The translations under genes and the position numbers were made by a program. 64,000 nucleotides of DNA, taken from positions 1 to 64,000 of the IMG/VR virus record IMGVR_UViG_3300023174_005338; one strand, written 5' to 3'. The notes below the pieces were generated by a model that saw only the letters and a list, made by a program, of their open reading frames with translations, made no database searches and was not told the origin of the DNA. This document shows, piece after piece, positions 1 to 64,000 of the stretch (positions within the stretch are counted from its first letter, which is position 1; each line of letters opens with the position of its first letter).

Positions 1-38
1 AGGCAACACATAGTAAACTTTAGAAAGGCAACTCAACT

Positions 39-1013
39 ATGGCATCATTAGCAGAAATTCGCGCAAGACTAGCCGCCAGCGAATCCAAACAAGGCGGAAA
101 CTCCACAGGCGGTGACAACTCGATTTATCCACATTGGAACATGGAAGAAGGCCAAAGTGCCACACTCCGTTTCTTGCCTGATGGTAATTCAAAAAACACA
201 TTCTTTTGGCAAGAACGCAGCATGATCCGCTTGCCATTCAATGGCATCAAAGGTGAAGCAGATTCTAAACAAGTCTACGTCCAAGTGCCATGCATGGAGA
301 TGTGGCAAGAGACCTGCCCAGTGCTGACAGAAGTTCGCACCTGGTTCAAGGACAAGAGTCTAGAAGACATGGGTCGCAAGTATTGGAAAAAACGCAGTTA
401 TATTTTCCAAGGTTTTGTTCGCGAGAATCCGCTTGCTGACGACAAGACTCCTGAAAACCCAATCCGCCGTTTCATCATTGGTCCTCAGATCTTTACACTT
501 ATCAAAGGCGCACTCATGGATCCAGAACTGGAAGAATTGCCAACAGACTTGATGCGTGGCCTGGACTTCCGTATCAGCAAGACCAGCAAAGGTGGTTTTG
601 CCGACTACAACAGTAGCAAGTGGGCACGCAAAGAATCGGCCTTGAACGAAGCCGAGCAAGCCGCAGTCGAAAAGCATGGCCTGTTTGATTTGAGCACATT
701 CTTGCCCAAGAAGCCAAGCGAAGCCGAAGTCCGGGTAATCAAAGAAATGTTTGAAGCGTCGGTGGATGGTCAGAGCTATGACACTGAACGTTGGGGTCAG
801 TATTTCCGTCCGGCAGGTGTGACAGCTTCTGCTGGTGCTGTTGCGGCAGATGAAGATACTCCAGCACCTGCAACCAAACCAGCTACAGCCGCAGCAAGTA
901 GTTTTGACGACGAGGATGCTCCAGCGGTAGCAAGTGCTCCGGTGGCCGCCAAGCCAACGACTCAAAAGGCCGAAGATATTTTGGCCATGATTCGTAGCCG
1001 TCAAAAGCAGTAA
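39..1013 (+). CDS. gp32: T4 gp32-like single-stranded DNA-binding protein
   Basis: LRFLPD, C...CP zinc-site remnant, KYWKKRSY, ADYNSSKW, acidic/Ala-rich C-tail; directly upstream of uvsX. Confidence 0.9.
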   Translation: MASLAEIRARLAASESKQGGNSTGGDNSIYPHWNMEEGQSATLRFLPDGNSKNTFFWQERSMIRLPFNGIKGEADSKQVYVQVPCMEMWQETCPVLTEVRTWFKDKSLEDMGRKYWKKRSYIFQGFVRENPLADDKTPENPIRRFIIGPQIFTLIKGALMDPELEELPTDLMRGLDFRISKTSKGGFADYNSSKWARKESALNEAEQAAVEKHGLFDLSTFLPKKPSEAEVRVIKEMFEASVDGQSYDTERWGQYFRPAGVTASAGAVAADEDTPAPATKPATAAASSFDDEDAPAVASAPVAAKPTTQKAEDILAMIRSRQKQ

Positions 1014-1834
1014 TGGAATTAACAGTTGTGCTGGGTGCCTCTAAGGAGGCATCTTTTGACATCCACTTAAATGACAACTCTTTTGTCCGCAAATGGACAA
1101 AAGAGTTACAGTGGTGCACAGAAAATTGTGAATTTAATCAACAAGAAGCATTTTGGTCGTTGTTAACATTAGATGAATCATCTAACATATTAACTAATGC
1201 TTGCTTGACCATTAATCAATATTTAAAAAATTTTATTGAAATTCGTAATGATTTAGCTAATCAACCACAGGAATATTTCAACTATCTACACACAAAATTT
1301 GAAACTTTAAGTGGTGAGTATGGAAAACCCACTCGATTGTTTGCATTGGCAAATACTGAATTAAAAACAGCCATACGAAATCTAAACTTTTTTATACATA
1401 GAGTAGAAACAAAACAAGACCCAGATGCTAACTTATACATAAGTTTTAATAAAGATCAATATAGACGACACCCTTTAGAACAGGACGACTACCAGTATGC
1501 AGAATATACGATACCGCCGGGAACATTATTTTTACATTATGTTGAATTAGGTAAAAATTTGTTTGACCTTTATAAAGATGGGTTAGATTTATCATATCCG
1601 GGATTTAAAAATTTACATTATTTTAGCGGTGAAGCAACACTTACACTGGCAGGCATTAATCAGTTTGATCACAAAGACTATATTAATTGGTTGACTAATC
1701 AGGGATTAGACCCGTATAATAAACACATGGGTCATGTAACAATCCCACTGGGCAATGTAATCGATATAGAAACCGTAAAAGACAAATTAAGTAAGTATAA
1801 ACATATTAACCAAATTTTAATTAAGGAAGACTAG
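1013..1834 (+). CDS. Hypothetical protein, paralog of 12407..13273 (NYLHxxFE / HRxE / YxExGK motifs)
   Basis: 273-aa ORF, visibly AT-richer than neighbours; shares several motif blocks with 12407..13273. Confidence 0.7.
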   Translation: MELTVVLGASKEASFDIHLNDNSFVRKWTKELQWCTENCEFNQQEAFWSLLTLDESSNILTNACLTINQYLKNFIEIRNDLANQPQEYFNYLHTKFETLSGEYGKPTRLFALANTELKTAIRNLNFFIHRVETKQDPDANLYISFNKDQYRRHPLEQDDYQYAEYTIPPGTLFLHYVELGKNLFDLYKDGLDLSYPGFKNLHYFSGEATLTLAGINQFDHKDYINWLTNQGLDPYNKHMGHVTIPLGNVIDIETVKDKLSKYKHINQILIKED

Positions 1835-1835
1835 C

Positions 1836-2894
1836 ATGGCAAAACCATTCGACGTAAGCAAGTTCCGCAAGGAAATCACCAAGAGTATTGATGGATTGTC
1901 CATCGGTTTCAACGATCCTACTGACTGGATCAGCACAGGCAACTTTGCACTAAACTATTTGATCTCAGGAGACTTCAACAAAGGTATTCCGCTGGGCAAG
2001 GTCACTGTGTTTGCCGGCGAGTCTGGTGCAGGCAAATCATACATCTGCTCAGGCAACATTGCCAGAAATGCACAAGAGCAAGGCATCTTTGTTGTGTTGA
2101 TTGACAGTGAAAACGCCCTAGACGAAGACTGGCTCAAAGCACTGGGTGTAGACACATCGGAAAGCAAACTGTTAAAATTAAGCATGGCCATGATCGACGA
2201 TGTGGCCAAAACCATCAGCACATTCATGGCCGACTATAAAGCCTTGCCTGATGGCGAGCGACCCAAGGTCATGTTTATCATTGACAGCTTGGGCATGTTG
2301 TTGACCCCTACTGATGTAAATCAGTTTGATGCCGGTGAAATGAAAGGTGACCTGGGTCGTAAACCCAAAGCTCTCACAGCACTTGTCCGTAACTGTGTCA
2401 ACATGTTTGGTAGTTACAATGTGGGCCTGGTATGTACCAATCATACCTATGCGTCACAGGACATGTTTGATCCCGATGACAAGATTTCAGGCGGCCAAGG
2501 CTTTATCTATGCAAGTTCTATTGTAGTTGCCATGAAGAAGATGAAACTCAAAGAAGACGAAGACGGCAACAAGATTTCGGAAGTCATGGGCATCCGTGCT
2601 GGCTGTAAGGTAATGAAAACACGCTATGCCAAACCTTTTGAAGGTGTGCAAGTCAAGATTCCTTATGAAACAGGTATGAATCCCTACAGCGGTCTGACAG
2701 ATCTGGCCGAAAAGAAAGGACTACTCAAGAAAGATGGTAATCGACTCATGTTTGTGACCAGCGATGGCGAGATCATCAAACAGTTCCGCAAGGCCTGGGA
2801 AAGCAACGAAGATGGTTGCTTGGACAAGGTCATGGCCGATTTTGCAAATCAGAAGGAAACGGTAAGTACTGAAGACACAATCACGGAGGAATAA
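1836..2894 (+). CDS. uvsX: UvsX/RecA-like recombinase
   Basis: ISTGNFALN, Walker A GESGAGKS, IDSE, Walker B IIDSLG, NHTY, SGGQG. Confidence 0.95.
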   Translation: MAKPFDVSKFRKEITKSIDGLSIGFNDPTDWISTGNFALNYLISGDFNKGIPLGKVTVFAGESGAGKSYICSGNIARNAQEQGIFVVLIDSENALDEDWLKALGVDTSESKLLKLSMAMIDDVAKTISTFMADYKALPDGERPKVMFIIDSLGMLLTPTDVNQFDAGEMKGDLGRKPKALTALVRNCVNMFGSYNVGLVCTNHTYASQDMFDPDDKISGGQGFIYASSIVVAMKKMKLKEDEDGNKISEVMGIRAGCKVMKTRYAKPFEGVQVKIPYETGMNPYSGLTDLAEKKGLLKKDGNRLMFVTSDGEIIKQFRKAWESNEDGCLDKVMADFANQKETVSTEDTITEE

Positions 2895-2897
2895 CGG

Positions 2898-3149
2898 ATG
2901 TCAGTGGAATTAAGCAAAGAAATTTGGGACGAACTCAAACGCTACGTAAACACAGTGGATCGTGACGAAGCGGCAGAAACCTTGGTCAGTGTGTTGATCG
3001 ACAACGACGCAGATGCCGATGAAATTAAAACAGCATTTAAAAGCGATACGGAAGTAAAACGTGCCTTGGCACACTATCTCAAAGATCATGAAGAAGAGGA
3101 AGAAGATTTCCAAGATGACGACGATGGTGATGATGACGAGGATTATTAA
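2898..3149 (+). CDS. Small acidic hypothetical protein
   Basis: 83 aa, GGAGG SD, D/E-rich tail, translationally coupled to uvsY. Confidence 0.7.
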   Translation: MSVELSKEIWDELKRYVNTVDRDEAAETLVSVLIDNDADADEIKTAFKSDTEVKRALAHYLKDHEEEEEDFQDDDDGDDDEDY

Positions 3150-3601
3150 TGTGGTATAGCAAGGTTGTAGCCAATCTTGGTGCTATTCCAGATTTTATAG
3201 CATATTACGAAACTGAGCTAGAATCAGCCAAGTTTGAATGCCGCATTGGTGGACTGGTGGAAAAAAATATCACGGCCTTGCCGGGCATCACCGAACACAG
3301 ATTCAATCAACTTCAAGAAATAGAAGCAGTGTTAAACTATCTCAACATACAACTGCGTAAGATCCGTCGCCGACACTTCCAAAAATATCTAGAAGGTTAT
3401 GCTCGTGCTTTGACCAGCAGAGATGCTGAAAAATATGTAGATGGCGAGGACGAAGTGATCGACTTCGAAACTATCATAAACGAAGTGGCCTTGTTGCGCA
3501 ATCGCTGGTTGGGCATTATGAAAGGGCTAGACACCAAACAGTGGCAAATGGGGCATGTGGTTAGGCTACGCACCGCCGGCATGGAAGACATACAAGTATG
3601 A
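3149..3601 (+). CDS. uvsY: UvsY recombination mediator
   Basis: Helical 150 aa with KYVDGEDE and KGLDTKQWQM; sits next to uvsX. Confidence 0.8.
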   Translation: MWYSKVVANLGAIPDFIAYYETELESAKFECRIGGLVEKNITALPGITEHRFNQLQEIEAVLNYLNIQLRKIRRRHFQKYLEGYARALTSRDAEKYVDGEDEVIDFETIINEVALLRNRWLGIMKGLDTKQWQMGHVVRLRTAGMEDIQV

Positions 3602-4353
3602 AATTTGTACATCCTGGCGATAGCCATGCACATAGTCTACAAACTCTGAACCAACTATATGAGTATGATGATTTCATGGCCAGCATTCGCAGCATGGTAG
3701 ATCTTGGTTGCGGATCGGGTGAGGACTTGATCTGGTGGGCCACTAGAACTACTCGAGATGACAAGCCTGAGCCCTTACACATCAGATGCACAGGCATAGA
3801 TCTGCAACCAAAAATACAGTTAGGTGCGCAATATCCAAACATTGCGATTACACCTGGCGATTTCGAACAACCCATAACACCTCACCCAGGCGGATTTGAT
3901 GTGCTATGGTGTCACGACGCATTTCAATATGCTTTGAATCCTGTACAAACTCTCAGCAATTGGTGGCACATTGCCAGTCCGGGCGCCATGCTGGCACTTG
4001 CCGTACCAATCTCACAACGCATACATCATCGACAACTGGCTTATGAATTGCCCAGTGGTTGCTATTATCATCATACCATGGTCAGCCTGATGTACATGCT
4101 GGCCACCGCAGGTTGGGACTGCGGCTCAGGTTTTTTCAAACAAACTGTTGGTGAACCCTGGATACATGCCGTGGTCTATCGTAGCCAACATCCACCCATT
4201 GATCCTCGCCAGGCTACTTGGCACCACTTGGTTGAACTGAATCTTTTACCAGAATCTGCGGCTGCAAGCATATATGCCCACAGTGCCTTGCGCCAGCAGG
4301 ATTTGATTGTGCCTTGGATTGATCATAGTCTGGCCAGCATGGCCACTTTGTAA
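3598..4353 (+). CDS. Class I SAM-dependent methyltransferase
   Basis: VDLGCGSG motif I, GID, FDVLWCHD, PGAML. Confidence 0.85.
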   Translation: MKFVHPGDSHAHSLQTLNQLYEYDDFMASIRSMVDLGCGSGEDLIWWATRTTRDDKPEPLHIRCTGIDLQPKIQLGAQYPNIAITPGDFEQPITPHPGGFDVLWCHDAFQYALNPVQTLSNWWHIASPGAMLALAVPISQRIHHRQLAYELPSGCYYHHTMVSLMYMLATAGWDCGSGFFKQTVGEPWIHAVVYRSQHPPIDPRQATWHHLVELNLLPESAAASIYAHSALRQQDLIVPWIDHSLASMATL

Positions 4354-4390
4354 ATTAGATCAGACAATTTATGGGCCTATAAATATCCAC

Positions 4391-5149
4391 ATGAATACTA
4401 TTGTGGTTGTATCAGGTGGGTTTGATCCCATACACTCTGGACACATAAAACTAATCAAAGAAGCACGAACTCTAGGCGATTATCTAATTGTGGGCATCAA
4501 CAGTGACGAATGGTTGGCCCGCAAAAAAGGCCGTGCATTCATGCCCTGGCAAGAGCGCCTGTGTGTGCTAAACAACCTGTCCATGGTAGACGAGGTTTAC
4601 ACCTTTGACGACGACGACGGCACTGCTTGTCATCTTTTACAACAGGTCCGCGCACACTATCCTGATGCACGCATTGTATTTGCCAACGGTGGTGATCGTA
4701 CTGCAAAAAATATTCCAGAAATGACAGTGCCTGACATAGAATTTGTGTTTGGCGTGGGCGGGTCGGACAAGTCCAATTCCAGTTCGTGGATACTTGAAGA
4801 GTGGCGAGCACCTAGAACACATCGTGTCTGGGGGTCCTACCGTGTGTTGTATGAAGCAGGCGCCGGAGTCAAGGTCAAAGAACTCACGGTAGAGCCTGGC
4901 CAACGACTCAGCATGCAACGCCATAAGTCGCGTGCTGAGCATTGGTTTGTGACCGAAGGTCAGGCCACAGTTTACACTATCAACAGGAAAAGCGACGCTG
5001 AACTCATGGGAGAATTTACCAAACATCAACACATACACATTGATCGTGAAGAATGGCATCAACTGTGCAACGAAACTGATCAACCTCTGCGGGTGGTAGA
5101 GATACAATATGGCGTGAATTGTGTAGAAGAAGACATAGAACGACTATGA
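4391..5149 (+). CDS. Cytidylyltransferase-like (HIGH) domain fused to a cupin (type II mannose-6-phosphate isomerase-like) domain
   Basis: SGGFDPIHSGH, GINSD, FANGGDR; C-terminal WGSY, LSMQRH..RAEHW, EIQYG..EEDIER. Start placed at ATG 4391 after TAAATA. Confidence 0.85.
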   Translation: MNTIVVVSGGFDPIHSGHIKLIKEARTLGDYLIVGINSDEWLARKKGRAFMPWQERLCVLNNLSMVDEVYTFDDDDGTACHLLQQVRAHYPDARIVFANGGDRTAKNIPEMTVPDIEFVFGVGGSDKSNSSSWILEEWRAPRTHRVWGSYRVLYEAGAGVKVKELTVEPGQRLSMQRHKSRAEHWFVTEGQATVYTINRKSDAELMGEFTKHQHIHIDREEWHQLCNETDQPLRVVEIQYGVNCVEEDIERL

Positions 5150-5829
5150 CACCAATTCCAATTTTTATCGGCTACGATCCCAGAGAAGCCATAGCATATC
5201 ATGTGTGCGTAAACAGCATCATCCGACATGCCACACAACCAGTGGCCATTGTGCCCGTGGCACTAAATCTGTTCCAAGACTACGAAGAAACACACGGCGA
5301 CAACAGCAATCATTTTGTGTACACCAGATTCCTAGTTCCACATCTCATGGGTTATCAAGGATGGGCCATATTCATCGATGGTGACATGGTGCTTAGAGAT
5401 GACATTGTCAAACTATGGAGCCTGCGTGAATATGACAAAGACGTCATGGTAGTCAAGCACGATTATAAAACAAGGATGGCAGAGAAATACATGGGCGCCA
5501 AAAACGAAGATTATCCCAGAAAGAATTGGTCCAGTGTGATCTTATGGAACTGCTCTAGTTGGCCCAACAGAAAACTCACACCGGACTTCGTTCAAAGTCA
5601 ACCCGGCAGTTACCTACACAGATTTTCGTGGTTGGATGACGCTCGCATTGGCGAACTGCCCATGGAATGGAATTGGTTGCCAGACGAACTTGGAGCCAAC
5701 GCTGATGCAAAACTTTTACATTACACCTTGGGCACACCTTGCTTCACTGAGTTTGCTGATACACCACAAGGCGAAGAGTGGCACAGAGAACGCATACTCA
5801 CCGAATACTGCCAACAAAGGATCTTATGA
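5146..5829 (+). CDS. GT-A fold glycosyltransferase (GT8-like)
   Basis: IFIGYDPRE, FVYTRFLVP, DGD (DxD), RKNWSSV, WNWL, LHYTLGTP. Confidence 0.85.
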   Translation: MTPIPIFIGYDPREAIAYHVCVNSIIRHATQPVAIVPVALNLFQDYEETHGDNSNHFVYTRFLVPHLMGYQGWAIFIDGDMVLRDDIVKLWSLREYDKDVMVVKHDYKTRMAEKYMGAKNEDYPRKNWSSVILWNCSSWPNRKLTPDFVQSQPGSYLHRFSWLDDARIGELPMEWNWLPDELGANADAKLLHYTLGTPCFTEFADTPQGEEWHRERILTEYCQQRIL

Positions 5830-6878
5830 CCTTGCCCATAGCCGTGGTCGAACGATGGCCCATGGAAGAATACAAGGTGCTGTACCCAGATCAGTGCATT
5901 GCGCTCAAGCACAGCGTGGCAGACACCTTGAAATTATACAATGAACTCCAACTGTTGCGACAGTTATTCCGGTTCGAAGATGACAAAGAGAGCAAACGTC
6001 TAGATAAAAATCTTGAACTGCTGATCAGAGAAAAAGAAGAACGGTATTTTAGACTGACCAAGTTTAGTGACTATCCAGCCATGACCATGGCTGCTTTCCC
6101 ACAAAGCAGTTTCATGACCAGTCACGATTATAAACGTGCCAAAGATGCAATCACAGATCCGATCTTGGTGCGTGGTATCAGCGCAGGCGCATACATCAAA
6201 CATGCTGAACAAAATGGCCGCGATTACTACTTTATGGAAACTGGTTATTTAGGTAACTATCGCAGCGAAAACAACAGAACTGGTAGAAAAATATATCACA
6301 GGATTGAAAAAAATGCCATGCAACAGCGTAGGTTTTTGGATGTGCCCGATGATCGGTGGCAAGCACTCTGCAGATACAATCCCGCACTGAGCTATCAAGG
6401 CTGGCGCAAAGATCCTGGATCAAAAATCCTGTTGATCATGAGCACAGAAAAACCTTTTCAGTTCTATGGTGCAGATAGAGACACTTGGATCAAAAACACC
6501 ATTGATACTATAAAACAACACACAGATCGACCCATAGTAATCAAGGACAAGCCCGGACGTGCTGAAAGAAACACCACAGACAACATATATGATATTCTGG
6601 AACAAGACATATGGGCCGTGGTCACTTACAACAGCATAGCAGCCGTAGAAGCCGTGCAGGTTGGTATTCCCAGCTTCAGTCTGGCTCCCACTGCAGCCAG
6701 TCTTGTCACCACCGACGATCTCAGTCTTATTGCTTGCCCGCCTCGAACCGATGAACAGGTGATCTACAAATGGTTGTGCAGTTTGGCCTATGGTCAATTC
6801 AGCATAGACGAAATCATAACCGGCCAAGCCTGGAATCTGGTACAAGAAAATGAGCACCGAACGACCTTTGATTATTAA
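5826..6878 (+). CDS. Capsular polysaccharide KpsS/KpsC-like GT-B protein
   Basis: ETGY, RPIVIKDKP, VVTYNSIAAVEAVQVGIP, W..LAYGQFS..EI..G.AW; paralog of 6850 and 9285. Confidence 0.65.
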   Translation: MTLPIAVVERWPMEEYKVLYPDQCIALKHSVADTLKLYNELQLLRQLFRFEDDKESKRLDKNLELLIREKEERYFRLTKFSDYPAMTMAAFPQSSFMTSHDYKRAKDAITDPILVRGISAGAYIKHAEQNGRDYYFMETGYLGNYRSENNRTGRKIYHRIEKNAMQQRRFLDVPDDRWQALCRYNPALSYQGWRKDPGSKILLIMSTEKPFQFYGADRDTWIKNTIDTIKQHTDRPIVIKDKPGRAERNTTDNIYDILEQDIWAVVTYNSIAAVEAVQVGIPSFSLAPTAASLVTTDDLSLIACPPRTDEQVIYKWLCSLAYGQFSIDEIITGQAWNLVQENEHRTTFDY

Positions 6879-7800
6879 AAGCTATCTCGGCAGTCTACCC
6901 AGACACATCAATGGCACCGAAAAGATCAACGCATTGACTTATTTTGCCGAAGGTGCTGCCAGGTGTGGAGATCAAGCCCAGGTAACACACAGCCAGACCT
7001 ACGAGGACTGTGATGTTGGTGCCATAATCGGCAATGCGTTTGATTCTAATCCCAGCAAAACCAAAATGGCACACTATCAGGTGCGCAAAATGGTTATGGA
7101 GACGCAACAACAACTGGGAAGATATTGGCTTAGTATCGATAGTAATGTGTTTATCTACAAAGATCCTGCAAATCCACAACGTTATCTGCGCTACAGCTTC
7201 AACGGTGTATTTCCTAAAACAGGAATATATTGCAATGAAACTCCTGGAGAGGAAAATTGGAACAACATCCGGCGGCATTACAACATGGATTTAAAACCTT
7301 GGCGGACCACAGGCAATCATATTCTTATCACATTACAACGTCCGTTGGGCTGGAGCATGCGTGGATTTGATTTGATGGCCTGGTTGCAGAACACAGTCAC
7401 ACAAATCAAACAACACAGTGATAGACCTATCTTGATAAGATGGCATCCTGGTGATTGGAAGGCTTATCCACGCTATGTGGAATTGTTGAAAAAACACAAT
7501 GTTACCATCAGTCCACAAGGACGACACATCATCCAAGACTTGGTCAACTGCTGGGCACTGGTATGTCATAACAGCACCCCCAGTGCTGTGGCACCCATAG
7601 AAGGTATTCCCAGTTTTATTACCGATGATCCAGGCTACAGCCAAGCAGGATCCATAGCCAACACTGATCTTAGTCAAATTGAAACACCGGTTATGCCTGA
7701 TCGTGAACACTGGATTAGACAACTAGCTCAATGCCATTGGAATTTTGAAGATCTCAGATCTGGTCGTTGTTGGGCACACATGAGACAATGGGTCAGATAG
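6850..7800 (+). CDS. Capsular polysaccharide KpsS-like GT-B protein
   Basis: RPILIRWHP, LVCHNSTPSAVAPIEGIP, REHWIRQLAQCHW..EDLRSG. Confidence 0.65.
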   Translation: MSTERPLIIKSYLGSLPRHINGTEKINALTYFAEGAARCGDQAQVTHSQTYEDCDVGAIIGNAFDSNPSKTKMAHYQVRKMVMETQQQLGRYWLSIDSNVFIYKDPANPQRYLRYSFNGVFPKTGIYCNETPGEENWNNIRRHYNMDLKPWRTTGNHILITLQRPLGWSMRGFDLMAWLQNTVTQIKQHSDRPILIRWHPGDWKAYPRYVELLKKHNVTISPQGRHIIQDLVNCWALVCHNSTPSAVAPIEGIPSFITDDPGYSQAGSIANTDLSQIETPVMPDREHWIRQLAQCHWNFEDLRSGRCWAHMRQWVR

Positions 7801-8483
7801 TGTTAGTGACAGTGTTATTGCCCACTCGTTGCCGTACATCATTGATCACACGCACAGTTGAATCATTGCTGAGTCTGGCCGATGATCCTGCACAGATTGA
7901 AATAGCAGTGGCCTACGATGAAGATGACGCCGAGAGCCATGATTTTTTTTCTTCTCCGGCCTGGGTCGACCTGGTCAGCAAATATGGCACCGCAACACAG
8001 GTGCACAAAACTCCAATCTGGGGATATGTTGAACTGCATAGATATTACAATTTACTGGCTCAACATGCTCGTGGCCAATGGCTGTTGATTTGGAACGATG
8101 ATGCCTTGATGAAATCCACTGGATGGGACAGTATGATCAAACGCGAGCAGGATCACATGGGCATGTTGCACATGATCACTGAAAACTATCGACCAAAATT
8201 CGCACTGTTTCCTTTGATTCCGCGAAAGTGGATTGACATTTTTGGATCGGTGAGTTTGTCAAACTCCAACGATTCTTGGATACATCACATCTGTCTGGAA
8301 GCCAATGCAATCAAACTGATTGATGCTGTGGTATTCCATGATCGCGCAGACCTCACAGGCAACAATCTGGATCAAACCTATCTAAATAGAACCAATCAAA
8401 AGAAACTTTACAAATCAGAAGCCATGCGTCGTCTCAGACACGAATGGGCACAACGACTCATTGAGTATCGCAAACGCCTATAG
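7788..8483 (+). CDS. GT2-family glycosyltransferase
   Basis: VLLPTRCR, VAYDEDD, YNLLA..ARG, WNDD; start uncertain (7767/7788/7801). Confidence 0.75.
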   Translation: MGQIVLVTVLLPTRCRTSLITRTVESLLSLADDPAQIEIAVAYDEDDAESHDFFSSPAWVDLVSKYGTATQVHKTPIWGYVELHRYYNLLAQHARGQWLLIWNDDALMKSTGWDSMIKREQDHMGMLHMITENYRPKFALFPLIPRKWIDIFGSVSLSNSNDSWIHHICLEANAIKLIDAVVFHDRADLTGNNLDQTYLNRTNQKKLYKSEAMRRLRHEWAQRLIEYRKRL

Positions 8484-9266
8484 ATATTTTTGTTGTTCTT
8501 GTTTGAATATAGCTAATTCTTTGCGTTTGCCTTTGGCCGACCATATTGCACTTTCGGGACGCATGGCCCAGTCAATGTAGCTCATGGGCAAGATTCCTTT
8601 GCGGTATTTGGGTACCAATTGATCTAAAACTACCTGATCCAGGAACCAGTAGATATCATTGCGTTCAATGTTTTCTCGCATGGCCTGGCCATAGGCCTGT
8701 AAAAAATCATGTGATCCTGTTTGTCCGTTAAACAAGATAGCCCCGGCTAGATGTGTGCCATCTTTGGGTTTTTCGTACAGGTAAAAATCACACTGTCCAA
8801 GATCAATGTTGAAAGTTGCACGAACCAGTCCATCTACATCAATTTCTAAACAGCGTTGTCCAGGTTGTAGAATTTCTGCCAATCTCACGAATCGCATGCA
8901 AGCAAAATAGGTTTGCCGGATCAATTTTATCAATTCGTCACGGCCGCCTACATGTCCCCTTTTCCACATTTGACGTTGACGATCATTGGCAAACTGTGTG
9001 CGATTTTGCCACTCAGTGGCGCAGTTTTCAAATTCCAAAGGATCAGTGATTTCCCAGGTGACACTGACTTGAGCATGTTGCTGACAATAAGCCAATTGTT
9101 CCTCGGTAGGATCATAGATGTGTATGTGAATGCCCAAGTTTGGGGTGTTTGCAAGTACGCTACGAATCAAAGCACGACCGTGGATGTCAAAATACACACG
9201 ATCTGCGGCTGCGTACACAAAAAATCCAGATTGATTGATAGTTCCTTGAATGGGAGATAGGTTCAT
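8478..9266 (-). CDS. GT-A fold glycosyltransferase-like protein
   Basis: YAAAD, RFVRL, DVD (DxD), LAG, WFLDQ, WSAKG; start set at ATG 9266 after the palindromic TAAATA. Confidence 0.7.
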   Translation of the reverse strand: MNLSPIQGTINQSGFFVYAAADRVYFDIHGRALIRSVLANTPNLGIHIHIYDPTEEQLAYCQQHAQVSVTWEITDPLEFENCATEWQNRTQFANDRQRQMWKRGHVGGRDELIKLIRQTYFACMRFVRLAEILQPGQRCLEIDVDGLVRATFNIDLGQCDFYLYEKPKDGTHLAGAILFNGQTGSHDFLQAYGQAMRENIERNDIYWFLDQVVLDQLVPKYRKGILPMSYIDWAMRPESAIWSAKGKRKELAIFKQEQQKYL

Positions 9267-9282
9267 GGTTAAATATTTAACC
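9267..9282. promoter_or_regulatory. Palindromic bidirectional late promoter GGTTAAATATTTAACC
   Basis: Perfect 16-bp palindrome with TAAATA on both strands, between divergent ATGs at 9266 and 9285. Confidence 0.7.
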
Positions 9283-9284
9283 TT

Positions 9285-10136
9285 ATGCGTGTGGCCTACT
9301 TTCCAAATCAGTGTGCTCAAAACAGCGGTCCTGTCGTGAAGGCCCTGCTGACCAGTTTGTACAACGCTGGGCACAAAGTTGTAGAAAATGATTTCGATGC
9401 TGATGCAGCCATCATATGGAGTGTGCTATGGTCCGGGCGCATGGCCGCCAATCAGGCAGTGTGGAGCCATTATAAAACACATAACAAACCATTGATTGTG
9501 GTTGATGTTGGGGCTCTTTATCGTGGCGAAACTTGGAAGATAGCCTTGAACTCAGTCACTTCCAATGGGTATTACGGGCACACAGAAAATCTAGATTGGG
9601 ACCGTCCAAGAAAATTGGGCATCAGTTTGGCCCTCAATTTCTCTAGAAATCCACGAATCGTGATAGCCGCACAACATGCCCGCAGTCTACAGACAGTGGG
9701 GTTGACCAGCATGGAAGGTTGGGTGATACAGCAGGTAGAACAGTTGCGCAAGGTCACAGACCGTCCTATCGTGGTACGCCCACATCCACGTAGTCCTTTG
9801 AACCGGTCCGGACTTGTGCATTTGCCCGCGGACGTGGTCATAGAACAACCAGCCCGAGTGGCCAATACCTATGACAGCTATAACTTGGCTTTTGAGTGTC
9901 ATGCCATGGTCAACCACAACTCGGGTCCGGGCATACAGGCGGCCTTGGCAGGAACCAGACCCATAGTAGATCGATCCAGCCTGGCCTATCCTGTGAGTAT
10001 AAAATTAGAAGACATTGAACAACCTTACACCGTGGACAGAGATCAGTGGCTGGTAGAAATTTGTCATACCGAATACACCGTGAATGAAATAAGTCGCGGC
10101 GTTTGGCTACAACGACTGGAATCACGTCTTGGATAA
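9285..10136 (+). CDS. Capsular polysaccharide KpsS-like GT-B protein
   Basis: RPIVVRPHP, MVNHNSGPGIQAALAG, RDQWLVEICHTEY..EISRG. Confidence 0.65.
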   Translation: MRVAYFPNQCAQNSGPVVKALLTSLYNAGHKVVENDFDADAAIIWSVLWSGRMAANQAVWSHYKTHNKPLIVVDVGALYRGETWKIALNSVTSNGYYGHTENLDWDRPRKLGISLALNFSRNPRIVIAAQHARSLQTVGLTSMEGWVIQQVEQLRKVTDRPIVVRPHPRSPLNRSGLVHLPADVVIEQPARVANTYDSYNLAFECHAMVNHNSGPGIQAALAGTRPIVDRSSLAYPVSIKLEDIEQPYTVDRDQWLVEICHTEYTVNEISRGVWLQRLESRLG

Positions 10137-10908
10137 AGCTACCAAACGAGCACACAAATTGGCACACCAGCAGACCACAGTCGTTGAGCCAATGATCACA
10201 GGACCCATAGATTGTGCTTGCGTGATTCACGGCAATGCCTATGACTGGAGCTATGTTGAACGCCTGTACAACATGCTGAGTCGCCACATTACCGCGGGCA
10301 TACGATTACATGTTTATACCGAAGCAGAAAGAACAGTACCTGCACCCATGATCAAGCACGAGCTGATACCGTGGCAACTGAAACGTGCCAATCGCGGATG
10401 GTGGTACAAGATGCAGCTGTTCAATACCCAACATCATTCAGGGCCCTTGCTGTATTTTGATCTGGACACTGTCATAGTCAGTAACATAGATTGGATTTGG
10501 CATCAGTCGCCCACACATTTCTGGACCGTGAGAGACTTCAAGTACTTGTGGCGTGCCAATCATGTGGGCATAAATTCCAGTGTCATGTGGTGGAATACCA
10601 AAAATTATCAGTATGTTTGGGACAGTTTTTGTGCGCAGGATCTGGACAACATGGTTCGACGCCATCACGGAGATCAGGACTTTTTGACTGCCACGATACC
10701 TCACAACCAGTGTAGATATCTGGATGTTAACCGAGTGCAAAGCTGGCGCTGGCAGTGCGTAGACGGCGGCTACGATTTTCGCCGCAAGCGTCACAGATCT
10801 ACAGGCACCGGCACACAGATCTTAAACAATGCCAGCATACTGGTATTTCACGGAAATCCAAAACCACATCAGGTCACAGATCAATTGATTTGCGAGCACT
10901 GGCAATAA
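10129..10908 (+). CDS. GT-A fold glycosyltransferase
   Basis: YVERLYNM, WWYKMQLF, YFDLD, NSSVMWW, GDQDF, FHGNPKP. Confidence 0.8.
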   Translation: MDKATKRAHKLAHQQTTVVEPMITGPIDCACVIHGNAYDWSYVERLYNMLSRHITAGIRLHVYTEAERTVPAPMIKHELIPWQLKRANRGWWYKMQLFNTQHHSGPLLYFDLDTVIVSNIDWIWHQSPTHFWTVRDFKYLWRANHVGINSSVMWWNTKNYQYVWDSFCAQDLDNMVRRHHGDQDFLTATIPHNQCRYLDVNRVQSWRWQCVDGGYDFRRKRHRSTGTGTQILNNASILVFHGNPKPHQVTDQLICEHWQ

Positions 10909-10931
10909 CCCTACTAAAAGTAGGGTTTTTT
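10907..10931 (+). terminator. Rho-independent terminator
   Basis: AACCCTACT-AAA-AGTAGGGTT stem followed by a T-run, at the end of the glycosylation island. Confidence 0.75.
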
Positions 10932-10936
10932 ATGGC

Positions 10937-10965
10937 TTGACCTCAAATTGCTCAGGTGCTATAAT
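10937..10965 (+). promoter_or_regulatory. Sigma70-type early promoter
   Basis: TTGACC-17-TATAAT with TGn extended -10. Confidence 0.75.
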
Positions 10966-11013
10966 AGTAACATAATGTAGTTTTTACGCAACACTTTTTG
11001 AGAAAGGCAAAGT

Positions 11014-11238
11014 ATGAATCAACATTTAAGAGCAACAGCAATGACCGCAGGCATGATGGCCATTGTGTTGGCAACCACAGCATTTTTCCATTTTTTAAGC
11101 ACAGTCGTTACCGCCGACATGGTTCCTACGATCGTGATTGGGTTGGGTATCACGTCTTGCGTTTTTCTTATATACACCGTTTTCCTGGCCCAAATACGCT
11201 ACGAAGACTCACTGAAAAGCATGGTTGACAAGAAATAA
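11014..11238 (+). CDS. Small two-TM membrane protein
   Basis: 74 aa with two hydrophobic segments; AAGG SD; follows promoter. Confidence 0.65.
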   Translation: MNQHLRATAMTAGMMAIVLATTAFFHFLSTVVTADMVPTIVIGLGITSCVFLIYTVFLAQIRYEDSLKSMVDKK

Positions 11239-11253
11239 CCAATTTAGTATAAT
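11225..11253 (+). promoter_or_regulatory. Consensus sigma70 promoter
   Basis: TTGACA-17-TATAAT. Confidence 0.8.
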
Positions 11254-11288
11254 AGTATTATTAAAACAATCAAGAAGGAGCTAGAAGT

Positions 11289-12308
11289 ATGTCAACTATT
11301 CTCGTTAAAAACGGATCATATCGCAATCAACCCGTGAACGGCATGATCTTTAATCTTGTCAAGGGTTTTCAAACTGGTGCCAAGGGAGGCTATGTGACAG
11401 TTCAAGCAGATGGCTATTTTGGCCCAGATGTTCCAGATGTGGTTCGAGTCAAAGTCGACAGCATTGAAGATGTAGAGTTTACCACTGAGTCAGTGACTGC
11501 TGATCGCCCGGTAGTGGTTCAGGCCCCAGAGGAGACTGATGATCAAGTCATGGATCGTATTGAACAACGATTTGACATCCTGGATCAAATGACCAAGGCC
11601 ACCATAGCCGGTGATGTTCGTGCCATGATCGTGGTTGGTCCTCCTGGAGTAGGCAAGAGCTATGGTGTGGAAAAACAACTGGAGAAGTCAGGTCTGTTTG
11701 ACAAGCTCAGTGGTCGCAAGATCAAGTATGAAGTGATCAAAGGTGCCATGACTCCCATCGGTCTCTACTGTACCTTGTACAAACATTCAGATCCCAACAA
11801 CGTGTTGGTGTTTGACGACTGTGACAGCGTGTTCCAAGATGACTTGAGTTTGAACATTCTCAAGGCCGCCCTGGATTCGGGCAAGAAGCGTAGGATCTAC
11901 TGGAACTCAGACTCGGCCATGTTGCGCAGAGAAGGTGTGCCTGACTGCTTTGACTTCAAAGGTGCCTGTATCTTCATCACTAATTTGCAGTTCAGCAATC
12001 TCAAAAGCAAGAAATTGCAAGACCATTTAGAGGCCTTACAAAGTCGTTGCCACTTCTTGGACCTGACTCTCAATACCATGCGTGATCGTTTCTTGCGTAT
12101 CAAGCAGATCTTCCGCCAAGGACAACTGTTCAATGACTATGATTTCAGCCCAGAACAAGGTGACGAGATCCTAAACTTCATGGATGCCAACAAGGACCGA
12201 CTCCGTGAAATGAGCCTGCGTATGGCCTTGAAGATTGCGGACTTGACCAAGGTCAGCGCCGACAACTGGAAGGCCTTGGCCGCAAGCACTTGCATGAAAA
12301 ACTCCTAA
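11289..12308 (+). CDS. Phage P-loop ATPase (AAA-like)
   Basis: Walker A GPPGVGKS, Walker B VFDDCD, IFITN, ALQSRC. Confidence 0.85.
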   Translation: MSTILVKNGSYRNQPVNGMIFNLVKGFQTGAKGGYVTVQADGYFGPDVPDVVRVKVDSIEDVEFTTESVTADRPVVVQAPEETDDQVMDRIEQRFDILDQMTKATIAGDVRAMIVVGPPGVGKSYGVEKQLEKSGLFDKLSGRKIKYEVIKGAMTPIGLYCTLYKHSDPNNVLVFDDCDSVFQDDLSLNILKAALDSGKKRRIYWNSDSAMLRREGVPDCFDFKGACIFITNLQFSNLKSKKLQDHLEALQSRCHFLDLTLNTMRDRFLRIKQIFRQGQLFNDYDFSPEQGDEILNFMDANKDRLREMSLRMALKIADLTKVSADNWKALAASTCMKNS

Positions 12309-12347
12309 TCGGTAGCTCCTGGGCAGTGGCAACACTGCCCATTTCAC

Positions 12348-12374
12348 AACAGGCACTTTGGTGCCTGTTTTTTT
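12348..12374 (+). terminator. Rho-independent terminator, preceded by a GCAA-tetraloop hairpin (12320-12341)
   Basis: AACAGGCAC-TTTG-GTGCCTGTT plus T-run. Confidence 0.8.
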
Positions 12375-12406
12375 GATCTTGAACAGTAAATATGTTACAC
12401 TAGCAC

Positions 12407-13273
12407 ATGATCTTGACCATTGATCTCAGAGATTTGTCACTAAAATTTCGGGTATTGAAAACGCCCATAGCCCAATTATGGATTGAACGCATGAATCAGA
12501 GACATTCGTGGCCCATGGATGATCCCAAAAGATTTTACGGATTTAATACCCAAGAACAAGATGAACGAATTGCCTTGGCAAAGATACAGGAATGCATACA
12601 AGGAATTAATGCCTGGCAGCCGTTGATTACTAGATCGTTGTCTACAGTTTACGATCAAGATACATTAAACTATCTACACAACGTTTTTGAACAGTGGCAC
12701 GGTTTGTTAGATCAACATCCGATGCATCCAGAATATGGTCTTATACCTTCGGAAGTAAGACAACATTTGGCCAATTTAAATGTTGATGTTCACAGGTGCG
12801 AAAGTGCAGCACGTGGCAATCGCGCTAGATTTGTTTGCACTTGGTTTGGCATGCCCAAGACCAAAACGTTGCCGGTAGAAGTCATGCACAAATATGGAAC
12901 CTTAAATCCCAAGTTTGGTAGCGTGTGTTTGAACTATGCTGAGGTCGGCAAAACTCTGGAGGACCTCACACAAGATCGTGATAACTACATCAGTAACGAT
13001 GCGTTTTTACCGTTCAACCACTATTCAGCAGACTTCAATGTTCGCATGCACGAGGAAACTGCGGATTGTGTTGCTGACAAATTGGTCAGGATGCAGGCAT
13101 ACTACAACAAACACAGAGAGTTTTTCTTTGATCAAGGCTTTACCACATTCCAGGATCCTAGACTGTTGCCTTTGCGTTTTCCAGTGGCCGAACTCGTTGA
13201 AACTCAACCTAGAGATCAGTTAATAGAAACGATTAAGCAACATCAATACATCACACAAGTTACCCTACAATGA
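12407..13273 (+). CDS. Hypothetical protein, paralog of 1013..1834
   Basis: LNYLHNVFE, LNVDVHRCE, LNYAEVGKTLEDL, HYS. Confidence 0.7.
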   Translation: MILTIDLRDLSLKFRVLKTPIAQLWIERMNQRHSWPMDDPKRFYGFNTQEQDERIALAKIQECIQGINAWQPLITRSLSTVYDQDTLNYLHNVFEQWHGLLDQHPMHPEYGLIPSEVRQHLANLNVDVHRCESAARGNRARFVCTWFGMPKTKTLPVEVMHKYGTLNPKFGSVCLNYAEVGKTLEDLTQDRDNYISNDAFLPFNHYSADFNVRMHEETADCVADKLVRMQAYYNKHREFFFDQGFTTFQDPRLLPLRFPVAELVETQPRDQLIETIKQHQYITQVTLQ

Positions 13274-14730
13274 GAACAGCCACAATCGTAATCCGAGACG
13301 AAGTAAACATCAAGATCGAAGGACTTGAACTTGATGCTCGCCGTAGTTTAGTAAATGCTTTCAAATATGATGTTCCTGGTGCTAGATACTTACCTGCGGT
13401 CAGACTAGGACGTTGGGACGGCAAAGTCAGCTATTTCCAATTAGGTGGTAGCACCTATGTAAACTTGTTACCTGAGATTATTCCTATCCTGGAAAAGTTT
13501 AACTATGACGTTGAGCTAGATGATCAACGTGATTACTCTACCACGTTTACTTTTGAACAAGTAACCGAACAAACGTTCAGTCATATTGAGTGGGGCAAAG
13601 GGCATCCCCTAGAAGGTCAGCCAATGGAACTGCGTGATTACCAAGTTGACATCATCAACAATTTTCTTGAGAACCCACAGTGTATCCAGGAGATTGCCAC
13701 AGGTGCCGGCAAGACAGTTATTACAGCCGCATTATCAAATGCCGTGGCCCCCTATGGTCGAACCATTGTTATTGTTCCTAACAAAAGTCTTGTAACGCAG
13801 ACAGAAAAAGATTACATCAACATGCAACAGGATGTGGGGGTTTACTTTGGTGATAGAAAGGAGTGGGGTCGTCAACATACTATTTGCACTTGGCAAAGTT
13901 TGAATGTGCTGTTAAAGAATACAAAAAATAGTGTAGGCGATGTTACTATTGGTGAGTTCCTTGAGGATGTGGTGTGTGTGATTGTGGACGAAGTACACAT
14001 GGCCAAGGCCGACGCACTCAAGAGCCTGCTCACAGGTGTAATGAGTCGCATACCTTTGCGTTGGGGACTCACAGGAACCATACCTAAAGAACTCTTTGAG
14101 TCGCAGGCATTGAAGTGTAGTCTTGGTCCGGTAATAGGTCGACTCAGCGCCAGTGAACTACAAAGCCAAGGTGTGCTGGCACAATGTCATGTAAACATTG
14201 TTCAACTGGTTGATCATGCAGAGTTTACCAACTATCAAAGCGAACTAAAGTTCTTGCTAGAAGAACCAGATAGGTTAGATACTATTGCCAACTTGATCCG
14301 GCAGGTCAATGAGACCGGTAACACACTGGTCCTGGTTGATCGAATTGCAGCCGGACAGGGCATTATAGAACGCCTGGGTGACAATGCAGTCATGGTAAGT
14401 GGCGCAACCAAAGCCAAGGACAGACAAGATGAATATGATGAAGTGGCTGATGCAACAGGCAAGATCATCGTGGCCACGTATGGCGTGGCTGCGGTGGGTA
14501 TCAATATACCTAGGATTTTCAATCTGGTTCTTGTGGAACCTGGCAAGAGTTTTGTGCGAGTGATACAAAGCATAGGACGTGGTATTCGCAAGGCCGAAGA
14601 CAAAGACCATGTGCAGATTTGGGACGTTACATCAACCTGTAGATTTGCCAAACGGCACTTGACCAAACGCAAACAGTTCTACCGAGAAGCCAACTATCCT
14701 TTCACACAAGAGAAACTAGAATGGAAATAA
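13270..14730 (+). CDS. uvsW: UvsW superfamily 2 DNA helicase
   Basis: WDGK, LRDYQ, ATGAGKT, DEVH, GLTGT, QSIGRGIR. Confidence 0.93.
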   Translation: MRTATIVIRDEVNIKIEGLELDARRSLVNAFKYDVPGARYLPAVRLGRWDGKVSYFQLGGSTYVNLLPEIIPILEKFNYDVELDDQRDYSTTFTFEQVTEQTFSHIEWGKGHPLEGQPMELRDYQVDIINNFLENPQCIQEIATGAGKTVITAALSNAVAPYGRTIVIVPNKSLVTQTEKDYINMQQDVGVYFGDRKEWGRQHTICTWQSLNVLLKNTKNSVGDVTIGEFLEDVVCVIVDEVHMAKADALKSLLTGVMSRIPLRWGLTGTIPKELFESQALKCSLGPVIGRLSASELQSQGVLAQCHVNIVQLVDHAEFTNYQSELKFLLEEPDRLDTIANLIRQVNETGNTLVLVDRIAAGQGIIERLGDNAVMVSGATKAKDRQDEYDEVADATGKIIVATYGVAAVGINIPRIFNLVLVEPGKSFVRVIQSIGRGIRKAEDKDHVQIWDVTSTCRFAKRHLTKRKQFYREANYPFTQEKLEWK

Positions 14731-14733
14731 AGG

Positions 14734-14761
14734 TTGCACTTGTGACAAAATATGTTATAAT
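14734..14761 (+). promoter_or_regulatory. Sigma70-type promoter
   Basis: TTGCAC-16-TATAAT with TGn. Confidence 0.55.
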
Positions 14762-14767
14762 CAATTT

Positions 14768-15268
14768 ATGAGAATACTAACACTGGACAACGAGCCATTT
14801 GAACTAGATCATCTTCCAGAGGAAGTTGATGACATGCGTTTTGCTATATTTGACAACAGCGATCCCAAAGATCCTGACTATCATTACATACCCTTGATCT
14901 TCCTAGAAAGCTTCACTGCGCCAGCCTTGGTGTTGCGTATAGGAGACCATAGGATCAAAATGCCAGTGGATTGGCAGATCCTGATCGGAGAACCTGACTT
15001 GGGCGACCTGGAAGTGTTGCCACTCACCAGCATAAACGATCGTGGATTCAAAGCCTTTCAGTTCAATCCACTCACGAGTTTTAGGCCCAGTTTCCTGGAT
15101 GTGGAAATCATCGATGTGTACCAAGAGGTCACCTGGTATTCTCCTAAACTAAAAAATGGCCAGATGCTGTGCGTGCCTGTAAGCGAAGGTGAGAAACCAG
15201 ACTGTGTGTACTTTGTCAAAGACATCAGTCGCAATTGTGAAGTGGTAAACTATAATCTGGCCTGGTAA
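14768..15268 (+). CDS. Conserved phage hypothetical protein
   Basis: 166-aa ORF with own promoter, coupled to next gene. Confidence 0.7.
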   Translation: MRILTLDNEPFELDHLPEEVDDMRFAIFDNSDPKDPDYHYIPLIFLESFTAPALVLRIGDHRIKMPVDWQILIGEPDLGDLEVLPLTSINDRGFKAFQFNPLTSFRPSFLDVEIIDVYQEVTWYSPKLKNGQMLCVPVSEGEKPDCVYFVKDISRNCEVVNYNLAW

Positions 15269-15714
15269 TGGACAAACTCAGTATACAAAATGAGATGACA
15301 CAGTTTGATAGAAAGAATCGAAAATTCTATGACGAACTCACCGACGAAGAACGTAAAAAGTTTAGTAACTATCTCATGATCCGCTGGGGCAGTGCTGTGC
15401 AAGGTTCGCAAGAACTGCAGGAGTTTTATTTGATTGCTACCAACGAAAGATTGAACAAACATTTCTTTGCTATCAATCGACATCCCCGATTGCAATGGTT
15501 ATCGGCTACCACAGTGAGTCCTGGTATGGGCTCACATAGACATCAGTGGATAGCTCCTAAGAAACGAGAAGCAGGAGCCACGGGTATTCGTAAACAGTTA
15601 TCAGAACTATACCCACATCTCAAGGATGATGAACTAGAGTTGATGGCCAAAATTACCACAAAGAAAGACATCGATGCTTATTTAAAAGCCGGTGGGCAAG
15701 AGGTCAAAAAATGA
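15268..15714 (+). CDS. Possible clamp-loader small subunit (gp62-like)
   Basis: Size, replication context, YLMIRWGS...N..LN...LQWL...QWI pattern. Confidence 0.45.
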   Translation: MDKLSIQNEMTQFDRKNRKFYDELTDEERKKFSNYLMIRWGSAVQGSQELQEFYLIATNERLNKHFFAINRHPRLQWLSATTVSPGMGSHRHQWIAPKKREAGATGIRKQLSELYPHLKDDELELMAKITTKKDIDAYLKAGGQEVKK

Positions 15715-16799
15715 TTAAGATTAATGCAACCCCAGACACATACGTTGCCAATTATATAATTTCACATCAACAATTACGAGACAATATACGACTTTATGAA
15801 ACTGGTGAAAATATTATCGATTTGCAGATTGGGCCCGGAGATATAGATTTTCATGATTCTGTTACTGGTGGTCCTCAGAACGATCTGTTACACCAGTGTG
15901 ATCAAGATATTGTTGCAGTATGGATTGAGGGTTTGCATTCGATCCTCGACGATATATCTATTTTTCCAAAAAATAAAAAATATATTTTTTTCTGCCCCTA
16001 TAGTTGGGATTGTGCCCTGTATCAGTTTCCATTCGAATATACAGTTGTAGAATGTAATTTTCACTGCTGGGATCGATTATTTTCGTATTTTAACCTTTAT
16101 AATTTCAATTTTTTTACTCCATTGCAGTATGAATTTGAGTCACCAAAACCCTATAAATTTTATGCACCTATAGGGGCGCGCCGTCCTGTAAGAAACATAT
16201 TTGTACAACATCTACTAGATAATATTGAGTTTGATGATTTTGTGCTTTCTTATCAAGGGCATAACCTAGGAAAAACTGATTATTATCGATTGGCAGTCGA
16301 AGACAGCAAAACCAACGGTCATTATGATTGTTTGAGCCCGTTTGCTGATTACGAAAAATACTATGTTGGGCTGGCCGAGCTGGTTCCAATAAAGACCATG
16401 AGTCAGGCTCGATTAACTTTGGTAGTAGAAACACAAATAAATTATTTAGGTAGTTTTTTTTACACTGAAAAAACAATGAAATGTATAGTGACCGGAACAC
16501 CTTTTGTGTGTTATGCAAACCAATATCATTTAAAAAATCTCAGAGAAAAAGTAGGGTTCCAAACCTATTCTTCACTGTGGGATGAATCATATGACAATAT
16601 CCAAGACCCCTACGAAAGATCTGTAGCCATAGTAAAGCTATTAAATCAACTACAAAATTTTGATTGGGAATCAGCCCGGCCGGAACTGTTGCGCATAGCT
16701 CAACATAACATGTACAATATATTTCAATTCCGAAACAAAGAACGGTCAATATTCATACAAAATTCAAACAATTTAAAAAAGTTTTTAGGTCGTGAGTGA
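15711..16799 (+). CDS. GT-B/GT10-like glycosyltransferase-like protein, paralog of 61405..62694
   Basis: LVVET..FYTEK...PF...GFQTY..WDESYD.I.D; AT-rich. Confidence 0.55.
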   Translation: MIKINATPDTYVANYIISHQQLRDNIRLYETGENIIDLQIGPGDIDFHDSVTGGPQNDLLHQCDQDIVAVWIEGLHSILDDISIFPKNKKYIFFCPYSWDCALYQFPFEYTVVECNFHCWDRLFSYFNLYNFNFFTPLQYEFESPKPYKFYAPIGARRPVRNIFVQHLLDNIEFDDFVLSYQGHNLGKTDYYRLAVEDSKTNGHYDCLSPFADYEKYYVGLAELVPIKTMSQARLTLVVETQINYLGSFFYTEKTMKCIVTGTPFVCYANQYHLKNLREKVGFQTYSSLWDESYDNIQDPYERSVAIVKLLNQLQNFDWESARPELLRIAQHNMYNIFQFRNKERSIFIQNSNNLKKFLGRE

Positions 16800-17475
16800 T
16801 TCCAAATATATCTGCCAGTATTGCAAGAAAGACTTTATCAAGGAGTCCAGTCTTGCGGTGCATTCATGCGAACCGCGTCGTCGTCGCATGGAAAAAGACG
16901 AAGCAGGTGTACGTTTAGGATTCCACGCATACCTAAGGTTTTATGAATTGACACAAGGTTCGGCAAAGTTAAAAACATTTGAAGACTTTGCCGATAGTCC
17001 GTACTACAAGGCCTTTGTAAAGTTTGGTAGGTACTGTGTGGACATCCGGGCTATAAATCCAGCACGGTTTGTTGAGTGGGTGTTGAAACAAAACAAGAAG
17101 ATTGATCACTGGGCCAAAGACACAGTGTATACAGAATATCTCATTGACTATCTGCGTGTGGAAAATGTCAACGATGCTCTGGCTCGGGCCATGGAGTTTG
17201 GCATAGACTGGTCAGAACAAAGTCAGCACCCAGCCGAAGATTGTCTGCGCTATGGCAACACCAATGCCATGGTCTATGCTGTAACTGCTGGCCGTGTCAG
17301 TCCTTGGATAGTGTATAACTGTGAATCAGGTCAGAAGTTTTTGAGTGAACTTGATGCTACACAAGTAGCCATGGTGTGGCCCTACATTGATAGTGAAGTG
17401 TGGATGAAAAAATTCTCAGACTATGTGGCTGATCAGGAATACGTCAAAGAGATGCTACAGAAAGCAGGTTGGTAA
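16792..17475 (+). CDS. Hypothetical protein with N-terminal zinc finger
   Basis: CQYC-x12-HSC. Confidence 0.7.
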   Translation: MSDSKYICQYCKKDFIKESSLAVHSCEPRRRRMEKDEAGVRLGFHAYLRFYELTQGSAKLKTFEDFADSPYYKAFVKFGRYCVDIRAINPARFVEWVLKQNKKIDHWAKDTVYTEYLIDYLRVENVNDALARAMEFGIDWSEQSQHPAEDCLRYGNTNAMVYAVTAGRVSPWIVYNCESGQKFLSELDATQVAMVWPYIDSEVWMKKFSDYVADQEYVKEMLQKAGW

Positions 17476-18053
17476 TGAGCGCAGACATTGATATTGACCT
17501 AGCCCATAGAGAACAATTATTAAAATTGATCCAAGCAACGCCAGCACGACAACTGTATCAAGGACAAGTGCGTAGACACAACAGCGGAGTATATCCAACT
17601 GACATGCCGTATGATCCTGTCAATGCCTGCGCGGCCATTGACTATGAAACCGCTGAACAGTTGGGATACTTCAAGATAGATCTACTCAACATGACAGTGT
17701 ATCAACTGATACAGGATCAAGCACATTATGATCGCATGCTGGTTGCTGATCCGCCATGGTCCAAATTGTGGACCGACAGTGAATGGGCCCAGCAACTAGT
17801 GCATGTGGGAAACTATACAGAATTGTTGAAAACCATGCGTCCTGACAGCATACCCAGGATGGCAGCATTTATCAGTATTATTCGTCCAGGCAAAACACAC
17901 TTGCAAAACCAACCCTGGGACCGGGTTTTTGCTTCAGTATGGGATGGCGACGACAGCCGCGGTTTTGTGTTCAAACAAAGCCATGCTGTCAGTTACGCAG
18001 CCTTGGTGGCCCTGCACATGAATCTACTCAACTCGTCGTACCAGAGTAATTGA
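17475..18053 (+). CDS. Miniature DnaE (Pol III alpha, family C)-like protein
   Basis: DIDID, HNSGV, GYFKIDLL, IIRPG, FKQSHAVSY match DnaE palm/finger motifs in only ~192 aa. Confidence 0.75.
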   Translation: MSADIDIDLAHREQLLKLIQATPARQLYQGQVRRHNSGVYPTDMPYDPVNACAAIDYETAEQLGYFKIDLLNMTVYQLIQDQAHYDRMLVADPPWSKLWTDSEWAQQLVHVGNYTELLKTMRPDSIPRMAAFISIIRPGKTHLQNQPWDRVFASVWDGDDSRGFVFKQSHAVSYAALVALHMNLLNSSYQSN

Positions 18054-18401
18054 TTTTCTCTTGCTTTTTTTGCGGCTTATTTCGCTGAGACTGCATATGG
18101 GCCCGTGTAGTATTTCCAGATCCTTGTTGGTAAAGGTGCGCAGATAAGGACGAAAAATGTCCCACTCGCCTTTTAAGAATATGTTGATAGGCACAGTTCT
18201 GTTGCTTTCCCACCACCACACATTGGCCAGTTCAAGGAATCTGCGTTTGATTTCTATGTCTTGGATCGCTCCAAAATCATAGATCGTGGTTATGGCATCG
18301 TCTTGATTTTGAATGATACCCACATATTCCGTGGTAGCATACACACACAAGGTGATAAACGGATATTTCTCCGCTAGTTGGGCAAAAAAGTCTGTGCTCA
18401 T
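18024..18401 (-). CDS. Conserved phage hypothetical protein
   Basis: 125-aa ORF; TAAATA on minus strand 10 nt upstream. Confidence 0.7.
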   Translation of the reverse strand: MSTDFFAQLAEKYPFITLCVYATTEYVGIIQNQDDAITTIYDFGAIQDIEIKRRFLELANVWWWESNRTVPINIFLKGEWDIFRPYLRTFTNKDLEILHGPICSLSEISRKKSKRKSITLVRRVE

Positions 18402-18462
18402 AAGTCTAGGATATTTACCAAACCCTTTTTGTACCCTGTGCAGATCACGCTAAATACTCTGT

Positions 18463-19608
18463 ATGTATTCAACCCAAGTCTATATCTATCAGCAGATCAC
18501 CAGAGTCCTGCTCATGGACACAGGTGCGGGCGAAACTTTTATCTATAGGTATGATCCTGTGTACGCAAAACAACTGACAATTAACAAAGGTGTAGACAAT
18601 GTGCTGTTGTTTGAATTTATCAATCAACAAGAAAAGCCTGTAAACATCACGGGTAGCACGTTCCTGTTCCGGGTGATCAGCACCGCCGGCGACGAATTAT
18701 TGCTGGAAAAACCCATGGTCACGTTGAATGCGGCCACCGGGCGTGCCAAGGTCACTTTGACCAGTGCTGAACTGCTGGAGGTCCTAGCACAGCCGGCCAA
18801 CTACAGCATACAACGCAGCAGTGGCAATCTGGTAGAAGCAGTGTTTACCAATGCACAGGCCGGCGCCCGTGCTCCTGCGAATATCGTAGACAGCATACTG
18901 CCACAGTATGTTCCAAGTGCACCACTCACAATACCCACTATCAAGCTCAGTGCTCAGGGCAGCCCAGATGGTATTGGGTGGACTCAATGGCCCAGCAATC
19001 CATATTATTCTGGAAATCCCAATGGTGGAAATTATTACAACAGTTTTTTAAACACTGAATATTTTAGTAGTTTTATTGAACCCACAAAAGGCATTACCAC
19101 AGTGCAGATGACCTTGGTAGGGTACACCGGCACAATCAAGGCACAGGCCGCAGAAAACTATCAAAGCATATTTTACAATGTCACAGAGAGTACTACCTAC
19201 TACGACGAAACCAGAACCATATACATGAACATTGTAGGATGGCATCCTATAATTAGATTGTGTTTCAACAACAGCATTTTTGCTGTGCCAGATCAACCTG
19301 GCACTCCGGCCATAGCCACAGCCATTACAGAAAACGGTGTGGTCACTGCCATCAACGTGGTCAACGGTGGAAATGGTTATCTGGCACCACCCAAGATCAA
19401 CATCATAGGCAGCGGTTCTGGAGCCACAGCCGAAGCCACCATCTCGGGTGGTGTGGTCACAGGTATCACAGTGACCAATGGCGGCAGTGGTTATTGGTAT
19501 CTACCCAATGCAGGTTCGACCAGCGTGGTCAGTCCTGCTCCTCCGTCGACATCCAGTGCTGCTGTGGTAATCAGCACCGGTTATGTGGTTGATCTATTGT
19601 ATAGATAA
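18463..19608 (+). CDS. Putative virion structural (baseplate/tail) protein
   Basis: Late TAAATA motif 6 nt upstream; repeated V.NGG.GY and ATA.A.I..GVVT.I motifs. Confidence 0.6.
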   Translation: MYSTQVYIYQQITRVLLMDTGAGETFIYRYDPVYAKQLTINKGVDNVLLFEFINQQEKPVNITGSTFLFRVISTAGDELLLEKPMVTLNAATGRAKVTLTSAELLEVLAQPANYSIQRSSGNLVEAVFTNAQAGARAPANIVDSILPQYVPSAPLTIPTIKLSAQGSPDGIGWTQWPSNPYYSGNPNGGNYYNSFLNTEYFSSFIEPTKGITTVQMTLVGYTGTIKAQAAENYQSIFYNVTESTTYYDETRTIYMNIVGWHPIIRLCFNNSIFAVPDQPGTPAIATAITENGVVTAINVVNGGNGYLAPPKINIIGSGSGATAEATISGGVVTGITVTNGGSGYWYLPNAGSTSVVSPAPPSTSSAAVVISTGYVVDLLYR

Positions 19609-19620
19609 TACCAAACACTG

Positions 19621-19649
19621 TTGAATTTTACCAAAAATCATGTTAAAAT
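19621..19649 (+). promoter_or_regulatory. Sigma70-type promoter
   Basis: TTGAAT-17-TAAAAT with TGn. Confidence 0.5.
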
Positions 19650-19655
19650 AACAAC

Positions 19656-20660
19656 ATGATCGATGTGATTTCTTACTTGCCCGCACGACGCAAGCCCAGT
19701 GCTTCGGGTTGGATCAGTTTCAATGCACCCTGCTGTATACACAACAGTGAAAGTGCGGATCGTCGCAGTAGGGGTGGTATCAAAACTTCAGATGCAGGGT
19801 GGAGTTATCACTGTTTCAACTGTGGCTACACTGCTAGTTTTATCTTAGGTCGCAATCTCAGTTTCAAGGCACGCAAGCTGATGTCATGGTTGGGGGTACC
19901 AGCAGAAGAAATAGAACGCATCAACTTAGAAAGTCTACGCCATCGTAGCATGGAAGGTCTACTTTCTGATCGTCAAAGGTTGAGCAATACCTTGCAAGGC
20001 ATAGAGTTTGAAGAACGTGACCTGCCACCAGCTGCAGAACTGGTCACTACAAAACATAATCTGCACTGGAATTACTTGCGTGGCCGTGCCGTACCAGAAA
20101 GCTATCCTGTGATGACTGTGTTAGAAAATGACAGTGTGCATTGGACACGTCCACAGGTCATAGTGCCATTTACCTATGACGATCGCGTGGTAGGTTACAG
20201 TAGCCGCATGCTGGACAATCGTCAGCCTCGGTACATACATGACACACAGCCTGGCTATGTGTTTGGCACAGACTTACAAGGTGCTGACTGGCGTTATGCC
20301 ATAGTGGTTGAAGGTGTGTTTGATGCACTTGGCATTGGAGGCTTGGCTGTGTTGCATGCCGAGATCAATGACGCACAGGTCAGACTCATACGCAGTCTAG
20401 ATCGTGAAGTCATAGTGGTACCTGATCAAGACGCGGCAGGCATGAAGTTAGTAGACCGTGCAGTAGAACTAGGCTGGAGTGTAAGCATGCCTGCATGGCC
20501 CGCGGATGTCAAAGATGTCAATGATGCTGTGATTCGTTGGGGAAAGGTAGCAACTTTGATAACTATCATGCAGTCCAGAGAAACCAGTAAAATTAAAATA
20601 GAACTAAGGAAGAAAGCACTCTTAAAAAGACTTAAACAATCAAAGATTGTAACTTCTTAA
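19656..20660 (+). CDS. gp61: DNA primase (gp61-like)
   Basis: Zn finger (PCC...HCFNC), TOPRIM VEGVFDA, PDQD, KDVND. Confidence 0.88.
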
Positions 20661-21261
20661 GTCTCCATGTTTCTTTTTGTTTTTCAATTTGTTCTGCTGA
20701 CCTTTTTCTTCCTTTCAAGGCCGCACTTACTTTAGCATTCCATTCTTTTGAGTGTTCAACTTTTTTAAGTGCCATTCGTCTTTTCTCTATGGTGTCTTTA
20801 GTTTGTTTTAGACCTGTGTGTGATATGCTATTCTTTTTCCTACGTTCTAAACTATGTTTTACCCCAGTGAGAGATTTCTGGATTTTTTCTTTTGTTTTTG
20901 TTGTTCTTGTTTTACCGCGGTTTGAATTGGCTCTTTTCAATTTGGTTTCTGCAGATTGAATAGCACCAATTGACCCTTCTCCGCCATCGGTACGGTTATG
21001 AAGAATTCCTGTATTGTTATTTTGCCTTCCATACCATCTTATTAATTTTCGTTCCAAAATAAATGCACCTATTTCAAGCAAGTCATGAGAAATAATTATA
21101 ATACGACCAGGCGGTGGAGTATGCACACCCTGATTGTTTTGTCTGTGCTGAATCCAAGCTCGTGGGCCAGAACCTTTACCTATATAATATGGTGTTCCAG
21201 AATTGCGTAGGTAGGCATACACATAAAAGCTATTGGGTGGAGATAATTTTGTAAATATCAT
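20632..21261 (-). mobile_element. Free-standing GIY-YIG homing endonuclease with NUMOD3 repeats
   Basis: FYVYAY...YYIGKG..R, ERKLI, N.TDGGEG, repeated (H/Q)S.ET..K.S..KG; antisense, AT-rich, between primase and helicase; AAGGAG SD before ATG 21261. Confidence 0.88.
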
Positions 21262-21328
21262 TGCTGGTGCTCCTTTCAAGCATTAGAGTAGTTGGACATT
21301 GGCGTGTCGCGAACTACACCTTTATTTA
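21262..21328 (-). promoter_or_regulatory. Late promoter plus structured leader of the endonuclease gene
   Basis: TAAATA (21328-21323); GTAGTT/AACTAC and GACA/TGTC hairpin; TGCT/AGCA hairpin over the SD. Confidence 0.55.
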
Positions 21329-21389
21329 GTCAATTGAGTTGTTTTGTCTATAGTATTCTGTTATACTCTTAAAATAGCTGATAGAAAAT

Positions 21390-22787
21390 ATGATTACAGA
21401 TTATAATTTGGCAGTGCAACGTCTCTTTTTAGAGATGATGATTTCTGACGCAGAATTGTTCGTCAGAGTTCAAAATATTTACAATCCCGAAAACTTTGAT
21501 CGCAGTCTGCGACCGGTTGCAGAATTTTTGAAACAACATTGTAATGAATATAAAACACTACCTACGCCAGAACAAATAAATGCCGCAACAGGAATCAAAC
21601 TTGAGCCAATACTTGATCTAAATGAAGGTCACTGTGATTGGGCGTTAAACACATTCGAAGGATTTACTCGACGTCAAGAACTAGAGCGGGCAATCTTGAA
21701 GTCAGCAGACCTGCTGGAAAAAGGTGAGTATGATCCTGTGGAGAAGTTGATCAAGGATGCGGTACAGATCAGCTTGACCAAGGACATGGGCACAGACTAC
21801 TGGTCTGATCCCAAAGCTCGTATCAACAAATACTTTAATAGCGGTGGACAAGTTTCAACAGGTTGGCCACAGATGGACAAGATCTTGTATGGTGGATTCA
21901 GCAGAGGCGAACTCAACATTTTTGCAGGTGGATCAGGTTCTGGTAAATCCTTGGTCATGATGAACATTGCTTTGAGCTGGTTGCAGGCTGGCTTGTCGGG
22001 GGTGTATATCAGTTTGGAACTCAGTGAAGAACTGTGTGCCCTGAGAACTGATGCCATGTTGGCCGGAATGAGCACCAAAGAAATACGCAAGGACATTGAT
22101 CAGACCGAGCTCAAGGTCAAACTTGTGAGCAAGAAAGCCGGACAATATCGTATCAAGGCCCTGCCGGCGCAAAGCAACATCAATGACATACGAAGCTACA
22201 TCAAAGAAGTACAAGTGCAAACAGGATTGAAAGTGGACTTTGTCATGTGTGATTACTTGGACTTGTTGATGCCTGTGAGCGCCAAGGTCAGTCCCAATGA
22301 TCTGTTTGTCAAAGACAAGTATGTTTCAGAAGAACTGCGTAACTTGGCCAAAGAGCTCAATGTGTTGTTTGTGACAGCCAGCCAGTTGAATAGATCGGCC
22401 GTGGAAGAAATTGAGTTCGACCACAGTCATATTTCGGGCGGTATCTCAAAGATCAACACAGCAGACAATGTGTTTGGCATCTTTACCAGCCGAGCCATGC
22501 GTGAACGTGGCAAGTATCAGATACAGTGTATGAAAAGTCGTAGTAGCACAGGTGTAGGACAAAAGATTGACTTGGACTACAACATTGAAACCATGCGTAT
22601 CACTGATCCAGGTGAAGAAGCAGGGCCAGTTAACTCTTTCAAGAAACCTGATATTTTAACCAGCATCAAAACACAAAGTCGTATGACCACACCTGCAGAA
22701 GAAGAAATTGTAGAATCTGGCAAAATAACCGCTGATGTTCAGAGCGCAAAACTAAAACAGTTGTTGGGAAAGATAAAGACCACATGA
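21390..22787 (+). CDS. gp41: gp41/DnaB-like replicative helicase
   Basis: STGW, GGSGSGKS, SLELSE, DYLDL, TASQLNR, KSR. Confidence 0.93.
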   Translation: MITDYNLAVQRLFLEMMISDAELFVRVQNIYNPENFDRSLRPVAEFLKQHCNEYKTLPTPEQINAATGIKLEPILDLNEGHCDWALNTFEGFTRRQELERAILKSADLLEKGEYDPVEKLIKDAVQISLTKDMGTDYWSDPKARINKYFNSGGQVSTGWPQMDKILYGGFSRGELNIFAGGSGSGKSLVMMNIALSWLQAGLSGVYISLELSEELCALRTDAMLAGMSTKEIRKDIDQTELKVKLVSKKAGQYRIKALPAQSNINDIRSYIKEVQVQTGLKVDFVMCDYLDLLMPVSAKVSPNDLFVKDKYVSEELRNLAKELNVLFVTASQLNRSAVEEIEFDHSHISGGISKINTADNVFGIFTSRAMRERGKYQIQCMKSRSSTGVGQKIDLDYNIETMRITDPGEEAGPVNSFKKPDILTSIKTQSRMTTPAEEEIVESGKITADVQSAKLKQLLGKIKTT

Positions 22788-23296
22788 ACCAACAAGCCTT
22801 GGATACTGCCATTCAACTCAGACCGGATTTATGGTCTATCAAAGAAATCTTGTTTGAGGATGAATTAAATTATCTGTTGTCTACCATTGAAAATGAAACA
22901 GATTGGATCAAAATTGATGGACAACAAACTCTCAACAGAGAACAAGTCGCTTGGAAACCGGATGGAATATGTGATTGGCTCTGGTGTAAGTTATCTGAAT
23001 TAGATTTTTCAAGACTTGGTTTAAAATTTCGCACTGCGATGATCTGGAAAGATCAAGCCAGGTATAAAATCGATAATCATTTTGACAACGATCAAGTCAC
23101 GGCTGCCATGCAAATTTATCTTAGCGAAGACCGTGCCGATCTAGGAACTTGGTTTGAAAATTCCGTGGAAATAGCTTTCAAACAAAATACCGGTTATATC
23201 ATGCATAATAGAAACAGATTGATCCATGGCATGAAGAAATCTGTGCCTGACAATTACTCACGCCTGAGTTTTTATGCTCTATTTGATCGCCTTTGA
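22784..23296 (+). CDS. 2OG-Fe(II) oxygenase-like protein
   Basis: HFD (HxD), MQIYL, GT.F, NTGY, distal HG, R.S. Confidence 0.65.
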   Translation: MNQQALDTAIQLRPDLWSIKEILFEDELNYLLSTIENETDWIKIDGQQTLNREQVAWKPDGICDWLWCKLSELDFSRLGLKFRTAMIWKDQARYKIDNHFDNDQVTAAMQIYLSEDRADLGTWFENSVEIAFKQNTGYIMHNRNRLIHGMKKSVPDNYSRLSFYALFDRL

Positions 23297-23320
23297 TCAC
23301 GACAAAAACAAAGGTTAAAA

Positions 23321-24331
23321 ATGATTGCGTATAAAGACATCAGAGATGTTCATTTAGAAATCTCTAGCCTTTGCAACGCCAGTTGTCCTTGGTGTCCTAG
23401 AACATTCTGGGGGTATCCCTACAACGGCGGGTATCCTGAAACCAATCTCAGTTTAACACAAGCACGACATATATTTCGCCCTGAGTTTTTACAACAGTTG
23501 ACCAGTATTCGTATCAACGGCAATTTTGGTGACATCGTTATGAATCCAGAAGGGCCGGCAATAGTAGACTATTTTTTCTCTCACAATCCAGACCTTGAAG
23601 TAACTATCAGTACCAATGGCGGTGCTAGAAACAAAGATTTTTGGACTAGACTGGCACATACACCAGCTACCGTGCAATTTTGTTTAGATGGGCTCAAGGA
23701 CACACATCATCTTTACCGACAAAACACACAATGGTCCACGGTTATTAAGAATGCCAAAGAATTTATCAGTGCAGGCGGATACGCTGTTTGGAGTATGATT
23801 CCATTTGATCACAATAGACATCAAATTGATGCCTGCAAAAAAATAAGCCAAGACCTAGGATTCAAAGAGTTTGAATTAAAAAATGATGGACGTGATACTG
23901 CGCCGGTGTTTAATCAGCATGGTCATTTAGTTCATGTCATGGGCAACTACACAGGTGAACTCAACTTTGAGACTTTGTTGCACAAGAAAAAAACAGACAC
24001 TGTTTTACTACAAGACATCACAACTAATCGAGTTCCTGCCGCATCTATCAGCTGTGAAACAAAAAATCTTAAATCCATTTATGTCTCAGCTGCTGGTGAT
24101 GTTAGCCCATGTTGCTACACAGGTTTTTATCCTAAGACATATGGTGCAGGACAATATCATCAAGCGGCCAATGCACAGTTGATTCCACTAATAGTTAAAA
24201 ACAATGCTTTAGAATACTCCTTGCAAGAATGCGTAGAATGGTTTAAATCTGTTGAAAAATCGTGGAAAATACCAAACTATGAGCAAGGACGTTTGATTAT
24301 TTGTGATGACAACTGTGGCCAAAACCAATAA
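23321..24331 (+). CDS. Radical SAM protein with C-terminal twitch/SPASM-like Cys cluster
   Basis: CNASCPWC (CxxxCxxC), STNG, LDG, SC...G.VSPCC, C..NC. Confidence 0.88.
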   Translation: MIAYKDIRDVHLEISSLCNASCPWCPRTFWGYPYNGGYPETNLSLTQARHIFRPEFLQQLTSIRINGNFGDIVMNPEGPAIVDYFFSHNPDLEVTISTNGGARNKDFWTRLAHTPATVQFCLDGLKDTHHLYRQNTQWSTVIKNAKEFISAGGYAVWSMIPFDHNRHQIDACKKISQDLGFKEFELKNDGRDTAPVFNQHGHLVHVMGNYTGELNFETLLHKKKTDTVLLQDITTNRVPAASISCETKNLKSIYVSAAGDVSPCCYTGFYPKTYGAGQYHQAANAQLIPLIVKNNALEYSLQECVEWFKSVEKSWKIPNYEQGRLIICDDNCGQNQ

Positions 24332-24355
24332 ATAATAAAAAGGTCCTGGCCCAAA

Positions 24356-24604
24356 ATGCAGAAAAAAACAAAAAGTCTATTAGAAGAATTAGATGCCATG
24401 TACATTCAGCGCGATCAGCGCCATGTCATAGAAAACCGTGCCAGCAACGTGATTGCCAGTGCCATACGTTTGATGGAGCAGATTGATGATTCTTATCCTG
24501 CTGAACAGGCAGAAAATCTCAAACGCAAATTGCTCAATGCTATAAATCAGCGTGATCCCAACAAGTTTACTCGAACAGTGAGACGCACCGATGCAAATTC
24601 ATGA
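24356..24604 (+). CDS. Conserved late hypothetical protein
   Basis: 82 aa, upstream TAAATA (~24329). Confidence 0.7.
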   Translation: MQKKTKSLLEELDAMYIQRDQRHVIENRASNVIASAIRLMEQIDDSYPAEQAENLKRKLLNAINQRDPNKFTRTVRRTDANS

Positions 24605-25313
24605 AATAACACAATGTAAGTTAGACGAAGGCTTGGGCAACTTGTTGGGCAAAGCTGCCGGCGGAATCGCCAAAGGAGCCAATTGGCTGGCACAGAAAAC
24701 ATCTCCTGTGGGCGATTTCAAACGTGCCTACACTGGATCAATGGCGTCGCAACAAACGGCCATGCTAGGGAAAAAAGTTGCTGACATCTGGGCTCGCTAT
24801 GATCAGCAACTACGAGCTGCCACACCTGATCCAACCCAGTATGCTGATCTATATCCCAAATCACTGGCAGCGTTTGTACAAAAAAATCTCCTGGGCGGTC
24901 AGTCTTTGTCCTATGCTACCAACAAACAACAAATCAACCAGCTTATCAGTGACATTACCAACAACAGAGACAATCCACAAAAGGTGGCACAAGGCATGGC
25001 CAAACTGGTGCAACAGGCCGCGGTCAGTCAACAAGATGTGAATCAGACACAAGGTCTGGCCAAGGTGGTCAGCGTGCAACCGGCTGTGATACAATACAGG
25101 AATGTCAACTATGCCATTGACAACAATGGTCAATGGGCCAATCAAACCACAGGTCGTGTGCCCGATGAAAGTTTCCAAGCATTCCTAGATCAGGAACTGA
25201 TCAAAGCTGGCGGATCAGCACCAACCGGATCTACTGTTGCGTCTGCTCCGTCGACATCGCCGCTGGGTCAGAATGTCAGACGTTCGACACGTAAACGTCC
25301 AGGTACAGTTTGA
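24591..25313 (+). CDS. Putative internal virion protein
   Basis: N-terminal MQIHEI...LDE/G leader resembling prohead-protease-processed proteins; Ala/Gln-rich. Confidence 0.5.
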   Translation: MQIHEITQCKLDEGLGNLLGKAAGGIAKGANWLAQKTSPVGDFKRAYTGSMASQQTAMLGKKVADIWARYDQQLRAATPDPTQYADLYPKSLAAFVQKNLLGGQSLSYATNKQQINQLISDITNNRDNPQKVAQGMAKLVQQAAVSQQDVNQTQGLAKVVSVQPAVIQYRNVNYAIDNNGQWANQTTGRVPDESFQAFLDQELIKAGGSAPTGSTVASAPSTSPLGQNVRRSTRKRPGTV

Positions 25314-27202
25314 TCATGCATTTGCTCGAAGGTGGCAACGTATTCAAAGATGCCGATGGTCGTGCCCTGACCCAACGCATAAATCAGACCGATGTCAAGC
25401 CAACTCTGGCCTGGTTAGAAGAATTGGTGCCAGGTCTGGATCTACAAAACAACACCTTGGGCAGCACTGGTATCCGAGACACCAGTGGTGATCTTGACAT
25501 TGCCGTAGACAGCAAGCAGGTTACCAAAGAACAGATGGTAGCCCAACTCACACGTTGGGCACAGAGCCACGGGTTCAAGCCCGAAGAATGGGTGCGCAAG
25601 TCAGGCACCGCGGTGCACTTCAAGACACCCATCAATGGTCGCCCTGATTCAGGATTTGTGCAAACCGACTTTATGTTTTTACAGAATGTGCCTTGGTCAA
25701 AGTTTGTGCTGGGCGCCATGCCCACAGATAGCCGATACAAAGGCCGTGAGCGCAACGTGCTGATCAACAGCATAGCTAAAAGCAAGGGCTACAAGTTGAA
25801 TCAAATCGCAGGCATACAACGCAGAGATGACCCCACAAATAAGGTAATAACCGACGATCCAGATCAAGTTGCCAAGATTCTTCTTAACAAAACAGCCACA
25901 CGGCAAGATTTGGCTAGTGTAGAAACCATATTACAAGCTCTCAGCACAGATCCTGAACGTGAAGCCAAGTTGGCCGACTTCCGTGAACACATGAAGCGCG
26001 AAGGCCTGCCATTTATGGAAAGCGAAACACCTGCAGTAACCGGATACACAGAAGTAAATTTCCTGGCCAAGTTGCGTGATCGTATTGTTAAACAAGGCAT
26101 GCAACCTTTGATTGAGCAGACTTTGATGGAAGCCGAAGCTCGTATACCACACATCGAAGATCTGGTGTTTGATCGTGGCACACGTGGCATCGAAGAAGCC
26201 ATGGCCATCATACGTGCAGCCGCCGAGGATACTAGAAAAACAACCACAGTCAAATGGGATGGCAAACCTGCCATTATCTGGGGTAGAGATGAACAGGGCG
26301 ATTTTGTACTCACAGACAAGAGTGGCTTTGGTGCCAAAGGATATCAAGGCCGTGCCACCAGCATGGCGCAACTGGCCGGTATCATGAGTCAGCGTAGCGG
26401 TGAACGCGGTGAGCTGATTGGCATATATCAAAAACTATGGCCCATGCTGGAAGCAGCTACACCTGAAAAGTTCCGAGGATACGTGCAGGGCGACCTGCTG
26501 TATACCGAAACTCCGCCCGAAGTGTCGGGCAACTATGAATTCAAACCCAACTTTGTGGAATATCGTATTCCGGTTTCCAGCAAGTTGGGACAGGCCATTG
26601 GAGCCAGTGAAGTGGGCATAGCCGTGCATACCCGATACAAAACTGCCGACGCCACAGCCGAACCCATAAGAAGTGCAAATCTAGATCCAGTGCCAGGCCT
26701 GCTGATCATTGAGCCCACGGTCAAAGACATCCGGAATGTCACACCCAACAAAAAACTCGTAGATCAACTGCGTGCAGTCATCAGCTCGCACGGTGCTGAC
26801 ATCAACAGCTTGTTCAATCCCGTCGAGCTCAGAGCCGCACAGCTCAGCGACTTGCCGGCGCTGTGCAAACGCTACATCAACAGCAGAATCACCACTGACT
26901 ATGAAAATCTCCTGCCGGACTTTGGTGCTTGGTTGCAGAAAAACGTAACTCCAAGAAAATACAACAACATAGTGGAATACCTGCAGAGCCCTAGAAGCAA
27001 CATGTCGGGCATCACAGCCGCATTCACAGCATTCTTGCTGTTGCATGAAATCAAGATGGACATGCTGGCGCAGCTGGATCGCCAACAGCCCGGACAAGAA
27101 GGCTGGGTCTTGGCCACCGATGCCGGTCGTGCCAAGTTGGTCAATCGCTTTGGGTTCAGTGCCGGAAATAGGATCTTAAACAACCCCAATTTGGTCACCT
27201 AA
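25310..27202 (+). CDS. Pol-beta-type nucleotidyltransferase fused to a KxDG ligase-like domain
   Basis: N: LGSTG..SGDLDIAVD..QTDF; C: HIEDL, TVKWDG, QGDLL, EGWVL, KLVNR; start 25310 (TTG) or 25316. Confidence 0.6.
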   Translation: MIMHLLEGGNVFKDADGRALTQRINQTDVKPTLAWLEELVPGLDLQNNTLGSTGIRDTSGDLDIAVDSKQVTKEQMVAQLTRWAQSHGFKPEEWVRKSGTAVHFKTPINGRPDSGFVQTDFMFLQNVPWSKFVLGAMPTDSRYKGRERNVLINSIAKSKGYKLNQIAGIQRRDDPTNKVITDDPDQVAKILLNKTATRQDLASVETILQALSTDPEREAKLADFREHMKREGLPFMESETPAVTGYTEVNFLAKLRDRIVKQGMQPLIEQTLMEAEARIPHIEDLVFDRGTRGIEEAMAIIRAAAEDTRKTTTVKWDGKPAIIWGRDEQGDFVLTDKSGFGAKGYQGRATSMAQLAGIMSQRSGERGELIGIYQKLWPMLEAATPEKFRGYVQGDLLYTETPPEVSGNYEFKPNFVEYRIPVSSKLGQAIGASEVGIAVHTRYKTADATAEPIRSANLDPVPGLLIIEPTVKDIRNVTPNKKLVDQLRAVISSHGADINSLFNPVELRAAQLSDLPALCKRYINSRITTDYENLLPDFGAWLQKNVTPRKYNNIVEYLQSPRSNMSGITAAFTAFLLLHEIKMDMLAQLDRQQPGQEGWVLATDAGRAKLVNRFGFSAGNRILNNPNLVT

Positions 27203-27223
27203 CTCCTGATTTTTACCAAAAGG

Positions 27224-27231
27224 TATAAATA
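27224..27231 (+). promoter_or_regulatory. T4-type late promoter TATAAATA
   Basis: Exact T4 late consensus upstream of an SD-led gene. Confidence 0.7.
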
Positions 27232-27271
27232 AAAGTAGGCCCATTGAGGCCATATATTAAGGAGATTTAAA

Positions 27272-27670
27272 ATGGCATTTATTACTAAAGTTTCTGGTGG
27301 CTCACAACCAGTATTTGCATCTGACGTATTAAACGGTCCAGTTGCTCAAGGTGCAAACATTGTTGCACAAGGTCCTGTTCAAGTAGCCGGTCCCAAGTTA
27401 GACTTTTACACTTTCACAGCTAACGCAACTCTAGTTGCTCAAGGTGGTGTAAATGGTTTTGTTGCCAACGTTATCCAAGCGTTGCAACAGACAACCACGG
27501 TTGCTATGTATCAAGTTCCAACAACAACAACCATTGCAGTTGCTACATATCCAGATGGCGCATTTGGTAACGTTGCTCTTGCTTTGGCTGCTGCGCAAGG
27601 TGCGAATGCTACAATCGGTATCAGCTCTGCCACTGGCACAGCTGCATTCACAAACTTGGATAATCTATAA
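27272..27670 (+). CDS. Probable highly expressed virion structural protein
   Basis: Late promoter, AAGGAG SD, strongly biased codons, Ala/Gly/Thr-rich, own terminator. Confidence 0.6.
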   Translation: MAFITKVSGGSQPVFASDVLNGPVAQGANIVAQGPVQVAGPKLDFYTFTANATLVAQGGVNGFVANVIQALQQTTTVAMYQVPTTTTIAVATYPDGAFGNVALALAAAQGANATIGISSATGTAAFTNLDNL

Positions 27671-27693
27671 TTAGTCAAATTTGTAACCACACT

Positions 27694-27716
27694 AAACCCG
27701 CTCCGGCGGGTTTTTT
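27694..27716 (+). terminator. Rho-independent terminator
   Basis: AAACCCGC-TCCG-GCGGGTTT plus T-run. Confidence 0.85.
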
Positions 27717-27758
27717 GTTGACTTTATTGATCATCGTGCTACAATAGTTAAATACATC

Positions 27759-28013
27759 ATGCAGGTCAGCAAAATCACAGAACTCACAGTGTTTGAAAGT
27801 CCCGACGGTGGACGCACGGTGTACGCTAGAAAACCCGGGGACTCCAAGCGAGAGTTGCATTGGCAAGATCCCAACCTGCAACAAGAGCTCAAAGAACTGG
27901 AACAACAAAAACGTTGGGTAGACATATTTTCAGCACGTCGAGACAATGTGGAACTGGATCGCCTGTGTGAACAGGTTGAAATTATCTATGAACTGGCCAG
28001 GAAGGACTCATGA
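27759..28013 (+). CDS. Hypothetical protein (ESPDGG.TVY family)
   Basis: 84 aa; TTGACT/TACAAT and TAAATA upstream. Confidence 0.7.
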   Translation: MQVSKITELTVFESPDGGRTVYARKPGDSKRELHWQDPNLQQELKELEQQKRWVDIFSARRDNVELDRLCEQVEIIYELARKDS

Positions 28014-28438
28014 GATTTGCCTGCCAGACCCTGTTTGATATCACGGCCACGGGTACCACGGGGCACTGCAAGTCTGTACGCATGCCTTACAGTGATGCGG
28101 CTGGACAGGTTATACGTGACCAAGTTACCTGGAATCGCAGCCGCAACCAACAACGCAACTGGGAGACCCTGCAACAGATCCTGAGCCTACGCACACAAAT
28201 CATGCAGATCACCGTGCCTGTGACCGACCAAACTGGCACACGCTGGATGTTTGAATTTGAAACTGACACAGCCGGAGCTTTTGGGCCCGACGAGGATGCC
28301 ACCGTGATTCTTCGCCAAGATGCTGCGGGTGTGCCCATGTTGGGAGAACTTGACAACAAGCCTGACCTAGACCCTTATCTAGTGACCACTGGCCCGCGTC
28401 AGAATATCTGGTTTGCCTCTGTAGGCATAAATACATAA
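28010..28438 (+). CDS. Hypothetical protein
   Basis: 142-aa coupled ORF. Confidence 0.65.
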   Translation: MRFACQTLFDITATGTTGHCKSVRMPYSDAAGQVIRDQVTWNRSRNQQRNWETLQQILSLRTQIMQITVPVTDQTGTRWMFEFETDTAGAFGPDEDATVILRQDAAGVPMLGELDNKPDLDPYLVTTGPRQNIWFASVGINT

Positions 28439-28450
28439 TGGAGACACAGC

Positions 28451-28714
28451 ATGGTTGAGCCCACTGACATAGAAAAGAAAAGTCTGGAAGCACACGTGGA
28501 ACTTTGTGCTGAACGCTACAATGCCCTGGAAAACAGACTGGATCACGTGGACGCCAAGATCTCCAGTCTGTCTGATGTGATTCGCGAAGTGCATGACATG
28601 GTTCAACGCATGAGCGAAAAACGCACAGATCAACTCATTGGCTGGGGCGTGGGCCTGATAGGCGCTCTGTCAGCCACTGTGATATATCTGGTCACACACT
28701 ACGTATTGAAATGA
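28451..28714 (+). CDS. Coiled-coil protein with C-terminal TM helix (holin/hemolysin-like topology)
   Basis: LEAHVELCAERY..LE.RL coiled coil plus hydrophobic C-terminus. Confidence 0.55.
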   Translation: MVEPTDIEKKSLEAHVELCAERYNALENRLDHVDAKISSLSDVIREVHDMVQRMSEKRTDQLIGWGVGLIGALSATVIYLVTHYVLK

Positions 28715-29208
28715 TCAGCGAACGTGAAGTAGAACGGGTATTCCGCCAGGAATTCCGAGATCTCATGCCCAATGTGATCTGGCAAAACGACGACGGCGTG
28801 TACGAAGTTTTTGGACGCTACAGGATACAGCCGGAATCTCGAGGATTCCGGGTGTTTTGTAGTGCCACAGATGTGGGTGTGTTTGCCACCACAAGAACAG
28901 CACTCAGCTGGTGCATAGCCGACAAAAATCAGGCCTACAACACAGCCCGAGAACTTTTGACCACTGACAACAAGTTGGCCGCGCTGACTGCCGACATAGC
29001 CACCCGTGCTGGCATAGGTGATCGCAGCCGAGATCCTGCGCTACGTGAAATCATTTTAACCAAGCTGGAAAGCAAGATCATACACAAAAAACACCTGGAA
29101 AATCAGCTGACCAAATATGTGAACTGGGCTAAATATTCGCAACAACGAGGATTTGAAGATGAAACTGCAAGAACTGGCCGTGGCCAACCCAATAAAACAA
29201 GCCGCTAA
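28711..29208 (+). CDS. Hypothetical protein
   Basis: 165-aa coupled ORF. Confidence 0.65.
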   Translation: MISEREVERVFRQEFRDLMPNVIWQNDDGVYEVFGRYRIQPESRGFRVFCSATDVGVFATTRTALSWCIADKNQAYNTARELLTTDNKLAALTADIATRAGIGDRSRDPALREIILTKLESKIIHKKHLENQLTKYVNWAKYSQQRGFEDETARTGRGQPNKTSR

Positions 29209-30016
29209 GGTATTTGAAAGTTACTTTGGACAAGGCGTCAACTTTGGTGATCTGACCTCTCAACAGGCCAGCCACATGCTGAAACGTGTGCGGAGCATGA
29301 TTGCCGAACACCGCAGAACTCCAGAATTCCATAGTAGCGAGCAAAATCCTGCCTATTTGAAACTGGTGGTCATGGAACAGGCCTTGGCCGCCACAGCTTC
29401 AGCACCACAGCAAACTCCTCAGCAAGCACAAGCCGCTATGACTCTTAAACGTCAGCAAGATCAGCGTGCCCTAGACGACGAAGACAAACAATTAACACAA
29501 CAGGCTCAGGCTATCACAGCCAGAAAAGCTGCCATACAAAAACAAAAAGCCATGTTGGAAGGACGTCGCAGTCTCAAACAACGTCTCAAAGAAGCTAGTG
29601 AAGTCCAACAAGCTCAGGTAGTGTTGGCCAGCCAAGACATGGTTGACCAAGTACAGGGCATGAGCGAAGACATCAGCGCCATGCAATTCAAAGACCTTCC
29701 AGCCTTGGTGGATCAGATCAAGAACGAAGTTGGTGTGGATCAGGCCATGCAGTTCAACACAGATGCCACAGCAGCCTTGAGTGGACTGTTGCAAAATCTG
29801 CAAACAGCCAAGACACAACTGGAAGCAGCCTTGGGAGTGGTCACAGGACAAGCTCCAATAGTACCCGGTGCTGACATGACCGCAGGAATGGCACCTGCTG
29901 GCGAAATGCCAGCTGAGTTACCAGCACCTGGCGAAGAAGAAATTGATGTCACTGATGTAGACATTGAAGAACCTGTTACAGAACCTGCTTCTACTCTGGG
30001 TCGTGCTCGCAGATAA
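29159..30016 (+). CDS. Putative prohead core/scaffold-like or internal protein
   Basis: MKLQEL leader, coiled coil, LKE/ASE site, acidic Pro-rich tail. Confidence 0.5.
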   Translation: MKLQELAVANPIKQAAKVFESYFGQGVNFGDLTSQQASHMLKRVRSMIAEHRRTPEFHSSEQNPAYLKLVVMEQALAATASAPQQTPQQAQAAMTLKRQQDQRALDDEDKQLTQQAQAITARKAAIQKQKAMLEGRRSLKQRLKEASEVQQAQVVLASQDMVDQVQGMSEDISAMQFKDLPALVDQIKNEVGVDQAMQFNTDATAALSGLLQNLQTAKTQLEAALGVVTGQAPIVPGADMTAGMAPAGEMPAELPAPGEEEIDVTDVDIEEPVTEPASTLGRARR

Positions 30017-30363
30017 TGTTGATCCGTGAGTTTGCTCTAGACAAAAACGTCAACGACCCGGTCAAGCTCCTGGCCCTGGCCACCTTTCTCAAAGACCGTG
30101 CCCAAGATGAAAATGCACAGGCACAAATCAGTCAGGATGCTTTTATTGAAGCTGCCAAAAGTCTTGATATTACGATAACTCCAGAAAGCCTGGCTGAACT
30201 TATTTCAAAAGATCCACTTAAAAATGTGCTAGAACCCCTGGAGCCCAATTCTGGCGTGGTCAGATTCAAAGGCAACACCGAAGAGGTCACAGGTATGACG
30301 GTGGATCAAGCTCGTGCTGTGGTAGATGCCAATGCCAAGTCCGCAATGCGGCGCCGCCAATAA
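30016..30363 (+). CDS. Hypothetical (putative head-associated) protein
   Basis: MLIREF leader, 115 aa. Confidence 0.6.
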   Translation: MLIREFALDKNVNDPVKLLALATFLKDRAQDENAQAQISQDAFIEAAKSLDITITPESLAELISKDPLKNVLEPLEPNSGVVRFKGNTEEVTGMTVDQARAVVDANAKSAMRRRQ

Positions 30364-30419
30364 CCAAAATCAGTTGTAAATACCTAGGCAGTGTGTTACA
30401 ATAACTCAAGGAGTGTGAA

Positions 30420-30803
30420 ATGGCCTATTCTGAAAAAGTAATCGATCATTATGAAAACCCACGCAATGTGGGCAAGATGGACGTGGGCGATGTCAATGTA
30501 GGTACCGGCATGGTTGGTGCGCCGGCCTGCGGTGATGTAATGAAACTACAAATTCGAGTAGAAGATGGAATCATACAAGATGCGAAATTTAAGACTTACG
30601 GTTGCGGCTCTGCTATTGCGTCGAGTTCGTTGCTCACGGAATGGGTCAAGGGTAAAACTCTGGAGCAAGCAGGAGCGATTAAGAACTCACAGATTGCAGA
30701 AGAGCTCGCATTACCGCCGGTCAAGATCCATTGCTCGATCCTGGCTGAGGACGCGATCAAAGCTGCTATCGAAGATTACAAGAGAAAACATCTAGATGAT
30801 TGA
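30420..30803 (+). CDS. iscU: Fe-S cluster scaffold IscU
   Basis: MAYSEKVIDHYENPRNVG, APACGD, YGCGSAIASS, LPPVKIHCS. Confidence 0.97.
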   Translation: MAYSEKVIDHYENPRNVGKMDVGDVNVGTGMVGAPACGDVMKLQIRVEDGIIQDAKFKTYGCGSAIASSSLLTEWVKGKTLEQAGAIKNSQIAEELALPPVKIHCSILAEDAIKAAIEDYKRKHLDD

Positions 30804-31116
30804 AGTAACTGATGCAGCCAGTAAGAAAATCCAACAGAATCTTGCTCGTAGAGGCAACGGTATTGGCATACGCATAGGAACTAGAACCACGGGTTGTTCG
30901 GGTCTGGCCTATGTGTTAGAATATGTAGACCAACCAGCTGACACTGATCAGGTATTTGAGGCTGACAAATTTAAAATTGTAGTAGATCCCAAGAGTTTGC
31001 CTATTGTGGACGGCATCACGGTGGATTATGTGCGTCAAGGACTCAACGAAGGCTTTGAATTTATTAACCAAAAAGAACGAGACCGCTGTGGGTGCGGGGA
31101 AAGTTTCCGAGTCTAA
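30796..31116 (+). CDS. iscA: Fe-S assembly A-type carrier IscA
   Basis: GCSGLAY and CGCGESF. Confidence 0.95.
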   Translation: MIEVTDAASKKIQQNLARRGNGIGIRIGTRTTGCSGLAYVLEYVDQPADTDQVFEADKFKIVVDPKSLPIVDGITVDYVRQGLNEGFEFINQKERDRCGCGESFRV

Positions 31117-31117
31117 T

Positions 31118-31828
31118 TTGTACAATCCACGATTTGATTATCAACCCTTGAACCGGGTCACCGAAGACGGCCGCAGGCTTTATGATACTCCAGGCGGCAA
31201 GTTGCCCAGTGTCACTACAATCCTAGAAAAAACCAAGCCCGAAGAAAAGAAACAAGCACTCCAAGAGTGGCGCAATCGTGTGGGGCATGCACAGGCACAG
31301 GCCATAACCACAGAAGCTGCCAATCGTGGCACTAGAATGCACACCTATCTTGAGCACTATGTAAAAACAGGCGAGTTGAAAGAACAAGGATCAAATCCGT
31401 TTGGCTGGGCCAGCCATGCCATGGCACAAACTGTGATTGAAGATGGGCTCAAAAATGTCACGGAGTTTTGGGGAGTAGAAATACCCTTGTATTTTCCCAA
31501 ACTGTATGCTGGAACCAGCGATGGCGCAGGAATACATCTCCGTGAGGAAAGTATTCTAGACTACAAGCAAACAAATAAACCCAAGCGTAGAGAATGGATT
31601 GAAGATTACTTTCTACAACTAGCAGCCTATGCTCTTGCACACAACGAAGTATATGGTACAAATATTCGCAGGGGTGTAGTGCTGATGTGCGTGAAACCTC
31701 CAGTGGACACCCAGGGGCGTCCCACAGCCCGCCCAGAATATCAGGAATTTGTGTTGGAAACTGCGGATTTTGACCATTGGGCTGACGCATGGTGGCGCAG
31801 ACTTGAGCAATACTACCTGCTGACCTAA
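31118..31828 (+). CDS. PD-(D/E)XK exonuclease
   Basis: LPSVTTIL, RGT.MH, E, AGTSD, DYKQ, QLAAYA; start placed at TTG 31118. Confidence 0.85.
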   Translation: MYNPRFDYQPLNRVTEDGRRLYDTPGGKLPSVTTILEKTKPEEKKQALQEWRNRVGHAQAQAITTEAANRGTRMHTYLEHYVKTGELKEQGSNPFGWASHAMAQTVIEDGLKNVTEFWGVEIPLYFPKLYAGTSDGAGIHLREESILDYKQTNKPKRREWIEDYFLQLAAYALAHNEVYGTNIRRGVVLMCVKPPVDTQGRPTARPEYQEFVLETADFDHWADAWWRRLEQYYLLT

Positions 31829-31865
31829 ACAGCTAAATACTGGATAGAATTCAAGGACAACTCAA

Positions 31866-33458
31866 GTGGCCATTGTACAAATATCACAGATAACAAACCG
31901 AAAAGGTTTACAAGAAAATCTACCACAACTAGCTGGTGCAGAACTGGGCTGGAGTGTTGATACTAGGCAATTGTACATCGGCAATGGTACCTTGGAAGAA
32001 GGTGCTCCTGTAATTGGTAATACTGAGATACTGACAGAATTCTCGGACATCCTAAATTTTACCAATACCTATACCTACAAAGGCGAAGCAGCCGGCTACA
32101 CAGTACAAACAGGACCAACTGCTGGCACACCTGTCACACAGAGTTTGCAGTCATGGCTGGATCAGTTTGCCACGGTCAAAGATTTTGGCGCCACTGGCGA
32201 TGGAGTTACCGACGATACTGCGGCCATTAATCGCGCCCTGTATCAGCTGTTTTGCAGAGAAGTCAATCCACAAATACGTCGCAGTCTATTCTTTCCAGCT
32301 GGGGTGTATCGTGTGACCAGTGCCATCAAGATTCCGCCATATGCCACCTTGTATGGCGAAGGCAACGACAATTCTGTGATAGCCATGGATGATGGCGTGG
32401 CCGACTATGTGGCCCGCACTGCAGACAGTTTACAAAATATTGGAGTCAACATTGGTGATGCTGGAGCCACTGCTCCAGAATACATCACCATTACCAACAT
32501 GGGATTCACACACTCCGATCCTGAACAAGATGTGTTCCTAGTACAAGACGCCACCAACTGTCGCTTTCAAAATGTAGGATTCCGTGGCACATCAACCACG
32601 GCCGACTTAGATTCTGATGCAAATGGATCTATTGGTGTGAGTTTTGCCAGCACCAGTGCCTTGGTCTGTGAACAGATCACCTTTGATGGTTGCGTGTTTA
32701 GTGGACTGGTCTGGGGTATCAACACCAACCAGCAAACCAAGGCTGTGACCATCACGACCTCACTGTTTGATACCTTGTATCGAGGCATTGTGTTGGGCAC
32801 GGCCGCAGTGACCAACGGTGGGCCCACTGGCACTCGCATCATAGGCAACATGTTTGACAACATCTATGCAGAAGGCATCATATTTGGCTCCAATCTTGTG
32901 TTGGCCATCAATGCCAGCGGTCACAACATTTTCTATGATGTGGGCAATCATTTTACAGGTGCTACTGGCACACCGGCCACCAGCATCATCAGCATACAAA
33001 GCAACAACAATGTCAGCATCAGTGACCTGTTTGCCAGAACAGATGCATTTGCCACTGCCTATCCTAGAATTGATCTCAACAACACTGTGAGCATAGCCAC
33101 CACCAATGGCGGCCAGTTGGCCATGGGCTCATACACACGCGAAAGTGGCGGCACTGCCACATTGACCGACAATGACACAGGCACAGTATTTGATCTTGAT
33201 GCTACCGTAATCCGTGCATTCAGCGTAAATTATACCATTGTACGGAATTTTTCATATCGTACTGGCACCATCATGGTGGCATCTGATGTGGGTGATTCCA
33301 GTTTAGGAATCAGCAGCAGTGATGACTATGTAGAAAACAACAATACCGGTATTACTTTAACAGTTGATCAAGCAGGTGATACAGTCAGTCTGACCTACTC
33401 TGCTACCAATGCTGGCACCAATGCCACAATGACCTATAGTATCACGTACCTAGCTTGA
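31866..33458 (+). CDS. Tailspike/fibre: Mtd_N-like head-binding domain plus pectate-lyase-like beta-helix
   Basis: ELGWSVDTRQLYIGNG; VKDFGATGDGVTDDTAAI; FFPAGVY. Confidence 0.8.
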   Translation: MAIVQISQITNRKGLQENLPQLAGAELGWSVDTRQLYIGNGTLEEGAPVIGNTEILTEFSDILNFTNTYTYKGEAAGYTVQTGPTAGTPVTQSLQSWLDQFATVKDFGATGDGVTDDTAAINRALYQLFCREVNPQIRRSLFFPAGVYRVTSAIKIPPYATLYGEGNDNSVIAMDDGVADYVARTADSLQNIGVNIGDAGATAPEYITITNMGFTHSDPEQDVFLVQDATNCRFQNVGFRGTSTTADLDSDANGSIGVSFASTSALVCEQITFDGCVFSGLVWGINTNQQTKAVTITTSLFDTLYRGIVLGTAAVTNGGPTGTRIIGNMFDNIYAEGIIFGSNLVLAINASGHNIFYDVGNHFTGATGTPATSIISIQSNNNVSISDLFARTDAFATAYPRIDLNNTVSIATTNGGQLAMGSYTRESGGTATLTDNDTGTVFDLDATVIRAFSVNYTIVRNFSYRTGTIMVASDVGDSSLGISSSDDYVENNNTGITLTVDQAGDTVSLTYSATNAGTNATMTYSITYLA

Positions 33459-33871
33459 TCTGGCCTGCCACATTTTCTGCCCGGCTGGAGAGCTGGAATC
33501 TCCTGCGTGACCAATGTCAAAATCTTCCTGCACAAACCGCTCTTGAAGACATCAATGCCTGGTGGTTTCGGGCACCCTGGCGACCTTACTACCTACACTG
33601 GGATGATCAACTAACTTGGCCCGATCCCTGGCAACTTTTGAGCGATGACATCTACTGTGAACTTGCAAGAGGCCTAGGAATCCTGTATACTATTACTTTG
33701 CTAGACCGTGCAGATTTGGCACCGGCCGAATTGGTTTTGACCCAAGATGATGTGAATTTAGTCCTGGTAGCCAAAGAAAAATATATACTTAATTGGGCCG
33801 CTGACACGGTAGTAAATACCATCCAAGCAACAACGATCAAACGGCAATACCAGCAACACCAAATAGCATAG
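33455..33871 (+). CDS. Hypothetical protein, possibly transglutaminase-like fold
   Basis: IN.WW...WPDPWQLL..YC...YT...LVLV..YILN. Confidence 0.55.
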   Translation: MIWPATFSARLESWNLLRDQCQNLPAQTALEDINAWWFRAPWRPYYLHWDDQLTWPDPWQLLSDDIYCELARGLGILYTITLLDRADLAPAELVLTQDDVNLVLVAKEKYILNWAADTVVNTIQATTIKRQYQQHQIA

Positions 33872-33898
33872 CAATAAAACAATTTAGAACGAGAGAAA

Positions 33899-36226
33899 AT
33901 GACGCAGATCACAGTTGTAAAAAGAAGCGGACGCAAAGAGCCACTACAGATTGACAAGTGGCAGGCACAGGTTGCCAAAGTCTGTCAAGGCATCGCTGAC
34001 GTAAGTCAGAGCATGATAGAAATCAAAGCTCAGTTGCATTTTTATGATGGTATTACCACCAAAGAGATTGATGGTATCACCTTGCGTGCCATTGTGGACT
34101 TGATTGATGTAGAAGCAAATCCTGATGTGGGCCACACCAACTATCAATTTGTGGCTGGCAAGCAAAGACTCAGCATGTTGAGAAAAGATGTGTATGGTAG
34201 CTATACTCCTCCGCATTTGTATGACATAGTAAAAAAGAATGTAGCCACTGGTCTTTACACCGCGGATTTGTTGGAATGGTACACTGAAGAAGACTGGAAT
34301 CGCATGAACGACATGATCGATCATGAAAAAGACGAACAGTATAGTTACGCAGCCATTGAACAGTTGATTGAAAAATATTTGGTACGCAATCGTGCCACCA
34401 AGGAAATCTATGAGACGCCGCAGGTCAGATACATGGTGGCAGCGGCCACGGTGTTTCACGAAGAAGAACCCAACACTGCAAGGATGCGTTACATCAAAGA
34501 ATATTATAATTGTGCCAGTGATGGCCTGTTCACTCTGGCTACACCTGTGTTGGCTGGTCTAGGTACTCCCACCAAACAATTTAGTTCCTGTGTTCTTATT
34601 CGCGCCGACGACGATCTGGACAGTATATTTGCTTCAGGAGAAATGATGGCCAAGTATGCGGCCAAGCGTGCCGGCATTGGCCTGGAGGTTGGTCGTTTGC
34701 GTCCACTAGGTGCCGCCATTCGCGGTGGTGAAGTCATGCACACTGGCATGATTCCATTCTTGAAAAAATGGTTTGGAGATTTGCGTAGTTGTAGTCAAGG
34801 AGGTATTCGTAATGCAAGTGCTACTGTGTTCTATCCTATCTGGCATTATCAATTTGATGATCTCATCGTGCTCAAAAACAATCAAGGCACTGAAGAAACA
34901 CGAGTCCGACACATGGATTACGGAGTGGTGTTATCATCGTTCTTTTGGCGGCGTTTTAAGAACAAGGAATCGATTACGTTCTTTGATCCTAACGAAGTGC
35001 CAGACCTGTATGAAGCATTTTACAAAGACACAGCGAGATTTGAAGAGTTGTATGTCAAATATGAAAAAAGAAAAGACCTTCGCAAGAAGGTAATCGCGGC
35101 CGAAGAAGTATTCAAAGGTGGTATATTAAAGGAGAGAACTGACACAGGTCGTATCTACTTGGTGTTTATTGACAATGTTATAAACCAGGGACCTTTTGAT
35201 CCTGAGTATCATGCCATCTATCAAAGTAACCTCTGCTGTGAAATCTTGTTGCCCACCAAGCCATTCAAACGACTTGACGACGATGCTGGGCGTATTGCCT
35301 TGTGCACCTTGGGCAGCATCAACTGGGGTGCGTTCCGCAATCCTGAAGACATGCGCAGGGCCTGCCGTATACTGCAACGCAGTCTATGTAACATACTTGA
35401 CTATCAAGACTATTTAAGCATCCAGAGCATGCTGAGCAACCAAGAGATCCAACCCTTGGGCATTGGTATCACTAACCTAGCATACTGGCACGCAAAACGC
35501 GGCCTGCTGTACGGTGAGAAAGATGCCTTGCAAGAAGTCAAGTCGTGGATGGAACATCAAGCCTACTACTTGACAGAAGCCACAGTGGAGTTGGCCAAAG
35601 AACGTGGACCATGCAGTCACAGCGGTCTTACACGTTATGGTCAAGGCGAGTTTCCATGGGAGCGTCGCGCCCGGGCGGTCAACGAATTGGCCAACTTCCG
35701 GCCAGAACTTGATTGGGAATCACTGCGTGAGAAGATGAAGATCCATGGTGTGCGCAATGCCACACTCATGGCAGTGGCTCCGGTTGAGTCGTCATCGGTT
35801 GTGATCAACTCAACCAATGGCATCGAAATGCCCATGAGTTTGATCACGGTCAAAGAATCCAAAGCAGGAAGTTTGATCCAAGTGGCTCCCGAATACAACA
35901 AGTTGAAGAACCGATATCAACTCATGTGGGAACAACGAGACTGTGCAAATTACTTGAAGACAGCAGCTGTGATTGCTGCCTACGTGGATCAAAGTATCAG
36001 CACAAACACATTCTACAATCCTGCACACTTTGCGGATCGCAAGGTGCCAACTACCTTGATCGCCACCAACCTCATGCAGGCACATCGTTGGGGACTGAAA
36101 ACATTCTACTACAGCCTGATCAACAAACAAGGATCAAAAGGTCAAGACGAAGCACCACAGGTCTTGCACACACAAGAACCCGACAGCGACCTCTTAGAGG
36201 AAGATTGTCTGGCCTGCAAATTATAA
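33899..36226 (+). CDS. nrdA: Class Ia ribonucleotide reductase alpha subunit
   Basis: ATP cone VVKRSG, FSSCV, SNLCCEI, LCTL, TFYY, C-terminal CLAC. Confidence 0.97.
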   Translation: MTQITVVKRSGRKEPLQIDKWQAQVAKVCQGIADVSQSMIEIKAQLHFYDGITTKEIDGITLRAIVDLIDVEANPDVGHTNYQFVAGKQRLSMLRKDVYGSYTPPHLYDIVKKNVATGLYTADLLEWYTEEDWNRMNDMIDHEKDEQYSYAAIEQLIEKYLVRNRATKEIYETPQVRYMVAAATVFHEEEPNTARMRYIKEYYNCASDGLFTLATPVLAGLGTPTKQFSSCVLIRADDDLDSIFASGEMMAKYAAKRAGIGLEVGRLRPLGAAIRGGEVMHTGMIPFLKKWFGDLRSCSQGGIRNASATVFYPIWHYQFDDLIVLKNNQGTEETRVRHMDYGVVLSSFFWRRFKNKESITFFDPNEVPDLYEAFYKDTARFEELYVKYEKRKDLRKKVIAAEEVFKGGILKERTDTGRIYLVFIDNVINQGPFDPEYHAIYQSNLCCEILLPTKPFKRLDDDAGRIALCTLGSINWGAFRNPEDMRRACRILQRSLCNILDYQDYLSIQSMLSNQEIQPLGIGITNLAYWHAKRGLLYGEKDALQEVKSWMEHQAYYLTEATVELAKERGPCSHSGLTRYGQGEFPWERRARAVNELANFRPELDWESLREKMKIHGVRNATLMAVAPVESSSVVINSTNGIEMPMSLITVKESKAGSLIQVAPEYNKLKNRYQLMWEQRDCANYLKTAAVIAAYVDQSISTNTFYNPAHFADRKVPTTLIATNLMQAHRWGLKTFYYSLINKQGSKGQDEAPQVLHTQEPDSDLLEEDCLACKL

Positions 36227-36236
36227 AGAGAACATC

Positions 36237-37337
36237 ATGAGCCAAGCACAATACAATTTACGCACACGAACAGATTACCTTAACCGCAAGATGTTTTTGG
36301 ATCCTGCAGGTCCGGTGACCATACAACGCTTTGAAGAAGTCAAATACAACAAAATTGTAAAGTTTGAACAAGAAGCCCGAGGATTCTTTTGGGTACCCGA
36401 AGAGATCAGTCTAACCAAAGATGCCGGAGACTTTAAAGAAGCCAGTGACACAGTGCGTCATATCTTTACCAGCAATCTGTTGCGTCAAACGGCCCTTGAT
36501 AGCCTGCAAGGGCGCGGCCCCACACAGGTATTCACGCCTGTGGTCAGCATTCCAGAACTAGAAGCACTGATGTACAACTGGGGATTCTTTGAAACCAACA
36601 TCCACAGCCGTAGTTACAGCCACATCATACGCAACATCTACAATGTGCCCAAGGAAGAGTTCAACAAGATCCATAACACCGCAGAAATTGTGGACATGGC
36701 ATCGACCATTGGACTTTATTACGATCGTCTACACATGATCAACTGCCGCAAAGAGTTGCAGGAAGAGTTCGATGAGTACGAACACATCCGGGCCATATGG
36801 CTGGCACTCAATGCCAGTTATGGTCTAGAGGCCTTTCGTTTTATGGTCAGCTTTGCCACCAGCTTGGCCATGGTTGAGAATCGAATATTCATCGGCAACG
36901 GCAATATTATACAACTGATCTTACAAGACGAGATCCTGCACAAGGACTGGACTGCTTGGATCATCAACCAAGTGGTCAAAGAAGACCCAAGATTTGCCCG
37001 AGCCAAACAGGAATGTGAAGCCGAAGTGTATGCCATGTATCAAGATGTGATCCGTGAAGAAAAAGCCTGGGCTGATTACCTGTTCAAGAAAGGGCCAGTG
37101 ATTGGCCTCAATGCCAACATTCTGCGTGATTTTGTGGACTATACCGCAGTTGCAGCACTCAAAGAAATTGGTGTCAAATATCAAGGTGTGGCTCCCAAGA
37201 CCACTCCTATACCTTGGTTCAACAAGCATGTGAACACTTCAAACAAACAAACAGCGTTGCAAGAAAATGAAAGCACCAACTATGTAATTGGAGCTATGAG
37301 TGACACCATTGACTACAACGCATTACCCAGCTTATAA
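36237..37337 (+). CDS. nrdB: Class Ia ribonucleotide reductase beta subunit
   Basis: FFWVPEE, LDSLQ, ETNIHSRSY, EAFRF, DEILH. Confidence 0.97.
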   Translation: MSQAQYNLRTRTDYLNRKMFLDPAGPVTIQRFEEVKYNKIVKFEQEARGFFWVPEEISLTKDAGDFKEASDTVRHIFTSNLLRQTALDSLQGRGPTQVFTPVVSIPELEALMYNWGFFETNIHSRSYSHIIRNIYNVPKEEFNKIHNTAEIVDMASTIGLYYDRLHMINCRKELQEEFDEYEHIRAIWLALNASYGLEAFRFMVSFATSLAMVENRIFIGNGNIIQLILQDEILHKDWTAWIINQVVKEDPRFARAKQECEAEVYAMYQDVIREEKAWADYLFKKGPVIGLNANILRDFVDYTAVAALKEIGVKYQGVAPKTTPIPWFNKHVNTSNKQTALQENESTNYVIGAMSDTIDYNALPSL

Positions 37338-37357
37338 TAACAATCAAGGAGACGAAT

Positions 37358-37582
37358 ATGAAAGCCATAGTATGGAGCAAAAACGCCTGTCCATTTTGTG
37401 ATCAGGCCAAAAATTTACTCAAGTTGAAAGGTATCGAGTTTGAAGAACGCAACATCAGCACAGATTGGACACGTGAACAGTTGCTGGAAGCGGTACCCGA
37501 TGCCCGCACGGTACCGCAGATATTTTTAGACAAGCAGTTGATCGGCGGGTTTACAGAATTACGCAAACATTTACAAGGATAA
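37358..37582 (+). CDS. Glutaredoxin
   Basis: CPFC, TVPQIF, IGGF. Confidence 0.93.
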   Translation: MKAIVWSKNACPFCDQAKNLLKLKGIEFEERNISTDWTREQLLEAVPDARTVPQIFLDKQLIGGFTELRKHLQG

Positions 37583-37583
37583 C

Positions 37584-37886
37584 ATGAAAGTAGAATTAGA
37601 TCAGGTTTACACAATGAAAATTGCCAATGGTGACGAACTGGTGGCAAAAATCACCGCAGAGAATGACACGAGTTTTACTGTGACACGCCCACTCACAGTG
37701 GTACCCGGGCGCGAAGGCATACAGATGATTTTTAGTCTTTTTACATCAAACCCTGACAAATCTGTGACTATAAATAAAGCACAAGTAGCCCTGATTGCAC
37801 CAGCACGTGACGAAGTGCAAGACAGCTATGTAGAAGCCACAACCGGTATCAAACCGGTAAGAAACAGCAAAATACTTATGGGATAG
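37584..37886 (+). CDS. Hypothetical protein (Sm-like fold typical of T4-like phages)
   Basis: K..NGDELVA...P pattern, C-terminal Y...TTGI. Confidence 0.6.
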   Translation: MKVELDQVYTMKIANGDELVAKITAENDTSFTVTRPLTVVPGREGIQMIFSLFTSNPDKSVTINKAQVALIAPARDEVQDSYVEATTGIKPVRNSKILMG

Positions 37887-37889
37887 GCC

Positions 37890-38177
37890 ATGCCAGCAGT
37901 ACAACGAGTAGGTGATCAAAACAGCGCCGGTGGAGTCATACTCAATGGCGACAGCTCGGTGTTGGTAAATGGACGAGCTGTGGCTGTTCAAGGAGCATCG
38001 GTCAGCGCCCATCCTTGTTGTGGACGCAGAGGTTGCCCTCCTACACATTGTAATGCAAAAACCCAGGCCAGTGGCGGCGCAGTGTTGGTCAACGGTATAC
38101 CTTTGATACTGGGCGGTGATGTGGACACCTGTGGTCATGCGAGAACTGGTGGCAGCAACAATGTCACGGTGAATTGA
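37890..38177 (+). CDS. PAAR spike-tip protein (gp5.4-like)
   Basis: PAVQRVGD, VLVNG repeats, H/C zinc ligands, CGH..TGGS.NV. Confidence 0.88.
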   Translation: MPAVQRVGDQNSAGGVILNGDSSVLVNGRAVAVQGASVSAHPCCGRRGCPPTHCNAKTQASGGAVLVNGIPLILGGDVDTCGHARTGGSNNVTVN

Positions 38178-39124
38178 TCGTGTCCGACGGACAACTCACA
38201 GCTCTACAACTCAATGCCGCTGCTGGTTTATTGCAGAATCAAGGCATTGCAATCAATGCCAATCTGGTCACTGCCATATCGGACTACGAAAACACAGCTC
38301 TGCTGACACCATTTCTAGACACAGTCAGCAGTGGTAATATCACTGCCAATGTGGTTGCGGATCTTGAAACCCTGGCGGCCAACACCTGTGCTGCTTTCAG
38401 CAACAGTGTGCCCACAGACTACAGTGCGCTGGGCAACCAACTATCCACAGTGGTTGTGGCACAGGCCGTAAGAGACATCTGCGGCAACAATGTCAGCAAC
38501 ATAGCCCAGGCAGTGAATCAGGCACAAGGTTATGCATCACAGACCACGGTATTTGTCAACAGTGCAGTCAACAGTCAAACTTATCTGGGCAATACCTTTA
38601 CCAACATCAACAACATGATCACTGGTGACGTGACCACCATTAACCTGGCCACTCAGGCCTTTGGTGAGGATCTTGCGGCGTTGGGACGCTTGATCAACCT
38701 GGCAGATTTAAACAACTTTGGCAGCCCCTTAGCCTTGGTGCGACAGGTTTATGCCATTGCAGGTGCTGTTCCTGTGTTGTCCGTGGCCTTCGTTGAAGCC
38801 GGCATTGATCAGGAAGTGGTTGTTAATCTCAGCAATCCTACCATCACAGTGGTAGACAGTGCTCAACGTCTTATGTATCAGGCCATGACACAGATCACTG
38901 GCACGAATCTAGCGCAGATCTTGACGGTGCTCCAGGTCACCACCGTCGGCATAAACACCATGGCTGACCTGCTGAATCCTTTCAAGTTGTTCCCCAACAG
39001 TTTTCTCAGCATGACTGCACCTACAGCACAAGGTCCTCGTGCCATTTATGTCAATGCCCAGGGCGAAATCAACACCGACCTGATTCAGCAGTTGCCACCC
39101 TATGTGATCAGTAGCTTGATATGA
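38174..39124 (+). CDS. Putative baseplate/tail structural protein
   Basis: Follows PAAR; Ala/Asn/Thr-rich. Confidence 0.5.
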   Translation: MIVSDGQLTALQLNAAAGLLQNQGIAINANLVTAISDYENTALLTPFLDTVSSGNITANVVADLETLAANTCAAFSNSVPTDYSALGNQLSTVVVAQAVRDICGNNVSNIAQAVNQAQGYASQTTVFVNSAVNSQTYLGNTFTNINNMITGDVTTINLATQAFGEDLAALGRLINLADLNNFGSPLALVRQVYAIAGAVPVLSVAFVEAGIDQEVVVNLSNPTITVVDSAQRLMYQAMTQITGTNLAQILTVLQVTTVGINTMADLLNPFKLFPNSFLSMTAPTAQGPRAIYVNAQGEINTDLIQQLPPYVISSLI

Positions 39125-40116
39125 TAGCCTACGACCGACTCAGCCAAATAATACCCAGCGATCAAGCTCTGGCTGCTAAAGCCATGTCAGTGGCTCTGCA
39201 ACAGATCAGCGGAATCACCAACATGACCTTGCCGGTGCTGGCCAATGTGGTAGTGGGTCAACAAACCACCAACAATCTTACACTCATAGCCAACCTCACC
39301 CAGGCAGTGCCTGCTTCGGTCAGCACCTATCTGGCTAACATTGGAGGTGCCAATGGACGTCCAGTGGGTGTGTGTGATGTGCTGGGCATAGCAGCAGGAT
39401 ATCTGGTCACCGACGGATTCCAGAACACAGTGTCTACTCTGGCCAATACCAATGTGACCACACTGACAACCATATATCAGACCATGAACAACGTGGTCAC
39501 TGGCATCTACGGCGATACCAGTGCTGGTCCAGTGATCATACCCGGCGGACAACCAGCTGCTGGTACCTACACAGCCGTCACGGATGGCATGGGCAATGTG
39601 CTGACACCAGCCGCAGACGCGGCCATCACAGGTGCTGGTGGTGACACTCCGCCCACCGGCCCTGGATTGATTCCTGTGGCCCAGACTGAAATAGCCAATA
39701 TCGTGACCACGAGCACCGCACAGGTCACGGTGCTGAACAGCACTTTTTCATCTATAGCAGCACAGGTCCAACAAGAACTGACTCTGCAGACTGCTGCCGG
39801 TATAGACTTTGGCAATCTCATAGCTGTGAACAATCCCACGGTGTATGGTTTGGTCTACAACTTGCCCACATATGGTCAAGAAATTGAACAAGGCGGTTTG
39901 GCCCAGTTTTGGGAAGGTGTGGCCAACATCAGTACATTTACCGGGCAGGCCGTGGTGGCTGTGCTGAGAGAAGGACAAAACCGGACCTTGTTGAACAATG
40001 CCGGCATACAAACCAATGCTCTGGTGCCGGACACTGCGGATCCTCCACAGGATCCAGCCAATCTTATACCAGCCACATATACCGAAAGTGCCGCCGCAAA
40101 TCTGGTGATCAAATAG
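39121..40116 (+). CDS. Putative baseplate/tail structural protein
   Basis: Coupled to previous gene; similar composition. Confidence 0.5.
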   Translation: MIAYDRLSQIIPSDQALAAKAMSVALQQISGITNMTLPVLANVVVGQQTTNNLTLIANLTQAVPASVSTYLANIGGANGRPVGVCDVLGIAAGYLVTDGFQNTVSTLANTNVTTLTTIYQTMNNVVTGIYGDTSAGPVIIPGGQPAAGTYTAVTDGMGNVLTPAADAAITGAGGDTPPTGPGLIPVAQTEIANIVTTSTAQVTVLNSTFSSIAAQVQQELTLQTAAGIDFGNLIAVNNPTVYGLVYNLPTYGQEIEQGGLAQFWEGVANISTFTGQAVVAVLREGQNRTLLNNAGIQTNALVPDTADPPQDPANLIPATYTESAAANLVIK

Positions 40117-40216
40117 CACCAATTTAGCCAAAAAAATCAACTAGATTCATGGGCAAGGCGTTAAATATACAGCACTGTAAAAAAGTGCAAATTTCAAACT
40201 TTCGAAAGGAAATACC

Positions 40217-40399
40217 ATGAAAGCATTACTCGCAATCGTAGCATCCGTGTTCGCACTTTCCGCTGTTGCTCAAGCTCCTGCCAAGAAGGAAGAAGCCAAG
40301 CCAGCCGCCGCCGCTCCTGCCAAGAAGGAAGAAGCAAAGAAAGCTGAAGCTCCAAAAGCTGATGCAAAGAAAGACGAAAAGAAAGACGCTAAGAAGTAA
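40217..40399 (+). CDS. Small secreted Lys/Ala/Glu-rich low-complexity protein
   Basis: Signal peptide MKALLAIVASVFALSAVA; APAKKEEAK repeated; own TAAATA promoter and terminator. Confidence 0.75.
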   Translation: MKALLAIVASVFALSAVAQAPAKKEEAKPAAAAPAKKEEAKKAEAPKADAKKDEKKDAKK

Positions 40400-40424
40400 A
40401 AATCTGTTTGCGCAGTTGAACAGT

Positions 40425-40449
40425 AACCCTGCCTTGTGCAGGGTTTTTT
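40425..40449 (+). terminator. Rho-independent terminator
   Basis: AACCCTGC-CTTGT-GCAGGGTT plus T-run. Confidence 0.85.
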
Positions 40450-40453
40450 ATGG

Positions 40454-40482
40454 TTGACCAAAAACTCTCCTTTTTGTATAAT
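40454..40482 (+). promoter_or_regulatory. Sigma70-type early promoter
   Basis: TTGACC-17-TATAAT. Confidence 0.75.
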
Positions 40483-40513
40483 AGCAGTATAGTTAATCAA
40501 AAGGAGCCACAGT

Positions 40514-40669
40514 ATGTCTAAGAAACATTTTGAACTACTCGCCAAATATATCAACTCGATCATGGATCCCCATGCTCGTCTCCAGGCTGCGATTGCAGTA
40601 GCGTCGGCCTGTAAAGAAGCAAATCAGAGATTCGATCAGGACCGTTTCTTTTCGGCCTGTAACATATAG
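40514..40669 (+). CDS. Small early protein (51 aa, not in ORF track)
   Basis: AAGGAG SD; MSKKHFELLA...NQRFDQDRFFSAC. Confidence 0.7.
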   Translation: MSKKHFELLAKYINSIMDPHARLQAAIAVASACKEANQRFDQDRFFSACNI

Positions 40670-40738
40670 AGTAATCTCCGACCCGGCGCCAACCAGGGTA
40701 GGTTAGTGAACACTAACCCGTAAATCCTAAGTCCGGGA

Positions 40739-41122
40739 CAATGGTTGACCAAACTAATTAACGGTATATGAGAGAATACTTACTAAGCGAATCGGCACAA
40801 AAAATCTTGGCATTGCACAGGAGTCCTGAATTCCAACAGATGGATTTCAGTGATCAATTGGATTTGAGAACCTTGGACAACGAACTATTAGAGTTGGCGA
40901 GATATTTTGAAAGTCTTGATGAAATCAATGACATCTATAAGGAAATGTGTCATGATTTTTTTTATCGAATGTTTACAACCTGTGACCGCGATGACTCCAT
41001 AGCCTATTTTAGATTGGCGGTAGCTGATTACCGTTTGCATGTTTGGGCCGAAAGTAGTGTGGATGAATTTGTGTACAAGATACAGCCACGTGTAGACCGT
41101 TTATGTGGCAATGGTTGACCAA
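40739..41122 (+). repeat. 14-bp direct repeat CAATGGTTGACCAA flanking ORF 40768..41118
   Basis: Copies at 40739-40752 and 41109-41122, each containing the -35 box. Confidence 0.75.
40768..41118 (+). CDS. Hypothetical protein
   Basis: 116-aa ORF between direct repeats. Confidence 0.55.
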   Translation: MREYLLSESAQKILALHRSPEFQQMDFSDQLDLRTLDNELLELARYFESLDEINDIYKEMCHDFFYRMFTTCDRDDSIAYFRLAVADYRLHVWAESSVDEFVYKIQPRVDRLCGNG

Positions 41123-41143
41123 TAATGACAAATCGGTTATAAT
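41115..41143 (+). promoter_or_regulatory. Sigma70-type early promoter
   Basis: TTGACC-17-TATAAT. Confidence 0.75.
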
Positions 41144-41172
41144 ATATGTATAGTGAAAAATTAGGAGCAACA

Positions 41173-41439
41173 ATGTATATAGGAATGTTAGAACCCACAG
41201 AACAAGAAAAAATCGTTCAGGCCTTGCGTGGCGAACAATTTGATCGCAAACTTCACGGTGCCTTGTTTGATCGTGGCAGTGCAGATTCATATTACGGTCG
41301 TCCCCGCGATCCGCATTACTGGCCCGAAGGCACAGGGCATGGTCAACGAGTCACTGAACTCAATGAAGCTGAAATTGAGGAGTACCTAGCCGGTTACGAC
41401 TACAACGAGCAGTATGGCGACAAAAAAAGCTGGGATTGA
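41173..41439 (+). CDS. Early hypothetical protein (HG..FDRGSADSYYGR family)
   Basis: AGGAG SD before ATG 41173. Confidence 0.7.
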   Translation: MYIGMLEPTEQEKIVQALRGEQFDRKLHGALFDRGSADSYYGRPRDPHYWPEGTGHGQRVTELNEAEIEEYLAGYDYNEQYGDKKSWD

Positions 41440-41464
41440 CCAAAAAAGGCCCATTTGTTATAAT
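41436..41464 (+). promoter_or_regulatory. Sigma70-type early promoter
   Basis: TTGACC-17-TATAAT. Confidence 0.75.
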
Positions 41465-41492
41465 AGTATTATAAACAATAAAGGAGCATAGC

Positions 41493-41804
41493 ATGGCACA
41501 CAGCGATTTTGCAGAGTTAACAGTAGACGACTTGCAGAGCTATTACAGCGACTTTCACAAGGATTTCCACGGTTGGCGTCCACGTGGTGCCACACCTGAG
41601 CAGTGGCGTGATCGTGGCTACTTGGTAGCCCAGATCAACGGTATCCATGACGCACTGGATGCCATGAAGAAGACCGAATCAGGCCGTGCAGAATTACGTC
41701 GGGCGGGTTGGGTCGTTGAAGACGAACCCGAAGTGATTGATCCAATGGAATATGCTGAATGGTCAGCCGATCTGGATGCAGAGTTTTATGGGGAGCGAGT
41801 ATAA
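41493..41804 (+). CDS. Early hypothetical protein (YSD.HKD.HG.RPR family)
   Basis: AAGGAG SD. Confidence 0.7.
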   Translation: MAHSDFAELTVDDLQSYYSDFHKDFHGWRPRGATPEQWRDRGYLVAQINGIHDALDAMKKTESGRAELRRAGWVVEDEPEVIDPMEYAEWSADLDAEFYGERV

Positions 41805-41956
41805 TGGGATTCTACAAAGACATCGAAATAGAAATTATGTCCTGGCAGGCTCGTGGTCGTAGCCAGGATGAAACTTATATCTATTTCAAAGATTATGTGA
41901 CCCAGGAAGATGTGGCCCGTATCTTTGCCAGAGACTGTGATGAGGAGACAGTGTGA
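41804..41956 (+). CDS. Small hypothetical protein
   Basis: TAATG coupling, GGAG SD. Confidence 0.55.
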   Translation: MGFYKDIEIEIMSWQARGRSQDETYIYFKDYVTQEDVARIFARDCDEETV

Positions 41957-42082
41957 CCGAACAGCAGATTCGCGAGATTGCCAGACAAGCTGGATTCCAT
42001 ATCATAGACAGTGCTATCTGGCGCGAATTGGCCAAGAGATTTATCGCAGACCTGCTGAAACAGATTGAACAGGAGAAGAACC

Positions 42083-42301
42083 GTGTTTGAAGATGATTAT
42101 GAAGAACAGCCAAGTGCCAATCGCAAACGCCAGATCATGGGCAATATCAAAATGACCTTGACCCGTGATCAGATCATGACCTTTGTGGGCGGCTTGCACG
42201 AAACACAGATGGAACTGATTGAAGCTGTGGTCAGCAGTCGTGAACGTCAAGGCTTTCCCGAAGCCACAGCCGCAATCAAACGCATCATGGAGATGAAATG
42301 A
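42083..42301 (+). CDS. Small hypothetical protein
   Basis: AGGAG SD then GTG 42083. Confidence 0.55.
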   Translation: MFEDDYEEQPSANRKRQIMGNIKMTLTRDQIMTFVGGLHETQMELIEAVVSSRERQGFPEATAAIKRIMEMK

Positions 42302-42474
42302 CCCGCGATCTAACACCTTTCAAGTTATGGTTGCAACGCATGTACATGGATCACAAAGACGAAGCCAACGCCTATGGTTTTCCTACCTGTGATGCCGCAA
42401 CTTATTTCCGCATGTACAAATATTGGCTCAAAAGAGAATACCGTCATCAACAGCAAACCGCCGCTGAACTATGA
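42298..42474 (+). CDS. Small hypothetical protein (58 aa, not in track)
   Basis: ATGA coupling at both ends; MTRDLTPFKLWL...YKYWLKREY. Confidence 0.6.
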   Translation: MTRDLTPFKLWLQRMYMDHKDEANAYGFPTCDAATYFRMYKYWLKREYRHQQQTAAEL

Positions 42475-42746
42475 GACAGTTATTTTTTGTTGCTGTGGTG
42501 TTGTTGGTTGGCTGTGCTTCACAACCCACCAAGCCCGGCTATGACATTTCAGATTTTGACAATCTACGACCCGACTGTGGTCAGGCACAGTCACAGGTGA
42601 TGTACCTAAGGTCACGCATCGACGAGTTCCATGCCTACTTTGGTTCAAGACCCGATCAACTCACCCAACCTTATCGTCAATACTACACTCGTTTGAAAAA
42701 TAACCTATGGAGTCTAAGAGCATCATGCTCCGCACTACAGCGTTGA
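42471..42746 (+). CDS. Lipoprotein
   Basis: Lipobox LVGC. Confidence 0.7.
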   Translation: MRQLFFVAVVLLVGCASQPTKPGYDISDFDNLRPDCGQAQSQVMYLRSRIDEFHAYFGSRPDQLTQPYRQYYTRLKNNLWSLRASCSALQR

Positions 42747-43288
42747 TCTTGGGGTTGGCCGTGACCAACTCTGTCATGGCCCAGTGCTATGTGCGTCAGG
42801 CCATGACCACGCAACAACAAGCCAGCATTGCCAGGATCACTGATGTGCAGAATCTGGCTGTGCCGGTATCAAACACCCACCACAAGTGCATAGTCACATT
42901 CAGGGCCTTGATCGACGGAGAATGGATTTCGGGCGAGGGTGAAAAGACTGCACCCAGAACAGTCGCCGAAGCCGAGCTATGCCGCCAGGCCATGGATTCT
43001 GGACGGGTACAGGTTCTGAGTCGAACTACAGCCAAAAATCTCACTGTGGAGACCAACATGGTCTGCGACGAGCGTCCAGAAATACAGGTCCGTAATGTTC
43101 GCATTGGCGACACTGTGCGTGAAAGCGAAGTGCGACCGCATCCAAACTTTCCCAAGACCTTTAGATATCTTGGTGCCCAGTGCCGTTGGTTCATTGAGCC
43201 CACATATCGCAAACAGGATCTTGGACAGTATCAAGGCATCATATGCTTGTCGCATGGTTCACAATGGCGTGTAGTTGACAAATGGTAG
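42725..43288 (+). CDS. Secreted Cys-containing protein
   Basis: Signal peptide ending VMA/QC; six Cys. Confidence 0.65.
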   Translation: MLRTTALILGLAVTNSVMAQCYVRQAMTTQQQASIARITDVQNLAVPVSNTHHKCIVTFRALIDGEWISGEGEKTAPRTVAEAELCRQAMDSGRVQVLSRTTAKNLTVETNMVCDERPEIQVRNVRIGDTVRESEVRPHPNFPKTFRYLGAQCRWFIEPTYRKQDLGQYQGIICLSHGSQWRVVDKW

Positions 43289-43303
43289 CATTTGTGCTAT
43301 ACT
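43275..43303 (+). promoter_or_regulatory. Sigma70-type promoter
   Basis: TTGACA-17-TATACT with TGn. Confidence 0.75.
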
Positions 43304-43335
43304 TTATTAATCGCAACTCTAAGAAGAGGTAGGAA

Positions 43336-44058
43336 ATGAAAAAATTAGCAATCGTAACCGGTATCACTTTGGCCTTGAGTGCATGTAGCTCAACGCCAAA
43401 CTACAGTAAACAATTCAGTGCAGACAATGGACTCCAGTCGGCACAAATGGCGTCGGCCATCCGAGAAGCACCGGCTTGGATGAGCAAGTTGCCCAAGGCC
43501 GCCGGGTATGTGTTTGAAAACGGCACTGCCACCAGTGGAGACTTTGCGTTCGCCGACATCAAGGCCAAGAGCATGGCCTACGCCAAGATTTGCACAGCCG
43601 CCGGAGGCAAAGTACGTAGCCAGGTCAAAATGTTTAGAAGTGACAGCGGAGACTCCAGCACTGATCAAAGCGAAATGGCCCTGCGTAGCATGTGCCCCGA
43701 CGTGGACATCACTGGTGTAGAAACTGTGGAAATGAAACATGTGTCCGAAGGTAATCGTATCCGTACCTATGTGTTGGTAGCCCTGCCCATAGGTGACAAG
43801 AATGTCATGAAGTCGGCCAAGGATGCTGCGGCTCGTGCGCCTGAAGCATTCCGAGAATTAGACGACGTGACCAAAGAACAAAACCGGGCACCAGCCACAG
43901 ATAAAAAGTCTGAAACAATCAGTGTAGTGGGCCCAGATGGTACTACTCAAAACATTGGACTGGTCCAAGTTGACAACGAAGAATACAAGGCACGCAGAGC
44001 CGAGGCCTTGAAGAAACCGGGTGCTGTAATTGGACAATATACTGTGCAAGCCAACTAA
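43336..44058 (+). CDS. Lipoprotein (LPP20-like)
   Basis: Lipobox LSAC; P.WM, GTATS.D..A..KA, YVLVALP. Confidence 0.7.
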   Translation: MKKLAIVTGITLALSACSSTPNYSKQFSADNGLQSAQMASAIREAPAWMSKLPKAAGYVFENGTATSGDFAFADIKAKSMAYAKICTAAGGKVRSQVKMFRSDSGDSSTDQSEMALRSMCPDVDITGVETVEMKHVSEGNRIRTYVLVALPIGDKNVMKSAKDAAARAPEAFRELDDVTKEQNRAPATDKKSETISVVGPDGTTQNIGLVQVDNEEYKARRAEALKKPGAVIGQYTVQAN

Positions 44059-44095
44059 TCTATCAACATTTGTATTGACCGGGAGCTAGTAAATA

Positions 44096-45460
44096 ATGAT
44101 AGACATGCAAGATGTCAAATTCCAAGGATTAAAATTGGCCGCAGACTGGATCCGCGATCTCGAAAGCAGTGACAGCAGAATACACAAAGAGAAGGTGATC
44201 GAAAAGGCACTCATGGCTGCCAAGCTGGGCAGTGCCAATGCTCAATGTTTCTTGTTCAACTGCTATGAAGCCTACAACCCCTTCCATGTGTTTGGTGTGC
44301 GTCAAGTGCCAGAGACCGATGGATTGACCGGCAGGCCTAACCCTTGGCCGGCATTCTGGGGCCTGTTAGAAAGTTTGCGGACCCGAAGTGTCACAGGACA
44401 TGATGCTCGTGATGCCATTATATCCATGAGTGAGCAGTTTGACTCAGAAGAGTGGAATGGCTTGTGCCGCAGAGTCATCATCAAAGACCTACGCTGTGGT
44501 ATTAGTGAAAAGACACTCAACAAGGTGCTGGGCAAGACTGAATGGAAAATACCGGTGTTCACCTGCCAGTTGGCCACAGACAGCAATGATCATGCCAACA
44601 AGATGAAGGGCATCAAACGTATCGAGTGCAAGCTGGATGGTGTGCGTGTGCTGGCCTTGTGCACCAAGAACCGTGTGACCTTGTACAGTCGCAATGGCAA
44701 GATCTTTGAAAACTTTCCTGATATCCAAGAACAACTGAACCGAATTAAACATCGTATCAGTTTAGAAACCAAAGGACCATTTGTGTTGGATGGTGAAATC
44801 GTGGGCGAGAGTTTCCAGGCCTTGATGAAACAGGCACAACGCAAAGACAATGTCCGGACCAAGGACATGACCTACTACATCTTTGATGTGATTCCCTTGG
44901 CGGACTTTGAACGTGGATTCTGGAATGCACAGCAACACAAACGAACTCTACTGTTAGATGTCAATAAACAAGAGATTGAAGCCGAACCAAATCTTAGACT
45001 CATGCCAGGCATGGACGTGGATCTCAGCACTGCCGAAGGACAAGATGTTATGCGCAGATTTGCCGAGGATGCCGTGGCCCAAGGCTTCGAAGGTATCATG
45101 ATTAAATCGGTAGATGCACCCTACGAATGTAAAAGGTCGAGTTTCTGGATGAAATGGAAACCTGTGATGACCGTGGACTTAAATATTGTAGGATTTGAAG
45201 AAGGCACAGGTCGCAACTTGGGCCGGTTGGGTGCTATAATATGCGAAGGAGTAGACAATGATCGTAATATTCGTGTTAATGTGGGCAGTGGCCTTTCCGA
45301 TGCTGATCGTGATGAATATTGGCATTCCCGAGATGACCTACTTGGCCGAGTGGTTGAGGTTGCGGCAGATGCTGTCACCCAAAATCAAGATGGAACCTAT
45401 AGTTTAAGGTTCCCCCGCTTTGTACGATTCCGCGGATTTGAACAAGGAGAGAAACTGTGA
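44096..45460 (+). CDS. lig: ATP-dependent DNA ligase
   Basis: KLDGVR, SRNG, LDGE, FD, EGIMIK, WMKWK, SLRFPRF. Confidence 0.95.
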   Translation: MIDMQDVKFQGLKLAADWIRDLESSDSRIHKEKVIEKALMAAKLGSANAQCFLFNCYEAYNPFHVFGVRQVPETDGLTGRPNPWPAFWGLLESLRTRSVTGHDARDAIISMSEQFDSEEWNGLCRRVIIKDLRCGISEKTLNKVLGKTEWKIPVFTCQLATDSNDHANKMKGIKRIECKLDGVRVLALCTKNRVTLYSRNGKIFENFPDIQEQLNRIKHRISLETKGPFVLDGEIVGESFQALMKQAQRKDNVRTKDMTYYIFDVIPLADFERGFWNAQQHKRTLLLDVNKQEIEAEPNLRLMPGMDVDLSTAEGQDVMRRFAEDAVAQGFEGIMIKSVDAPYECKRSSFWMKWKPVMTVDLNIVGFEEGTGRNLGRLGAIICEGVDNDRNIRVNVGSGLSDADRDEYWHSRDDLLGRVVEVAADAVTQNQDGTYSLRFPRFVRFRGFEQGEKL

Positions 45461-45682
45461 TGTTTGATCAATATGTGAAAATGTTTGATTTGGTGCCTTG
45501 GATAGATGCCTGGTTGATTGAGGCCGTGACCATTATCTTTGGGGCCTTGTTGGTTGGTTATATCGTGACCAAAGCAGTGACAAGATTCAATGGAGATGAA
45601 CAATGATACACCCTCGAGAATGGATCCATTATATAAAATGGCGCATTGAAAAAGCCCTGAAACGCATTAGACAGTTCATGGC

Positions 45683-45892
45683 ATGAGCGGATATGATTTT
45701 CCTAGCATGGCTCATGCTGCATCCAATACCATAACCTGCTTGGCCGGCGGTGCAGAAATGTTGCGAGTCAGCCCCGAAGGATTTTGGGTGCGTGGTGTCC
45801 GAGTCGATCAGGATGACCGCGAAGCCGAGACAGTGTATAATGCATTCAAGGCCTGGATGACCTGGGCGCAATTAAACAAAGATTACAAGTAA
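45683..45892 (+). CDS. Small hypothetical protein
   Basis: 69-aa coupled ORF, preceded by two tiny coupled ORFs (45460..45606, 45603..45686). Confidence 0.55.
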   Translation: MSGYDFPSMAHAASNTITCLAGGAEMLRVSPEGFWVRGVRVDQDDREAETVYNAFKAWMTWAQLNKDYK

Positions 45893-45901
45893 GGAACTAG
45901 C

Positions 45902-47086
45902 ATGGCAACCAAAGAAGAACAGCAACAACTCATAGACACACTCAAGTTTACACCCAGAACCTACAAGATTTCAATGTGGGGCTATGGTGGTGAAAAGGTC
46001 ATGGGCACCGTGGATCCCAAGGTCTGGGACTACTGCATGGAGCACCAGGTTGATCTCAGTGACATAGCCTGGAACTATGATGCCTGTGAAGAAATGGACC
46101 TGGACGAAGACATGCTACCATTCACTCCAGGATCGTGGTACGAATGCGACAGCATGGCACACGTCAACGGTGTGAGCCGCAACGCCGGACACATACAGAT
46201 CGAAGATGAAAATGGGAATAGTGTGTTTGAAAAACAGCTGGAAGACTGCGATGGCGCCCAAGACAGTCCTGAGTGGTGTTGCGATGATGAAACCTACATT
46301 GGTCAGCGCAAGAAAGGTGAAGTGGTGTTCGTTGGAAGCAGCAACGAAAAAGGCACTTTCTTTGAAGGCGACATTGAACTACGAGCACCGTTTGACATCA
46401 CCAAACTGGAATTGCACTATGAAGAAGTGGATGGCGAAGAGATCGTCAACAGTGTGTACTACGATGGCGATGAGATCGACAACAACGGCGGCAGCACCGA
46501 CGGTAAGAGTTCTGACTTTATCATGGTTCGCCTCACCGATGACGAAGGCAATTTTGAACGCTACGAACCCGAAGAAAAAGACTGGGGTCATCCTGAATAT
46601 GGTACCAGCCCCAGCGACTGGGAAAAGAGTTCTAATTTCAAATTCAAAAAACAAAAACCCACCATTCCGGGATATTATAGTTGCAACTATGGATTCGGCA
46701 GCACCTATGGTAGCCTGTACTGGGATGGCAAGAACTTTGGTGAATGGGAATACGGCAAGTTCCATGCCAAAGACGATGATGGCATAGTATCATGGCAGGG
46801 CTACAACTGGGACACAAGCTCATGGGTCAATCAACCTCCCGAGCCACCCAGCCTGATCTGCGACAACAAAAAATGTGGTTGGGTAGGCAGCAGTGATGAT
46901 CGTCGTGAAGATGAAGAATACAACAGCCATTGCCCCAACTGCGATGGCACAGAGTTTTCGTGGATTGACTATGATCCAGACACAGCCACGGGTCGTAAGA
47001 ATCGTGCTAAGTACTGCCGTGAATGGGATCCAAAGGTGGCATTCGAAAGAATCTCAGTTCCAGAATTGGAGGAGCAAGCACAATGA
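45902..47086 (+). CDS. Acidic hypothetical protein with C-terminal zinc ribbon
   Basis: 394 aa; CDNKKC...CPNC. Confidence 0.7.
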   Translation: MATKEEQQQLIDTLKFTPRTYKISMWGYGGEKVMGTVDPKVWDYCMEHQVDLSDIAWNYDACEEMDLDEDMLPFTPGSWYECDSMAHVNGVSRNAGHIQIEDENGNSVFEKQLEDCDGAQDSPEWCCDDETYIGQRKKGEVVFVGSSNEKGTFFEGDIELRAPFDITKLELHYEEVDGEEIVNSVYYDGDEIDNNGGSTDGKSSDFIMVRLTDDEGNFERYEPEEKDWGHPEYGTSPSDWEKSSNFKFKKQKPTIPGYYSCNYGFGSTYGSLYWDGKNFGEWEYGKFHAKDDDGIVSWQGYNWDTSSWVNQPPEPPSLICDNKKCGWVGSSDDRREDEEYNSHCPNCDGTEFSWIDYDPDTATGRKNRAKYCREWDPKVAFERISVPELEEQAQ

Positions 47087-47331
47087 TGCCAAAACCAGAA
47101 GTAGCAGGTCGATGCGGATGCGGTCGTAGCCCAACAGGAAAATGTTGTGGTTGGCATGCCTTGACCGAAGATGCCTACAAACAAAAATTAGCCGAGTATG
47201 AGGATGCCGAACAGCAAAAACAACGGCAGGATGACCTAGAAACCTATCGTGATCAAGCCATGAGTTTATGGTTTGACAACGGCGGTTCGTGTACTGGAGT
47301 CAAAGGTCCAGGCACACCCAATATCAATTAA
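47083..47331 (+). CDS. CDGSH-type [2Fe-2S] protein
   Basis: CGCGRSPTGKCCGWH matches C-x-C-x2-S-x4-C-x-G-x-H. Confidence 0.7.
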   Translation: MMPKPEVAGRCGCGRSPTGKCCGWHALTEDAYKQKLAEYEDAEQQKQRQDDLETYRDQAMSLWFDNGGSCTGVKGPGTPNIN

Positions 47332-47340
47332 GGAGAAGCA

Positions 47341-48009
47341 ATGAATACCTATGCAAGTGTGAGTGATATCAACAACCGAATGATTTCGGTCTACAACAAC
47401 ATGTTCTTGGCCGTGGTCAACAGCATGTTGGTCAGTTTATTGGTGGCTTCAAGTCCGGGACTCATGGCATTCCTGTTCACTGGTATCATGAAGTGGGTGG
47501 TGATTTTTGCACCACTGGTGATGATCTTGGCCATGACCTGGATCATGGAAAAAGCCACCTACGGCGAAGCACGAGGCATGCTACATATCTTCGCGGCTTT
47601 GATGGGACTCAGCATGAGCACCATATTCATCACGTTTACTACCACCAGTATAGTCACTGCTTTCATGGGCGCAGCCATTTTGTTTGGTACCATGAGCTTG
47701 TGGGGATACTTTACCAAGAAAAGCCTGGAAGGTTGGGGCAGTTTCTTGATGGTGGGTGTGATTGCAGTGGTGATCGCCAGCATCGTCAATGTGTTCTTGG
47801 GTAATTCGACCCTGGCCATGGTTGTATCGGCAGTGGCCATCATTGTGTTCTTGGGTCTCACTGCCTATGACACACAACGCATACGTCAAGAGGTCAGCAT
47901 TCTTGAACCTGATTCAAAGGCCGAGATCCTGGGTGCCTTGAGCCTGTACATGAACTTCATCAACATTTTTGTCAGCCTGTTGCAACTGTTTGGCAATCGT
48001 GATGATTAA
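47341..48009 (+). CDS. BAX inhibitor-1/YccA family membrane protein
   Basis: Seven TM segments; GLTAYDTQRI; ALSLYMNFINIF. Confidence 0.92.
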   Translation: MNTYASVSDINNRMISVYNNMFLAVVNSMLVSLLVASSPGLMAFLFTGIMKWVVIFAPLVMILAMTWIMEKATYGEARGMLHIFAALMGLSMSTIFITFTTTSIVTAFMGAAILFGTMSLWGYFTKKSLEGWGSFLMVGVIAVVIASIVNVFLGNSTLAMVVSAVAIIVFLGLTAYDTQRIRQEVSILEPDSKAEILGALSLYMNFINIFVSLLQLFGNRDD

Positions 48010-48120
48010 AAGATTCCGGATCTGGTTGGCTAGAAAAATATTAGGCAACTATTGCTCTTGTTATAAAATGGGATATCATGTATTATGTGATTATACCAAA
48101 CATCAAATAGGCAAGAAATC

Positions 48121-48351
48121 GTGAACCCTATTAATCTACTAACCTCGGCCATTGATAGCCTCTGGTGGTGGACCTATGGTATTATTGCCGGTTGGGGGCT
48201 GACTTTCACTCTGGTTGTAACGGCCTTGATCATCTTGTTGATCAGGACCATTAATCTACAACGCAGAGTGGATAGATTAGAAAATCGTATTATAACCAAC
48301 GAACGAGAGTTCAACTTATTTTCCAAAACATGGCCAGGCAAGAAGCAGTAG
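48121..48351 (+). CDS. Small membrane protein
   Basis: TM helix plus coiled coil. Confidence 0.5.
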   Translation: MNPINLLTSAIDSLWWWTYGIIAGWGLTFTLVVTALIILLIRTINLQRRVDRLENRIITNEREFNLFSKTWPGKKQ

Positions 48352-48509
48352 ACTCTCATCAATGTTCGGTCTGTAGTTGCGACTACACCGATGACGAAGG
48401 TGGCATCCAAGGTTATTTTGGTATCCTGCCAGTGAGCTTTTGTCCCACCTGCTTCTCGTGCATGTGCGACATGGCCAGCCAGTTCATCCAACCAGAAGAC
48501 ACAGAATAA
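48330..48509 (+). CDS. Small zinc-finger protein (59 aa, not in track)
   Basis: CSVC...FCPTC. Confidence 0.6.
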   Translation: MARQEAVDSHQCSVCSCDYTDDEGGIQGYFGILPVSFCPTCFSCMCDMASQFIQPEDTE

Positions 48510-48519
48510 ATATTTGATT

Positions 48520-50118
48520 ATGTGGTTTGGCATACTCACTCTCGCAACCGCACTGATCATATCAGTCAGTGCCGCTTATTACAGCATACTTGGTCTCACA
48601 GCCATATTTGCCGCGGCCTTCTGGCCCATAGTGATCTTGGGTAGCAGCCTGGAAGTGGGCAAGATAGTAAGCACCCTGTGGTTGCACAAGTATTGGCACA
48701 GGGCAGAAATGCAGTACAAGATATATCTCAGTGCGGCCGTGGCCATACTCATGGTCTTGACCAGCATGGGTGTGTTTGGCTTCTTGAGCAAGGCACACTT
48801 GGATCAAGTCGTGCCGTCGGGCGACATACAGGCCCAGGTGCAGATCTATGATGACAAGATCAAGACACAGCGTGACAACATAGAAGCCGCCAGAAAGGCT
48901 CTGCGCCAGATGGACGAAGCCGTGGATCAGACCATGAGTCGTAGCAGTAGCGAACAAGGAGCAGACAAAGCTGCCAACCTGCGCCGCAGCCAGGCCCGTG
49001 AACGTGGCAATCTACAGAACGACATTTCACGAGCACAGAGTGAGATCACCAAACTACAAGAACAACGAGCACCCATAGCCAGCCAGGCTCGCCAGATTGA
49101 AGCCGAAGTGGGTCCTATCAAATACATTGCCGCACTCATATATGGTGACAATCCTGATGCCAATCTGTTAGAAAAAGCAGTTCGCTGGATGATCATACTG
49201 ATTGTCATAGTGTTTGATCCACTAGCCCTGACCCTGTTGCTGGCCGCTACCAAGACCTTTGAATGGGAACGTGAAAATAAACTCAAGGACACGCATGAGG
49301 ATCCAGATCCAGATGTAGGATCTTGGTTTGATCGAGCCCGCGAGCGTGCCAGATTCTGGGACCAACAACAAAAAGAAAAACCAACTCCATGGCCATTTCC
49401 CCGACAGTTTGAAGGCATACGATCAGGTCAAGGCCAATGGATGCAGACCGGTCCTGAACTTGATGTCCCCGACGAGCAAGAACCTGTCAAATCTCAACCT
49501 ACTGTAAAACAATCTGTGTTGGCCGGTCTAGACAGCATGTGGGCCCGTGCCAAAAAACTGGCACGGCGAGATTCCGAAGCCGAACATGCACCATTAGACA
49601 CATCTGCGAACAAGCCATTGCCAACCCCAGTTGCAGAAGAGGACAACGACACATCAGAAAAGTTTGCTGAACGTGCATGGAAATCTGAAAATCCCAACGA
49701 CACTCTCAAACGCCAACGAGATCTATTGGACGCTGGCCTGATCGCAGAACTACCTTGGAATGAAGACCGATTTCAGACTCAGGTTTTGGGTCAACAAAGA
49801 ATTCAAGCCGACAATGTGCCCACTGGTGCCACCGGCGAAGTGCGAGGGTTTGGTACCAGTTTTCCGGCTGATGCCAAAAAAGGTGACATGTTTCTAAGAG
49901 TGGATCGCTTGCCCAGTGGACTTTACAAGTACAACGGCACCATGTGGATCGAGGTAGACAAATCCTTGAGCGACAGCCATGCCTGGGACGATGCCTACAT
50001 TGACCACCTCATAGCCAAGATAGGATCTGGCGAATATGATCCTGACTTGCTGAGTGATGCCGAACGTGATCGTATTGAGGCCAAACTAAAAACTGATCCT
50101 TCGTCGGGCTTGGCATGA
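48520..50118 (+). CDS. Membrane-anchored coiled-coil protein
   Basis: Three N-terminal TMs, coiled coil, EVGPIKYIA, further TM, long C-tail with FP...GD.FLR.D..P motif. Confidence 0.75.
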   Translation: MWFGILTLATALIISVSAAYYSILGLTAIFAAAFWPIVILGSSLEVGKIVSTLWLHKYWHRAEMQYKIYLSAAVAILMVLTSMGVFGFLSKAHLDQVVPSGDIQAQVQIYDDKIKTQRDNIEAARKALRQMDEAVDQTMSRSSSEQGADKAANLRRSQARERGNLQNDISRAQSEITKLQEQRAPIASQARQIEAEVGPIKYIAALIYGDNPDANLLEKAVRWMIILIVIVFDPLALTLLLAATKTFEWERENKLKDTHEDPDPDVGSWFDRARERARFWDQQQKEKPTPWPFPRQFEGIRSGQGQWMQTGPELDVPDEQEPVKSQPTVKQSVLAGLDSMWARAKKLARRDSEAEHAPLDTSANKPLPTPVAEEDNDTSEKFAERAWKSENPNDTLKRQRDLLDAGLIAELPWNEDRFQTQVLGQQRIQADNVPTGATGEVRGFGTSFPADAKKGDMFLRVDRLPSGLYKYNGTMWIEVDKSLSDSHAWDDAYIDHLIAKIGSGEYDPDLLSDAERDRIEAKLKTDPSSGLA

Positions 50119-51314
50119 CAAACAAAATTGAACACTGTAGTTTTTGCGACAAACACAAGGATCTGGTTGGCAAATTGATTGTGAGTCAGGCAGTGGCCAT
50201 ATGCAACGAATGTGTGGCCTTGTGTGACAATTTGTTGAAAGACGTCAAACCCTCTACAAAATCCAAATTTAAACAGATTGGTGTGTTGGATCCCTTGGAC
50301 ATATTGATGTACCTTGATGAATACGTGATTGGACAAGATCAAGCCAAACGAGTGCTGGCAGTTGCCATTGCCAATCACTATAAGCGTATCAGCCGACCTG
50401 GCACAGATCTACAAAAGGTCAACATAATGATGCTTGGTCCCACCGGTACCGGAAAAACTTTGTTGGCTCGCACAGTGGCTCGATATTTGCAAGTGCCATT
50501 CGTGATTGCAGATGCAACTTGTTTGACCGAAGCAGGTTATGTAGGCGATGATGTAGAAAGCATGATAGCCAGATTATACACTGCTGCCAATGGAGATGTA
50601 GAAGCCTGTCAGCGTGGCATTGTGTTCCTGGATGAAATAGACAAAATTGCTAGAAAAGGCGAAAGTGCCACAGTCAGCCGAGATGTCAGTGGCGAGGGCG
50701 TGCAACAGGCTTTGCTCAAACTGATTGAAGGCACCCGTTGTAGGATTCCAGCACAAGGCTCTAGAAAAAATTCTGGCACAGAAATGATTGAAATAGACAC
50801 TGCCAATATTCTGTTTATAGCCAGTGGTGCATTTGTGGGTCTGGAGAGAATCATACAGAATCGAGTACAAGGCACTGCCATGGGATTTGGTGCACAGCTT
50901 GACCGCGCCATTGAATCAACCATGGAGAAAATTATACCCGACGATCTGGTCAGATATGGCATGATTCCAGAATTCGTGGGCAGATTTGGTAGTTGTGTGA
51001 ATTTACATGATCTTGACAAGTCTCAGTTGATCAATATATTGACACAGGTCCGGGGAAACTTTGTCAAACAGTATCAATGGCTGTTTGAAGAAGACGGAGT
51101 TGAACTCAACTTTGATGCAGAAAGTCTGGATATCATTGCCGAACGCACACTGAAAAGCCGAACTGGTGCACGTGGCCTGCATAGCGAACTTGAACGAGTG
51201 TTGTTGCCGCACATGTTTGATTTGCCACGCTATCGACGTCAAAATATACTGGCCGTCACGATCAATAAAACCCAGGTAAATACACCCATGACACTGGCAC
51301 AGGAAAATTCGTGA
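50115..51314 (+). CDS. clpX: ClpX unfoldase
   Basis: Zinc-binding [38 protein letters not shown] loop, TGARGL. Confidence 0.95.
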
Positions 51315-51532
51315 GAGAGTACAAGAGATCGGTAGTTGTCAAGGACGACAACGTGGAACGTGCTCTGCGCAAGTTCAAGAAAAAGATACAGGAATCCGGA
51401 CTCTTGGATGAACTGCGAGGTCGCGAAACCTACGAAAAACCCACCACTGAACGCAAACGCAAAAAAGGTGCGGCCCGTGCCCGCTGGCGCAAACGGCTGA
51501 GAGATCAGCAGTTGCCCAAAAAACTCTACTGA
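51311..51532 (+). CDS. rpsU: Ribosomal protein bS21
   Basis: [13 protein letters not shown]...[15 protein letters not shown]. Confidence 0.93.
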
Positions 51533-51533
51533 T

Positions 51534-51758
51534 GTGTTTGTAGAATTTGCATTGCCGCAGGACGAAAGCTACGGGTTCGTTTTAAATCTCGTTCGTCTTG
51601 ACATTGTAGATTGGGCAACTCGCTACAACATTCCTTACACACAAAAAACAATAAAATATACGCATAGACTGGCCTTTGACCAAGACCGTTTCTATACTGT
51701 GTTTGCCACGACTTGGAATAGCAAATTTGATTATCGACTCATTGACAGACGGTGGTAA
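51534..51758 (+). CDS. Hypothetical protein
   Basis: 74-aa ORF filling the gap. Confidence 0.55.
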   Translation: MFVEFALPQDESYGFVLNLVRLDIVDWATRYNIPYTQKTIKYTHRLAFDQDRFYTVFATTWNSKFDYRLIDRRW

Positions 51759-51772
51759 ATGTGTTATAAATA
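51742..51772 (+). promoter_or_regulatory. Overlapping sigma70 (TTGACA-17-TATAAA) and late (TATAAATA) promoters for hsp20
   Basis: Both motifs read directly. Confidence 0.65.
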
Positions 51773-51776
51773 TATT

Positions 51777-51837
51777 ATGTAGATGCCGATGGTCGGGTCT
51801 ACATAATGTCACTTGCTTATTAAAGGAGAAAACAATG
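51777..51837 (+). promoter_or_regulatory. ROSE-like RNA thermometer 5' leader
   Basis: Hairpin ATGTAGA..TCTACAT, then TTGCT-TATTAA-AGGAG pairing with the SD of hsp20. Confidence 0.6.
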
Positions 51838-52275
51838 ACAAAAATCACAGCTCTGGACCTCAGTCCATTTTATCGCAACTCAATTGGTGTAGATCGTTTG
51901 TTTGGTCGTATCATGGACCAGATTGATCATGCCAGCACCAACAACTATCCACCCTACAACATACTCAAGACCGGCGAAGATACCTTTGAAATACAGGTAG
52001 CAGTAGCAGGCTTTGGCCAAGGTGAGATTGATGTTGCTGTCAAAGACGGCGAACTTGTTATCACAGGTGAAAAACAACCCGAAGCCATGTTGGTAGGTAC
52101 TGAGTACCTACATCAAGGTATCAGTGCTCGTCGTTTTATACGCACATTTACCATGGCCGATTACGTAGAAGTAGTCTCAGCCGAGTGCAAAGACGGTATC
52201 CTTACAGTGTGTTTAGAACGCCGTGTGCCCGAGGCCATGAAGCCAAAGACCATTGCGATCACCTACGCAAACTAG
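51835..52275 (+). CDS. Small heat-shock protein Hsp20 (IbpA-like)
   Basis: IGVDRLF, YPPYNI, AVAGF, YLHQGIS.R.F.R.F, DGIL. Confidence 0.95.
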   Translation: MTKITALDLSPFYRNSIGVDRLFGRIMDQIDHASTNNYPPYNILKTGEDTFEIQVAVAGFGQGEIDVAVKDGELVITGEKQPEAMLVGTEYLHQGISARRFIRTFTMADYVEVVSAECKDGILTVCLERRVPEAMKPKTIAITYAN

Positions 52276-52333
52276 TATAATGTAGTAAATACAGTGGAGG
52301 GCATGGGCTCTCCACTACTAACAAGGATCCACG

Positions 52334-52642
52334 ATGTCGCAAGCTGGCACAGTCACAAAAACAAAAATCAATCACGACATGGCAGAACCACCCATGTTCA
52401 AGGTCATTTATCTCAACGACAATGCCACACCCATGGACTTTGTGATAGAAACACTGATAGACAGTTTCAACTACAATCAACAGACAGCAGTGCAGATCAC
52501 ACATGATATACATGAAGCAGGAAGTGCGGTAGTAGCTGTGCTTCCTTATGAAATAGCTGAACAAAAAGGCATAGAAGTCACAGTGCAAGCTCGCAGCAAC
52601 AACTATCCTTTACAGGTCAAACTGGAACCTGAAACAGTCTAA
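52334..52642 (+). CDS. clpS: ClpS N-degron adaptor
   Basis: PPMFKVIYLNDNATPMDFV, IHEAG, EIAEQK, YPL. Confidence 0.92.
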   Translation: MSQAGTVTKTKINHDMAEPPMFKVIYLNDNATPMDFVIETLIDSFNYNQQTAVQITHDIHEAGSAVVAVLPYEIAEQKGIEVTVQARSNNYPLQVKLEPETV

Positions 52643-53434
52643 TCAAATTTCTATCACTATTCTTTGTGGGTAATAAGCCTGTTGACACCACGTAGTGTGG
52701 CCACGTCCACGAGGATTGCTAACATATCTGATTCCGTTCAGATCTCGATCCACAGGTCTATGATAGTGCCCAAAACACCAGGTGTGTATTTTGTTTTCCG
52801 TATCTTTGCTCAGCACGCCAGAGATGTAACTATTGCCCATGCCGTTGTATCTCCAGTTGCCTATCAAGTCCGGATCATGTGACACAATCCAAGGAGCAGG
52901 CACAGTATGGCTGACTATGACCATGGCTCTTACTTCTCTGTGTGTTTGCAGTTTGCGTACACTGTTGATCATGTAAGCGGCATCATTGTAGGCCACTCCT
53001 GTTATGTTCGTGGCTGCGGCATTGTCTATTCCATGATGATCTTGTATGGCCTGCACACTGGATTCTACATCCATGCTGGGATCAAAATCATAGGTCCACC
53101 AACCATTGGTTCCTAACAGAGCCACGCCGTTGATTATGATCACATTGTCCTGCATGTAAACTACATTTTTTATGTGTTTGAGATCTGCGTCCAGATCCTT
53201 GTAACTGGCTCCCAGATCATCAAGATAATCTTTGTGTTCTTCGTTGCCGTCCACATAAAACACACCACCTGGATAACATTGACCAAGATGATCCAAAGTA
53301 TCCAACAAGCGTTCGCGGTTGCGGGCCACATCTCCGGCAACCACACAATAAGGACTGGTGGCCTGTCCGGCCCAGTCAAATGTATTCCAGGTTTCCACGT
53401 GTAGATCAGAAATTAAATCAAAGGCAAATTGCAT
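52643..53434 (-). CDS. Calcineurin-like metallophosphoesterase
   Basis: SDLH, AGDV, GNEEH (variant of GNH), SH, GHYH, NPRG. Confidence 0.85.
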   Translation of the reverse strand: MQFAFDLISDLHVETWNTFDWAGQATSPYCVVAGDVARNRERLLDTLDHLGQCYPGGVFYVDGNEEHKDYLDDLGASYKDLDADLKHIKNVVYMQDNVIIINGVALLGTNGWWTYDFDPSMDVESSVQAIQDHHGIDNAAATNITGVAYNDAAYMINSVRKLQTHREVRAMVIVSHTVPAPWIVSHDPDLIGNWRYNGMGNSYISGVLSKDTENKIHTWCFGHYHRPVDRDLNGIRYVSNPRGRGHTTWCQQAYYPQRIVIEI

Positions 53435-53460
53435 GATAACTATTTACAGAGGATTTGATC

Positions 53461-53811
53461 ATGAACATTATATTCAAAGAAAATTTACCAGCCACCGAGC
53501 AAAAATACACAGTGTTGGATCTGGATACTTTTGCCTTGCCCGACGGGTCATTGCACACTGCCTGTTGCGTGATTGAAAACATACCCATCGTTGAACTGGC
53601 AAGCACTGAAAATTTGAAAGAACTTCATGACAACTTGATCAAAAATTATGCCTTGAAAAACTGGAACTATTGTGAACAGGCCATAGAACATCTCATGGGC
53701 AAATGGGGCGGTGAGGTAGACAGTTTTTATGCTGAATTAAAAACACGCATAGGTCGGTTAAAAACACAGGATCTAGACGATAGTTGGAGCCCGGTTATAC
53801 CAAAAAGCTAA
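53461..53811 (+). CDS. Stand-alone homologue of the adenylyl cyclase C-terminal tail
   Basis: YTVLDLD...LH..LI..Y...NW...FY..L..RI...DDSW aligns by eye with the C-terminus of 58795..60810. Confidence 0.6.
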   Translation: MNIIFKENLPATEQKYTVLDLDTFALPDGSLHTACCVIENIPIVELASTENLKELHDNLIKNYALKNWNYCEQAIEHLMGKWGGEVDSFYAELKTRIGRLKTQDLDDSWSPVIPKS

Positions 53812-53859
53812 TCTAGATAAATACCCACATAACAACAAGACTCTAAAAAGGAGCTAAAA

Positions 53860-54138
53860 GTGGGTGAATTTTTCAAGCTAGTCGCAGAACTAGGATTTCC
53901 AATAGCGGCAGCAATCGCAGCCGGATACTTTGTATTTCTCACATTGAAGTTTATTCTTGCTGGTGTAACCAGCAGTGTAAAAGGCATGGCCGGCATCATC
54001 GGCGCCTTGGACAAGCGTGTGGCCACCATGAATCATGATGTTATGCGCATTGACACAAAAGTTTCGCATGCGCTGGGTCTACAACCTGACTTGGATCGCA
54101 TAGCTCGAGCTGAACAAAGTGACGCCAGGAGAGACTAA
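53860..54138 (+). CDS. YvrJ/holin-like membrane protein
   Basis: GFPIAAA.G.F TM plus coiled coil; paralog of 54761. Confidence 0.7.
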   Translation: MGEFFKLVAELGFPIAAAIAAGYFVFLTLKFILAGVTSSVKGMAGIIGALDKRVATMNHDVMRIDTKVSHALGLQPDLDRIARAEQSDARRD

Positions 54139-54279
54139 TGAACACTCAAGAGCGCTGGAACTACATTGCCAACAATGAAGAAATTATTCGTCAATACATG
54201 GCCATGCACGATGAAGAAGTCAAAACTCGTCAGCTGGTAAAGTTTTTAGACAAACAACCACCCCGACCAGAGGCACCCG

Positions 54280-54474
54280 ATGAGATACTATGATTACGAG
54301 TGGGATCTGGAACCCAATAGAATTCTACTAGATGCTGAACTCAATGTAGATGCATTGGGCTGGAAAGCCGGCGATTATTTTAAAGTTGCCAATGTTAATG
54401 GTCGTGCCATGTTGGTCAAAGTAGATCCACTGGAAAAATTTTTAAGAGACGGAGTTGGCAATGAAAAGATATGA
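54280..54474 (+). CDS. Small hypothetical protein
   Basis: LGWKAGD motif (AbrB-like); flanked by further small ORFs 54138..54293 and 54461..54583. Confidence 0.55.
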   Translation: MRYYDYEWDLEPNRILLDAELNVDALGWKAGDYFKVANVNGRAMLVKVDPLEKFLRDGVGNEKI

Positions 54475-54573
54475 TCCTTATCGTTTACCAATCAAACAAA
54501 TCTGGACCGACGGGGATTTGGCCAAGTTTGCCATGATAGCATTTGTAGCTGGTATTGTTGTGGGCGTAGTAGC

Positions 54574-54759
54574 ATGCCTTTAGAAGTAACCTACGCATTC
54601 ATTGGTTTTATCCTGGGCGGATCAGCCTTGATCGTCAGCCTGTATGTTTGGCTGACCCTAGATGAAGCATTGGAAAATGGCCGGGACTGGATCAAGCTCA
54701 ATCAAGAGTTAAGACAAAAAATTGAAAGCATGGAACGATCAACACCAGGAAAGAGATAA
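54574..54759 (+). CDS. Small membrane protein
   Basis: TM plus coiled coil. Confidence 0.5.
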   Translation: MPLEVTYAFIGFILGGSALIVSLYVWLTLDEALENGRDWIKLNQELRQKIESMERSTPGKR

Positions 54760-54760
54760 C

Positions 54761-55039
54761 ATGGATATTGTAACCTTAATCAACAAATACGGATTTCCCA
54801 TAGTGGCCGCTGGCGGCATGGGCTACTTGATTTTCTACGTGTGGAAATGGGCTACCACTGAAATCAAACCTGTGCTCAGTGAAGCCAACACCACCTTGAT
54901 TGCCCTGATAGATCGTATCCGCATGCTGGACAACGACCTGATCCGTCTCAATCAAAAGGTCAATGTGACCCTGCACCTGCGTGGCCGTAGCATCGAGCAT
55001 GAACGCCTGGCTCAAGACGAAATCATCAACAAGTCGTAA
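54761..55039 (+). CDS. YvrJ/holin-like membrane protein
   Basis: YGFPIVAAGGMGY; LIDRIRMLDNDLIR. Confidence 0.7.
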   Translation: MDIVTLINKYGFPIVAAGGMGYLIFYVWKWATTEIKPVLSEANTTLIALIDRIRMLDNDLIRLNQKVNVTLHLRGRSIEHERLAQDEIINKS

Positions 55040-55090
55040 AACCATCACTTAATAGCAGTATATTTCTAGTAAATACTACCAGGAGCTAGA

Positions 55091-55531
55091 ATGAAAAAAA
55101 TAATAATAAGTGTTCTGGCCAGCGTCGCTACATCCACGGTCAGCGCACAACTGGTACATCAGTTTAACTCGCCATCCTTTTCAGGATCGGGCTACAGCAG
55201 CCATGTCTTGACCATCGAGCAACTGGAAGCCACACGCCGTAAAGCCATAGCTGATGCACAAAAAGCCGCACAGGAAAAGGCCGAACGCGATGCCAAAAAT
55301 ACCAACTTGGCCAAGTTCTTGGTCAACGTGGAAAGTCGTATCTACGCACAACTTTCAAAACAGTTGGCAGATGCCATGTTTGCCGAAGGCGGTGCCAACT
55401 CTGGCAGTTTTGATTTCCAAGGCACCAACATCAGTTATGTGAAAACTGGCACAGATGTGACCTTGACCATCATTGAGGCCAACGGAAACAGGACCGAAAT
55501 CACTGTGCCCTTGTCGAGTTTTAGTTTCTGA
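55091..55531 (+). CDS. csgF: Curli assembly CsgF-like protein
   Basis: Signal peptide, LVHQFNSPSFSG (cf. F..PSFGG), RI..QLS, G..TEI.VP; directly upstream of csgG. Confidence 0.8.
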   Translation: MKKIIISVLASVATSTVSAQLVHQFNSPSFSGSGYSSHVLTIEQLEATRRKAIADAQKAAQEKAERDAKNTNLAKFLVNVESRIYAQLSKQLADAMFAEGGANSGSFDFQGTNISYVKTGTDVTLTIIEANGNRTEITVPLSSFSF

Positions 55532-56592
55532 TGCGTAGACTACTCCTAATCCTTCTTGTTGCTGTGTTGCCTGGCTGTGCTTACATACACATGGAAGTGG
55601 CACAGGAAGAGCCTGTGAAAGTCACGCCCAAACAAAATCTCATGGATCAGTTGCCGGTGTTGGATGGACCGCCCATGACCGTGGCTGTGTACGGATTCAG
55701 AGATCTCACTGGACAGAACAAACCCAATGACAGACTGGCCTTGTTCTCAAAGGCTGTGACACAAGGTGCTGAAGTGTTCTTGATCAAGAGCCTGCAAGAT
55801 TCCAAGAACTGGTTCCGTGTGGTAGAACGTGTGGGCCTGGACAACTTGATCAAAGAACGACAGCTGATCCGCAATCAGCGTGAAGTGTATGAAGGCAAGG
55901 AAGCCAAACCACTCAAGCCTTTGACTGTGGCTGGTATCTTGTTGGAAGGTGGTATTATTGGCTATGATTCAAACATCAGGTCAGGCGGTAATGGTGCCAG
56001 ATTCCTGGGCATAGGTGGTAGCCAGCAGTATCGTGTGGACGAAGTTACTGTAAGTCTTAGATTGATCTCAATCAGTTCAGGTGAGGTCCTGATGACCAAT
56101 GCTGTGACCAAGACCATATACTCAACAGCACACAATGTGGGCGTGTTGAGATTTGTGGATGCTGGAACCAAAGCCCTGGAGTTGGAGAATGGCCAAGCTC
56201 TGAACGAGCCCACTACCTATGCTGTGCGTGTGGCCATTGAACAGGCAGTGTATGAACTGATCACAGAAGGCCAGAAAAAAGGCCTATGGAGTTACAAGCG
56301 TGCTGAGGAGAAACAAAATGATGTCAAGCCTGCTGCAACAAATGCGCCGCCTGCAACAACAAGCGGCACAGAGACAAAAACAGAAACCGCAAAAACCGCC
56401 GCAGTCACAGTAATGCGGCTGCGCGAAGCATCATACATTTATCGCGATCCAGATGAACGCAGTCAACGCACCTGGATGCTGAAGGAAAACACAGATTTGA
56501 CTGTGACACCAGGCCAGAACGGCTGGGTTGCAGTGCAAGACTCAGCCGGTCGTCGGGGCTGGGTCAAAAGCGACAGGTTAATTCAGCCATGA
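55531..56592 (+). CDS. csgG: Curli secretion pore CsgG with C-terminal SH3b-like domain
   Basis: Lipobox LPGC; VAVYGFRDLTGQ.K, AVTQG, WFRVVER.GL.NL..ERQLIR, EGGIIGYD; tail GWV.V....GRRGWV. Confidence 0.92.
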   Translation: MRRLLLILLVAVLPGCAYIHMEVAQEEPVKVTPKQNLMDQLPVLDGPPMTVAVYGFRDLTGQNKPNDRLALFSKAVTQGAEVFLIKSLQDSKNWFRVVERVGLDNLIKERQLIRNQREVYEGKEAKPLKPLTVAGILLEGGIIGYDSNIRSGGNGARFLGIGGSQQYRVDEVTVSLRLISISSGEVLMTNAVTKTIYSTAHNVGVLRFVDAGTKALELENGQALNEPTTYAVRVAIEQAVYELITEGQKKGLWSYKRAEEKQNDVKPAATNAPPATTSGTETKTETAKTAAVTVMRLREASYIYRDPDERSQRTWMLKENTDLTVTPGQNGWVAVQDSAGRRGWVKSDRLIQP

Positions 56593-56698
56593 ATGCCTGT
56601 AAATATGTAAATGCGGCAATCGCATATTATAATAATAAGGTCGCAAAGACCAAGGAGCTGGTTGGAGAATAATAAAAACAAATCCAACCTGAAACAAG

Positions 56699-57325
56699 AT
56701 GGAAAAGAGAACGACAGGCATTGGCGGATTGTCGAGAAAATTATCCGCAATTCTGATGACAGCTGCGATGTGGTCATTGGGTGCTCAGGCTAACGAAGTT
56801 TATATTGAACAGGTAGGTAGCGGTTCGACCATAAACATCACGCAACAGGGCACAGACAATCGTATCGGTGACAGCACCACTCCGGCCTACATAGGATCGG
56901 GATCAAACACAGTGACCATAGATCAGATTGGTTCGACCAACACTCTGGACATGGTGGTCAACGGTGCCGGCACAGATGTGATAGTTACAACCACCGGTGA
57001 CAACAACACTCAAACTATCAACTGTGGAACCACAACATCAGCTGGCTGTAGCGGCAGTTATATCAAACAACAAGTCACTGGAGATTCGAACACTGTGACT
57101 CAGAATCTGGGGTCGGGTGCCAATCATACCAGTGAAATCAATGTGACCGGTGATAGTAACACAGTGACTCACACCAGCACAGCCACAGGTACCACTTCGG
57201 CCAATATTACTGTGACGGGCAATACCAACACAGTGGGCGTTACTCAATCAGGAATGTTGAACAAGAGTGTCACAGTTACCAGCACTGGCAATAGCAATAA
57301 CATTAGCATTACTCAGTCTGACTAG
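56699..57325 (+). CDS. Curlin-like repeat protein (CsgA/CsgB-like)
   Basis: Signal peptide ending AQA; repeated I.Q.G..N and TG.SN.V beta-arc units. Confidence 0.75.
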   Translation: MEKRTTGIGGLSRKLSAILMTAAMWSLGAQANEVYIEQVGSGSTINITQQGTDNRIGDSTTPAYIGSGSNTVTIDQIGSTNTLDMVVNGAGTDVIVTTTGDNNTQTINCGTTTSAGCSGSYIKQQVTGDSNTVTQNLGSGANHTSEINVTGDSNTVTHTSTATGTTSANITVTGNTNTVGVTQSGMLNKSVTVTSTGNSNNISITQSD

Positions 57326-58346
57326 TTGGGCCTCAGTGGGTCGCGTGGTTGAACAGACCGGCCCCACTGAAATAGTGCGCAACAAAAAGAGTCTGAGCAG
57401 TAGTGTGAATACTCCTGTGGAGATGCTGGACACCATTGTCACAGCTCGAGCCAAGGCCAAGCTGGAGTTTGTGGACAAGACCACGGTCAACATCACTGAA
57501 CAAAGCAAGATACTCATAGACGATTTCGTGTATGATCCCAAAGCCGGATCAGGCAAGCTGGCCATGAAGATGGTACAAGGCACTGCCAGATATGCGTCAG
57601 GTCAGATAGCCAAGAACTCACCACAGAATGTAAACATAACCACACCCACTGCTGCTGTGGCCGTGCGTGGCACAGACTTTTCCATGACCGTGGATGAACT
57701 GGGTCGTAGCCTTATCATGTTGTTGCCCAGTTGCGATGCTAAAAGTTGTGTGACTGGATCAATCAGTGTCAGCAACGATGCTGGTCTAGTCATTTTAGAT
57801 GTGGCCTATCAAGTCACGGTGGTGGCCAGCTTGTCAGCACCGCCCACAGCACCCACGGTGATACAGATTGATGCCAACAACATCAACAACATGTTGATCG
57901 TGGCACCCCCACCAGCAGTGCGTGAAGCCCTACAACATATACAACAAACAGCCTTGGACATTAATTTTTTAAACAAGGATCTGCTGAAGTTTGATGAACT
58001 GGATGTGAACTATCTTGAAAAGTTCAAAAGATTGGATGTGAACTTTTTGGATTTGGATTTCTTGGTCAATTTGTTGGATCTCAGCAACAAGCAGTTGAGT
58101 GCCAGCCTAGATGCCATGAGTCGTGAAGCCAGCCTGTTACCGGCCTATGATCCTAACTCTGGACTAAGGTATTTTTTCAACGAAGATGAAAGCAAGGTCA
58201 CTGTGAGACTAAACACAGGGCACATGGCCGAAGTCACTGTGGGCGTAGAACATGATGCTGTGGTGACTATAAATCAAGCAGGATGGGCAGTTACACAACA
58301 GATCAACCGTGGCGGAACCAGTATAATTAATATTATACAACGATAA
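57267..58346 (+). CDS. FecR-domain periplasmic protein
   Basis: Signal peptide; D.I.T, F.D.T.V.I.EQS...ID.FVYDP, G..RY.SG, TPTA...VRGTDF. Confidence 0.88.
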   Translation: MSQLPALAIAITLALLSLTSWASVGRVVEQTGPTEIVRNKKSLSSSVNTPVEMLDTIVTARAKAKLEFVDKTTVNITEQSKILIDDFVYDPKAGSGKLAMKMVQGTARYASGQIAKNSPQNVNITTPTAAVAVRGTDFSMTVDELGRSLIMLLPSCDAKSCVTGSISVSNDAGLVILDVAYQVTVVASLSAPPTAPTVIQIDANNINNMLIVAPPPAVREALQHIQQTALDINFLNKDLLKFDELDVNYLEKFKRLDVNFLDLDFLVNLLDLSNKQLSASLDAMSREASLLPAYDPNSGLRYFFNEDESKVTVRLNTGHMAEVTVGVEHDAVVTINQAGWAVTQQINRGGTSIINIIQR

Positions 58347-58356
58347 GGAGATAATA

Positions 58357-58521
58357 ATGGAAGGAACCACAATCAAGACTCTGGCTGAATATATTGCCAA
58401 ATTGAATCGTGACAATGCTGAATTCTTGAAAGAATACGAAAACGATCAATTTGATACCAATGGCGTTGAACAAGATCACATAGAAACATTCTGGCCACCC
58501 AATGAGCACCCCCGCACCTAA
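58357..58521 (+). CDS. Small acidic protein (54 aa, not in track)
   Basis: AAGGAG SD; MEGTTIKTLAEYIAKL... Confidence 0.55.
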   Translation: MEGTTIKTLAEYIAKLNRDNAEFLKEYENDQFDTNGVEQDHIETFWPPNEHPRT

Positions 58522-58666
58522 TTCTCCAGCACCTTGGTGTTGTTGGCCTGGTTGCACTCGACCTGCACAGATCTACGAAAATAGAAATATCAAAGGAGTA
58601 ACATCATATCTTAAAACCTGTGGCAAACACTGGTTACCAGGTGTTCACTCCAGAGCTAATCCATAA
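58502..58666 (+). CDS. Small Cys/His (zinc-binding-like) protein (54 aa, not in track)
   Basis: CCWPGC...TCGKH. Confidence 0.45.
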   Translation: MSTPAPNSPAPWCCWPGCTRPAQIYENRNIKGVTSYLKTCGKHWLPGVHSRANP

Positions 58667-58704
58667 TGTGCGTGTTGATCTTATCCAAGCTCAACCAGTA
58701 AATA

Positions 58705-58776
58705 CTGTGTCGATATAAAAACTATAAGGAATCGACCCAGCTACATATTCAAAAGCCCCCGCGAGGGGCTTTTTTT
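58705..58776 (+). ncRNA. Candidate small RNA
   Basis: TAAATA at 58699-58704, GTCGAT/ATCGAC hairpin with A-rich AAGGA loop, then terminator; no ORF. Confidence 0.45.
58751..58776 (+). terminator. Rho-independent terminator
   Basis: AAAAGCCCC-CGCGA-GGGGCTTTT plus T-run. Confidence 0.85.
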
Positions 58777-58794
58777 ATCTAAGTTAAATATAAC

Positions 58795-60810
58795 ATGCTG
58801 AAAAAAATCCTAACTAGCCCCTGGACTGCTCTAATAACATTGGCAGTTATAGTAGCAATACGCATAGCGGATCCTGCATTTGTAGAAAGTGTTCGCTTGC
58901 GTTATTTTGATACCTTGGTGACCAGCAAGCCCGCAGAAGTCACAGGTGTTCATGTTGTAAATATTGATGAAAAGGCTTTAGAACGATATGGTCAGTTTCC
59001 CTTCGCCAGAAATGTATATGCTGGCATCATCCAAGATCTTTATCGCCGCAACGCTGGTCTTGTTGTTTTTAATATTCTTACTCCTGATCGCGATCGCATG
59101 GGTCGCGATGCGGCGTATGTGGCGGCGTTGCAAAAACATGCTACGGTTCTTCCAAGCATAGGCAGCACAGCGACTCGTAACCAACCTAGGAATCCCGGAA
59201 GTGCGGTGATCGGTCCCCTGGATACTAACAATTTTGTGACCTATCCTGGAATCATTGCCAACATACCTGCTGTGGAACGTGCGGCCATAGGCGTAGGTAT
59301 CACTAACACCTTGCCCGAGATAGATGGTGTGGTACGTAGAATGCCCATGGTAGTGGCTGTTGATGGTAAGTTATATCCCAGTCTGGCCATGGAAGTCATG
59401 CGTGTGGCCGCAGGTGACTCGACTTTCCAAGTCAAAGTAAATGAACAGGGCGTGGAAAAAATGCGTATTCCACAGTTTGGCCCAGTGAGTACAGATAGCC
59501 TCAGCAGGATCTGGATTGACTGGAGCCTGACTCCAGAACGTCACGGCTTAACCGACTTGCCCCAGGACTTTGATGGCGAGATAGTTATTGTGGGAGTCAG
59601 TGCCGCAGGCCTGTCCAATCCTGTGGCCACCAGCCTGGGTGAGATGTTGCCACAAGACTTGCAAGCCGCTGTGATATCAACAGTGATAGCCAACAAGATC
59701 AGACCAGCTATTACTCGTCCTGACTGGGCAGATGGTGCAGAGATAATCACCTTGGTCGTGCTTGCGGTGACATTGATATTTTTAGGGAGATGGACCTATG
59801 TTGGTATTGCTGGCAGTGTTGTTGTCATTGGTATTTGTGTTTGGGTTCCTGGTGCTTTGTACTCGAGCCATGCTTGGCTCACTGACGTCACTTTGGTTGT
59901 TGGGGGTCTTGTTGCTGTGCTTCTGCATGCTTATGGAGTACGGTTTGTATCAGAGTATCTTGCTAAACAACAAATAAAGAAACAGTTTGGCACCTACTTG
60001 AGTCCGGCCATGGTCGAGAAACTTCAGAAGAATCCAGAACTGCTGAAGTTGGGCGGTGAAAGCAGAGAGTTGAGTATCATGTTCACTGATGTGCGTGGCT
60101 TTACTACCATCAGCGAACACTACGGTGCCGACGTTCAAGGACTGACCAAGATCATGAACAGATATATGACAGCCATGACCGCCAAAATCATAGAGAACGA
60201 AGGTACCTTGGACAAGTACATAGGTGATGCACAGATGGCATTTTGGAATGCACCCTTGGATGACGCTGATCATGCTGTCAATGCTGTGCGTACTGCTTTA
60301 CAAATGATGGAGAGTTTGGATGAGTTCAATCGTGAAATCAGTGCAGAAGGCATTCCGCCTTTTGGCATGGGCCTTGGCATCAATACTGGTACCGTGGTCG
60401 TTGGTAATATGGGCAGCGATCAGCGTTTTGATTACACCTGCCTTGGTGACAGCGTTAATCTGGCGAGCCGACTCGAAGGCCAGTCAAAACCTTATGGCGT
60501 TCGCATCATACTGGGACCGCGTACTAGTGAGCTTGTCAGAGATTCCTACCCAGTTGCGGAACTAGACTGCATAGCAGTAAAAGGCAAGACCGAAGGCGTC
60601 CGCATATATACACTGGCAGAAGAAACACAGTTGCACAAAGATTTTATCACCTTGTATTACGCTGGCGAATGGAAACAAGCACAGGCCTTGATTCCAGGAT
60701 GCATCAAAGCCTGCCCAGAACTGGAGGCATATTATGGGGCCATGGATGAACGACTTGCGGCAGGTAAGCCAGATGACTGGATGGGAACCTATAAGGCTAC
60801 ATCTAAATGA
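58795..60810 (+). CDS. CHASE2-domain class III adenylyl cyclase
   Basis: N-terminal TM; CHASE2 (VVNIDE..L..YGQFP..R, DGVVRR.P); three TMs; FTDVRGFT, DKYIGD, GINTG, DYT.LGD.VNLASRLE. Confidence 0.93.
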   Translation: MLKKILTSPWTALITLAVIVAIRIADPAFVESVRLRYFDTLVTSKPAEVTGVHVVNIDEKALERYGQFPFARNVYAGIIQDLYRRNAGLVVFNILTPDRDRMGRDAAYVAALQKHATVLPSIGSTATRNQPRNPGSAVIGPLDTNNFVTYPGIIANIPAVERAAIGVGITNTLPEIDGVVRRMPMVVAVDGKLYPSLAMEVMRVAAGDSTFQVKVNEQGVEKMRIPQFGPVSTDSLSRIWIDWSLTPERHGLTDLPQDFDGEIVIVGVSAAGLSNPVATSLGEMLPQDLQAAVISTVIANKIRPAITRPDWADGAEIITLVVLAVTLIFLGRWTYVGIAGSVVVIGICVWVPGALYSSHAWLTDVTLVVGGLVAVLLHAYGVRFVSEYLAKQQIKKQFGTYLSPAMVEKLQKNPELLKLGGESRELSIMFTDVRGFTTISEHYGADVQGLTKIMNRYMTAMTAKIIENEGTLDKYIGDAQMAFWNAPLDDADHAVNAVRTALQMMESLDEFNREISAEGIPPFGMGLGINTGTVVVGNMGSDQRFDYTCLGDSVNLASRLEGQSKPYGVRIILGPRTSELVRDSYPVAELDCIAVKGKTEGVRIYTLAEETQLHKDFITLYYAGEWKQAQALIPGCIKACPELEAYYGAMDERLAAGKPDDWMGTYKATSK

Positions 60811-60959
60811 TTATGTCAATTGGTGGGTGGACTGTGCCACCTGGACTTATTTAAACTTGTGGTTCTTGCCACATCGCATGCCAGGGTTGCATTCGGACGT
60901 GGATAAATTTGTAAGCCAATTTACTCTAAATGGAATCAAGGCCTCAAATATCTGCCGAC

Positions 60960-61397
60960 CTAGTTGACAGGTATTCTCAGTCTAAAGCCAATGGCACTGG
61001 CACCTGTGCTGTCAACCCTAGGCAAAATCAAGGTACAGGCCCACTTATAACAGGCTTCAGGAAAGGCCATGGGCAACACTGCGGCACGTTGGTATCCAGT
61101 GACGGCACCCACAGCAATGCCAATATCCCAACCATCCTTTTTATAAACCGCATAACGACCATAGGCATAGGTGCTGCCACTGTATTCTGAATTGCGGTAC
61201 CAGCCTCCGGCTACAGATATCCTGTCGGTGATACCTTGCTCTAGTCCAGCACCCCAGTTGAAACCATTGTATCCAGACCGGTCATGGACACTGATGCCAT
61301 TGACCTGTACATAGGTTTGAGCCGACAAACTATTTGCAACGACAAAAAACAACACACCCAAACAGTATTTTGAATTGTATAGAATTTTTTTTATCAT
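60960..61397 (-). CDS. PagP-like outer-membrane beta-barrel
   Basis: Signal peptide; S.H.R..YN..NWG.G, Y.NS, G.VTGY, P. Confidence 0.55.
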   Translation of the reverse strand: MIKKILYNSKYCLGVLFFVVANSLSAQTYVQVNGISVHDRSGYNGFNWGAGLEQGITDRISVAGGWYRNSEYSGSTYAYGRYAVYKKDGWDIGIAVGAVTGYQRAAVLPMAFPEACYKWACTLILPRVDSTGASAIGFRLRIPVN

Positions 61398-61404
61398 GTA
61401 GAAA

Positions 61405-62694
61405 TTACTTTTTATCAAAATTATCAACAAAGTGTTGCATTATTTTAGGAAGGTTAGTAGTCGACCAATAATGTTGTAGTTCTGGCATCTTTTGTAGTTC
61501 AGCGAATCTGACAATTTCTTTTTCAAAGTCTGGATACATTTTAAGAGTGTCAAAAGCACAATCAAAGTTTTGCTTTAACTCATCTATCACAAAATTAAAA
61601 AAATTTTCACTAAAAAAATGTGTTTGATTATGAAGAACTATCTGTTCTATCTGTTGCATTTTACTGAATTTTTCTTCGGGGCTCCAGGCATTTATGGTTT
61701 TCATCAGCTGTATTATGGTCAGCATACGATCATAGGGATCCTCAATGCTGTCATAGCTTTCGTCCCAAACCAAGTCAAAGGTCTTGAATCCATATTCTTT
61801 CAAATACTGCAAACTGCCATGTGTGGCAACTAATATAAAAGGTTGACCGCATGCTATAGGACGTAGAATTTTTTCAGTCAAGTGTAATCGATCGTCATCG
61901 AACAAGGTTTCCAACACCACTTCGATTTCAGTGCAGTTATAATCTCTTGAATCAAAATCTCCACTGGCCGTAGACAAAGCAGTGGTCTTGGGCACATGAT
62001 GCTCCAGCACATGTTCTGGTCGCCAAACAGGATTATGAAAGTTATAGTCAGAGTAGTGTATATCTGTGTCGGAATCCACAGGGTTACAGTGGGTCAGGCA
62101 TTGATCAACCAGTTGATGCGTGATCAGTAGATCCGTAAATTTCAGTCTATATTCTCTGGTGCCGGTCCAGGCGCGATTGTATATTAAAAATTTCTTTTTG
62201 CTATTTTTCTTAAAAACTTCGTGTTGCGCATATCTAAACCAATCTCTAGCTATGATTGCATGACTCCAGTAGTAGACCGACAACAATTGACTTTGATGAT
62301 TGGCCGGAGGCTCGAGATATTTTTCTAAATTTTTTGACCTGCGTTCACTGTGCAGTAACAGGCTTTTACCAAATAAATTTTTTCGAAAATTTATGTTAAA
62401 GGCAGGTTTGGCCAAGTTCAGATCATTTAAAATTTGCACCAGTTTTGCGGGTAAAATATCGTCTGATTTTTGTTGTTGATTCAATCGTTCATAATCTAGT
62501 GCTTCTTGGTCGTGGCAAAAAACAATTGGCCATAAAAAATTTGCCAAAAAAGATTCATGTTCTCTCAATGGCAACAATTGATCAATATTTTTTGCACCAT
62601 CTGGATAAAAACGATAAATTAATACACGCCCATCATAGCTGTGACAGGCAATATTGTCAATAAAATGATACAGACTATCTAATGGAACACTCAT
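61405..62694 (-). CDS. GT-B/GT10-like glycosyltransferase-like protein, paralog of 15711..16799
   Basis: VVLET..LTEK..RPI..GQPF..L..YGFKTF..WDESYD.IED. Confidence 0.6.
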   Translation of the reverse strand: MSVPLDSLYHFIDNIACHSYDGRVLIYRFYPDGAKNIDQLLPLREHESFLANFLWPIVFCHDQEALDYERLNQQQKSDDILPAKLVQILNDLNLAKPAFNINFRKNLFGKSLLLHSERRSKNLEKYLEPPANHQSQLLSVYYWSHAIIARDWFRYAQHEVFKKNSKKKFLIYNRAWTGTREYRLKFTDLLITHQLVDQCLTHCNPVDSDTDIHYSDYNFHNPVWRPEHVLEHHVPKTTALSTASGDFDSRDYNCTEIEVVLETLFDDDRLHLTEKILRPIACGQPFILVATHGSLQYLKEYGFKTFDLVWDESYDSIEDPYDRMLTIIQLMKTINAWSPEEKFSKMQQIEQIVLHNQTHFFSENFFNFVIDELKQNFDCAFDTLKMYPDFEKEIVRFAELQKMPELQHYWSTTNLPKIMQHFVDNFDKK

Positions 62695-62723
62695 AGCAGA
62701 TTATATATTTACTTGAATGATCA

Positions 62724-63254
62724 ATGTCAAATAAAAATTACTACCTACACAAGTACCAATTGTATCCTTTTTGGGATGATGAATACCAACGACTGAACTA
62801 TGTGAATGAATCATTCAACGATGCCGATCAACTACAGGACTGGCAACAGCTGGGTTACGGTTGCAAGTTTACCGGAGACATGTGTGACATGCGTGATCCG
62901 CAACCGATCTGGAATCAGAGATTTATTGACATATTTTCCGGACAAGGATGGCATGATGTTGGTACCAGCTACTACCGAATGGGCACAGGTACAGTGTTGC
63001 CCACACATCAGGATCGTTATGTCAAATACATTTCCTTGTTTGGTCTGCAGGGTCGAGAACACACCATACGTAGAGCCATTGTATTCCTGGAAGACTGGCA
63101 ACAGGGGCACTATGCTGAATATAAAGGTCGGCCCTATGTAAATTGGCGTGCCGGAGCTGTCATAGAATGGACCTATGACACACCACACATGGCGGCTAAT
63201 CTAGGGCCAACTCCAAGATACACCTTGCAAATAACTGGACATGTACCTGATTAA
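62724..63254 (+). CDS. 2OG-Fe(II) oxygenase/cupin-like hydroxylase
   Basis: LPTHQD (HxD), PHMAAN, RYTLQITG. Confidence 0.7.
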   Translation: MSNKNYYLHKYQLYPFWDDEYQRLNYVNESFNDADQLQDWQQLGYGCKFTGDMCDMRDPQPIWNQRFIDIFSGQGWHDVGTSYYRMGTGTVLPTHQDRYVKYISLFGLQGREHTIRRAIVFLEDWQQGHYAEYKGRPYVNWRAGAVIEWTYDTPHMAANLGPTPRYTLQITGHVPD

Positions 63255-64000
63255 TACCTGTAACGAATGGGACCCACTGGAAACTGTAGTAGTGGGTTCG
63301 GCCACCGCGGCCAATTGGCCCTCATCTGATCCGGTATTTGCCGAAGAAGGTCAAAAAACAACCTGGACTGAAACACCTGTGCCACAAGGTCCAGTGCCCA
63401 AATTCATTGTTGATCAAGCCAACAGAGAATTAGACACACTGAGTGAGACCTTGTTACGATATGGCGCCACTGTACATAGACCTCGTCCCATGGACTTTGT
63501 AGAAGAAAAAGGCCTGTACAACTATTGCCCCAGAGACCGACTTTTGGTTTGGGGCAACACCGTGGTTGATGTCAACATGATGTATCCTTGTCGCAATCAA
63601 GAAATTACAAATTATTATCGTGTGTTATCACAGGCTCGAACTATACTGACTATGCCTAGAGATAGTGGCATGGTCCTGGATGCAGCCAATGTGTGTAGAT
63701 TGGGCGATACTTGGTTGTTCCTGGAATCGGCTTCGGGCAATCGTGCAGCCTATGAGTGGCTGTGCGAAAAATTTCCTCAAGTGAACATTGAACTGTGCAA
63801 CTTTTATTCGGGAGTTCATATTGACTCAACCATAGTGCCGTTGCGCGAAGGTTTGGTCATGCTCAACGCCAGTCGTGTCAACAAAGACAACTGTCCTCGA
63901 GCATTTGACTATTGGGAAAAGATCTGGGTCACCGACGACATGATAGTAGCGCACGATTTTTACCAATATCCCTATGCAAGCAAATGGATAGCCATGAACA
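63241..64000 (+). CDS. Amidinotransferase (glycine/inosamine-phosphate amidinotransferase family), truncated by window end; not in track
   Basis: Own translation: NEWDPLETVVVG, YCPRD, DAAN, HIDST. Confidence 0.85.
   Translation, partial: MYLINTCNEWDPLETVVVGSATAANWPSSDPVFAEEGQKTTWTETPVPQGPVPKFIVDQANRELDTLSETLLRYGATVHRPRPMDFVEEKGLYNYCPRDRLLVWGNTVVDVNMMYPCRNQEITNYYRVLSQARTILTMPRDSGMVLDAANVCRLGDTWLFLESASGNRAAYEWLCEKFPQVNIELCNFYSGVHIDSTIVPLREGLVMLNASRVNKDNCPRAFDYWEKIWVTDDMIVAHDFYQYPYASKWIAMN

What the first reader, a model, noticed from the sequence alone, without database searches (positions are those of the whole stretch)
4380..62711. Genome-wide TAAATA late motif, often driving apparently leaderless mRNAs, in a bS21-encoding phage
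TAAATA lies 4-11 nt upstream of starts lacking an SD at 4391, 9266(-), 9285, 18401(-), 18463, 27759, 48520, 53434(-), 58795 and 62694(-). Other late genes (27272, 40217, 53860, 55091) have SD leaders. The motif resembles T4 TATAAATA, which starts transcription a few nt downstream. Two late mRNA classes alongside a phage bS21, an initiation-affecting ribosomal protein, suggest a translational switch.
Basis: partly seen in the sequence, partly recalled or inferred. Interest (0 to 1): 0.6.

Follow-up and report, generated by a model that had tools for sequence, protein, structure and literature searches.

The report
Late promoters abutting start codons
In this 337-kb T4-related giant phage the six-base box TAAATA is almost certainly the late promoter, and at about 35 genes it sits 4-9 bases before the ATG, so those late messages should have essentially no leader; the arrangement is conserved in relatives but does not track the phage's ribosomal protein bS21.

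Summary
TAAATA is the most enriched hexamer in gene-upstream DNA of the whole 337-kb genome (19-fold, p 3e-73). It is about 3-fold depleted inside genes on both strands. Its distance to the start codon is bimodal. About 35 genes have it 4-9 nt upstream, nearly all with ATG starts and no Shine-Dalgarno (SD). About 31 have it 17-28 nt upstream with an SD in between. Almost none lie at 10-16 nt.

The genome encodes a gp55-type late sigma factor, and the SD-led class includes tail sheath, baseplate and fibre genes. T4 geometry (box at -13 to -6) puts +1 on the A of ATG when the gap is 5 nt.

Both classes are conserved gene by gene in a relative with about 61% protein identity and unrelated flanking DNA. 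The portal gene switches between the two layouts among 79 relatives. The cultured Pelagibacter phage HTVC008M has at least ten annotated gene starts, nine of them virion genes, exactly 5 nt after TAAATA.

The proposed bS21 switch is not supported. A complete relative without bS21 keeps the leaderless class, while PA5oct and Atu_ph07 have bS21 but no such class. No RNA data could be obtained, so transcription starts remain inferred.

The parts
4380..4393 (+). Leaderless-type unit. TAAATA 4380-4385, 5-nt gap, ATG 4391. The gene is a cytidylyl/adenylyl-transferase-like protein (4391-5149).
   Evidence: PHROG. The G002 orthologue also has a gap of 5 with unrelated flanks.
9264..9279 (-). Leaderless-type unit on the minus strand. 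TAAATA 9274-9279, 7-nt gap, ATG at 9266. It overlaps the plus-strand box in the palindrome TAAATATTTA.
   Evidence: The divergent starts are only 18 nt apart.
9270..9287 (+). Leaderless-type unit. TAAATA 9270-9275, 9-nt gap, ATG 9285.
   Evidence: The G002 orthologue lacks the box, so this one is weaker.
18399..18417 (-). Short-gap unit. TAAATA 18412-18417, 10-nt gap, ATG at 18401.
   Evidence: The G002 orthologue has a gap of 6.
18451..18465 (+). Leaderless-type unit. TAAATA 18451-18456, 6-nt gap, ATG 18463. The protein has a virion/baseplate-like domain.
   Evidence: The G002 orthologue has a gap of 7.
27749..27761 (+). Leaderless-type unit. TAAATA 27749-27754, 4-nt gap, ATG 27759.
   Evidence: The G002 orthologue has a gap of 7.
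48507..48522 (+). Leaderless-type unit. TAAATA 48507-48512, 7-nt gap, ATG 48520. Weak match to a virion structural protein.
   Evidence: The G002 orthologue has a gap of 7.
53432..53446 (-). Leaderless-type unit. TAAATA 53441-53446, 6-nt gap, ATG at 53434. The gene is a metallophosphoesterase.
   Evidence: The G002 orthologue instead has an SD and GTG with no box.
58751..58780 (+). Intrinsic terminator: a 9-bp GC-rich stem followed by a T run. It ends about 5 nt before the next late box.
58785..58797 (+). Leaderless-type unit. TAAATA 58785-58790, 4-nt gap, ATG 58795. The gene is an adenylate/guanylate-cyclase-like protein. It lies directly after the terminator, so its transcript must start within about 15 nt of the ATG or come from read-through.
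   Evidence: The HTVC008M and Melnitz homologues also start 5 nt after TAAATA.
62692..62711 (-). Borderline unit. TAAATA 62706-62711, 11-nt gap, ATG at 62694. A possible sigma70-like TTGACA and TATA-rich -10 overlap it.
24329..24358 (+). SD-led late unit. TAAATA, 21-nt leader region, ATG 24356. The gene is a virion structural protein. The TAA of the box is the stop codon of the upstream gene.
27226..27274 (+). SD-led late unit. TAAATA, 40 nt containing AAGGAG, ATG 27272.
28428..28453 (+). SD-led late unit. TAAATA, 17 nt containing GGAG, ATG 28451.
29130..29161 (+). SD-led late unit. TAAATA, 23 nt, ATG 29159. The gene is a virion structural protein.
30377..30422 (+). SD-led unit. TAAATA, 37 nt containing AAGGAG, ATG 30420. 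The gene is NifU-like.
31834..31868 (+). SD-led late unit. TAAATA, 26 nt, GTG 31866. The protein is tail fibre/spike-like.
40162..40219 (+). SD-led unit. TAAATA, 49 nt, ATG 40217.
51277..51532 (+). bS21 gene with its own TAAATA. The box is at 51277-51282, AGGAAA at 51301-51306 and GTG at 51311. The coding region runs 51311-51532.
52286..52336 (+). SD-led unit. TAAATA, 42 nt, ATG 52334. The gene matches PHROGs annotated 'ATP-dependent protease'. A TATAAT box lies just upstream.
53818..53862 (+). SD-led unit. TAAATA, 36 nt containing AAGGAG, GTG 53860.
55070..55093 (+). SD-led unit with a minimal leader. TAAATA, 15 nt containing AGGAG, ATG 55091.
44090..44107 (+). Ambiguous. TAAATA directly abuts ATG 44096 (gap 0) and lies 9 nt before ATG 44105 of the DNA ligase gene. 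A GGAG lies upstream of the box.
12387..12409 (+). Intermediate case. TAAATA, 14-nt gap, ATG 12407, no SD.

Best explanation
TAAATA is the core of this phage's late promoter. It is a -10-type box with no -35 element, read by host RNA polymerase carrying the phage's gp55-like late sigma (encoded at genome positions 271635-272537, outside the window).

Transcription should start about 6 nt after the box, as in T4. Where the box lies 4-9 nt before an ATG (about 35 genes, ten in the window), the late mRNA begins at or within 0-4 nt of the AUG. It carries no Shine-Dalgarno sequence and must be translated as a leaderless message. Where the box lies 17-28 nt or more upstream (about 31-50 genes), the mRNA has a minimal leader that just fits an SD.

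The likely purpose is inferred, not shown. In a genome where 85% of genes point the same way, read-through transcripts from upstream cannot be translated at an SD-less internal AUG. A leaderless gene is therefore expressed only when its own late promoter fires. T4 gets the same outcome for genes e, soc, 49 and I-TevI with RNA hairpins. Abundant proteins (sheath, baseplate wedge, and the capsid operon) keep SDs. The portal, homing endonucleases and enzymes use the leaderless form.

The phage bS21 gene is itself a late, SD-led gene. The leaderless class does not require it.

Shown: the statistics, spacing, conservation, the sigma homologue and the gene content. Inferred: the start point, the leaderless translation and the insulation role.
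For: **Enrichment and depletion**
- Top hexamer near starts and in upstream DNA.
- Three-fold depletion inside genes on both the sense and antisense strands. This argues for a DNA-level signal rather than an mRNA element.

**Motif anatomy**
- No conserved flanks and no -35.

**Spacing**
- Bimodal, with a trough at 10-16 nt, in G000 and G002.
- Every start at a gap of 4-9 in the scan is ATG. A second scan found 29 ATG and 2 GTG at gaps 3-9.
- 33 of 36 short-gap genes lack an SD.

**Late transcription machinery**
- gp55-like sigma: T4 gp55 E 2e-7, phrog_12791 E 4e-63, PA5oct late sigma E 4e-60. It is followed by an SbcD-like gene, as in PA5oct.

**Gene content**
- SD-led TAAATA genes: tail sheath, baseplate wedge, fibres.
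- Leaderless-type genes: portal, virion proteins, two homing endonucleases.

**Single-locus evidence**
- A terminator lies immediately before the 58785 box and the 58795 ATG.
- Divergent starts 18 nt apart share the palindromic box at 9270-9279.

**Conservation**
- In G002 (median 61% protein identity), 19 of 27 leaderless-type genes stay leaderless, 21 of 27 led genes stay led, and 153 of 163 genes without a box stay without one.
- Portal gene in 79 relatives: 40 have TAAATA-N7-ATG, about 30 have TAAATA with an AAGGA leader, and 8 have none.
- HTVC008M shows a sharp peak at a gap of 5. At least ten GenBank-annotated starts lie exactly 5 nt after TAAATA, nine of them baseplate, tail, head-closure or other virion genes.

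**Literature**
- The T4 box occupies -13 to -6, has no -35, and phage Aeh1 varies at -13/-12 (PMC2988020).
- T4 restricts translation of e, soc, 49 and I-TevI to late transcripts (PMC3014915).
Against: - There are no RNA data.
- gp33 and a gp45-type sliding clamp were not detected with T4 profiles or phmmer. A clamp loader is present.
- Several motif-bearing genes are metabolic or auxiliary genes rather than virion genes.
- Gaps of 9-11 nt (9285, 18401, 62694) would leave 4-6-nt leaders. These are not strictly leaderless.
- A few short-gap sites overlap the stop codon of a co-oriented upstream gene. Translational coupling could serve there.
- The host is unknown, so its capacity for leaderless translation is unknown.
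Confidence: 0.62

Rival explanations
1. TAAATA is the late promoter, but at short-gap sites the genes are translated mainly from longer transcripts. There the A/U-rich box, now in the mRNA, would act as an SD-independent ribosome landing site (for example bound by bS1), or the gene would be translated by termination-reinitiation coupling. On this view the mRNAs are not truly leaderless.
For: - 25 of 36 short-gap genes have a co-oriented upstream gene, and 9 of those gaps are 11 nt or less.
- The 4-9 nt spacing resembles typical SD-to-start spacing.
Against: - The motif is equally depleted on the antisense strand of genes. An mRNA element would not cause that.
- 11 short-gap genes are divergently oriented, and one follows a strong terminator.
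- A strict hexamer with only one tolerated variant is unlike a loose A/U-rich enhancer.
- The same box with an SD inserted occurs at orthologous portal genes.
Confidence: 0.15
2. The phage bS21 remodels host ribosomes late in infection and switches translation between the leaderless and SD-led late mRNA classes.
For: - bS21 is present in G000, has its own TAAATA, and is thus probably late.
- HTVC008M and Melnitz also encode bS21. HTVC008M has a clear set of TAAATA-N5-ATG starts and Melnitz a weak one.
- bS21 contacts the anti-SD region (PMC9723584, PMC10491246).
Against: - Complete relative G002 lacks bS21 but keeps the leaderless class and the bimodal spacing.
- PA5oct and Atu_ph07 have bS21 without any excess of short-gap sites.
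- E. coli ribosomes that lack uS2 and bS21 are the ones that favour leaderless mRNA.
Confidence: 0.1
3. TAAATA is a -10-like element read by a host sigma factor rather than by the phage gp55-like protein. The motif would then mark constitutive or early genes, not late ones.
For: - It is A/T-rich and -10-like.
- Some sites overlap or adjoin TATAAT or TTGACA-like sequences.
- Some motif-bearing genes are enzymes.
Against: - It lacks the conserved T at the last -10 position and has no -35 or extended -10.
- TATAAT is enriched separately.
- The box precedes sheath, baseplate, fibre and portal genes.
- The genome carries a gp55 homologue. The same box precedes structural genes in PA5oct, Atu_ph07 and HTVC008M.
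Confidence: 0.07
4. The pattern is a by-product of A/T-rich intergenic composition and stop codons (the TAA within TAAATA).
For: - Intergenic DNA is A/T-rich.
- In a few cases the TAA of the box is the upstream stop codon.
Against: - Same-composition permutations score 2-15 against 35.
- Shuffles never reach the observed values.
- Most short-gap boxes are fully intergenic or lie in divergent regions.
- Orthologues keep the box while the flanks diverge.
Confidence: 0.01

Closest known systems
Bacteriophage T4 late promoter (TATAAATA, read by gp55 with gp33 and the gp45 clamp)
   Same: - A -10-positioned A/T box with no -35 element.
- A phage-encoded gp55 homologue.
- The box lies upstream of virion genes on either strand.
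- The core TAAATA is identical.
- The phage belongs to the T4 superfamily by its portal.
   Different: - Only six bases are conserved. The T4 positions -13/-12 are free here; a variation at those positions is reported for Aeh1 (PMC2988020).
- gp33 and a gp45-type clamp were not detected.
- In T4, PA5oct and Atu_ph07, TAAATA-N4-8-ATG is not enriched. Here about 40% of start-proximal boxes abut the ATG.
Leaderless mRNAs of bacteria and phages (lambda cI from PRM; the -10-box-at-fixed-distance signature that GeneMarkS-2 models in Actinobacteria and Deinococcus)
   Same: - A -10-type box at a fixed short distance from an AUG.
- No SD.
- ATG at every start with a gap of 4-9.
   Different: - Here the promoter is a phage late promoter read by a phage sigma, not the host housekeeping promoter.
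- The class forms a conserved late regulon of about 35 genes in a T4-type phage.
- The 5' ends are not mapped.
T4 translational restriction of genes e, soc, 49 and I-TevI to late transcripts by RNA hairpins
   Same: - The proposed outcome is the same: only transcripts begun at the gene's own late promoter are translated.
- Homing endonucleases are among the genes treated this way in both phages.
   Different: The means differ. T4 hides the SD/AUG of read-through RNA in a hairpin. This phage would simply omit the SD. The insulation role is inferred here, not tested.
Late-expressed bS21 of large Bacteroidetes phages (Chen et al. 2022, PMC9723584)
   Same: A phage bS21 gene that appears to be expressed late.
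   Different: - That is a different phage group (31-34% GC, Bacteroidetes hosts that ignore SD).
- Here bS21 presence does not track the leaderless class.
Pelagibacter phage HTVC008M and Methylophilales phage Melnitz (cultured T4-like aquatic phages)
   Same: - TAAATA-N5-ATG at annotated structural gene starts.
- They share the cyclase-like gene, which has the same arrangement.
- Both encode bS21.
   Different: - Much smaller genomes (141-147 kb) in a different family (Kyanoviridae).
- In HTVC008M the gap is almost always exactly 5 nt, with a GTA-rich spacer.
- I found no published mention of the arrangement in the held library.

Membership tests
T4-type (gp55-dependent) late promoter | A/T-rich box with the core TAAATA of TATAAATA | tested here: met
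   The hexamer was fixed by the search. The two positions before it, which are TA in T4, are not conserved. Only TAAGTA appears as a tolerated variant.
T4-type (gp55-dependent) late promoter | No conserved -35 element | tested here: met
   No information content from -40 to -1 relative to the box in 38 sites.
T4-type (gp55-dependent) late promoter | Phage encodes a gp55 homologue | tested here: met
   Genome 271635-272537: T4 gp55 E 2e-7, phrog_12791 E 4e-63, PA5oct late sigma E 4e-60.
T4-type (gp55-dependent) late promoter | Box precedes virion structural (late) genes | tested here: met
   Sheath, baseplate wedge, fibres, portal and virion proteins. It also precedes some enzymes.
T4-type (gp55-dependent) late promoter | gp33 co-activator present | tested here: inconclusive
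   phrog_254 and phmmer with T4 and Syn9 gp33 found nothing. The protein is small and diverges fast.
T4-type (gp55-dependent) late promoter | gp45-type sliding clamp as activator | tested here: inconclusive
   phrog_223 and phmmer with T4 gp45 found nothing. A gp44-type clamp loader is present at 119683-120546, so a divergent clamp is likely.
T4-type (gp55-dependent) late promoter | Transcription starts about 6 nt after the box, and late in infection | not testable with these tools
No reads were laid.
Leaderless mRNA | Promoter -10-type box at a fixed short distance from the start codon | tested here: met
   Sharp peak at gaps of 4-5, range 4-9, trough at 10-16.
Leaderless mRNA | No Shine-Dalgarno sequence | tested here: met
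   33 of 36 short-gap genes have no SD at -5 kcal/mol. In any case there is physically no room for one.
Leaderless mRNA | AUG, rather than GUG or UUG, as start codon | tested here: met
   All starts at gaps 4-9 are ATG in the unbiased list. A second scan gave 29 ATG and 2 GTG at gaps 3-9.
Leaderless mRNA | Mapped 5' triphosphate end at or next to the AUG | not testable with these tools
   No RNA data available.
   G002 has no bS21 but has the leaderless class. PA5oct and Atu_ph07 have bS21 but no such class.

The most novel reading that the evidence does not exclude
A conserved regulon of truly leaderless late mRNAs exists in aquatic T4-superfamily phages: this abundant jumbo clade (at least 599 metagenomic contigs) and, independently, pelagiphage HTVC008M. 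It would be made by fusing the gp55-type late promoter directly to AUG codons. Translation of these genes would then be hard-wired to promoter choice and insulated from read-through transcription. Lineages toggle individual genes, such as the portal, between leaderless and SD-led forms.
Probability: 0.55. Interest if true: 0.7.

Novelty: new variant of a known kind. Interest (0 to 1): 0.55.

Why it matters
The late promoter itself is ordinary for a T4 relative. What looks unreported is the systematic placement of that promoter 4-9 nt from ATG, which implies dozens of leaderless late mRNAs.

- I found no description of this for T4-type phages in the held literature. That search covers only the held library.
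- If true, it would be a simple way for a large, mostly one-directional phage genome to tie translation to its own late promoters.
- It would be a natural system for studying leaderless initiation in Proteobacteria-type hosts.
- It gives a practical rule for calling starts and promoters in a very abundant group of uncultured giant phages.
- It separates phage bS21 from that mechanism, which narrows the hypotheses about what viral bS21 does.
- HTVC008M offers a cultured system in which the prediction can be tested.

Tried and rejected
- **Close relatives among deposited phages.** Megablast of 44096-48009 against deposited phages found no match.
- **gp33 and gp45.** PHROG profiles and phmmer found neither. 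Scanning the clamp-loader neighbourhood did not reveal a clamp.
- **Host inference.**
  - The bS21 search returned mixed metagenome-assembled hits: short Crocinitomicaceae and Chitinophagales contigs, Burkholderiales, and many Gemmatimonadota at 61-65% identity. This is inconclusive.
  - The permuted tmRNA tag hints at a proteobacterial host, but only weakly.
- **A at +4.** Proposed as a leaderless recognition signal in lambda cI. It is not enriched in the short-gap genes (17 of 36 against 179 of 362, p 0.86).
- **One-mismatch variants.** Only TAAGTA (5 of 47 copies at the leaderless position) stands above background.
- **bS21 association.** Tested across ten genomes and rejected as a requirement.
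- **Identity with the Chen et al. 2022 bS21 phages.** Rejected on GC content and host.
- **Chance or composition.** Rejected.

Full report
**What the window is**

The window is the first 64 kb of a 337,119-bp phage genome with direct terminal repeats, from IMG/VR. GC content is 46%. A simple coding-potential gene call gives 398 genes, 338 of them on the plus strand. The portal protein (genome 286839-288662) is T4-type and 49-52% identical to those of the jumbo phages Phosso, Atu_ph07, PA5oct and XaC1. The phage is therefore a distant member of the T4 superfamily. No near-identical deposited phage exists. At least 599 IMG/VR contigs carry a portal related to this one; the best 80 are 75-94% identical.

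**Checking the observation**

The window has 40 TAAATA copies against 25.5 +/- 4.8 in dinucleotide shuffles. Position gives the stronger tests:
- Among all 4096 hexamers, TAAATA is the one most often found 0-14 nt upstream of a candidate start. This applies to 42 of its 164 genomic copies (p 3e-30), on a par with AAGGAG.
- TAAATA-N4-8-ATG opens an ORF of at least 50 codons 35 times. The fourteen permutations of the same letters do so 2-15 times.
- In 18.8 kb of oriented upstream non-coding DNA it is the most enriched hexamer: 82 copies, 19-fold, p 3e-73. TATAAT follows at 8.5-fold and AAGGAG at 14-fold.
- Inside genes it is depleted about three-fold in both orientations: 30 and 30 copies against 82.7 +/- 8.9 and 89.6 +/- 10 in codon shuffles.

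Depletion on the antisense strand is what a DNA-level signal such as a promoter predicts. An mRNA-level signal would not produce it.

**Anatomy**

Aligned on the box, 38 start-proximal sites show no conserved base from -40 to -1 or downstream. The signal is a bare hexamer without a -35 element. Of the one-mismatch variants, only TAAGTA rises above background.

The distance from the box to the chosen start codon is sharply bimodal:

| Gap (nt) | Genes | Features |
|---|---|---|
| 4-9 (peaks at 4-5 and 7) | 35 | No SD, ATG starts |
| 10-16 | 4 | Trough |
| 17-28 (peak at 18) | 31 | GGA/GGAG 6-9 nt before the start |
| Above 28 | Thin tail | |

An unbiased scan gives the same shape. In the first class every start at a gap of 4-9 is ATG, and 33 of 36 genes lack an SD. 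The second class has the shortest leader that can still hold an SD.

**Who reads it**

- T4 gp55 matches a 300-residue ORF at 271635-272537 (E 2e-7).
- That ORF matches the PHROG 'sigma factor for late transcription' at E 4e-63 and the annotated PA5oct late sigma at E 4e-60.
- As in PA5oct, an SbcD-like gene follows it.
- A gp44-type clamp loader is present.
- gp33 and a gp45-type clamp were not detected with T4-based profiles. I leave these inconclusive.

According to the T4 literature, the late promoter is an 8-bp box at the -10 position. Its first two bases are numbered -13/-12, there is no -35 element, and phage Aeh1 varies at -13/-12 (PMC2988020). The box therefore spans -13 to -6. A 5-nt gap places the A of ATG at +1, and gaps of 4-9 predict leaders of about 0-4 nt.

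**What the genes are**

- **SD-led TAAATA genes:** tail sheath, a 1144-residue baseplate wedge protein, several fibre-like proteins and virion structural proteins.
- **Capsid module:** it follows PA5oct synteny. The probable major capsid gene (291643-292839) has a strong SD and sits in an operon behind the TAAATA that lies 32 nt upstream of the 288995 start. The capsid assignment rests on synteny only.
- **Short-gap genes:** the portal, several virion proteins, two homing endonucleases, cytidylyltransferase-like and phosphoesterase-like enzymes, and a cyclase-like protein.

'Late' is thus well supported for many motif-bearing genes but is an inference for the enzymes.

**Local evidence in the window**

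- A strong intrinsic terminator (58751-58773 plus a T run) ends about five bases before the box at 58785, which lies 4 nt from ATG 58795. A transcript for this gene must either start in those roughly 15 bases or read through the terminator.
- At 9270-9279 two boxes overlap as the palindrome TAAATATTTA. They lie between divergent starts only 18 nt apart.
- Eleven short-gap genes genome-wide are divergently oriented. Most of the rest have boxes that are fully intergenic. Only a few overlap an upstream stop codon.

**Comparative evidence**

- **Portal gene in 79 related contigs.** 40 have TAAATA-N7-ATG with otherwise unrelated upstream sequence. About 30 have TAAATA 17-27 nt upstream with AAGGA in between. 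8 have no box. The same gene thus toggles between the two layouts while keeping the box.
- **G002.** This is a complete 346,856-bp relative with about 61% median protein identity. Classes are conserved gene by gene: 19 of 27 short-gap genes stay short-gap, 21 of 27 led genes stay led, and 153 of 163 genes without a box stay without one. The flanks are fully diverged. G002 shows the same bimodal spacing.
- **Five relatives.** All show an excess of the pattern over a reversed-pattern control.
- **PA5oct and Atu_ph07.** TAAATA precedes structural genes, but with SD leaders. The short-gap pattern is not enriched there or in T4, Syn9 or S-PM2.
- **HTVC008M.** This cultured pelagiphage has a sharp peak at a gap of exactly 5. 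At least ten GenBank-annotated starts lie exactly 5 nt after TAAATA. They are baseplate wedge proteins, the tail tube cap, head closure, the DNA end protector, the tape measure, CsgF, the cyclase homologue and a 2OG-Fe(II) oxygenase.
- **Literature.** I found no paper in the held library describing leaderless late mRNAs in T4-type phages. The PA5oct paper reports only sigma70-like promoters. The Melnitz paper searched only for TATAAAT.

**bS21**

The gene (51311-51532, Pfam E 1.5e-16) starts with GTG, preceded by AGGAAA. It lies 28 nt after a TAAATA, so it belongs to the SD-led class.

| Genome | bS21 | Short-gap class |
|---|---|---|
| G000 | yes | yes |
| G001 | yes | yes |
| HTVC008M | yes | yes |
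| Melnitz | yes | weak |
| PA5oct | yes | no |
| Atu_ph07 | yes | no |
| G002 (complete) | no | yes |
| T4 | no | no |
| Syn9 | no | no |
| S-PM2 | no | no |

The leaderless class therefore neither needs nor follows bS21. Structural work on lambda cI reports that ribosomes lacking uS2 and bS21 favour leaderless mRNA, and that bS21 supports the anti-SD region (PMC10491246). Extra bS21 would be expected to help SD-led initiation, if anything. The bS21 phages of Chen et al. are a different, low-GC Bacteroidetes group.

**Mechanism proposed**

Host polymerase carrying the gp55-like sigma opens at TAAATA and starts about 6 nt downstream. Short-gap genes then yield 5'-AUG messages translated without an SD. 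Led genes yield 12-20-nt leaders with an SD.

I infer a reason for the first class. In a mostly one-directional genome, an SD-less internal AUG is silent on read-through RNA. Such genes are therefore expressed only from their own late promoter. T4 achieves the same result for genes e, soc, 49 and I-TevI by sequestering the SD/AUG in a hairpin (PMC3014915). Two homing endonucleases fall into the short-gap class here. Abundant virion proteins keep SDs.

This functional reading, the start point and the timing are inferences.

**Limits**

- No RNA data could be obtained.
- The host is unknown.
- My gene starts come from a simple in-house caller. The key statistics were repeated without it.

**Verdict**

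It is best read as a T4-type late promoter with a conserved and apparently undescribed leaderless subclass. The bS21 switch is not supported.

Noticed in passing
G000 genome 196326-205977 (outside the window; loci L009 and L010): The phage carries a permuted (two-piece) tmRNA at 196894-197230 with tag peptide ANASNDETFALAA. It also carries five tRNAs (Met, Cys, Trp, Glu, Thr). The tag style hints at a proteobacterial host. The window itself has no tRNA.
   Followed up: partly
window 51277-51314: The TAAATA before bS21 is followed after 5 nt by an ATG (51288). This ATG is in frame with the last 8 codons of the upstream gene. That frame ends at a TGA overlapping the bS21 GTG start (GTGA). A late transcript might therefore begin with a leaderless 8-codon mini-frame coupled to bS21. 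This is speculative.
   Followed up: no
window 58795-60810, with L178 and L179: The cyclase-like gene is 36-37% identical to genes of Pelagibacter phage HTVC008M and Methylophilales phage Melnitz. In those phages it sits at the end of a curli-like cluster (CsgF/CsgG, curlin repeats, FecR). All three start 4-5 nt after TAAATA.
   Followed up: partly
window 9270-9279: The palindrome TAAATATTTA gives one box on each strand for two divergent genes whose ATGs are only 18 nt apart.
   Followed up: yes
G000 genome 292962-293720 and 324440-325072 (L014, L016): Two homing endonuclease genes (one of them GIY-YIG type) have the short-gap TAAATA-ATG layout. One lies directly after the probable capsid gene, as in PA5oct.
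   Followed up: partly
whole genome, e.g. window 52270-52281 and 27738-27747: TATAAT or TACAAT boxes are the second independent enriched upstream hexamer (8.5-fold). They often lie next to TAAATA, which suggests tandem sigma70-type (early) and late promoters, as in T4.
   Followed up: partly
L103 (PA5oct 61215-102804) and L104 (Atu_ph07 140109-181752): In both cultured jumbo phages, (A)TAAATA lies 18-40 nt upstream of many structural genes with an SD in between. The PA5oct paper lists only sigma70-like promoters. Both phages also encode bS21.
   Followed up: partly
window 30420-30803, 33899-37337, 52334-52642, 4391-5149: Auxiliary genes are present in the window: a NifU-like Fe-S assembly protein, class I ribonucleotide reductase large and small subunits, a small protein matching PHROGs annotated 'ATP-dependent protease', and a cytidylyl/adenylyl-transferase-like protein.
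   Followed up: no
L105-L108 (bacterial MAG contigs): The closest bS21 matches in 'bacterial' genomes sit on MAG contigs of about 4.5 to 34 kb (Crocinitomicaceae, Chitinophagales, Proteobacteria, Burkholderiales). The shortest of them may be mis-binned phage DNA.
   Followed up: no

What the first reader, a model, noticed from the sequence alone, without database searches (positions are those of the whole stretch)
17475..18053. Miniature family-C polymerase retaining all three catalytic aspartates
About 192 aa carry DIDID, H..GV, K.D.L, RPG and F..SHA..Y, i.e. the DnaE palm/finger landmarks, but no PHP, clamp-binding or OB domains. It is intact and coupled to the upstream Zn-finger gene within a T4-like replisome cluster, where family-B polymerases are the norm. 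It could be a minimal nucleotidyltransferase, one part of a split enzyme (with 14768/15268/16792), or a host Pol III decoy.
Basis: partly seen in the sequence, partly recalled or inferred. Interest (0 to 1): 0.65.

Follow-up and report, generated by a model that had tools for sequence, protein, structure and literature searches.

The report
Half of a split mini Pol III
This intact 192-residue gene of a freshwater jumbo phage is the metal-binding half of a tiny bacterial-type (family C) DNA polymerase whose nucleotide-binding half is encoded about 100 kb away; the two-gene enzyme was predicted in 2021 but I found no experimental work on it.

Summary
ORF 17475..18053 (+) is intact, 192 aa, and carries DIDID, H..GV, K.D.L, RPG and F..SHA..Y in DnaE order. 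These motifs are invariant in 80/80 metagenomic relatives and in cultured jumbo phages at 33-38% identity; median dN/dS is 0.11.

It is not a whole polymerase. It starts exactly at the DxD strand and lacks the GS (NTP-binding) half of the Pol-beta-like palm. That half is a separate 170-aa gene at genome position 117086-117598, about 100 kb away. It ends right after ...GVGRGS...EFL(K/R), where DnaE would continue with PDIDIDF.

- Both halves occur once each in PA5oct, Atu_ph07, PBECO4, Phosso and a Vibrio jumbo phage, always apart.
- A complex model docks them: ipSAE 0.90, best control 0.39.
- Each half's fold matches the adjoining DnaE segments.

This is the "split minimal DNA polymerase III alpha" of group 2.2 jumbo phages (Iyer et al. 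2021, PMC7824862), which coexists with a family B polymerase. The window therefore holds a new member of a known, computationally described family. I found no experimental characterisation. The same genome also encodes a 557-aa single-chain DnaE-like protein without a PHP domain.

The parts
17475..18053 (+). C-terminal unit of the split minimal family C (Pol III alpha-like) polymerase, 192 aa. It carries the metal-binding Asp residues (D4, D6, D69), the HxxG palm strand, and a shortened fingers region with RPG and KxSH..Y.
   Evidence: ORF and motifs; phrog_11778 E 2e-49, phrog_405 E 4.9e-6; collinear with DnaE; Z 8.8 to 2hnh residues 559-784; invariant residues; dN/dS 0.11; docks on the N-unit encoded at genome 117086-117598, outside the window.
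16792..17475 (+). Context only: upstream 227-aa protein with an N-terminal C2H2-like Zn-finger motif (phrog_11058, function unknown). Its stop overlaps the C-unit start (TAATG). Not shown to be part of the enzyme.
   Evidence: It lies upstream of the C-unit in 58/58 relatives, but abuts it in only 21/58; the others have 0.34-2.7 kb inserted between the two genes. It has no DnaE-related family hit.
18024..18401 (-). Context only: convergent 125-aa ORF (phrog_11637, function unknown) whose 3' end overlaps the C-unit's 3' end by 30 nt.
   Evidence: The same convergent gene is present in PA5oct, Atu_ph07, PBECO4, Phosso, XaC1 and the Vibrio phage, overlapping the C-unit in all but the Vibrio phage, where it starts 7 nt downstream. 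In most IMG/VR relatives the overlap is 17-30 nt.
13270..14730 (+). Context: UvsW-like SF2 DNA helicase at the head of the conserved gene block.
   Evidence: ResIII, Helicase_C, UvsW_N; phrog_16; synteny.
19656..20660 (+). Context: Toprim DNA primase, two genes downstream of the C-unit.
   Evidence: Toprim_2; phrog_47 E 9e-29; same position.
21390..22787 (+). Context: DnaB-like replicative helicase.
   Evidence: DnaB_C, E 3.8e-21.

Best explanation
The ORF encodes the C-terminal subunit of a two-gene, minimal family C (DnaE-like) nucleotidyltransferase, typical of T4-related 'group 2.2' jumbo phages.

The Pol-beta-like palm is cut between its first and second core elements:
- A separately encoded ~170-aa N-unit (genome 117086-117598, ~100 kb away) supplies the helices and the strand-loop with the GxGRGS NTP-binding motif. 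It ends right after EFL(K/R).
- This C-unit starts with the DxDxD strand (two catalytic Asp). It continues without any thumb domain to the HxxG strand and the KxDxL strand (third catalytic Asp), and ends with a shortened fingers region that keeps the RPG and KxSH..Y motifs.

Inferred mechanism: the two proteins assemble non-covalently. The C-unit's DIDID strand pairs with the N-unit's WGVGRGS strand to rebuild one active site. The heterodimer then catalyses templated dNTP addition as a distributive auxiliary polymerase, without clamp or proofreading, beside the phage's family B replicase. Its conserved position next to the primase and DnaB genes suggests a primer-extension, gap-filling or repair role.

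Shown here: homology, the conserved split site, co-occurrence of the two halves, purifying selection and the in-silico docking. Inferred: actual binding, catalysis and the biological role.
For: 1. C-unit homology to family C: phrog_11778 E 2e-49 and phrog_405 E 4.9e-6. PDB profile hits are DnaE only and collinear: DIDID at Mtb DnaE1 413-424, KxDxL near 575, RPG near 665, KSH near 780. VIA Z 8.8 over model 69-192 against E. coli 559-784; the top 10 are all family C and the next chain scores 3.2.

2. N-unit. PF07733 scores 27.8 bits, above its 23.9 cut-off, over profile positions 29-94/260. phrog_11127 matches at E 4e-40, and seven NCBIfam DnaE models hit profile positions ~320-390. Its model's seven best matches among 48,161 chains are all family C: 5lew Z 7.2, rmsd 3.2 A over 88 aligned residues, model 71-170 against Mtb 307-407, which lies directly before the PDIDIDF that the C-unit matches; the next chain scores 3.1.

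3. The split site is fixed. All six N-units end at ...DSL.Y.LD..EFL followed by one to three further residues (one in four of the six), and all six C-units start M-x(2-15)-DIDID. In IMG/VR, 79/80 N-unit ORFs stop 35 residues after GxGRGS. All 80 C-unit ORFs are intact; the 79 with a recognised start measure 183-198 aa, 75 of them opening MSADxDxD.

4. Co-occurrence: both units occur once each in 5/5 cultured jumbo phages, 30-224 kb apart. tblastn finds 96 and 99 phage records with the same genus distribution. Three IMG/VR contigs carry both units ~95-108 kb apart.

5. Docking: ipSAE 0.90/0.90/0.91 against a best control of 0.39. That mark was reached by 58 of 80 solved complexes and 2 of 110 mismatched pairs; these counts hold only roughly here because my own alignments were used. 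The runs agree in at least 96% of contacts, and pLDDT is at least 89 for the N-unit (the scored partner) and 91 for the C-unit. C-unit residues 2-10 touch N-unit residues 131-144, the GRGS strand. Folded alone, both halves are poorly modelled at exactly these parts.

6. Selection: D4, D6, D8, H35, G38, K67, D69, R137, P138, G139, K167, H170 and Y174 are invariant in 80/80. Median dN/dS is 0.106, maximum 0.19, over 197 pairs.

7. The genome has a family B polymerase (889-aa frame at 163 kb) and no PHP domain. This matches the description in Iyer et al. 2021 (PMC7824862).
Against: - No biochemical evidence exists for binding or activity. I found none in the searchable literature.
- The docking pass may reflect the model's memory of single-chain DnaE palms. 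It shows complementarity of shape, not binding.
- There is no thumb, clamp-binding, OB or exonuclease part, so stable primer-template binding is not explained.
- Sequence-level matches of the C-unit to Pfam and PDB are below curated or significance thresholds (PF17657 11.6 bits against 22; PDB E 0.036). Foldseek alone gave E 0.28.
- The two genes sit in different genome modules, so stoichiometric co-expression is unproven.
- At the position equivalent to E. coli K758, this copy has Q168, where 66 of the 80 sequences in the set (this copy and 79 relatives) have K.
Confidence: 0.8

Rival explanations
1. The N+C heterodimer forms, but it is a nucleotidyltransferase with another job than templated DNA synthesis. 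Candidates are untemplated tailing, priming-like synthesis or nucleotide-signal synthesis. It would use the Pol-beta-like active site without the DNA-holding parts of DnaE.
For: There is no thumb, clamp-binding or OB domain. Only ~60 residues separate the DxD motif from the third Asp, against ~150 in E. coli. The fingers are cut to about half (model 69-192 against E. coli 559-784, with ~100 residues missing between RPG and KSH). Pol-beta-fold enzymes include many non-polymerase transferases (general knowledge).
Against: The retained fingers motifs (RPG, KxSH..Y) are specific to family C polymerases and invariant. The gene always sits in the helicase-primase-DnaB block. The closest folds are exclusively replicative family C polymerases.
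Confidence: 0.12
2. This is a catalytically idle protein: a decoy or adaptor that binds host Pol III partners or phage replisome proteins.
For: It is small, and accessory domains are missing. The phage already has a family B replicase and, in this lineage, a 557-aa single-chain DnaE-like enzyme as well.
Against: All three metal-binding Asp residues and the fingers motifs are invariant in 80/80 relatives and across cultured phages at 33-38% identity. The regions through which DnaE binds the clamp, tau and epsilon (PHP, beta-binding and C-terminal domains) are absent. The C-terminal tail varies in sequence and length. A matching NTP-binding half is maintained in every genome checked.
Confidence: 0.05
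3. This is a stand-alone miniature polymerase, or a split enzyme completed by the adjacent genes 14768, 15268 or 16792. These are the first reader's other options.
For: The gene is translationally coupled to 16792 in this window (TAATG), and the gene order is conserved.
Against: The protein lacks the GS/NTP-binding element of the fold and models as disordered over residues 1-68 when alone. The three neighbours have no DnaE-related hit in Pfam or PHROGs. The exact missing piece is found elsewhere in the genome. Abutment to the Zn-finger gene holds in only 21/58 relatives, and several cultured phages have an extra ORF between the two genes.
Confidence: 0.03

Closest known systems
Split minimal DNA polymerase III alpha of group 2.2 jumbo phages (Iyer, Anantharaman, Krishnan, Burroughs & Aravind 2021, Viruses 13:63, PMC7824862); PHROG families phrog_11778 (C-unit) and phrog_11127 (N-unit)
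   Same: - Two distantly located genes: an N-terminal NTP-binding unit and a C-terminal unit that binds Mg and template.
- No other Pol III domains in either unit.
- Coexistence with a family B polymerase in a T4-related jumbo genome.
- Full-length profile matches.
- Orthologues in PA5oct, Atu_ph07, PBECO4, CBB and RaK2.
   Different: Nothing essential: this is an orthologue from an uncultured freshwater phage, at most 38% identical to cultured members. Unlike the paper's generalisation, this genome also carries a further single-chain DnaE-like gene with palm and fingers.
Bacterial DnaE / Pol III alpha (E. coli 2HNH, T. aquaticus 2HPI/3E0D, M. tuberculosis 5LEW) and PolC
   Same: The Pol-beta-like palm has the same DxD...D metal ligands, the HxxG strand, and the RPG and KSH..Y fingers motifs in the same order. 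The fold matches are Z 8.8 for the C-unit and Z 7.2-7.4 for the N-unit.
   Different: About 360 residues in two chains, against 1,000-1,400 in one. There is no PHP, thumb, beta-binding, OB or tau-binding domain, and the fingers lack ~100 residues. The sequence falls below the curated Pfam and NCBIfam cut-offs.
Compact single-chain phage DnaE-like polymerases without PHP (phrog_405 / phrog_11165; e.g. Streptomyces phage 'DnaE-like DNA polymerase III alpha'), including the 557-aa paralogue in this genome
   Same: Both are reduced family C enzymes of phages. The N-unit aligns to residues 3-92 of the paralogue and the C-unit to residues ~100-300.
   Different: Those are one chain, pass PF07733 and PF17657 (E 1.5e-38 and 1.9e-14), and keep long inserts between the catalytic strands plus a C-terminal extension. 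The split pair shares only ~25% identity with the paralogue over short stretches.
Intein-split DnaE of cyanobacteria (trans-splicing)
   Same: A family C polymerase encoded by two distant genes.
   Different: There is no intein here. The N-unit stops 35 residues after GxGRGS, and the C-unit has only 3 residues before DIDID. That leaves no room for intein halves, so any assembly must be non-covalent.

Membership tests
Split minimal Pol III alpha of group 2.2 jumbo phages, C-terminal unit | Full-length similarity to the phage-specific ~190-aa family | tested here: met
   phrog_11778 E 2e-49, residues 3-188 against profile 7-194/197. 96 phage records match; all listed are jumbo genomes apart from one unannotated 94-kb record, at 33-38% identity over at least 95% of the length.
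Split minimal Pol III alpha of group 2.2 jumbo phages, C-terminal unit | Mg-chelating acidic residues of the Pol-beta-like palm retained | tested here: met
   D4, D6 (and D8) and D69 are invariant in the cultured-phage alignments and in 80/80 IMG/VR relatives. They are collinear with the DnaE PDIDIDF and KMDFLG motifs.
Split minimal Pol III alpha of group 2.2 jumbo phages, C-terminal unit | A separate, distantly encoded N-terminal NTP-binding unit in the same genome | tested here: met
   Genome 117086-117598 (+). PF07733 27.8 bits, above the cut-off; phrog_11127 E 4e-40. It lies ~100 kb from the C-unit. Both units are present in 5/5 cultured relatives.
Split minimal Pol III alpha of group 2.2 jumbo phages, C-terminal unit | Host genome is a T4-related jumbo phage with its own family B polymerase and no other Pol III domains | tested here: inconclusive
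   The record is a 337,119-bp virus genome with terminal repeats. PF00136 matches at E 4.9e-32 in an 889-aa frame, and there is no PHP. However, a further 557-aa protein with Pol III palm and fingers domains is present, which departs from the published generalisation.
Split minimal Pol III alpha of group 2.2 jumbo phages, C-terminal unit | The two units are predicted to rebuild one nucleotidyltransferase domain | tested here: met
   In silico only. ipSAE 0.90 against a best control of 0.39 (mark reached by 58/80 solved complexes and 2/110 mismatched pairs; counts rough because own alignments were used). At least 96% of contacts agree between runs; pLDDT is at least 89 for the N-unit and 91 for the C-unit. 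The DIDID strand contacts the GRGS strand. Physical binding is not testable here.
Bacterial DnaE/PolC (family C replicative polymerase) | Complete palm domain in one chain (Pfam PF07733 at or above its cut-off) | tested here: not met
   The C-unit has no PF07733 hit. The profile's positions 29-94 are in the other gene.
Bacterial DnaE/PolC (family C replicative polymerase) | Fingers domain (PF17657 at or above its cut-off) | tested here: not met
   11.6 bits against a cut-off of 22. The fold matches E. coli 559-784 at Z 8.8, but ~100 residues between RPG and KSH are missing.
Bacterial DnaE/PolC (family C replicative polymerase) | N-terminal PHP domain | tested here: not met
   The protein starts at the DxD motif. 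PF02811 is absent from the whole genome, while the control rings in 14/14 genomes.
Bacterial DnaE/PolC (family C replicative polymerase) | Thumb domain between the DxD motif and the third Asp | tested here: not met
   61 residues lie between D8 and D69, against ~150 between E. coli D405 and D555. Alignments skip the thumb region.
Bacterial DnaE/PolC (family C replicative polymerase) | Clamp-binding, OB and tau-binding C-terminal parts | tested here: not met
   The protein ends at the equivalent of E. coli ~784. The tail after residue ~184 varies in sequence and length.
Bacterial DnaE/PolC (family C replicative polymerase) | Template-directed DNA polymerase activity | not testable with these tools
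   Needs biochemistry.

The most novel reading that the evidence does not exclude
The non-covalent N+C pair is a working DNA polymerase of only ~360 residues, with no thumb, clamp or exonuclease. That would make it the smallest family C enzyme known. It would act with the adjacent primase and DnaB as a primer-extension or hand-off polymerase for the phage's family B replicase, a bacterial-type analogue of the Pol alpha role. It would show either what the ancestral Pol III core looked like or how far such a core can be reduced.
Probability: 0.3. Interest if true: 0.75.

Novelty: new member of a known kind. Interest (0 to 1): 0.4.

Why it matters
If the pair is active, it defines the minimal catalytic core of family C polymerases and gives a natural example of an active site shared between two polypeptides. 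It would also show a phage replisome that mixes bacterial-type and archaeo-eukaryotic-type polymerases. The family is abundant: more than 6,400 database relatives and hundreds of IMG/VR contigs. It is strongly constrained, and I found no experimental work on it. Cultured members (PA5oct, PBECO4, RaK2, Atu_ph07) make direct tests easy. As a discovery, though, the family and its split nature were already published in 2021, so this window adds an orthologue and some detail rather than a new kind of system.

Tried and rejected
- **Neighbours as partners.** ORFs 14768, 15268, 15711 and 16792 gave no DnaE-related hit in Pfam or PHROGs. The Atlas feature search of the Zn-finger protein returned only unnamed viral clusters.
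- **Split intein.** Rejected: there is no room for intein halves at either end.
- **Fused single-chain versions.** None among the 80 closest C-unit loci or the 80 N-unit loci. Not searched exhaustively: the word search cannot see proteins longer than 1.75x the query, and I did not run the big representative search, which the operators flagged as costly and which the claim does not need.
- **megablast of 13-22 kb against phages.** No match; the phage has no close cultured relative.
- **Foldseek alone.** Its best seven rows were DnaE chains, but at E 0.28-0.68, not significant. VIA-align on the same model gave the clear result.
- **hhalign of the shallow unit alignments against the 557-aa paralogue family.** Sensible tiling but low probabilities: 2% and 35%.
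- I removed those rows and did not send them to any other remote fold tool.
- **Expression.** No run that holds the stretch is on record as RNA. The PA5oct omics paper gives no statement on these genes.
Full report
**What is there.** Window 17475..18053 (+) is an intact 192-codon ORF. Its ATG overlaps the stop of the upstream gene (TAATG).

Pfam sees only a sub-threshold fingers match: PF17657, 11.6 bits against a cut-off of 22. PHROGs places it full-length in phrog_11778 'DNA polymerase' (E 2e-49) and, more weakly, in the DnaE-sized phrog_405 (E 4.9e-6). A profile of the family finds only Pol III alpha chains in the PDB. The hits are weak (E 0.036-0.15) but cover four collinear segments:
- DIDID against M. 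tuberculosis DnaE1 413-424 (MPDIDIDF);
- KxDxL against LLKMDFLG near 575;
- RPG against ALYRPGP near 665;
- KxSH..Y against FNKSHAAGY near 780.

By register, D4, D6 and D69 correspond to E. coli D401, D403 and D555. That those three are the catalytic residues is my own knowledge of the DnaE literature. The correspondence is my own register, read from the two alignments.

**Genome and context.** The window is bases 1-64000 of a 337,119-bp virus record with direct terminal repeats. Near-identical DNA occurs in lake and freshwater metagenomes. It has no close cultured relative.

The gene lies in a block that runs: UvsW-like helicase, several small ORFs, a 227-aa Zn-finger protein (phrog_11058), this gene, a convergent small ORF (phrog_11637), a virion protein, the primase, then DnaB. 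The same order is found in Pseudomonas phage PA5oct, Agrobacterium phage Atu_ph07, Escherichia phage PBECO4, Sinorhizobium phage Phosso, Xanthomonas phage XaC1 and a Vibrio jumbo phage. The genome encodes a family B polymerase elsewhere (889-aa frame near 163 kb) and no PHP domain.

**It is half an enzyme.** The protein begins three residues before the DxD strand, so it lacks the preceding GS/NTP-binding element of the Pol-beta-like fold.

A search of the phage's own genome with PF07733 found the missing piece at 117395-117595 (+). This ORF most likely starts at the Met conserved in all relatives, giving 170 aa at genome 117086-117598. It ends ...WGVGRGSSVAS...DSLYYNLDISEFLR-stop. In DnaE this stretch runs straight on into PDIDIDF.

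Evidence that it is the N-terminal half:
- PF07733 scores above its cut-off (27.8 against 23.9 bits; profile positions 29-94 of 260).
- phrog_11127 'DNA polymerase' matches at E 4e-40.
- Seven NCBIfam DnaE models hit at profile positions ~320-390.
- In an unbiased comparison with 48,161 PDB chains, the seven best matches of its model are all family C polymerases. Examples are 9qpc_A (Z 7.4, rmsd 3.0 A, 85 aligned) and 5lew (Z 7.2, rmsd 3.2 A, 88 aligned, model 71-170 against Mtb 307-407). The next chain scores Z 3.1.

For the C-unit model, the ten best VIA-align rows are all family C. The best is 2hnh: Z 8.8, rmsd 3.4 A, 117 aligned residues, model 69-192 against E. coli 559-784. The next chain scores Z 3.2. 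The two proteins therefore tile onto adjoining parts of DnaE: the N-unit onto Mtb ~307-407 and the C-unit from ~413 onward.

**The split is ancient and fixed.** All six N-units examined (this phage and five cultured ones) end at the EFL motif, followed by one to three further residues (one in four of the six). All six C-units start M-x(2-15)-DIDID.

| Measure | N-unit | C-unit |
|---|---|---|
| IMG/VR ORFs | 79/80 stop exactly 35 residues after GxGRGS | 80/80 intact; the 79 with a recognised start are 183-198 aa, 75 of them opening MSADxDxD |
| Cultured jumbo phages | once each in 5/5 | once each in 5/5, 30-224 kb from the N-unit |
| tblastn phage records | 99 | 96, same genus distribution |

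Three large IMG/VR contigs carry both units ~95-108 kb apart. There is no room for intein halves, so any assembly is non-covalent.

**Constraint.** D4, D6, D8, H35, G38, P45, D47, K67, D69, L71, R137, P138, G139, K140, F166, K167, H170 and Y174 are invariant in 80/80 sequences. Most are also invariant against cultured phages at 33-38% identity. Pairwise dN/dS over 197 pairs with usable dS has a median of 0.106 and a maximum of 0.19. The word search returned 6,423 relatives at E<=1e-3; the 120 listed are 186-197 aa long.

**Docking test.** I modelled the N-unit (170 aa) with the C-unit (192 aa), using my own 18-row alignments.
- ipSAE was 0.90/0.90/0.91 against a best control of 0.39.
- That mark was reached by 58 of 80 solved complexes and 2 of 110 mismatched pairs. 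These counts hold only roughly here because my own alignments were used.
- The runs agree in at least 96% of contacts. pLDDT is at least 89 for the N-unit, the scored partner, and 91 for the C-unit.
- The tightest contacts put C-unit residues 7-9 (the DIDID strand) against N-unit W135/G136 (the strand before GRGS). This is what the Pol-beta-like fold requires.
- Folded alone, C-unit residues 1-68 fall below pLDDT 50, and N-unit residues ~131-170 average 54-69.

The model supports binding but does not show it. Because single-chain DnaE palms are solved, the pass may partly be memory of that fold.

**What is missing.**
- Only 61 residues separate D8 from D69, against ~150 in E. coli. The thumb is absent.
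- About 100 residues between RPG and KSH are missing, so the fingers are roughly halved.
- The chain ends at the equivalent of E. coli ~784, so there is no clamp-binding, OB or tau-binding part.
- The tail beyond residue ~184 varies.
- At the position of E. coli K758 this copy has Q168; across the 80 sequences in the set the counts are K 66, H 9, Q 4 (this copy among them) and R 1.

ORFs 14768, 15268 and 16792 have no polymerase-related hits. The Zn-finger gene is always upstream (58/58 relatives) but abuts the C-unit in only 21. In the other 37, 0.34-2.7 kb of other ORFs are inserted, and several cultured phages have an extra small ORF there. The coupling seen in this window is ordinary operon packing, not a conserved link.

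**Comparison with the literature.** Iyer et al. [quoted passage not shown] They suggested that it cooperates with the family B enzyme in synthesis of one strand or in repair.

The present gene is an orthologue of their C-terminal unit. I found no experimental follow-up in the searchable library, which does not cover all journals.

**Verdict.** The most likely mechanism is a non-covalent N+C heterodimer that rebuilds one Pol-beta-like active site and acts as a distributive auxiliary DNA polymerase beside the family B replicase. Homology, the split site, co-occurrence and selection are shown. Assembly is supported in silico. Catalysis and role are inferred. In novelty terms it is a new member of a known, computationally described family.

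**Beyond the finding.** The same genome also encodes a 557-aa single-chain DnaE-like protein without PHP, at genome 93749-95422 (-).
- It matches PF07733 at E 1.5e-38 and PF17657 at E 1.9e-14.
- Its best NCBIfam model is DnaE2-type 'error-prone DNA polymerase', far below that model's cut-off.
- It is absent from the five cultured relatives.
- It is present in at least 124 IMG/VR contigs at 75-94% identity, and at 36% identity in a 484-kb uncultured phage.

This lineage thus carries three polymerase systems, a point not covered by the 2021 description.

Noticed in passing
outside the window: own genome G000:C1:93749-95422 (-) = L001:517-2190 (-): A 557-aa single-chain DnaE-like polymerase without a PHP domain (GSAGSS, PDIDLDF, FKIDIL, IRP and RAHA motifs; PF07733 E 1.5e-38, PF17657 E 1.9e-14; best NCBIfam model DnaE2-type, far below its cut-off). 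It coexists with the split mini Pol III and a family B polymerase. It is absent from PA5oct, Atu_ph07, PBECO4, Phosso and the Vibrio phage, but present in at least 124 IMG/VR contigs. Its last ~130 residues are unassigned.
   Followed up: partly
window 17472-17478 (junction of 16792..17475 and 17475..18053) and the same place in L011-L090: The gap between the Zn-finger gene and the C-unit is an insertion hot spot. The two genes abut in 21 of 58 relatives. The others have inserts in recurrent size classes (~350, ~720, ~950 and 1,100-2,700 bp) that carry unrelated ORFs.
   Followed up: partly
window 18024-18401 (-): A convergent 125-aa ORF (phrog_11637, function unknown) overlaps the C-unit's 3' end by 30 nt. 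The convergent overlap (mostly 17-30 nt) is conserved in IMG/VR relatives and in most of the cultured jumbo phages. This suggests a constrained shared terminator or antisense relationship.
   Followed up: partly
window 20632-21279 (-): A 215-aa homing-endonuclease-like ORF (phrog_314, E 4e-10; a GIY-YIG-like YVYAY...YYIGKG motif by eye, with no Pfam hit) sits on the opposite strand between the primase and DnaB genes. In PA5oct, PBECO4 and XaC1 those two genes are adjacent.
   Followed up: partly
window 58795-60810 (+): A 671-aa protein with a CHASE2 sensor domain (E 1.5e-35) and an adenylate/guanylate cyclase catalytic domain (E 2.1e-21), encoded by a phage genome.
   Followed up: no
window 15711-16799 (+): A 362-aa ORF inside the conserved replication block with no Pfam or PHROG family. 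It sits where the cultured relatives have shorter or different genes.
   Followed up: no
outside the window: own genome ~117086-117598 (+) = L002:1192-1704: The N-unit evolves faster than the C-unit: the best IMG/VR identity is 69% against 87%. It also has an extra N-terminal ~70-residue alpha/beta part with no structural match. It lies next to a GroES/gp31-like co-chaperonin gene rather than replication genes.
   Followed up: partly
window 17976-17978 (codon 168 of the C-unit): This copy has Gln at the position aligned with E. coli DnaE K758 in the FNKSH motif. Across the 80 sequences in the set (this copy and 79 relatives) the counts are Lys 66, His 9, Gln 4 and Arg 1. The neighbouring K167 is invariant.
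   Followed up: no

Follow-up and report, generated by a model that had tools for sequence, protein, structure and literature searches.

A jumbo-phage two-domain protein most likely joins a minimal family-X-polymerase-like module to a divergent ligase-like DUF6267 domain

What might a two-domain protein do when its gene lies directly downstream of the primase and helicase genes of a jumbo phage and its existing annotation reads "hypothetical/DUF6267" and nothing more? We addressed this question within a stretch of 64,000 nucleotides of viral DNA (IMG/VR record IMGVR_UViG_3300023174_005338, positions 1 to 64,000; the window), in which all features given below for the protein and its upstream neighbours lie on the + strand. 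The open reading frame was confirmed at 25310-27202, as in the original prediction, but with a different favoured start. An in-frame TTG at 25310 overlaps the TGA stop of the upstream gene (25311-25313) and is unlikely to serve as a start codon. Because gene callers give a protein of 628 aa, translation almost certainly begins at the ATG at 25316 (protein MHLLEGG...), so that the complete coding sequence, TAA stop included, occupies 25316..27202. A DNA-level search of a phage collection found no close relative, an NCBIfam search with the protein gave no match, and HMMER searches against PDB sequences (single-sequence and profile, for the whole protein and for each domain) returned nothing meaningful.

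Confident structure models and fold searches recovered a Pol-beta-type fold for the N domain and the nucleotidyltransferase-domain fold of ligases for the C domain, in agreement with the two-enzyme architecture first proposed for this protein. Conservation was counted over 76 N-domain and 96 C-domain homologues. The motifs of both domains lie far above chance.

The N domain (residues 1-235; 25316..26020) appears to be a minimal family-X-polymerase-like module composed of a palm, a thumb and a short helical tail. It opens with the motif L-x-E-G-G-N-V-F (residues 3-10; 25322..25345), in which E5, G6, G7 and F10 are at least 90% conserved, and this start motif is unchanged whether the domain is N-terminal, lies behind a leader or is internal. 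A pol-beta signature had been reported here as GS..SGDLD with a third Asp in QTDF; the signature and its third Asp are present, and the former is corrected to GSTGIRDTSGDLD (residues 49-61; 25460..25498), a nucleotidyltransferase motif of the form hGS-x8-DhDh that holds the first two predicted catalytic aspartates. QTDF (residues 116-119; 25661..25672) contains the third, D118. D61 is invariant, and G49, S57, G58, D59 and D118 are at least 90% conserved. In the N-domain model (pLDDT 95), D59 and D61 are placed on strand 59-65 and D118 on strand 114-122, giving the DxD...D triad of the Pol-beta-type fold.

The palm is followed on its C-terminal side by a thumb subdomain (the Pfam DNA_pol_B_thumb region), which the model and fold search describe as a mixed alpha/beta thumb of the PolX type. 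The 8-kDa dRP-lyase/5′-phosphate-binding domain and the HhH fingers are absent: no residues match Pol beta 1-138 in the model and fold alignment, and the N domain begins ~10 residues ahead of the palm-equivalent region. The target does not match the PolX Pfam models PF14792 or PF14791, and the sole recurrent weak Pfam match among the 76 homologues is DNA_pol_B_palm (3 sequences, best E 0.0018). With its modelled palm and thumb, the N domain is most likely family-X-polymerase-like, a sharper name than the Pol-beta type used before, and under this assignment DNA gaps become the likelier substrate.

The C domain (residues 277-628; 26144..27199) belongs to Pfam DUF6267 and has the fold of ligase-type covalent nucleotidyltransferases. 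The motifs originally listed for it, KWDG, GD, EGWV and KLV, are present in that order, and the residues singled out below are either invariant or at least 90% conserved across the 96 sequences. Motif I, KWDG (residues 313-316; 26252..26263), has an invariant K, D and G and includes K313, the predicted nucleotidyl-accepting lysine. A motif III-like GDLLY (residues 392-396; 26489..26503; model strand 151-159), with G and D at least 90% conserved, precedes motif IIIa, FKPNFVEY, whose last Y is invariant. Motif IV, EGWV (residues 595-598), and the motif V-like KLVNRFGF (residues 607-614) together span 27098..27157. The E and G of the former are invariant, as are the R and F of the latter, whose K is at least 90% conserved; this invariant R stands four residues past the K of KLV (residues 607-609), and the classical second lysine of motif V is missing. 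Motifs III, IIIa, IV and V all fall in order on predicted strands of the C-domain model.

Between the motif IIIa region and motif IV, the C domain carries a helical insert of ~110 aa (residues 479-590; 26750..27085; model helices 242-353). Canonical ligases lack this insert; in the fold search, alignments to ligases pass over it and matches to helical bundles fall on it. The OB domain with motif VI, a hallmark of ATP-dependent DNA ligases, was not found in the C-domain model, and 14 aa separate KLVNRFGF from the end of the protein. Sequence identity to Rnl5, a nick-sealing RNA ligase of Naegleria gruberi (5cot), to T4 Rnl2 and to REL1 is 12-13%, and DUF6267 differs from these enzymes in its insert, in a conserved N-terminal HxED motif and in a motif V of the form K-L-V-x-R rather than K-x-K. 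In hhalign comparisons, the C-domain profile had no significant match to the genome's own DNA ligase or to a 324-aa protein of Atu_ph07, though the latter aligned at KxDG. Together, these findings suggest that the protein is most likely a fusion of two enzymes, a stripped-down one resembling family-X polymerases and a ligase-like one that has diverged very far.

Upstream of the locus lie genes for a DNA primase (19656-20660) and a DnaB-like helicase (21390-22787), and in several phage lineages the primase and replicative helicase are found directly upstream of the PolX/ligase gene. In many jumbo phages, a conserved 82-aa companion gene (phrog_11854; 24356..24604 in the window) lies after the DnaB helicase gene and before the PolX/ligase gene. 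Directly upstream of the target, with its stop 2 nt ahead of the ATG at 25316, is a 240-aa ORF (24591..25313); relatives conserve an ORF of 200-290 aa in this position, with no detectable sequence similarity between these positional equivalents. Elsewhere in this genome, a canonical ATP-dependent DNA ligase is encoded at 44096-45460; it is the sole PF01068 match, and the two-domain protein itself is not matched by this model. The two-domain protein was therefore rejected as the sole DNA ligase of this phage. A search of the genome for a BER partner set found neither an Nfo-type nor an Xth-type AP endonuclease.

Relatives of the C domain are numerous, with full-length matches to >3,900 DUF6267-family clusters at 90% identity and with 1,563 clusters at 50% identity in a representative search. 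The N and C modules occur fused, as single-domain proteins and in C-N order. In one cyanophage and one pelagiphage, the DUF6267 gene lies within the gp41/UvsX replication-recombination cluster, and a stand-alone DUF6267 protein that retains the KxDG, EG and K motifs intact is encoded next to gp41. No Pfam-recognisable DNA ligase was found in either of these two genomes. The neighbours of DUF6267 in HTVC008M and S-WAM1 were considered as N-domain homologues, and PA5oct gp257 and gp255 as homologues of either domain; all were rejected on comparison. For T4-like cyanophages, no gp30 DNA ligase, rnlA or pseT has been identified, and reviews leave room for 'distant homologues not yet identified' (PMC2984593, PMC1079782). 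We tentatively propose, as a possibility we consider somewhat doubtful, that DUF6267 is a new polynucleotide-ligase clade that provides the 'missing' gp30-type ligase of T4-like cyanophages and pelagiphages and, in jumbo phages, forms a PolX-fused gap-fill-and-seal enzyme of the replisome cluster that would mature Okazaki fragments or nicks.

For the protein itself, we favour a reading in which one polypeptide supplies two enzymes that work in succession on a broken strand, filling and sealing gaps in phage DNA, to which we assign a probability of roughly 0.5. The N module would act as a minimal family-X-type nucleotidyl-transferring polymerase, with two metal ions bound by the DxD...D triad, and would add one or a few nucleotides to the 3′-OH at a gap or recessed end. 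In the C module, K313 of KWDG would become nucleotidylated, most likely with AMP from ATP, though NAD+ is possible; the AMP would then move to the 5′-phosphate and the nick would be sealed. The family-specific helical insert probably fills the duplex-binding role of the OB/DBD domains in canonical ligases. The substrates would be short gaps and nicks arising from phage DNA replication or repair; phage DNA is the most likely target, given the resemblance of the N module to DNA-repair polymerases and the place of the gene directly downstream of the primase and helicase in several phage lineages. The folds, the conservation of the catalytic motifs, the shuffling of domains and the synteny are observed, whereas a DNA instead of an RNA substrate, the cofactor and catalytic activity of both modules are inferred. 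A complex prediction for the N domain with the C domain scored 0.00, which bears on docking neither way.

Similar divisions of labour are found in Pol beta with Lig3, in African swine fever virus (ASFV) Pol X with its ligase, in PgVPolX and in bacterial LigD. PgVPolX, from Phaeocystis globosa virus 16T, is a PolX fused to an NAD+-dependent DNA ligase, for which gap filling and nick sealing have been shown biochemically (PMC5537341). It has the same order of modules in one viral polypeptide, a family-X polymerase and then a ligase. It differs from our protein, however, in that its Pol-beta core is complete, 8-kDa dRP-lyase domain included, and its ligase is of the canonical LigA type, whereas the phage protein has palm and thumb only and a ligase-like domain from the unrelated, uncharacterised DUF6267 clade with its helical insert. 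Furthermore, PgVPolX belongs to an algal giant virus rather than a bacteriophage, and no sequence similarity between the two was detected. ASFV Pol X, described as the sole known exception of its kind in lacking the 8-kDa and fingers subdomains (PMC5537341), is likewise a minimal PolX that partners with a viral ligase in short-gap repair. We infer the equivalence of layout from the stretches of Pol beta and Pol lambda that align in the fold search, where ASFV Pol X itself is not among the top matches listed; in ASFV, a eukaryotic virus, the polymerase and ligase are separate proteins. LigD, the polymerase-phosphoesterase-ligase of bacterial NHEJ, also combines a nucleotide-adding polymerase and an ATP-dependent ligase in one polypeptide for break repair, but its polymerase has the archaeo-eukaryotic primase fold, an OB domain is part of its ligase and Ku acts as its partner. 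The LigD polymerase prefers rNTPs and the LigD ligase prefers a 3′ ribonucleotide, which illustrates a way for an RNA-ligase-like module to seal strands in DNA repair.

RNA end repair, as first suggested for this protein, would instead have the N module restore one or two ribonucleotides at the 3′ end of a tRNA or other RNA that a host ribotoxin has cut and trimmed, in the manner of RlaP, and the C module reseal the strand, protecting phage translation. We regard this as unlikely, yet it stays a live rival because jumbo phages are known to combine a Pol-beta NTase and an RNA ligase: in bacteria and jumbo phages alike, RlaP (PF10127) is found alongside the RNA ligases Rnl1/Rnl2 (PMC7824862, PMC12776372). 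As in our protein, a Pol-beta-superfamily NTase is combined with an ATP-dependent ligase-fold enzyme in the same phage size class, and nucleotides are restored before ligation. However, fold searches place the N domain, with its palm and thumb, far closer to PolX than to RNA-specific NTases, and RlaP has an all-helical domain after the NTase where our protein has a thumb. PF10127 gave no match for the target, nor did it appear among the matches listed for the 76 N-domain homologues, in which the DNA_pol_B_palm signal was the only one to recur. The ligase is DUF6267 rather than Rnl1 or Rnl2. The context also argues for replication rather than RNA repair: the conserved neighbours are the primase and helicase, none being an RNA-repair gene, and the cyanophage and pelagiphage genes share a replication-recombination setting. 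There are no tRNA genes within the 64-kb window, and a search of the genome for a PNK-type polynucleotide kinase gave no match above threshold. Rnl2 was sought in the genome and not found; the Rnl1 search gave no match, but that family's control matched nowhere either, so this negative carries no weight.

A substrate other than a nucleic-acid strand, such as a small molecule or a protein, seems improbable. The protein would then take part in making or recycling a nucleotide-derived cofactor or signal, or in AMPylation of a protein, together with cytidylyltransferase-like enzymes. Consistent with such a role, 8 of 38 large relatives carry CTP_transf_like domains fused to the N and/or C modules, as do S-PM2-type cyanophage proteins and Atlas clusters, a 'cytidyltransferase' gene comes after DUF6267 in S-WAM1, and some relatives carry NT5C-like nucleotidase and amidoligase domains. 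The cytidylyltransferase-like partner itself shows weak PPAT/NMNAT-type matches only, over its N-terminal motif. These accessory domains, however, are present in a minority of relatives and missing from the target. Both folds match polynucleotide-acting enzymes across whole domains, including the PolX thumb, the part that contacts the nascent base pair; the full set of ligase motifs is conserved and the gene context is replication.

The original prediction also held that the protein is a polyprotein, packed into the prohead, cut after Glu at L/I-x-E sites by a gp21-type protease and injected with the DNA as two enzymes, a scheme that could be combined with either a DNA or an RNA substrate. The interdomain linker (residues 236-276; 26021..26143), modelled at low confidence (pLDDT 46-65 over model residues 1-40), carries a helix, FLAKLRDRIV, and the tripeptides FME/S, LIE/Q and LME/A. 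All four proposed tripeptides exist (LLE/G at residues 3-5, FME/S at 233-235, LIE/Q at 265-267 and LME/A at 270-272), and two are positionally conserved just ahead of the domains: LxE|GG in 69 of 70 sequences and the LxE preceding the C domain in 57 of 75. The genome encodes a T4 gp21-type protease (Peptidase_S77), PA5oct homologues of neighbouring genes are annotated as virion proteins detected by mass spectrometry (MS), and one C-N fusion adjoins terminase and portal genes. Some stand-alone homologues have short leaders, which we take to resemble the T4 capsid-targeting sequence. Against this, [L/I/M]-x-E occurs 9 times where composition predicts 6.9, and thus is not enriched, and the other two sites are kept poorly (FME/S in 15 of 54 sequences, LME/A in 1 of 11). 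Both conserved sites are embedded in invariant domain-start motifs, h-x-EGGNxFK (the 'LLE/GG site' of the N domain) and LxE-x-RIxHxEDL, that are found in single-domain proteins too, where nothing needs separating. The target has no N-terminal leader, and a cut at LLE/G would take off only 5 residues. The protease gene lies ~72 kb away across the genome ends. The DUF6267-like gp256 of PA5oct bears no MS note in its GenBank notes, unlike its neighbours, and the MS matches of the PA5oct study also include enzymes unrelated to the virion. With its sites unenriched, the conserved ones lying within domain motifs and its gene in a replication rather than a head module, a packaged, gp21-cut and injected polyprotein is very improbable.

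If the gap-fill-and-seal reading is true, a very abundant phage family now labelled "hypothetical" or DUF6267 would represent a new ligase clade, and the missing gp30 ligase of T4-like cyanophages would become directly testable. A 2022 review of phage DNA polymerases gives ASFV alone among viruses for family X (PMC8775771); in the literature found, bacteriophages have no other family-X-type polymerase on record, which would make the N module the first. A compact polymerase-ligase in which a helical insert replaces the OB domain may also be of interest for enzymology and as a source of molecular-biology tools.

The record from which the window derives is 337,119 bp long with direct terminal repeats, which identifies its source as a jumbo phage. 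The frame at 25310-27202 (+) is open without interruption. Because the upstream gene stops with a TGA at 25311-25313, an ATG follows at 25316, and gene callers assign 628 aa to the identical protein, the target gene (25316-27202, +) almost certainly starts at 25316, giving the N-terminus MHLLEGG. Pfam matches only its C half, as DUF6267 (PF19782, E = 4e-35); PHROGs places the protein in a family of unknown function, and DUF6267 is without mention in the literature we searched. We scored motif conservation on two alignments of homologues (30-74% identity), one covering 76 N domains and the other 96 C domains. The N-domain signature, given in the original prediction as GS..SGDLD, is present but was misquoted, and reads GSTGIRDTSGDLD (hGS-x8-DhDh); the remaining motifs it named (QTDF, KWDG, GD, EGWV and KLV) are all found in the protein. 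Among N domains, D61 is invariant, with G49, S57, G58, D59 and D118 at least 90% conserved. Every C domain keeps K, D and G in KWDG and EG in EGWV; for GD in GDLLY and K in KLV, conservation is at least 90%. Conservation across both sets of homologues argues that these signatures are not chance matches.

Each half was modelled separately from its own alignment. The N-half model (mean pLDDT 95) produced 118 Foldseek matches in the PDB at E<=1e-3, the best of which were all Pol lambda, Pol beta, Leishmania Pol beta and Thermus PolX (probability 1.0). Against Swiss-Prot models, PolX proteins occupy the first 14 places (TMq 0.38-0.48), followed by CCA-adding enzymes, CD-NTases and TUTases at about 0.27-0.31, and the closest named non-family clusters in the ESM Atlas are bacterial PolX and a PolX palm+thumb cluster (TM 0.53/0.59). 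For the 76 N-domain homologues, the sole recurrent Pfam match is DNA_pol_B_palm, weak and in three members (best E 0.0018), and RlaP (PF10127) is not among the matches listed (25 families). The expected nucleotidyltransferase fold is borne out by these searches, in which the predicted structure matches family X DNA polymerases specifically. As it has no counterpart of the 8-kDa and fingers subdomains, the N half would represent a minimal PolX layout, shared with ASFV Pol X, the only protein for which it was previously described (PMC5537341). Similar PolX-like modules are also fused to a PD-(D/E)XK nuclease domain, in an ESM Atlas cluster labelled archaeal, and occur in an 894-aa Atlas protein family with NTP_transf_2.

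For the C half (mean pLDDT 90), the top 50 PDB matches from Foldseek are all ATP-dependent DNA or RNA ligases, each weak (E 0.02-0.4), and among AFDB clusters the whole domain aligns with an 'RNA ligase domain-containing protein' (E 8e-6). With motifs I, III, IIIa, IV and V in order on the expected strands, the predicted structure has a covalent nucleotidyltransferase fold. The pairing of a nucleotidyltransferase with a ligase-like domain was thus predicted correctly at the level of fold, as judged by Foldseek matches, model confidence and conserved motifs. In contrast to canonical ligases, the C half carries a ~110-aa helical insert (aa 479-590) between the motif IIIa region and motif IV and lacks an OB domain, since the chain stops ~20 residues past motif V. 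An HxED motif ahead of motif I is conserved in the C-domain alignment.

A HMMER scan of 1.84 billion representatives identified 1,563 relatives, and we mapped domain architecture in the best 150. These comprise N-C fusions (45 complete, 12 partial), C-N fusions (5 complete, 1 partial), stand-alone N domains (29 complete, 2 partial) and stand-alone C domains (47 complete, 9 partial). Where stand-alone N genes were examined, a ligase-like gene adjoins: on metagenomic contig L006 a DUF6267 gene follows after 70 nt, in Sinorhizobium phage Phosso ligase-like gp446 precedes N-domain gp447 (hhalign probability 99.8%), and a 324-aa gene whose RNA_ligase match falls below threshold precedes an N-like gene in Agrobacterium phage Atu_ph07. 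That the two modules are fused in either order, and lie side by side where they are separate, is evidence of a classic kind that they form one functional unit. Cytidylyltransferase-like domains (HIGH-motif; CTP_transf_like) recur fused to the N module, the C module or both, among them in 8 of 38 large relatives and in Atlas clusters; S-PM2 encodes a 591-aa fusion with such a domain, and in S-WAM1 such a gene directly follows DUF6267. While ATP is the default cofactor for the C-half fold, we infer from these recurrent domains and the conserved HxED that room should be left for NAD+ or another adenylyl donor. The phage itself has three cytidylyltransferase-like genes, one at 4307-5149 (+) in the window, fused to a mannose-6-phosphate-isomerase/cupin domain, and two at 138314-138493 and 220202-220477 of the whole genome.

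The target gene lies in a region of replication and nucleotide metabolism, with a helicase (13270-14730), a polymerase fragment (17469-18053), a primase (19656-20660) and a DnaB-like helicase (21390-22787) upstream, and an exonuclease (31004-31828) and ribonucleotide reductase (33899-37337) downstream. A canonical ATP-dependent DNA ligase (44096-45460, +; PF01068 at 77 bits, phrog_114) is encoded 17 kb downstream, so that the phage has two ligase-fold proteins. The order primase, DnaB helicase, ~82-aa gene, sometimes a 200-290-aa ORF, then PolX/ligase is kept in metagenomic relatives at 45% and 36% identity (L007, L021-23) as well as in PA5oct, Phosso and Atu_ph07, all cultured jumbo phages. 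T4-like cyanophage S-WAM1 and pelagiphage HTVC008M each have a stand-alone DUF6267 gene, placed shortly after those for UvsX and the gp41 primase-helicase. The sole non-replication context seen is at 225-7588 of L020, where a C-N fusion (P0143) directly precedes a T4-type large terminase fragment and a portal gene.

Several neighbors deserve separate mention. The 82-aa helical protein (phrog_11854; 24356-24604, +), whose gene keeps its place right between DnaB helicase and PolX/ligase, is present in this phage, metagenomic relatives, PA5oct, Phosso, Atu_ph07, and Vibrio and E. coli jumbo phages; it is labelled 'virion structural protein' in PA5oct-like records, and its position suggests a replication-linked role. 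In this phage an insertion at 22784-24331 (+) separates it from the helicase. The insertion holds an ORF of 170 aa and a radical SAM/SPASM-like gene, assigned to phrog_21308 and matched weakly by the Pfam models Radical_SAM and SPASM; neither occupies that position in L007 and L021-23. NifU-like and Fe-S-biosynthesis genes a few kb downstream (30420-31116, +, here; 11418-11738 on L021, the 36%-identical relative) form a second conserved synteny element. A 381-aa ORF (18463-19608, +) between the polymerase fragment and primase contains a short region (aa ~280-350) matching many baseplate/virion-protein PHROGs, probably a shared Ig-like or carbohydrate-binding repeat inside the replication module.

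We give roughly even odds (about 0.5) to the target being a replication-associated fill-and-seal enzyme for gaps or nicks in phage DNA, in which the PolX-like module would add nucleotides at a gap and the ligase module would then seal it. DNA is favored because this combination follows the logic of short-gap repair, as in Pol beta with Lig3, ASFV Pol X with its ligase, and bacterial LigD. The most direct parallel is PgVPolX, in which a giant virus combines PolX and an NAD+-dependent ligase in one protein, and for which gap filling and sealing have been demonstrated (PMC5537341).

The strongest rival, possible but doubtful, takes up RNA repair, one of the two examples of function given in the original prediction, with the N module and an RNA ligase acting on damaged RNA. 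Pol-beta-fold RlaP, a known partner of RNA ligases in jumbo phages, adds 1-2 NMPs to damaged RNA (PMC7824862, PMC12776372). The closest folds and named relatives of the C domain are mostly RNA ligases, it has no OB domain, a separate DNA ligase is already encoded, no Rnl2-type RNA ligase was found in the genome, and HAD or 2H phosphoesterase domains occur in a few relatives. However, the N domain is PolX-like rather than RlaP-like, a search for PNK found none above threshold, and the conserved neighbors are replisome genes. A hybrid is conceivable, in which DNA would be patched with ribonucleotides before an Rnl2-like seal, as has been described for LigD. A non-polynucleotide role for both modules, suggested only by accessory domains in a minority of relatives, seems improbable.

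Least probable, and very unlikely, is that the target is a packaged and injected polyprotein cut at four L/M-x-E sites. The genome does encode a gp21-type Peptidase_S77 (whole-genome 289925-290365, +, outside the window; 90.6 bits), implying T4-like head maturation. Yet [L/I/M]-x-E is not enriched in the target (9 observed, 6.9 expected), and an LLE/G cut would trim only five residues. Of the proposed sites, LxE|GG (69/70) and an LxE before the C domain (57/75) are conserved, whereas FME/S (15/54) and LME/A (1/11) are not. Both conserved LxE fall within invariant domain-start motifs (h-x-E-G-G-N-x-F-K and L-x-E-x-(A)RIxHxEDL) that are present in N-terminal, internal and stand-alone domains alike, which points to a role in structure or catalysis and not to a junction for cleavage. 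The DUF6267-like protein of PA5oct, gp256 (hhalign probability 85% over motifs IV-V; BFVD Foldseek E 1.2e-5), carries no mass-spectrometry note, while the adjoining gp257-259 are annotated as virion-detected; that virion study included 'virion-unrelated enzymes' among its 93 MS hits. Many stand-alone N and C homologues (P0219, P0160, P0256, P0234, P0235, P0226 and others) open with a leader of 10-25 aa that follows the pattern M-[R/K]-h-x-[E/D]-[F/L]...h-x-E-[G/A], which we take to resemble the T4 capsid-targeting sequence; the target is without such a leader.

Viral PolX-ligase fusion (PgVPolX) and nucleotidyltransferase-ligase pairing in jumbo phages (RlaP with Rnl) were already known. What appears to be new is the presence in bacteriophages of a minimal PolX-like module (no phage PolX is listed in a 2022 review of phage polymerases; PMC8775771), the identification of DUF6267 as a clade of ligase fold distinguished by its insert, and a widespread PolX-DUF6267 fusion beside replisome genes. 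The jumbo phages with this fusion also have a canonical ligase, ATP-type here and in PA5oct and NAD-type in Phosso. In cyanomyoviruses, reviews report that gp30 ligase, rnlA and pseT were never identified, with undetected distant homologues one possibility (PMC2984593, PMC1079782). No PF01068 or PF01653 ligase was found in the genomes of HTVC008M or S-WAM1, and the DUF6267 proteins of both phages fit the family profile (probability 99.8-99.9%) and retain intact HxED, KWDG, GDLLY, EG and KLV motifs. Together, these observations make DUF6267 a concrete candidate for the missing ligase of cyanomyoviruses.
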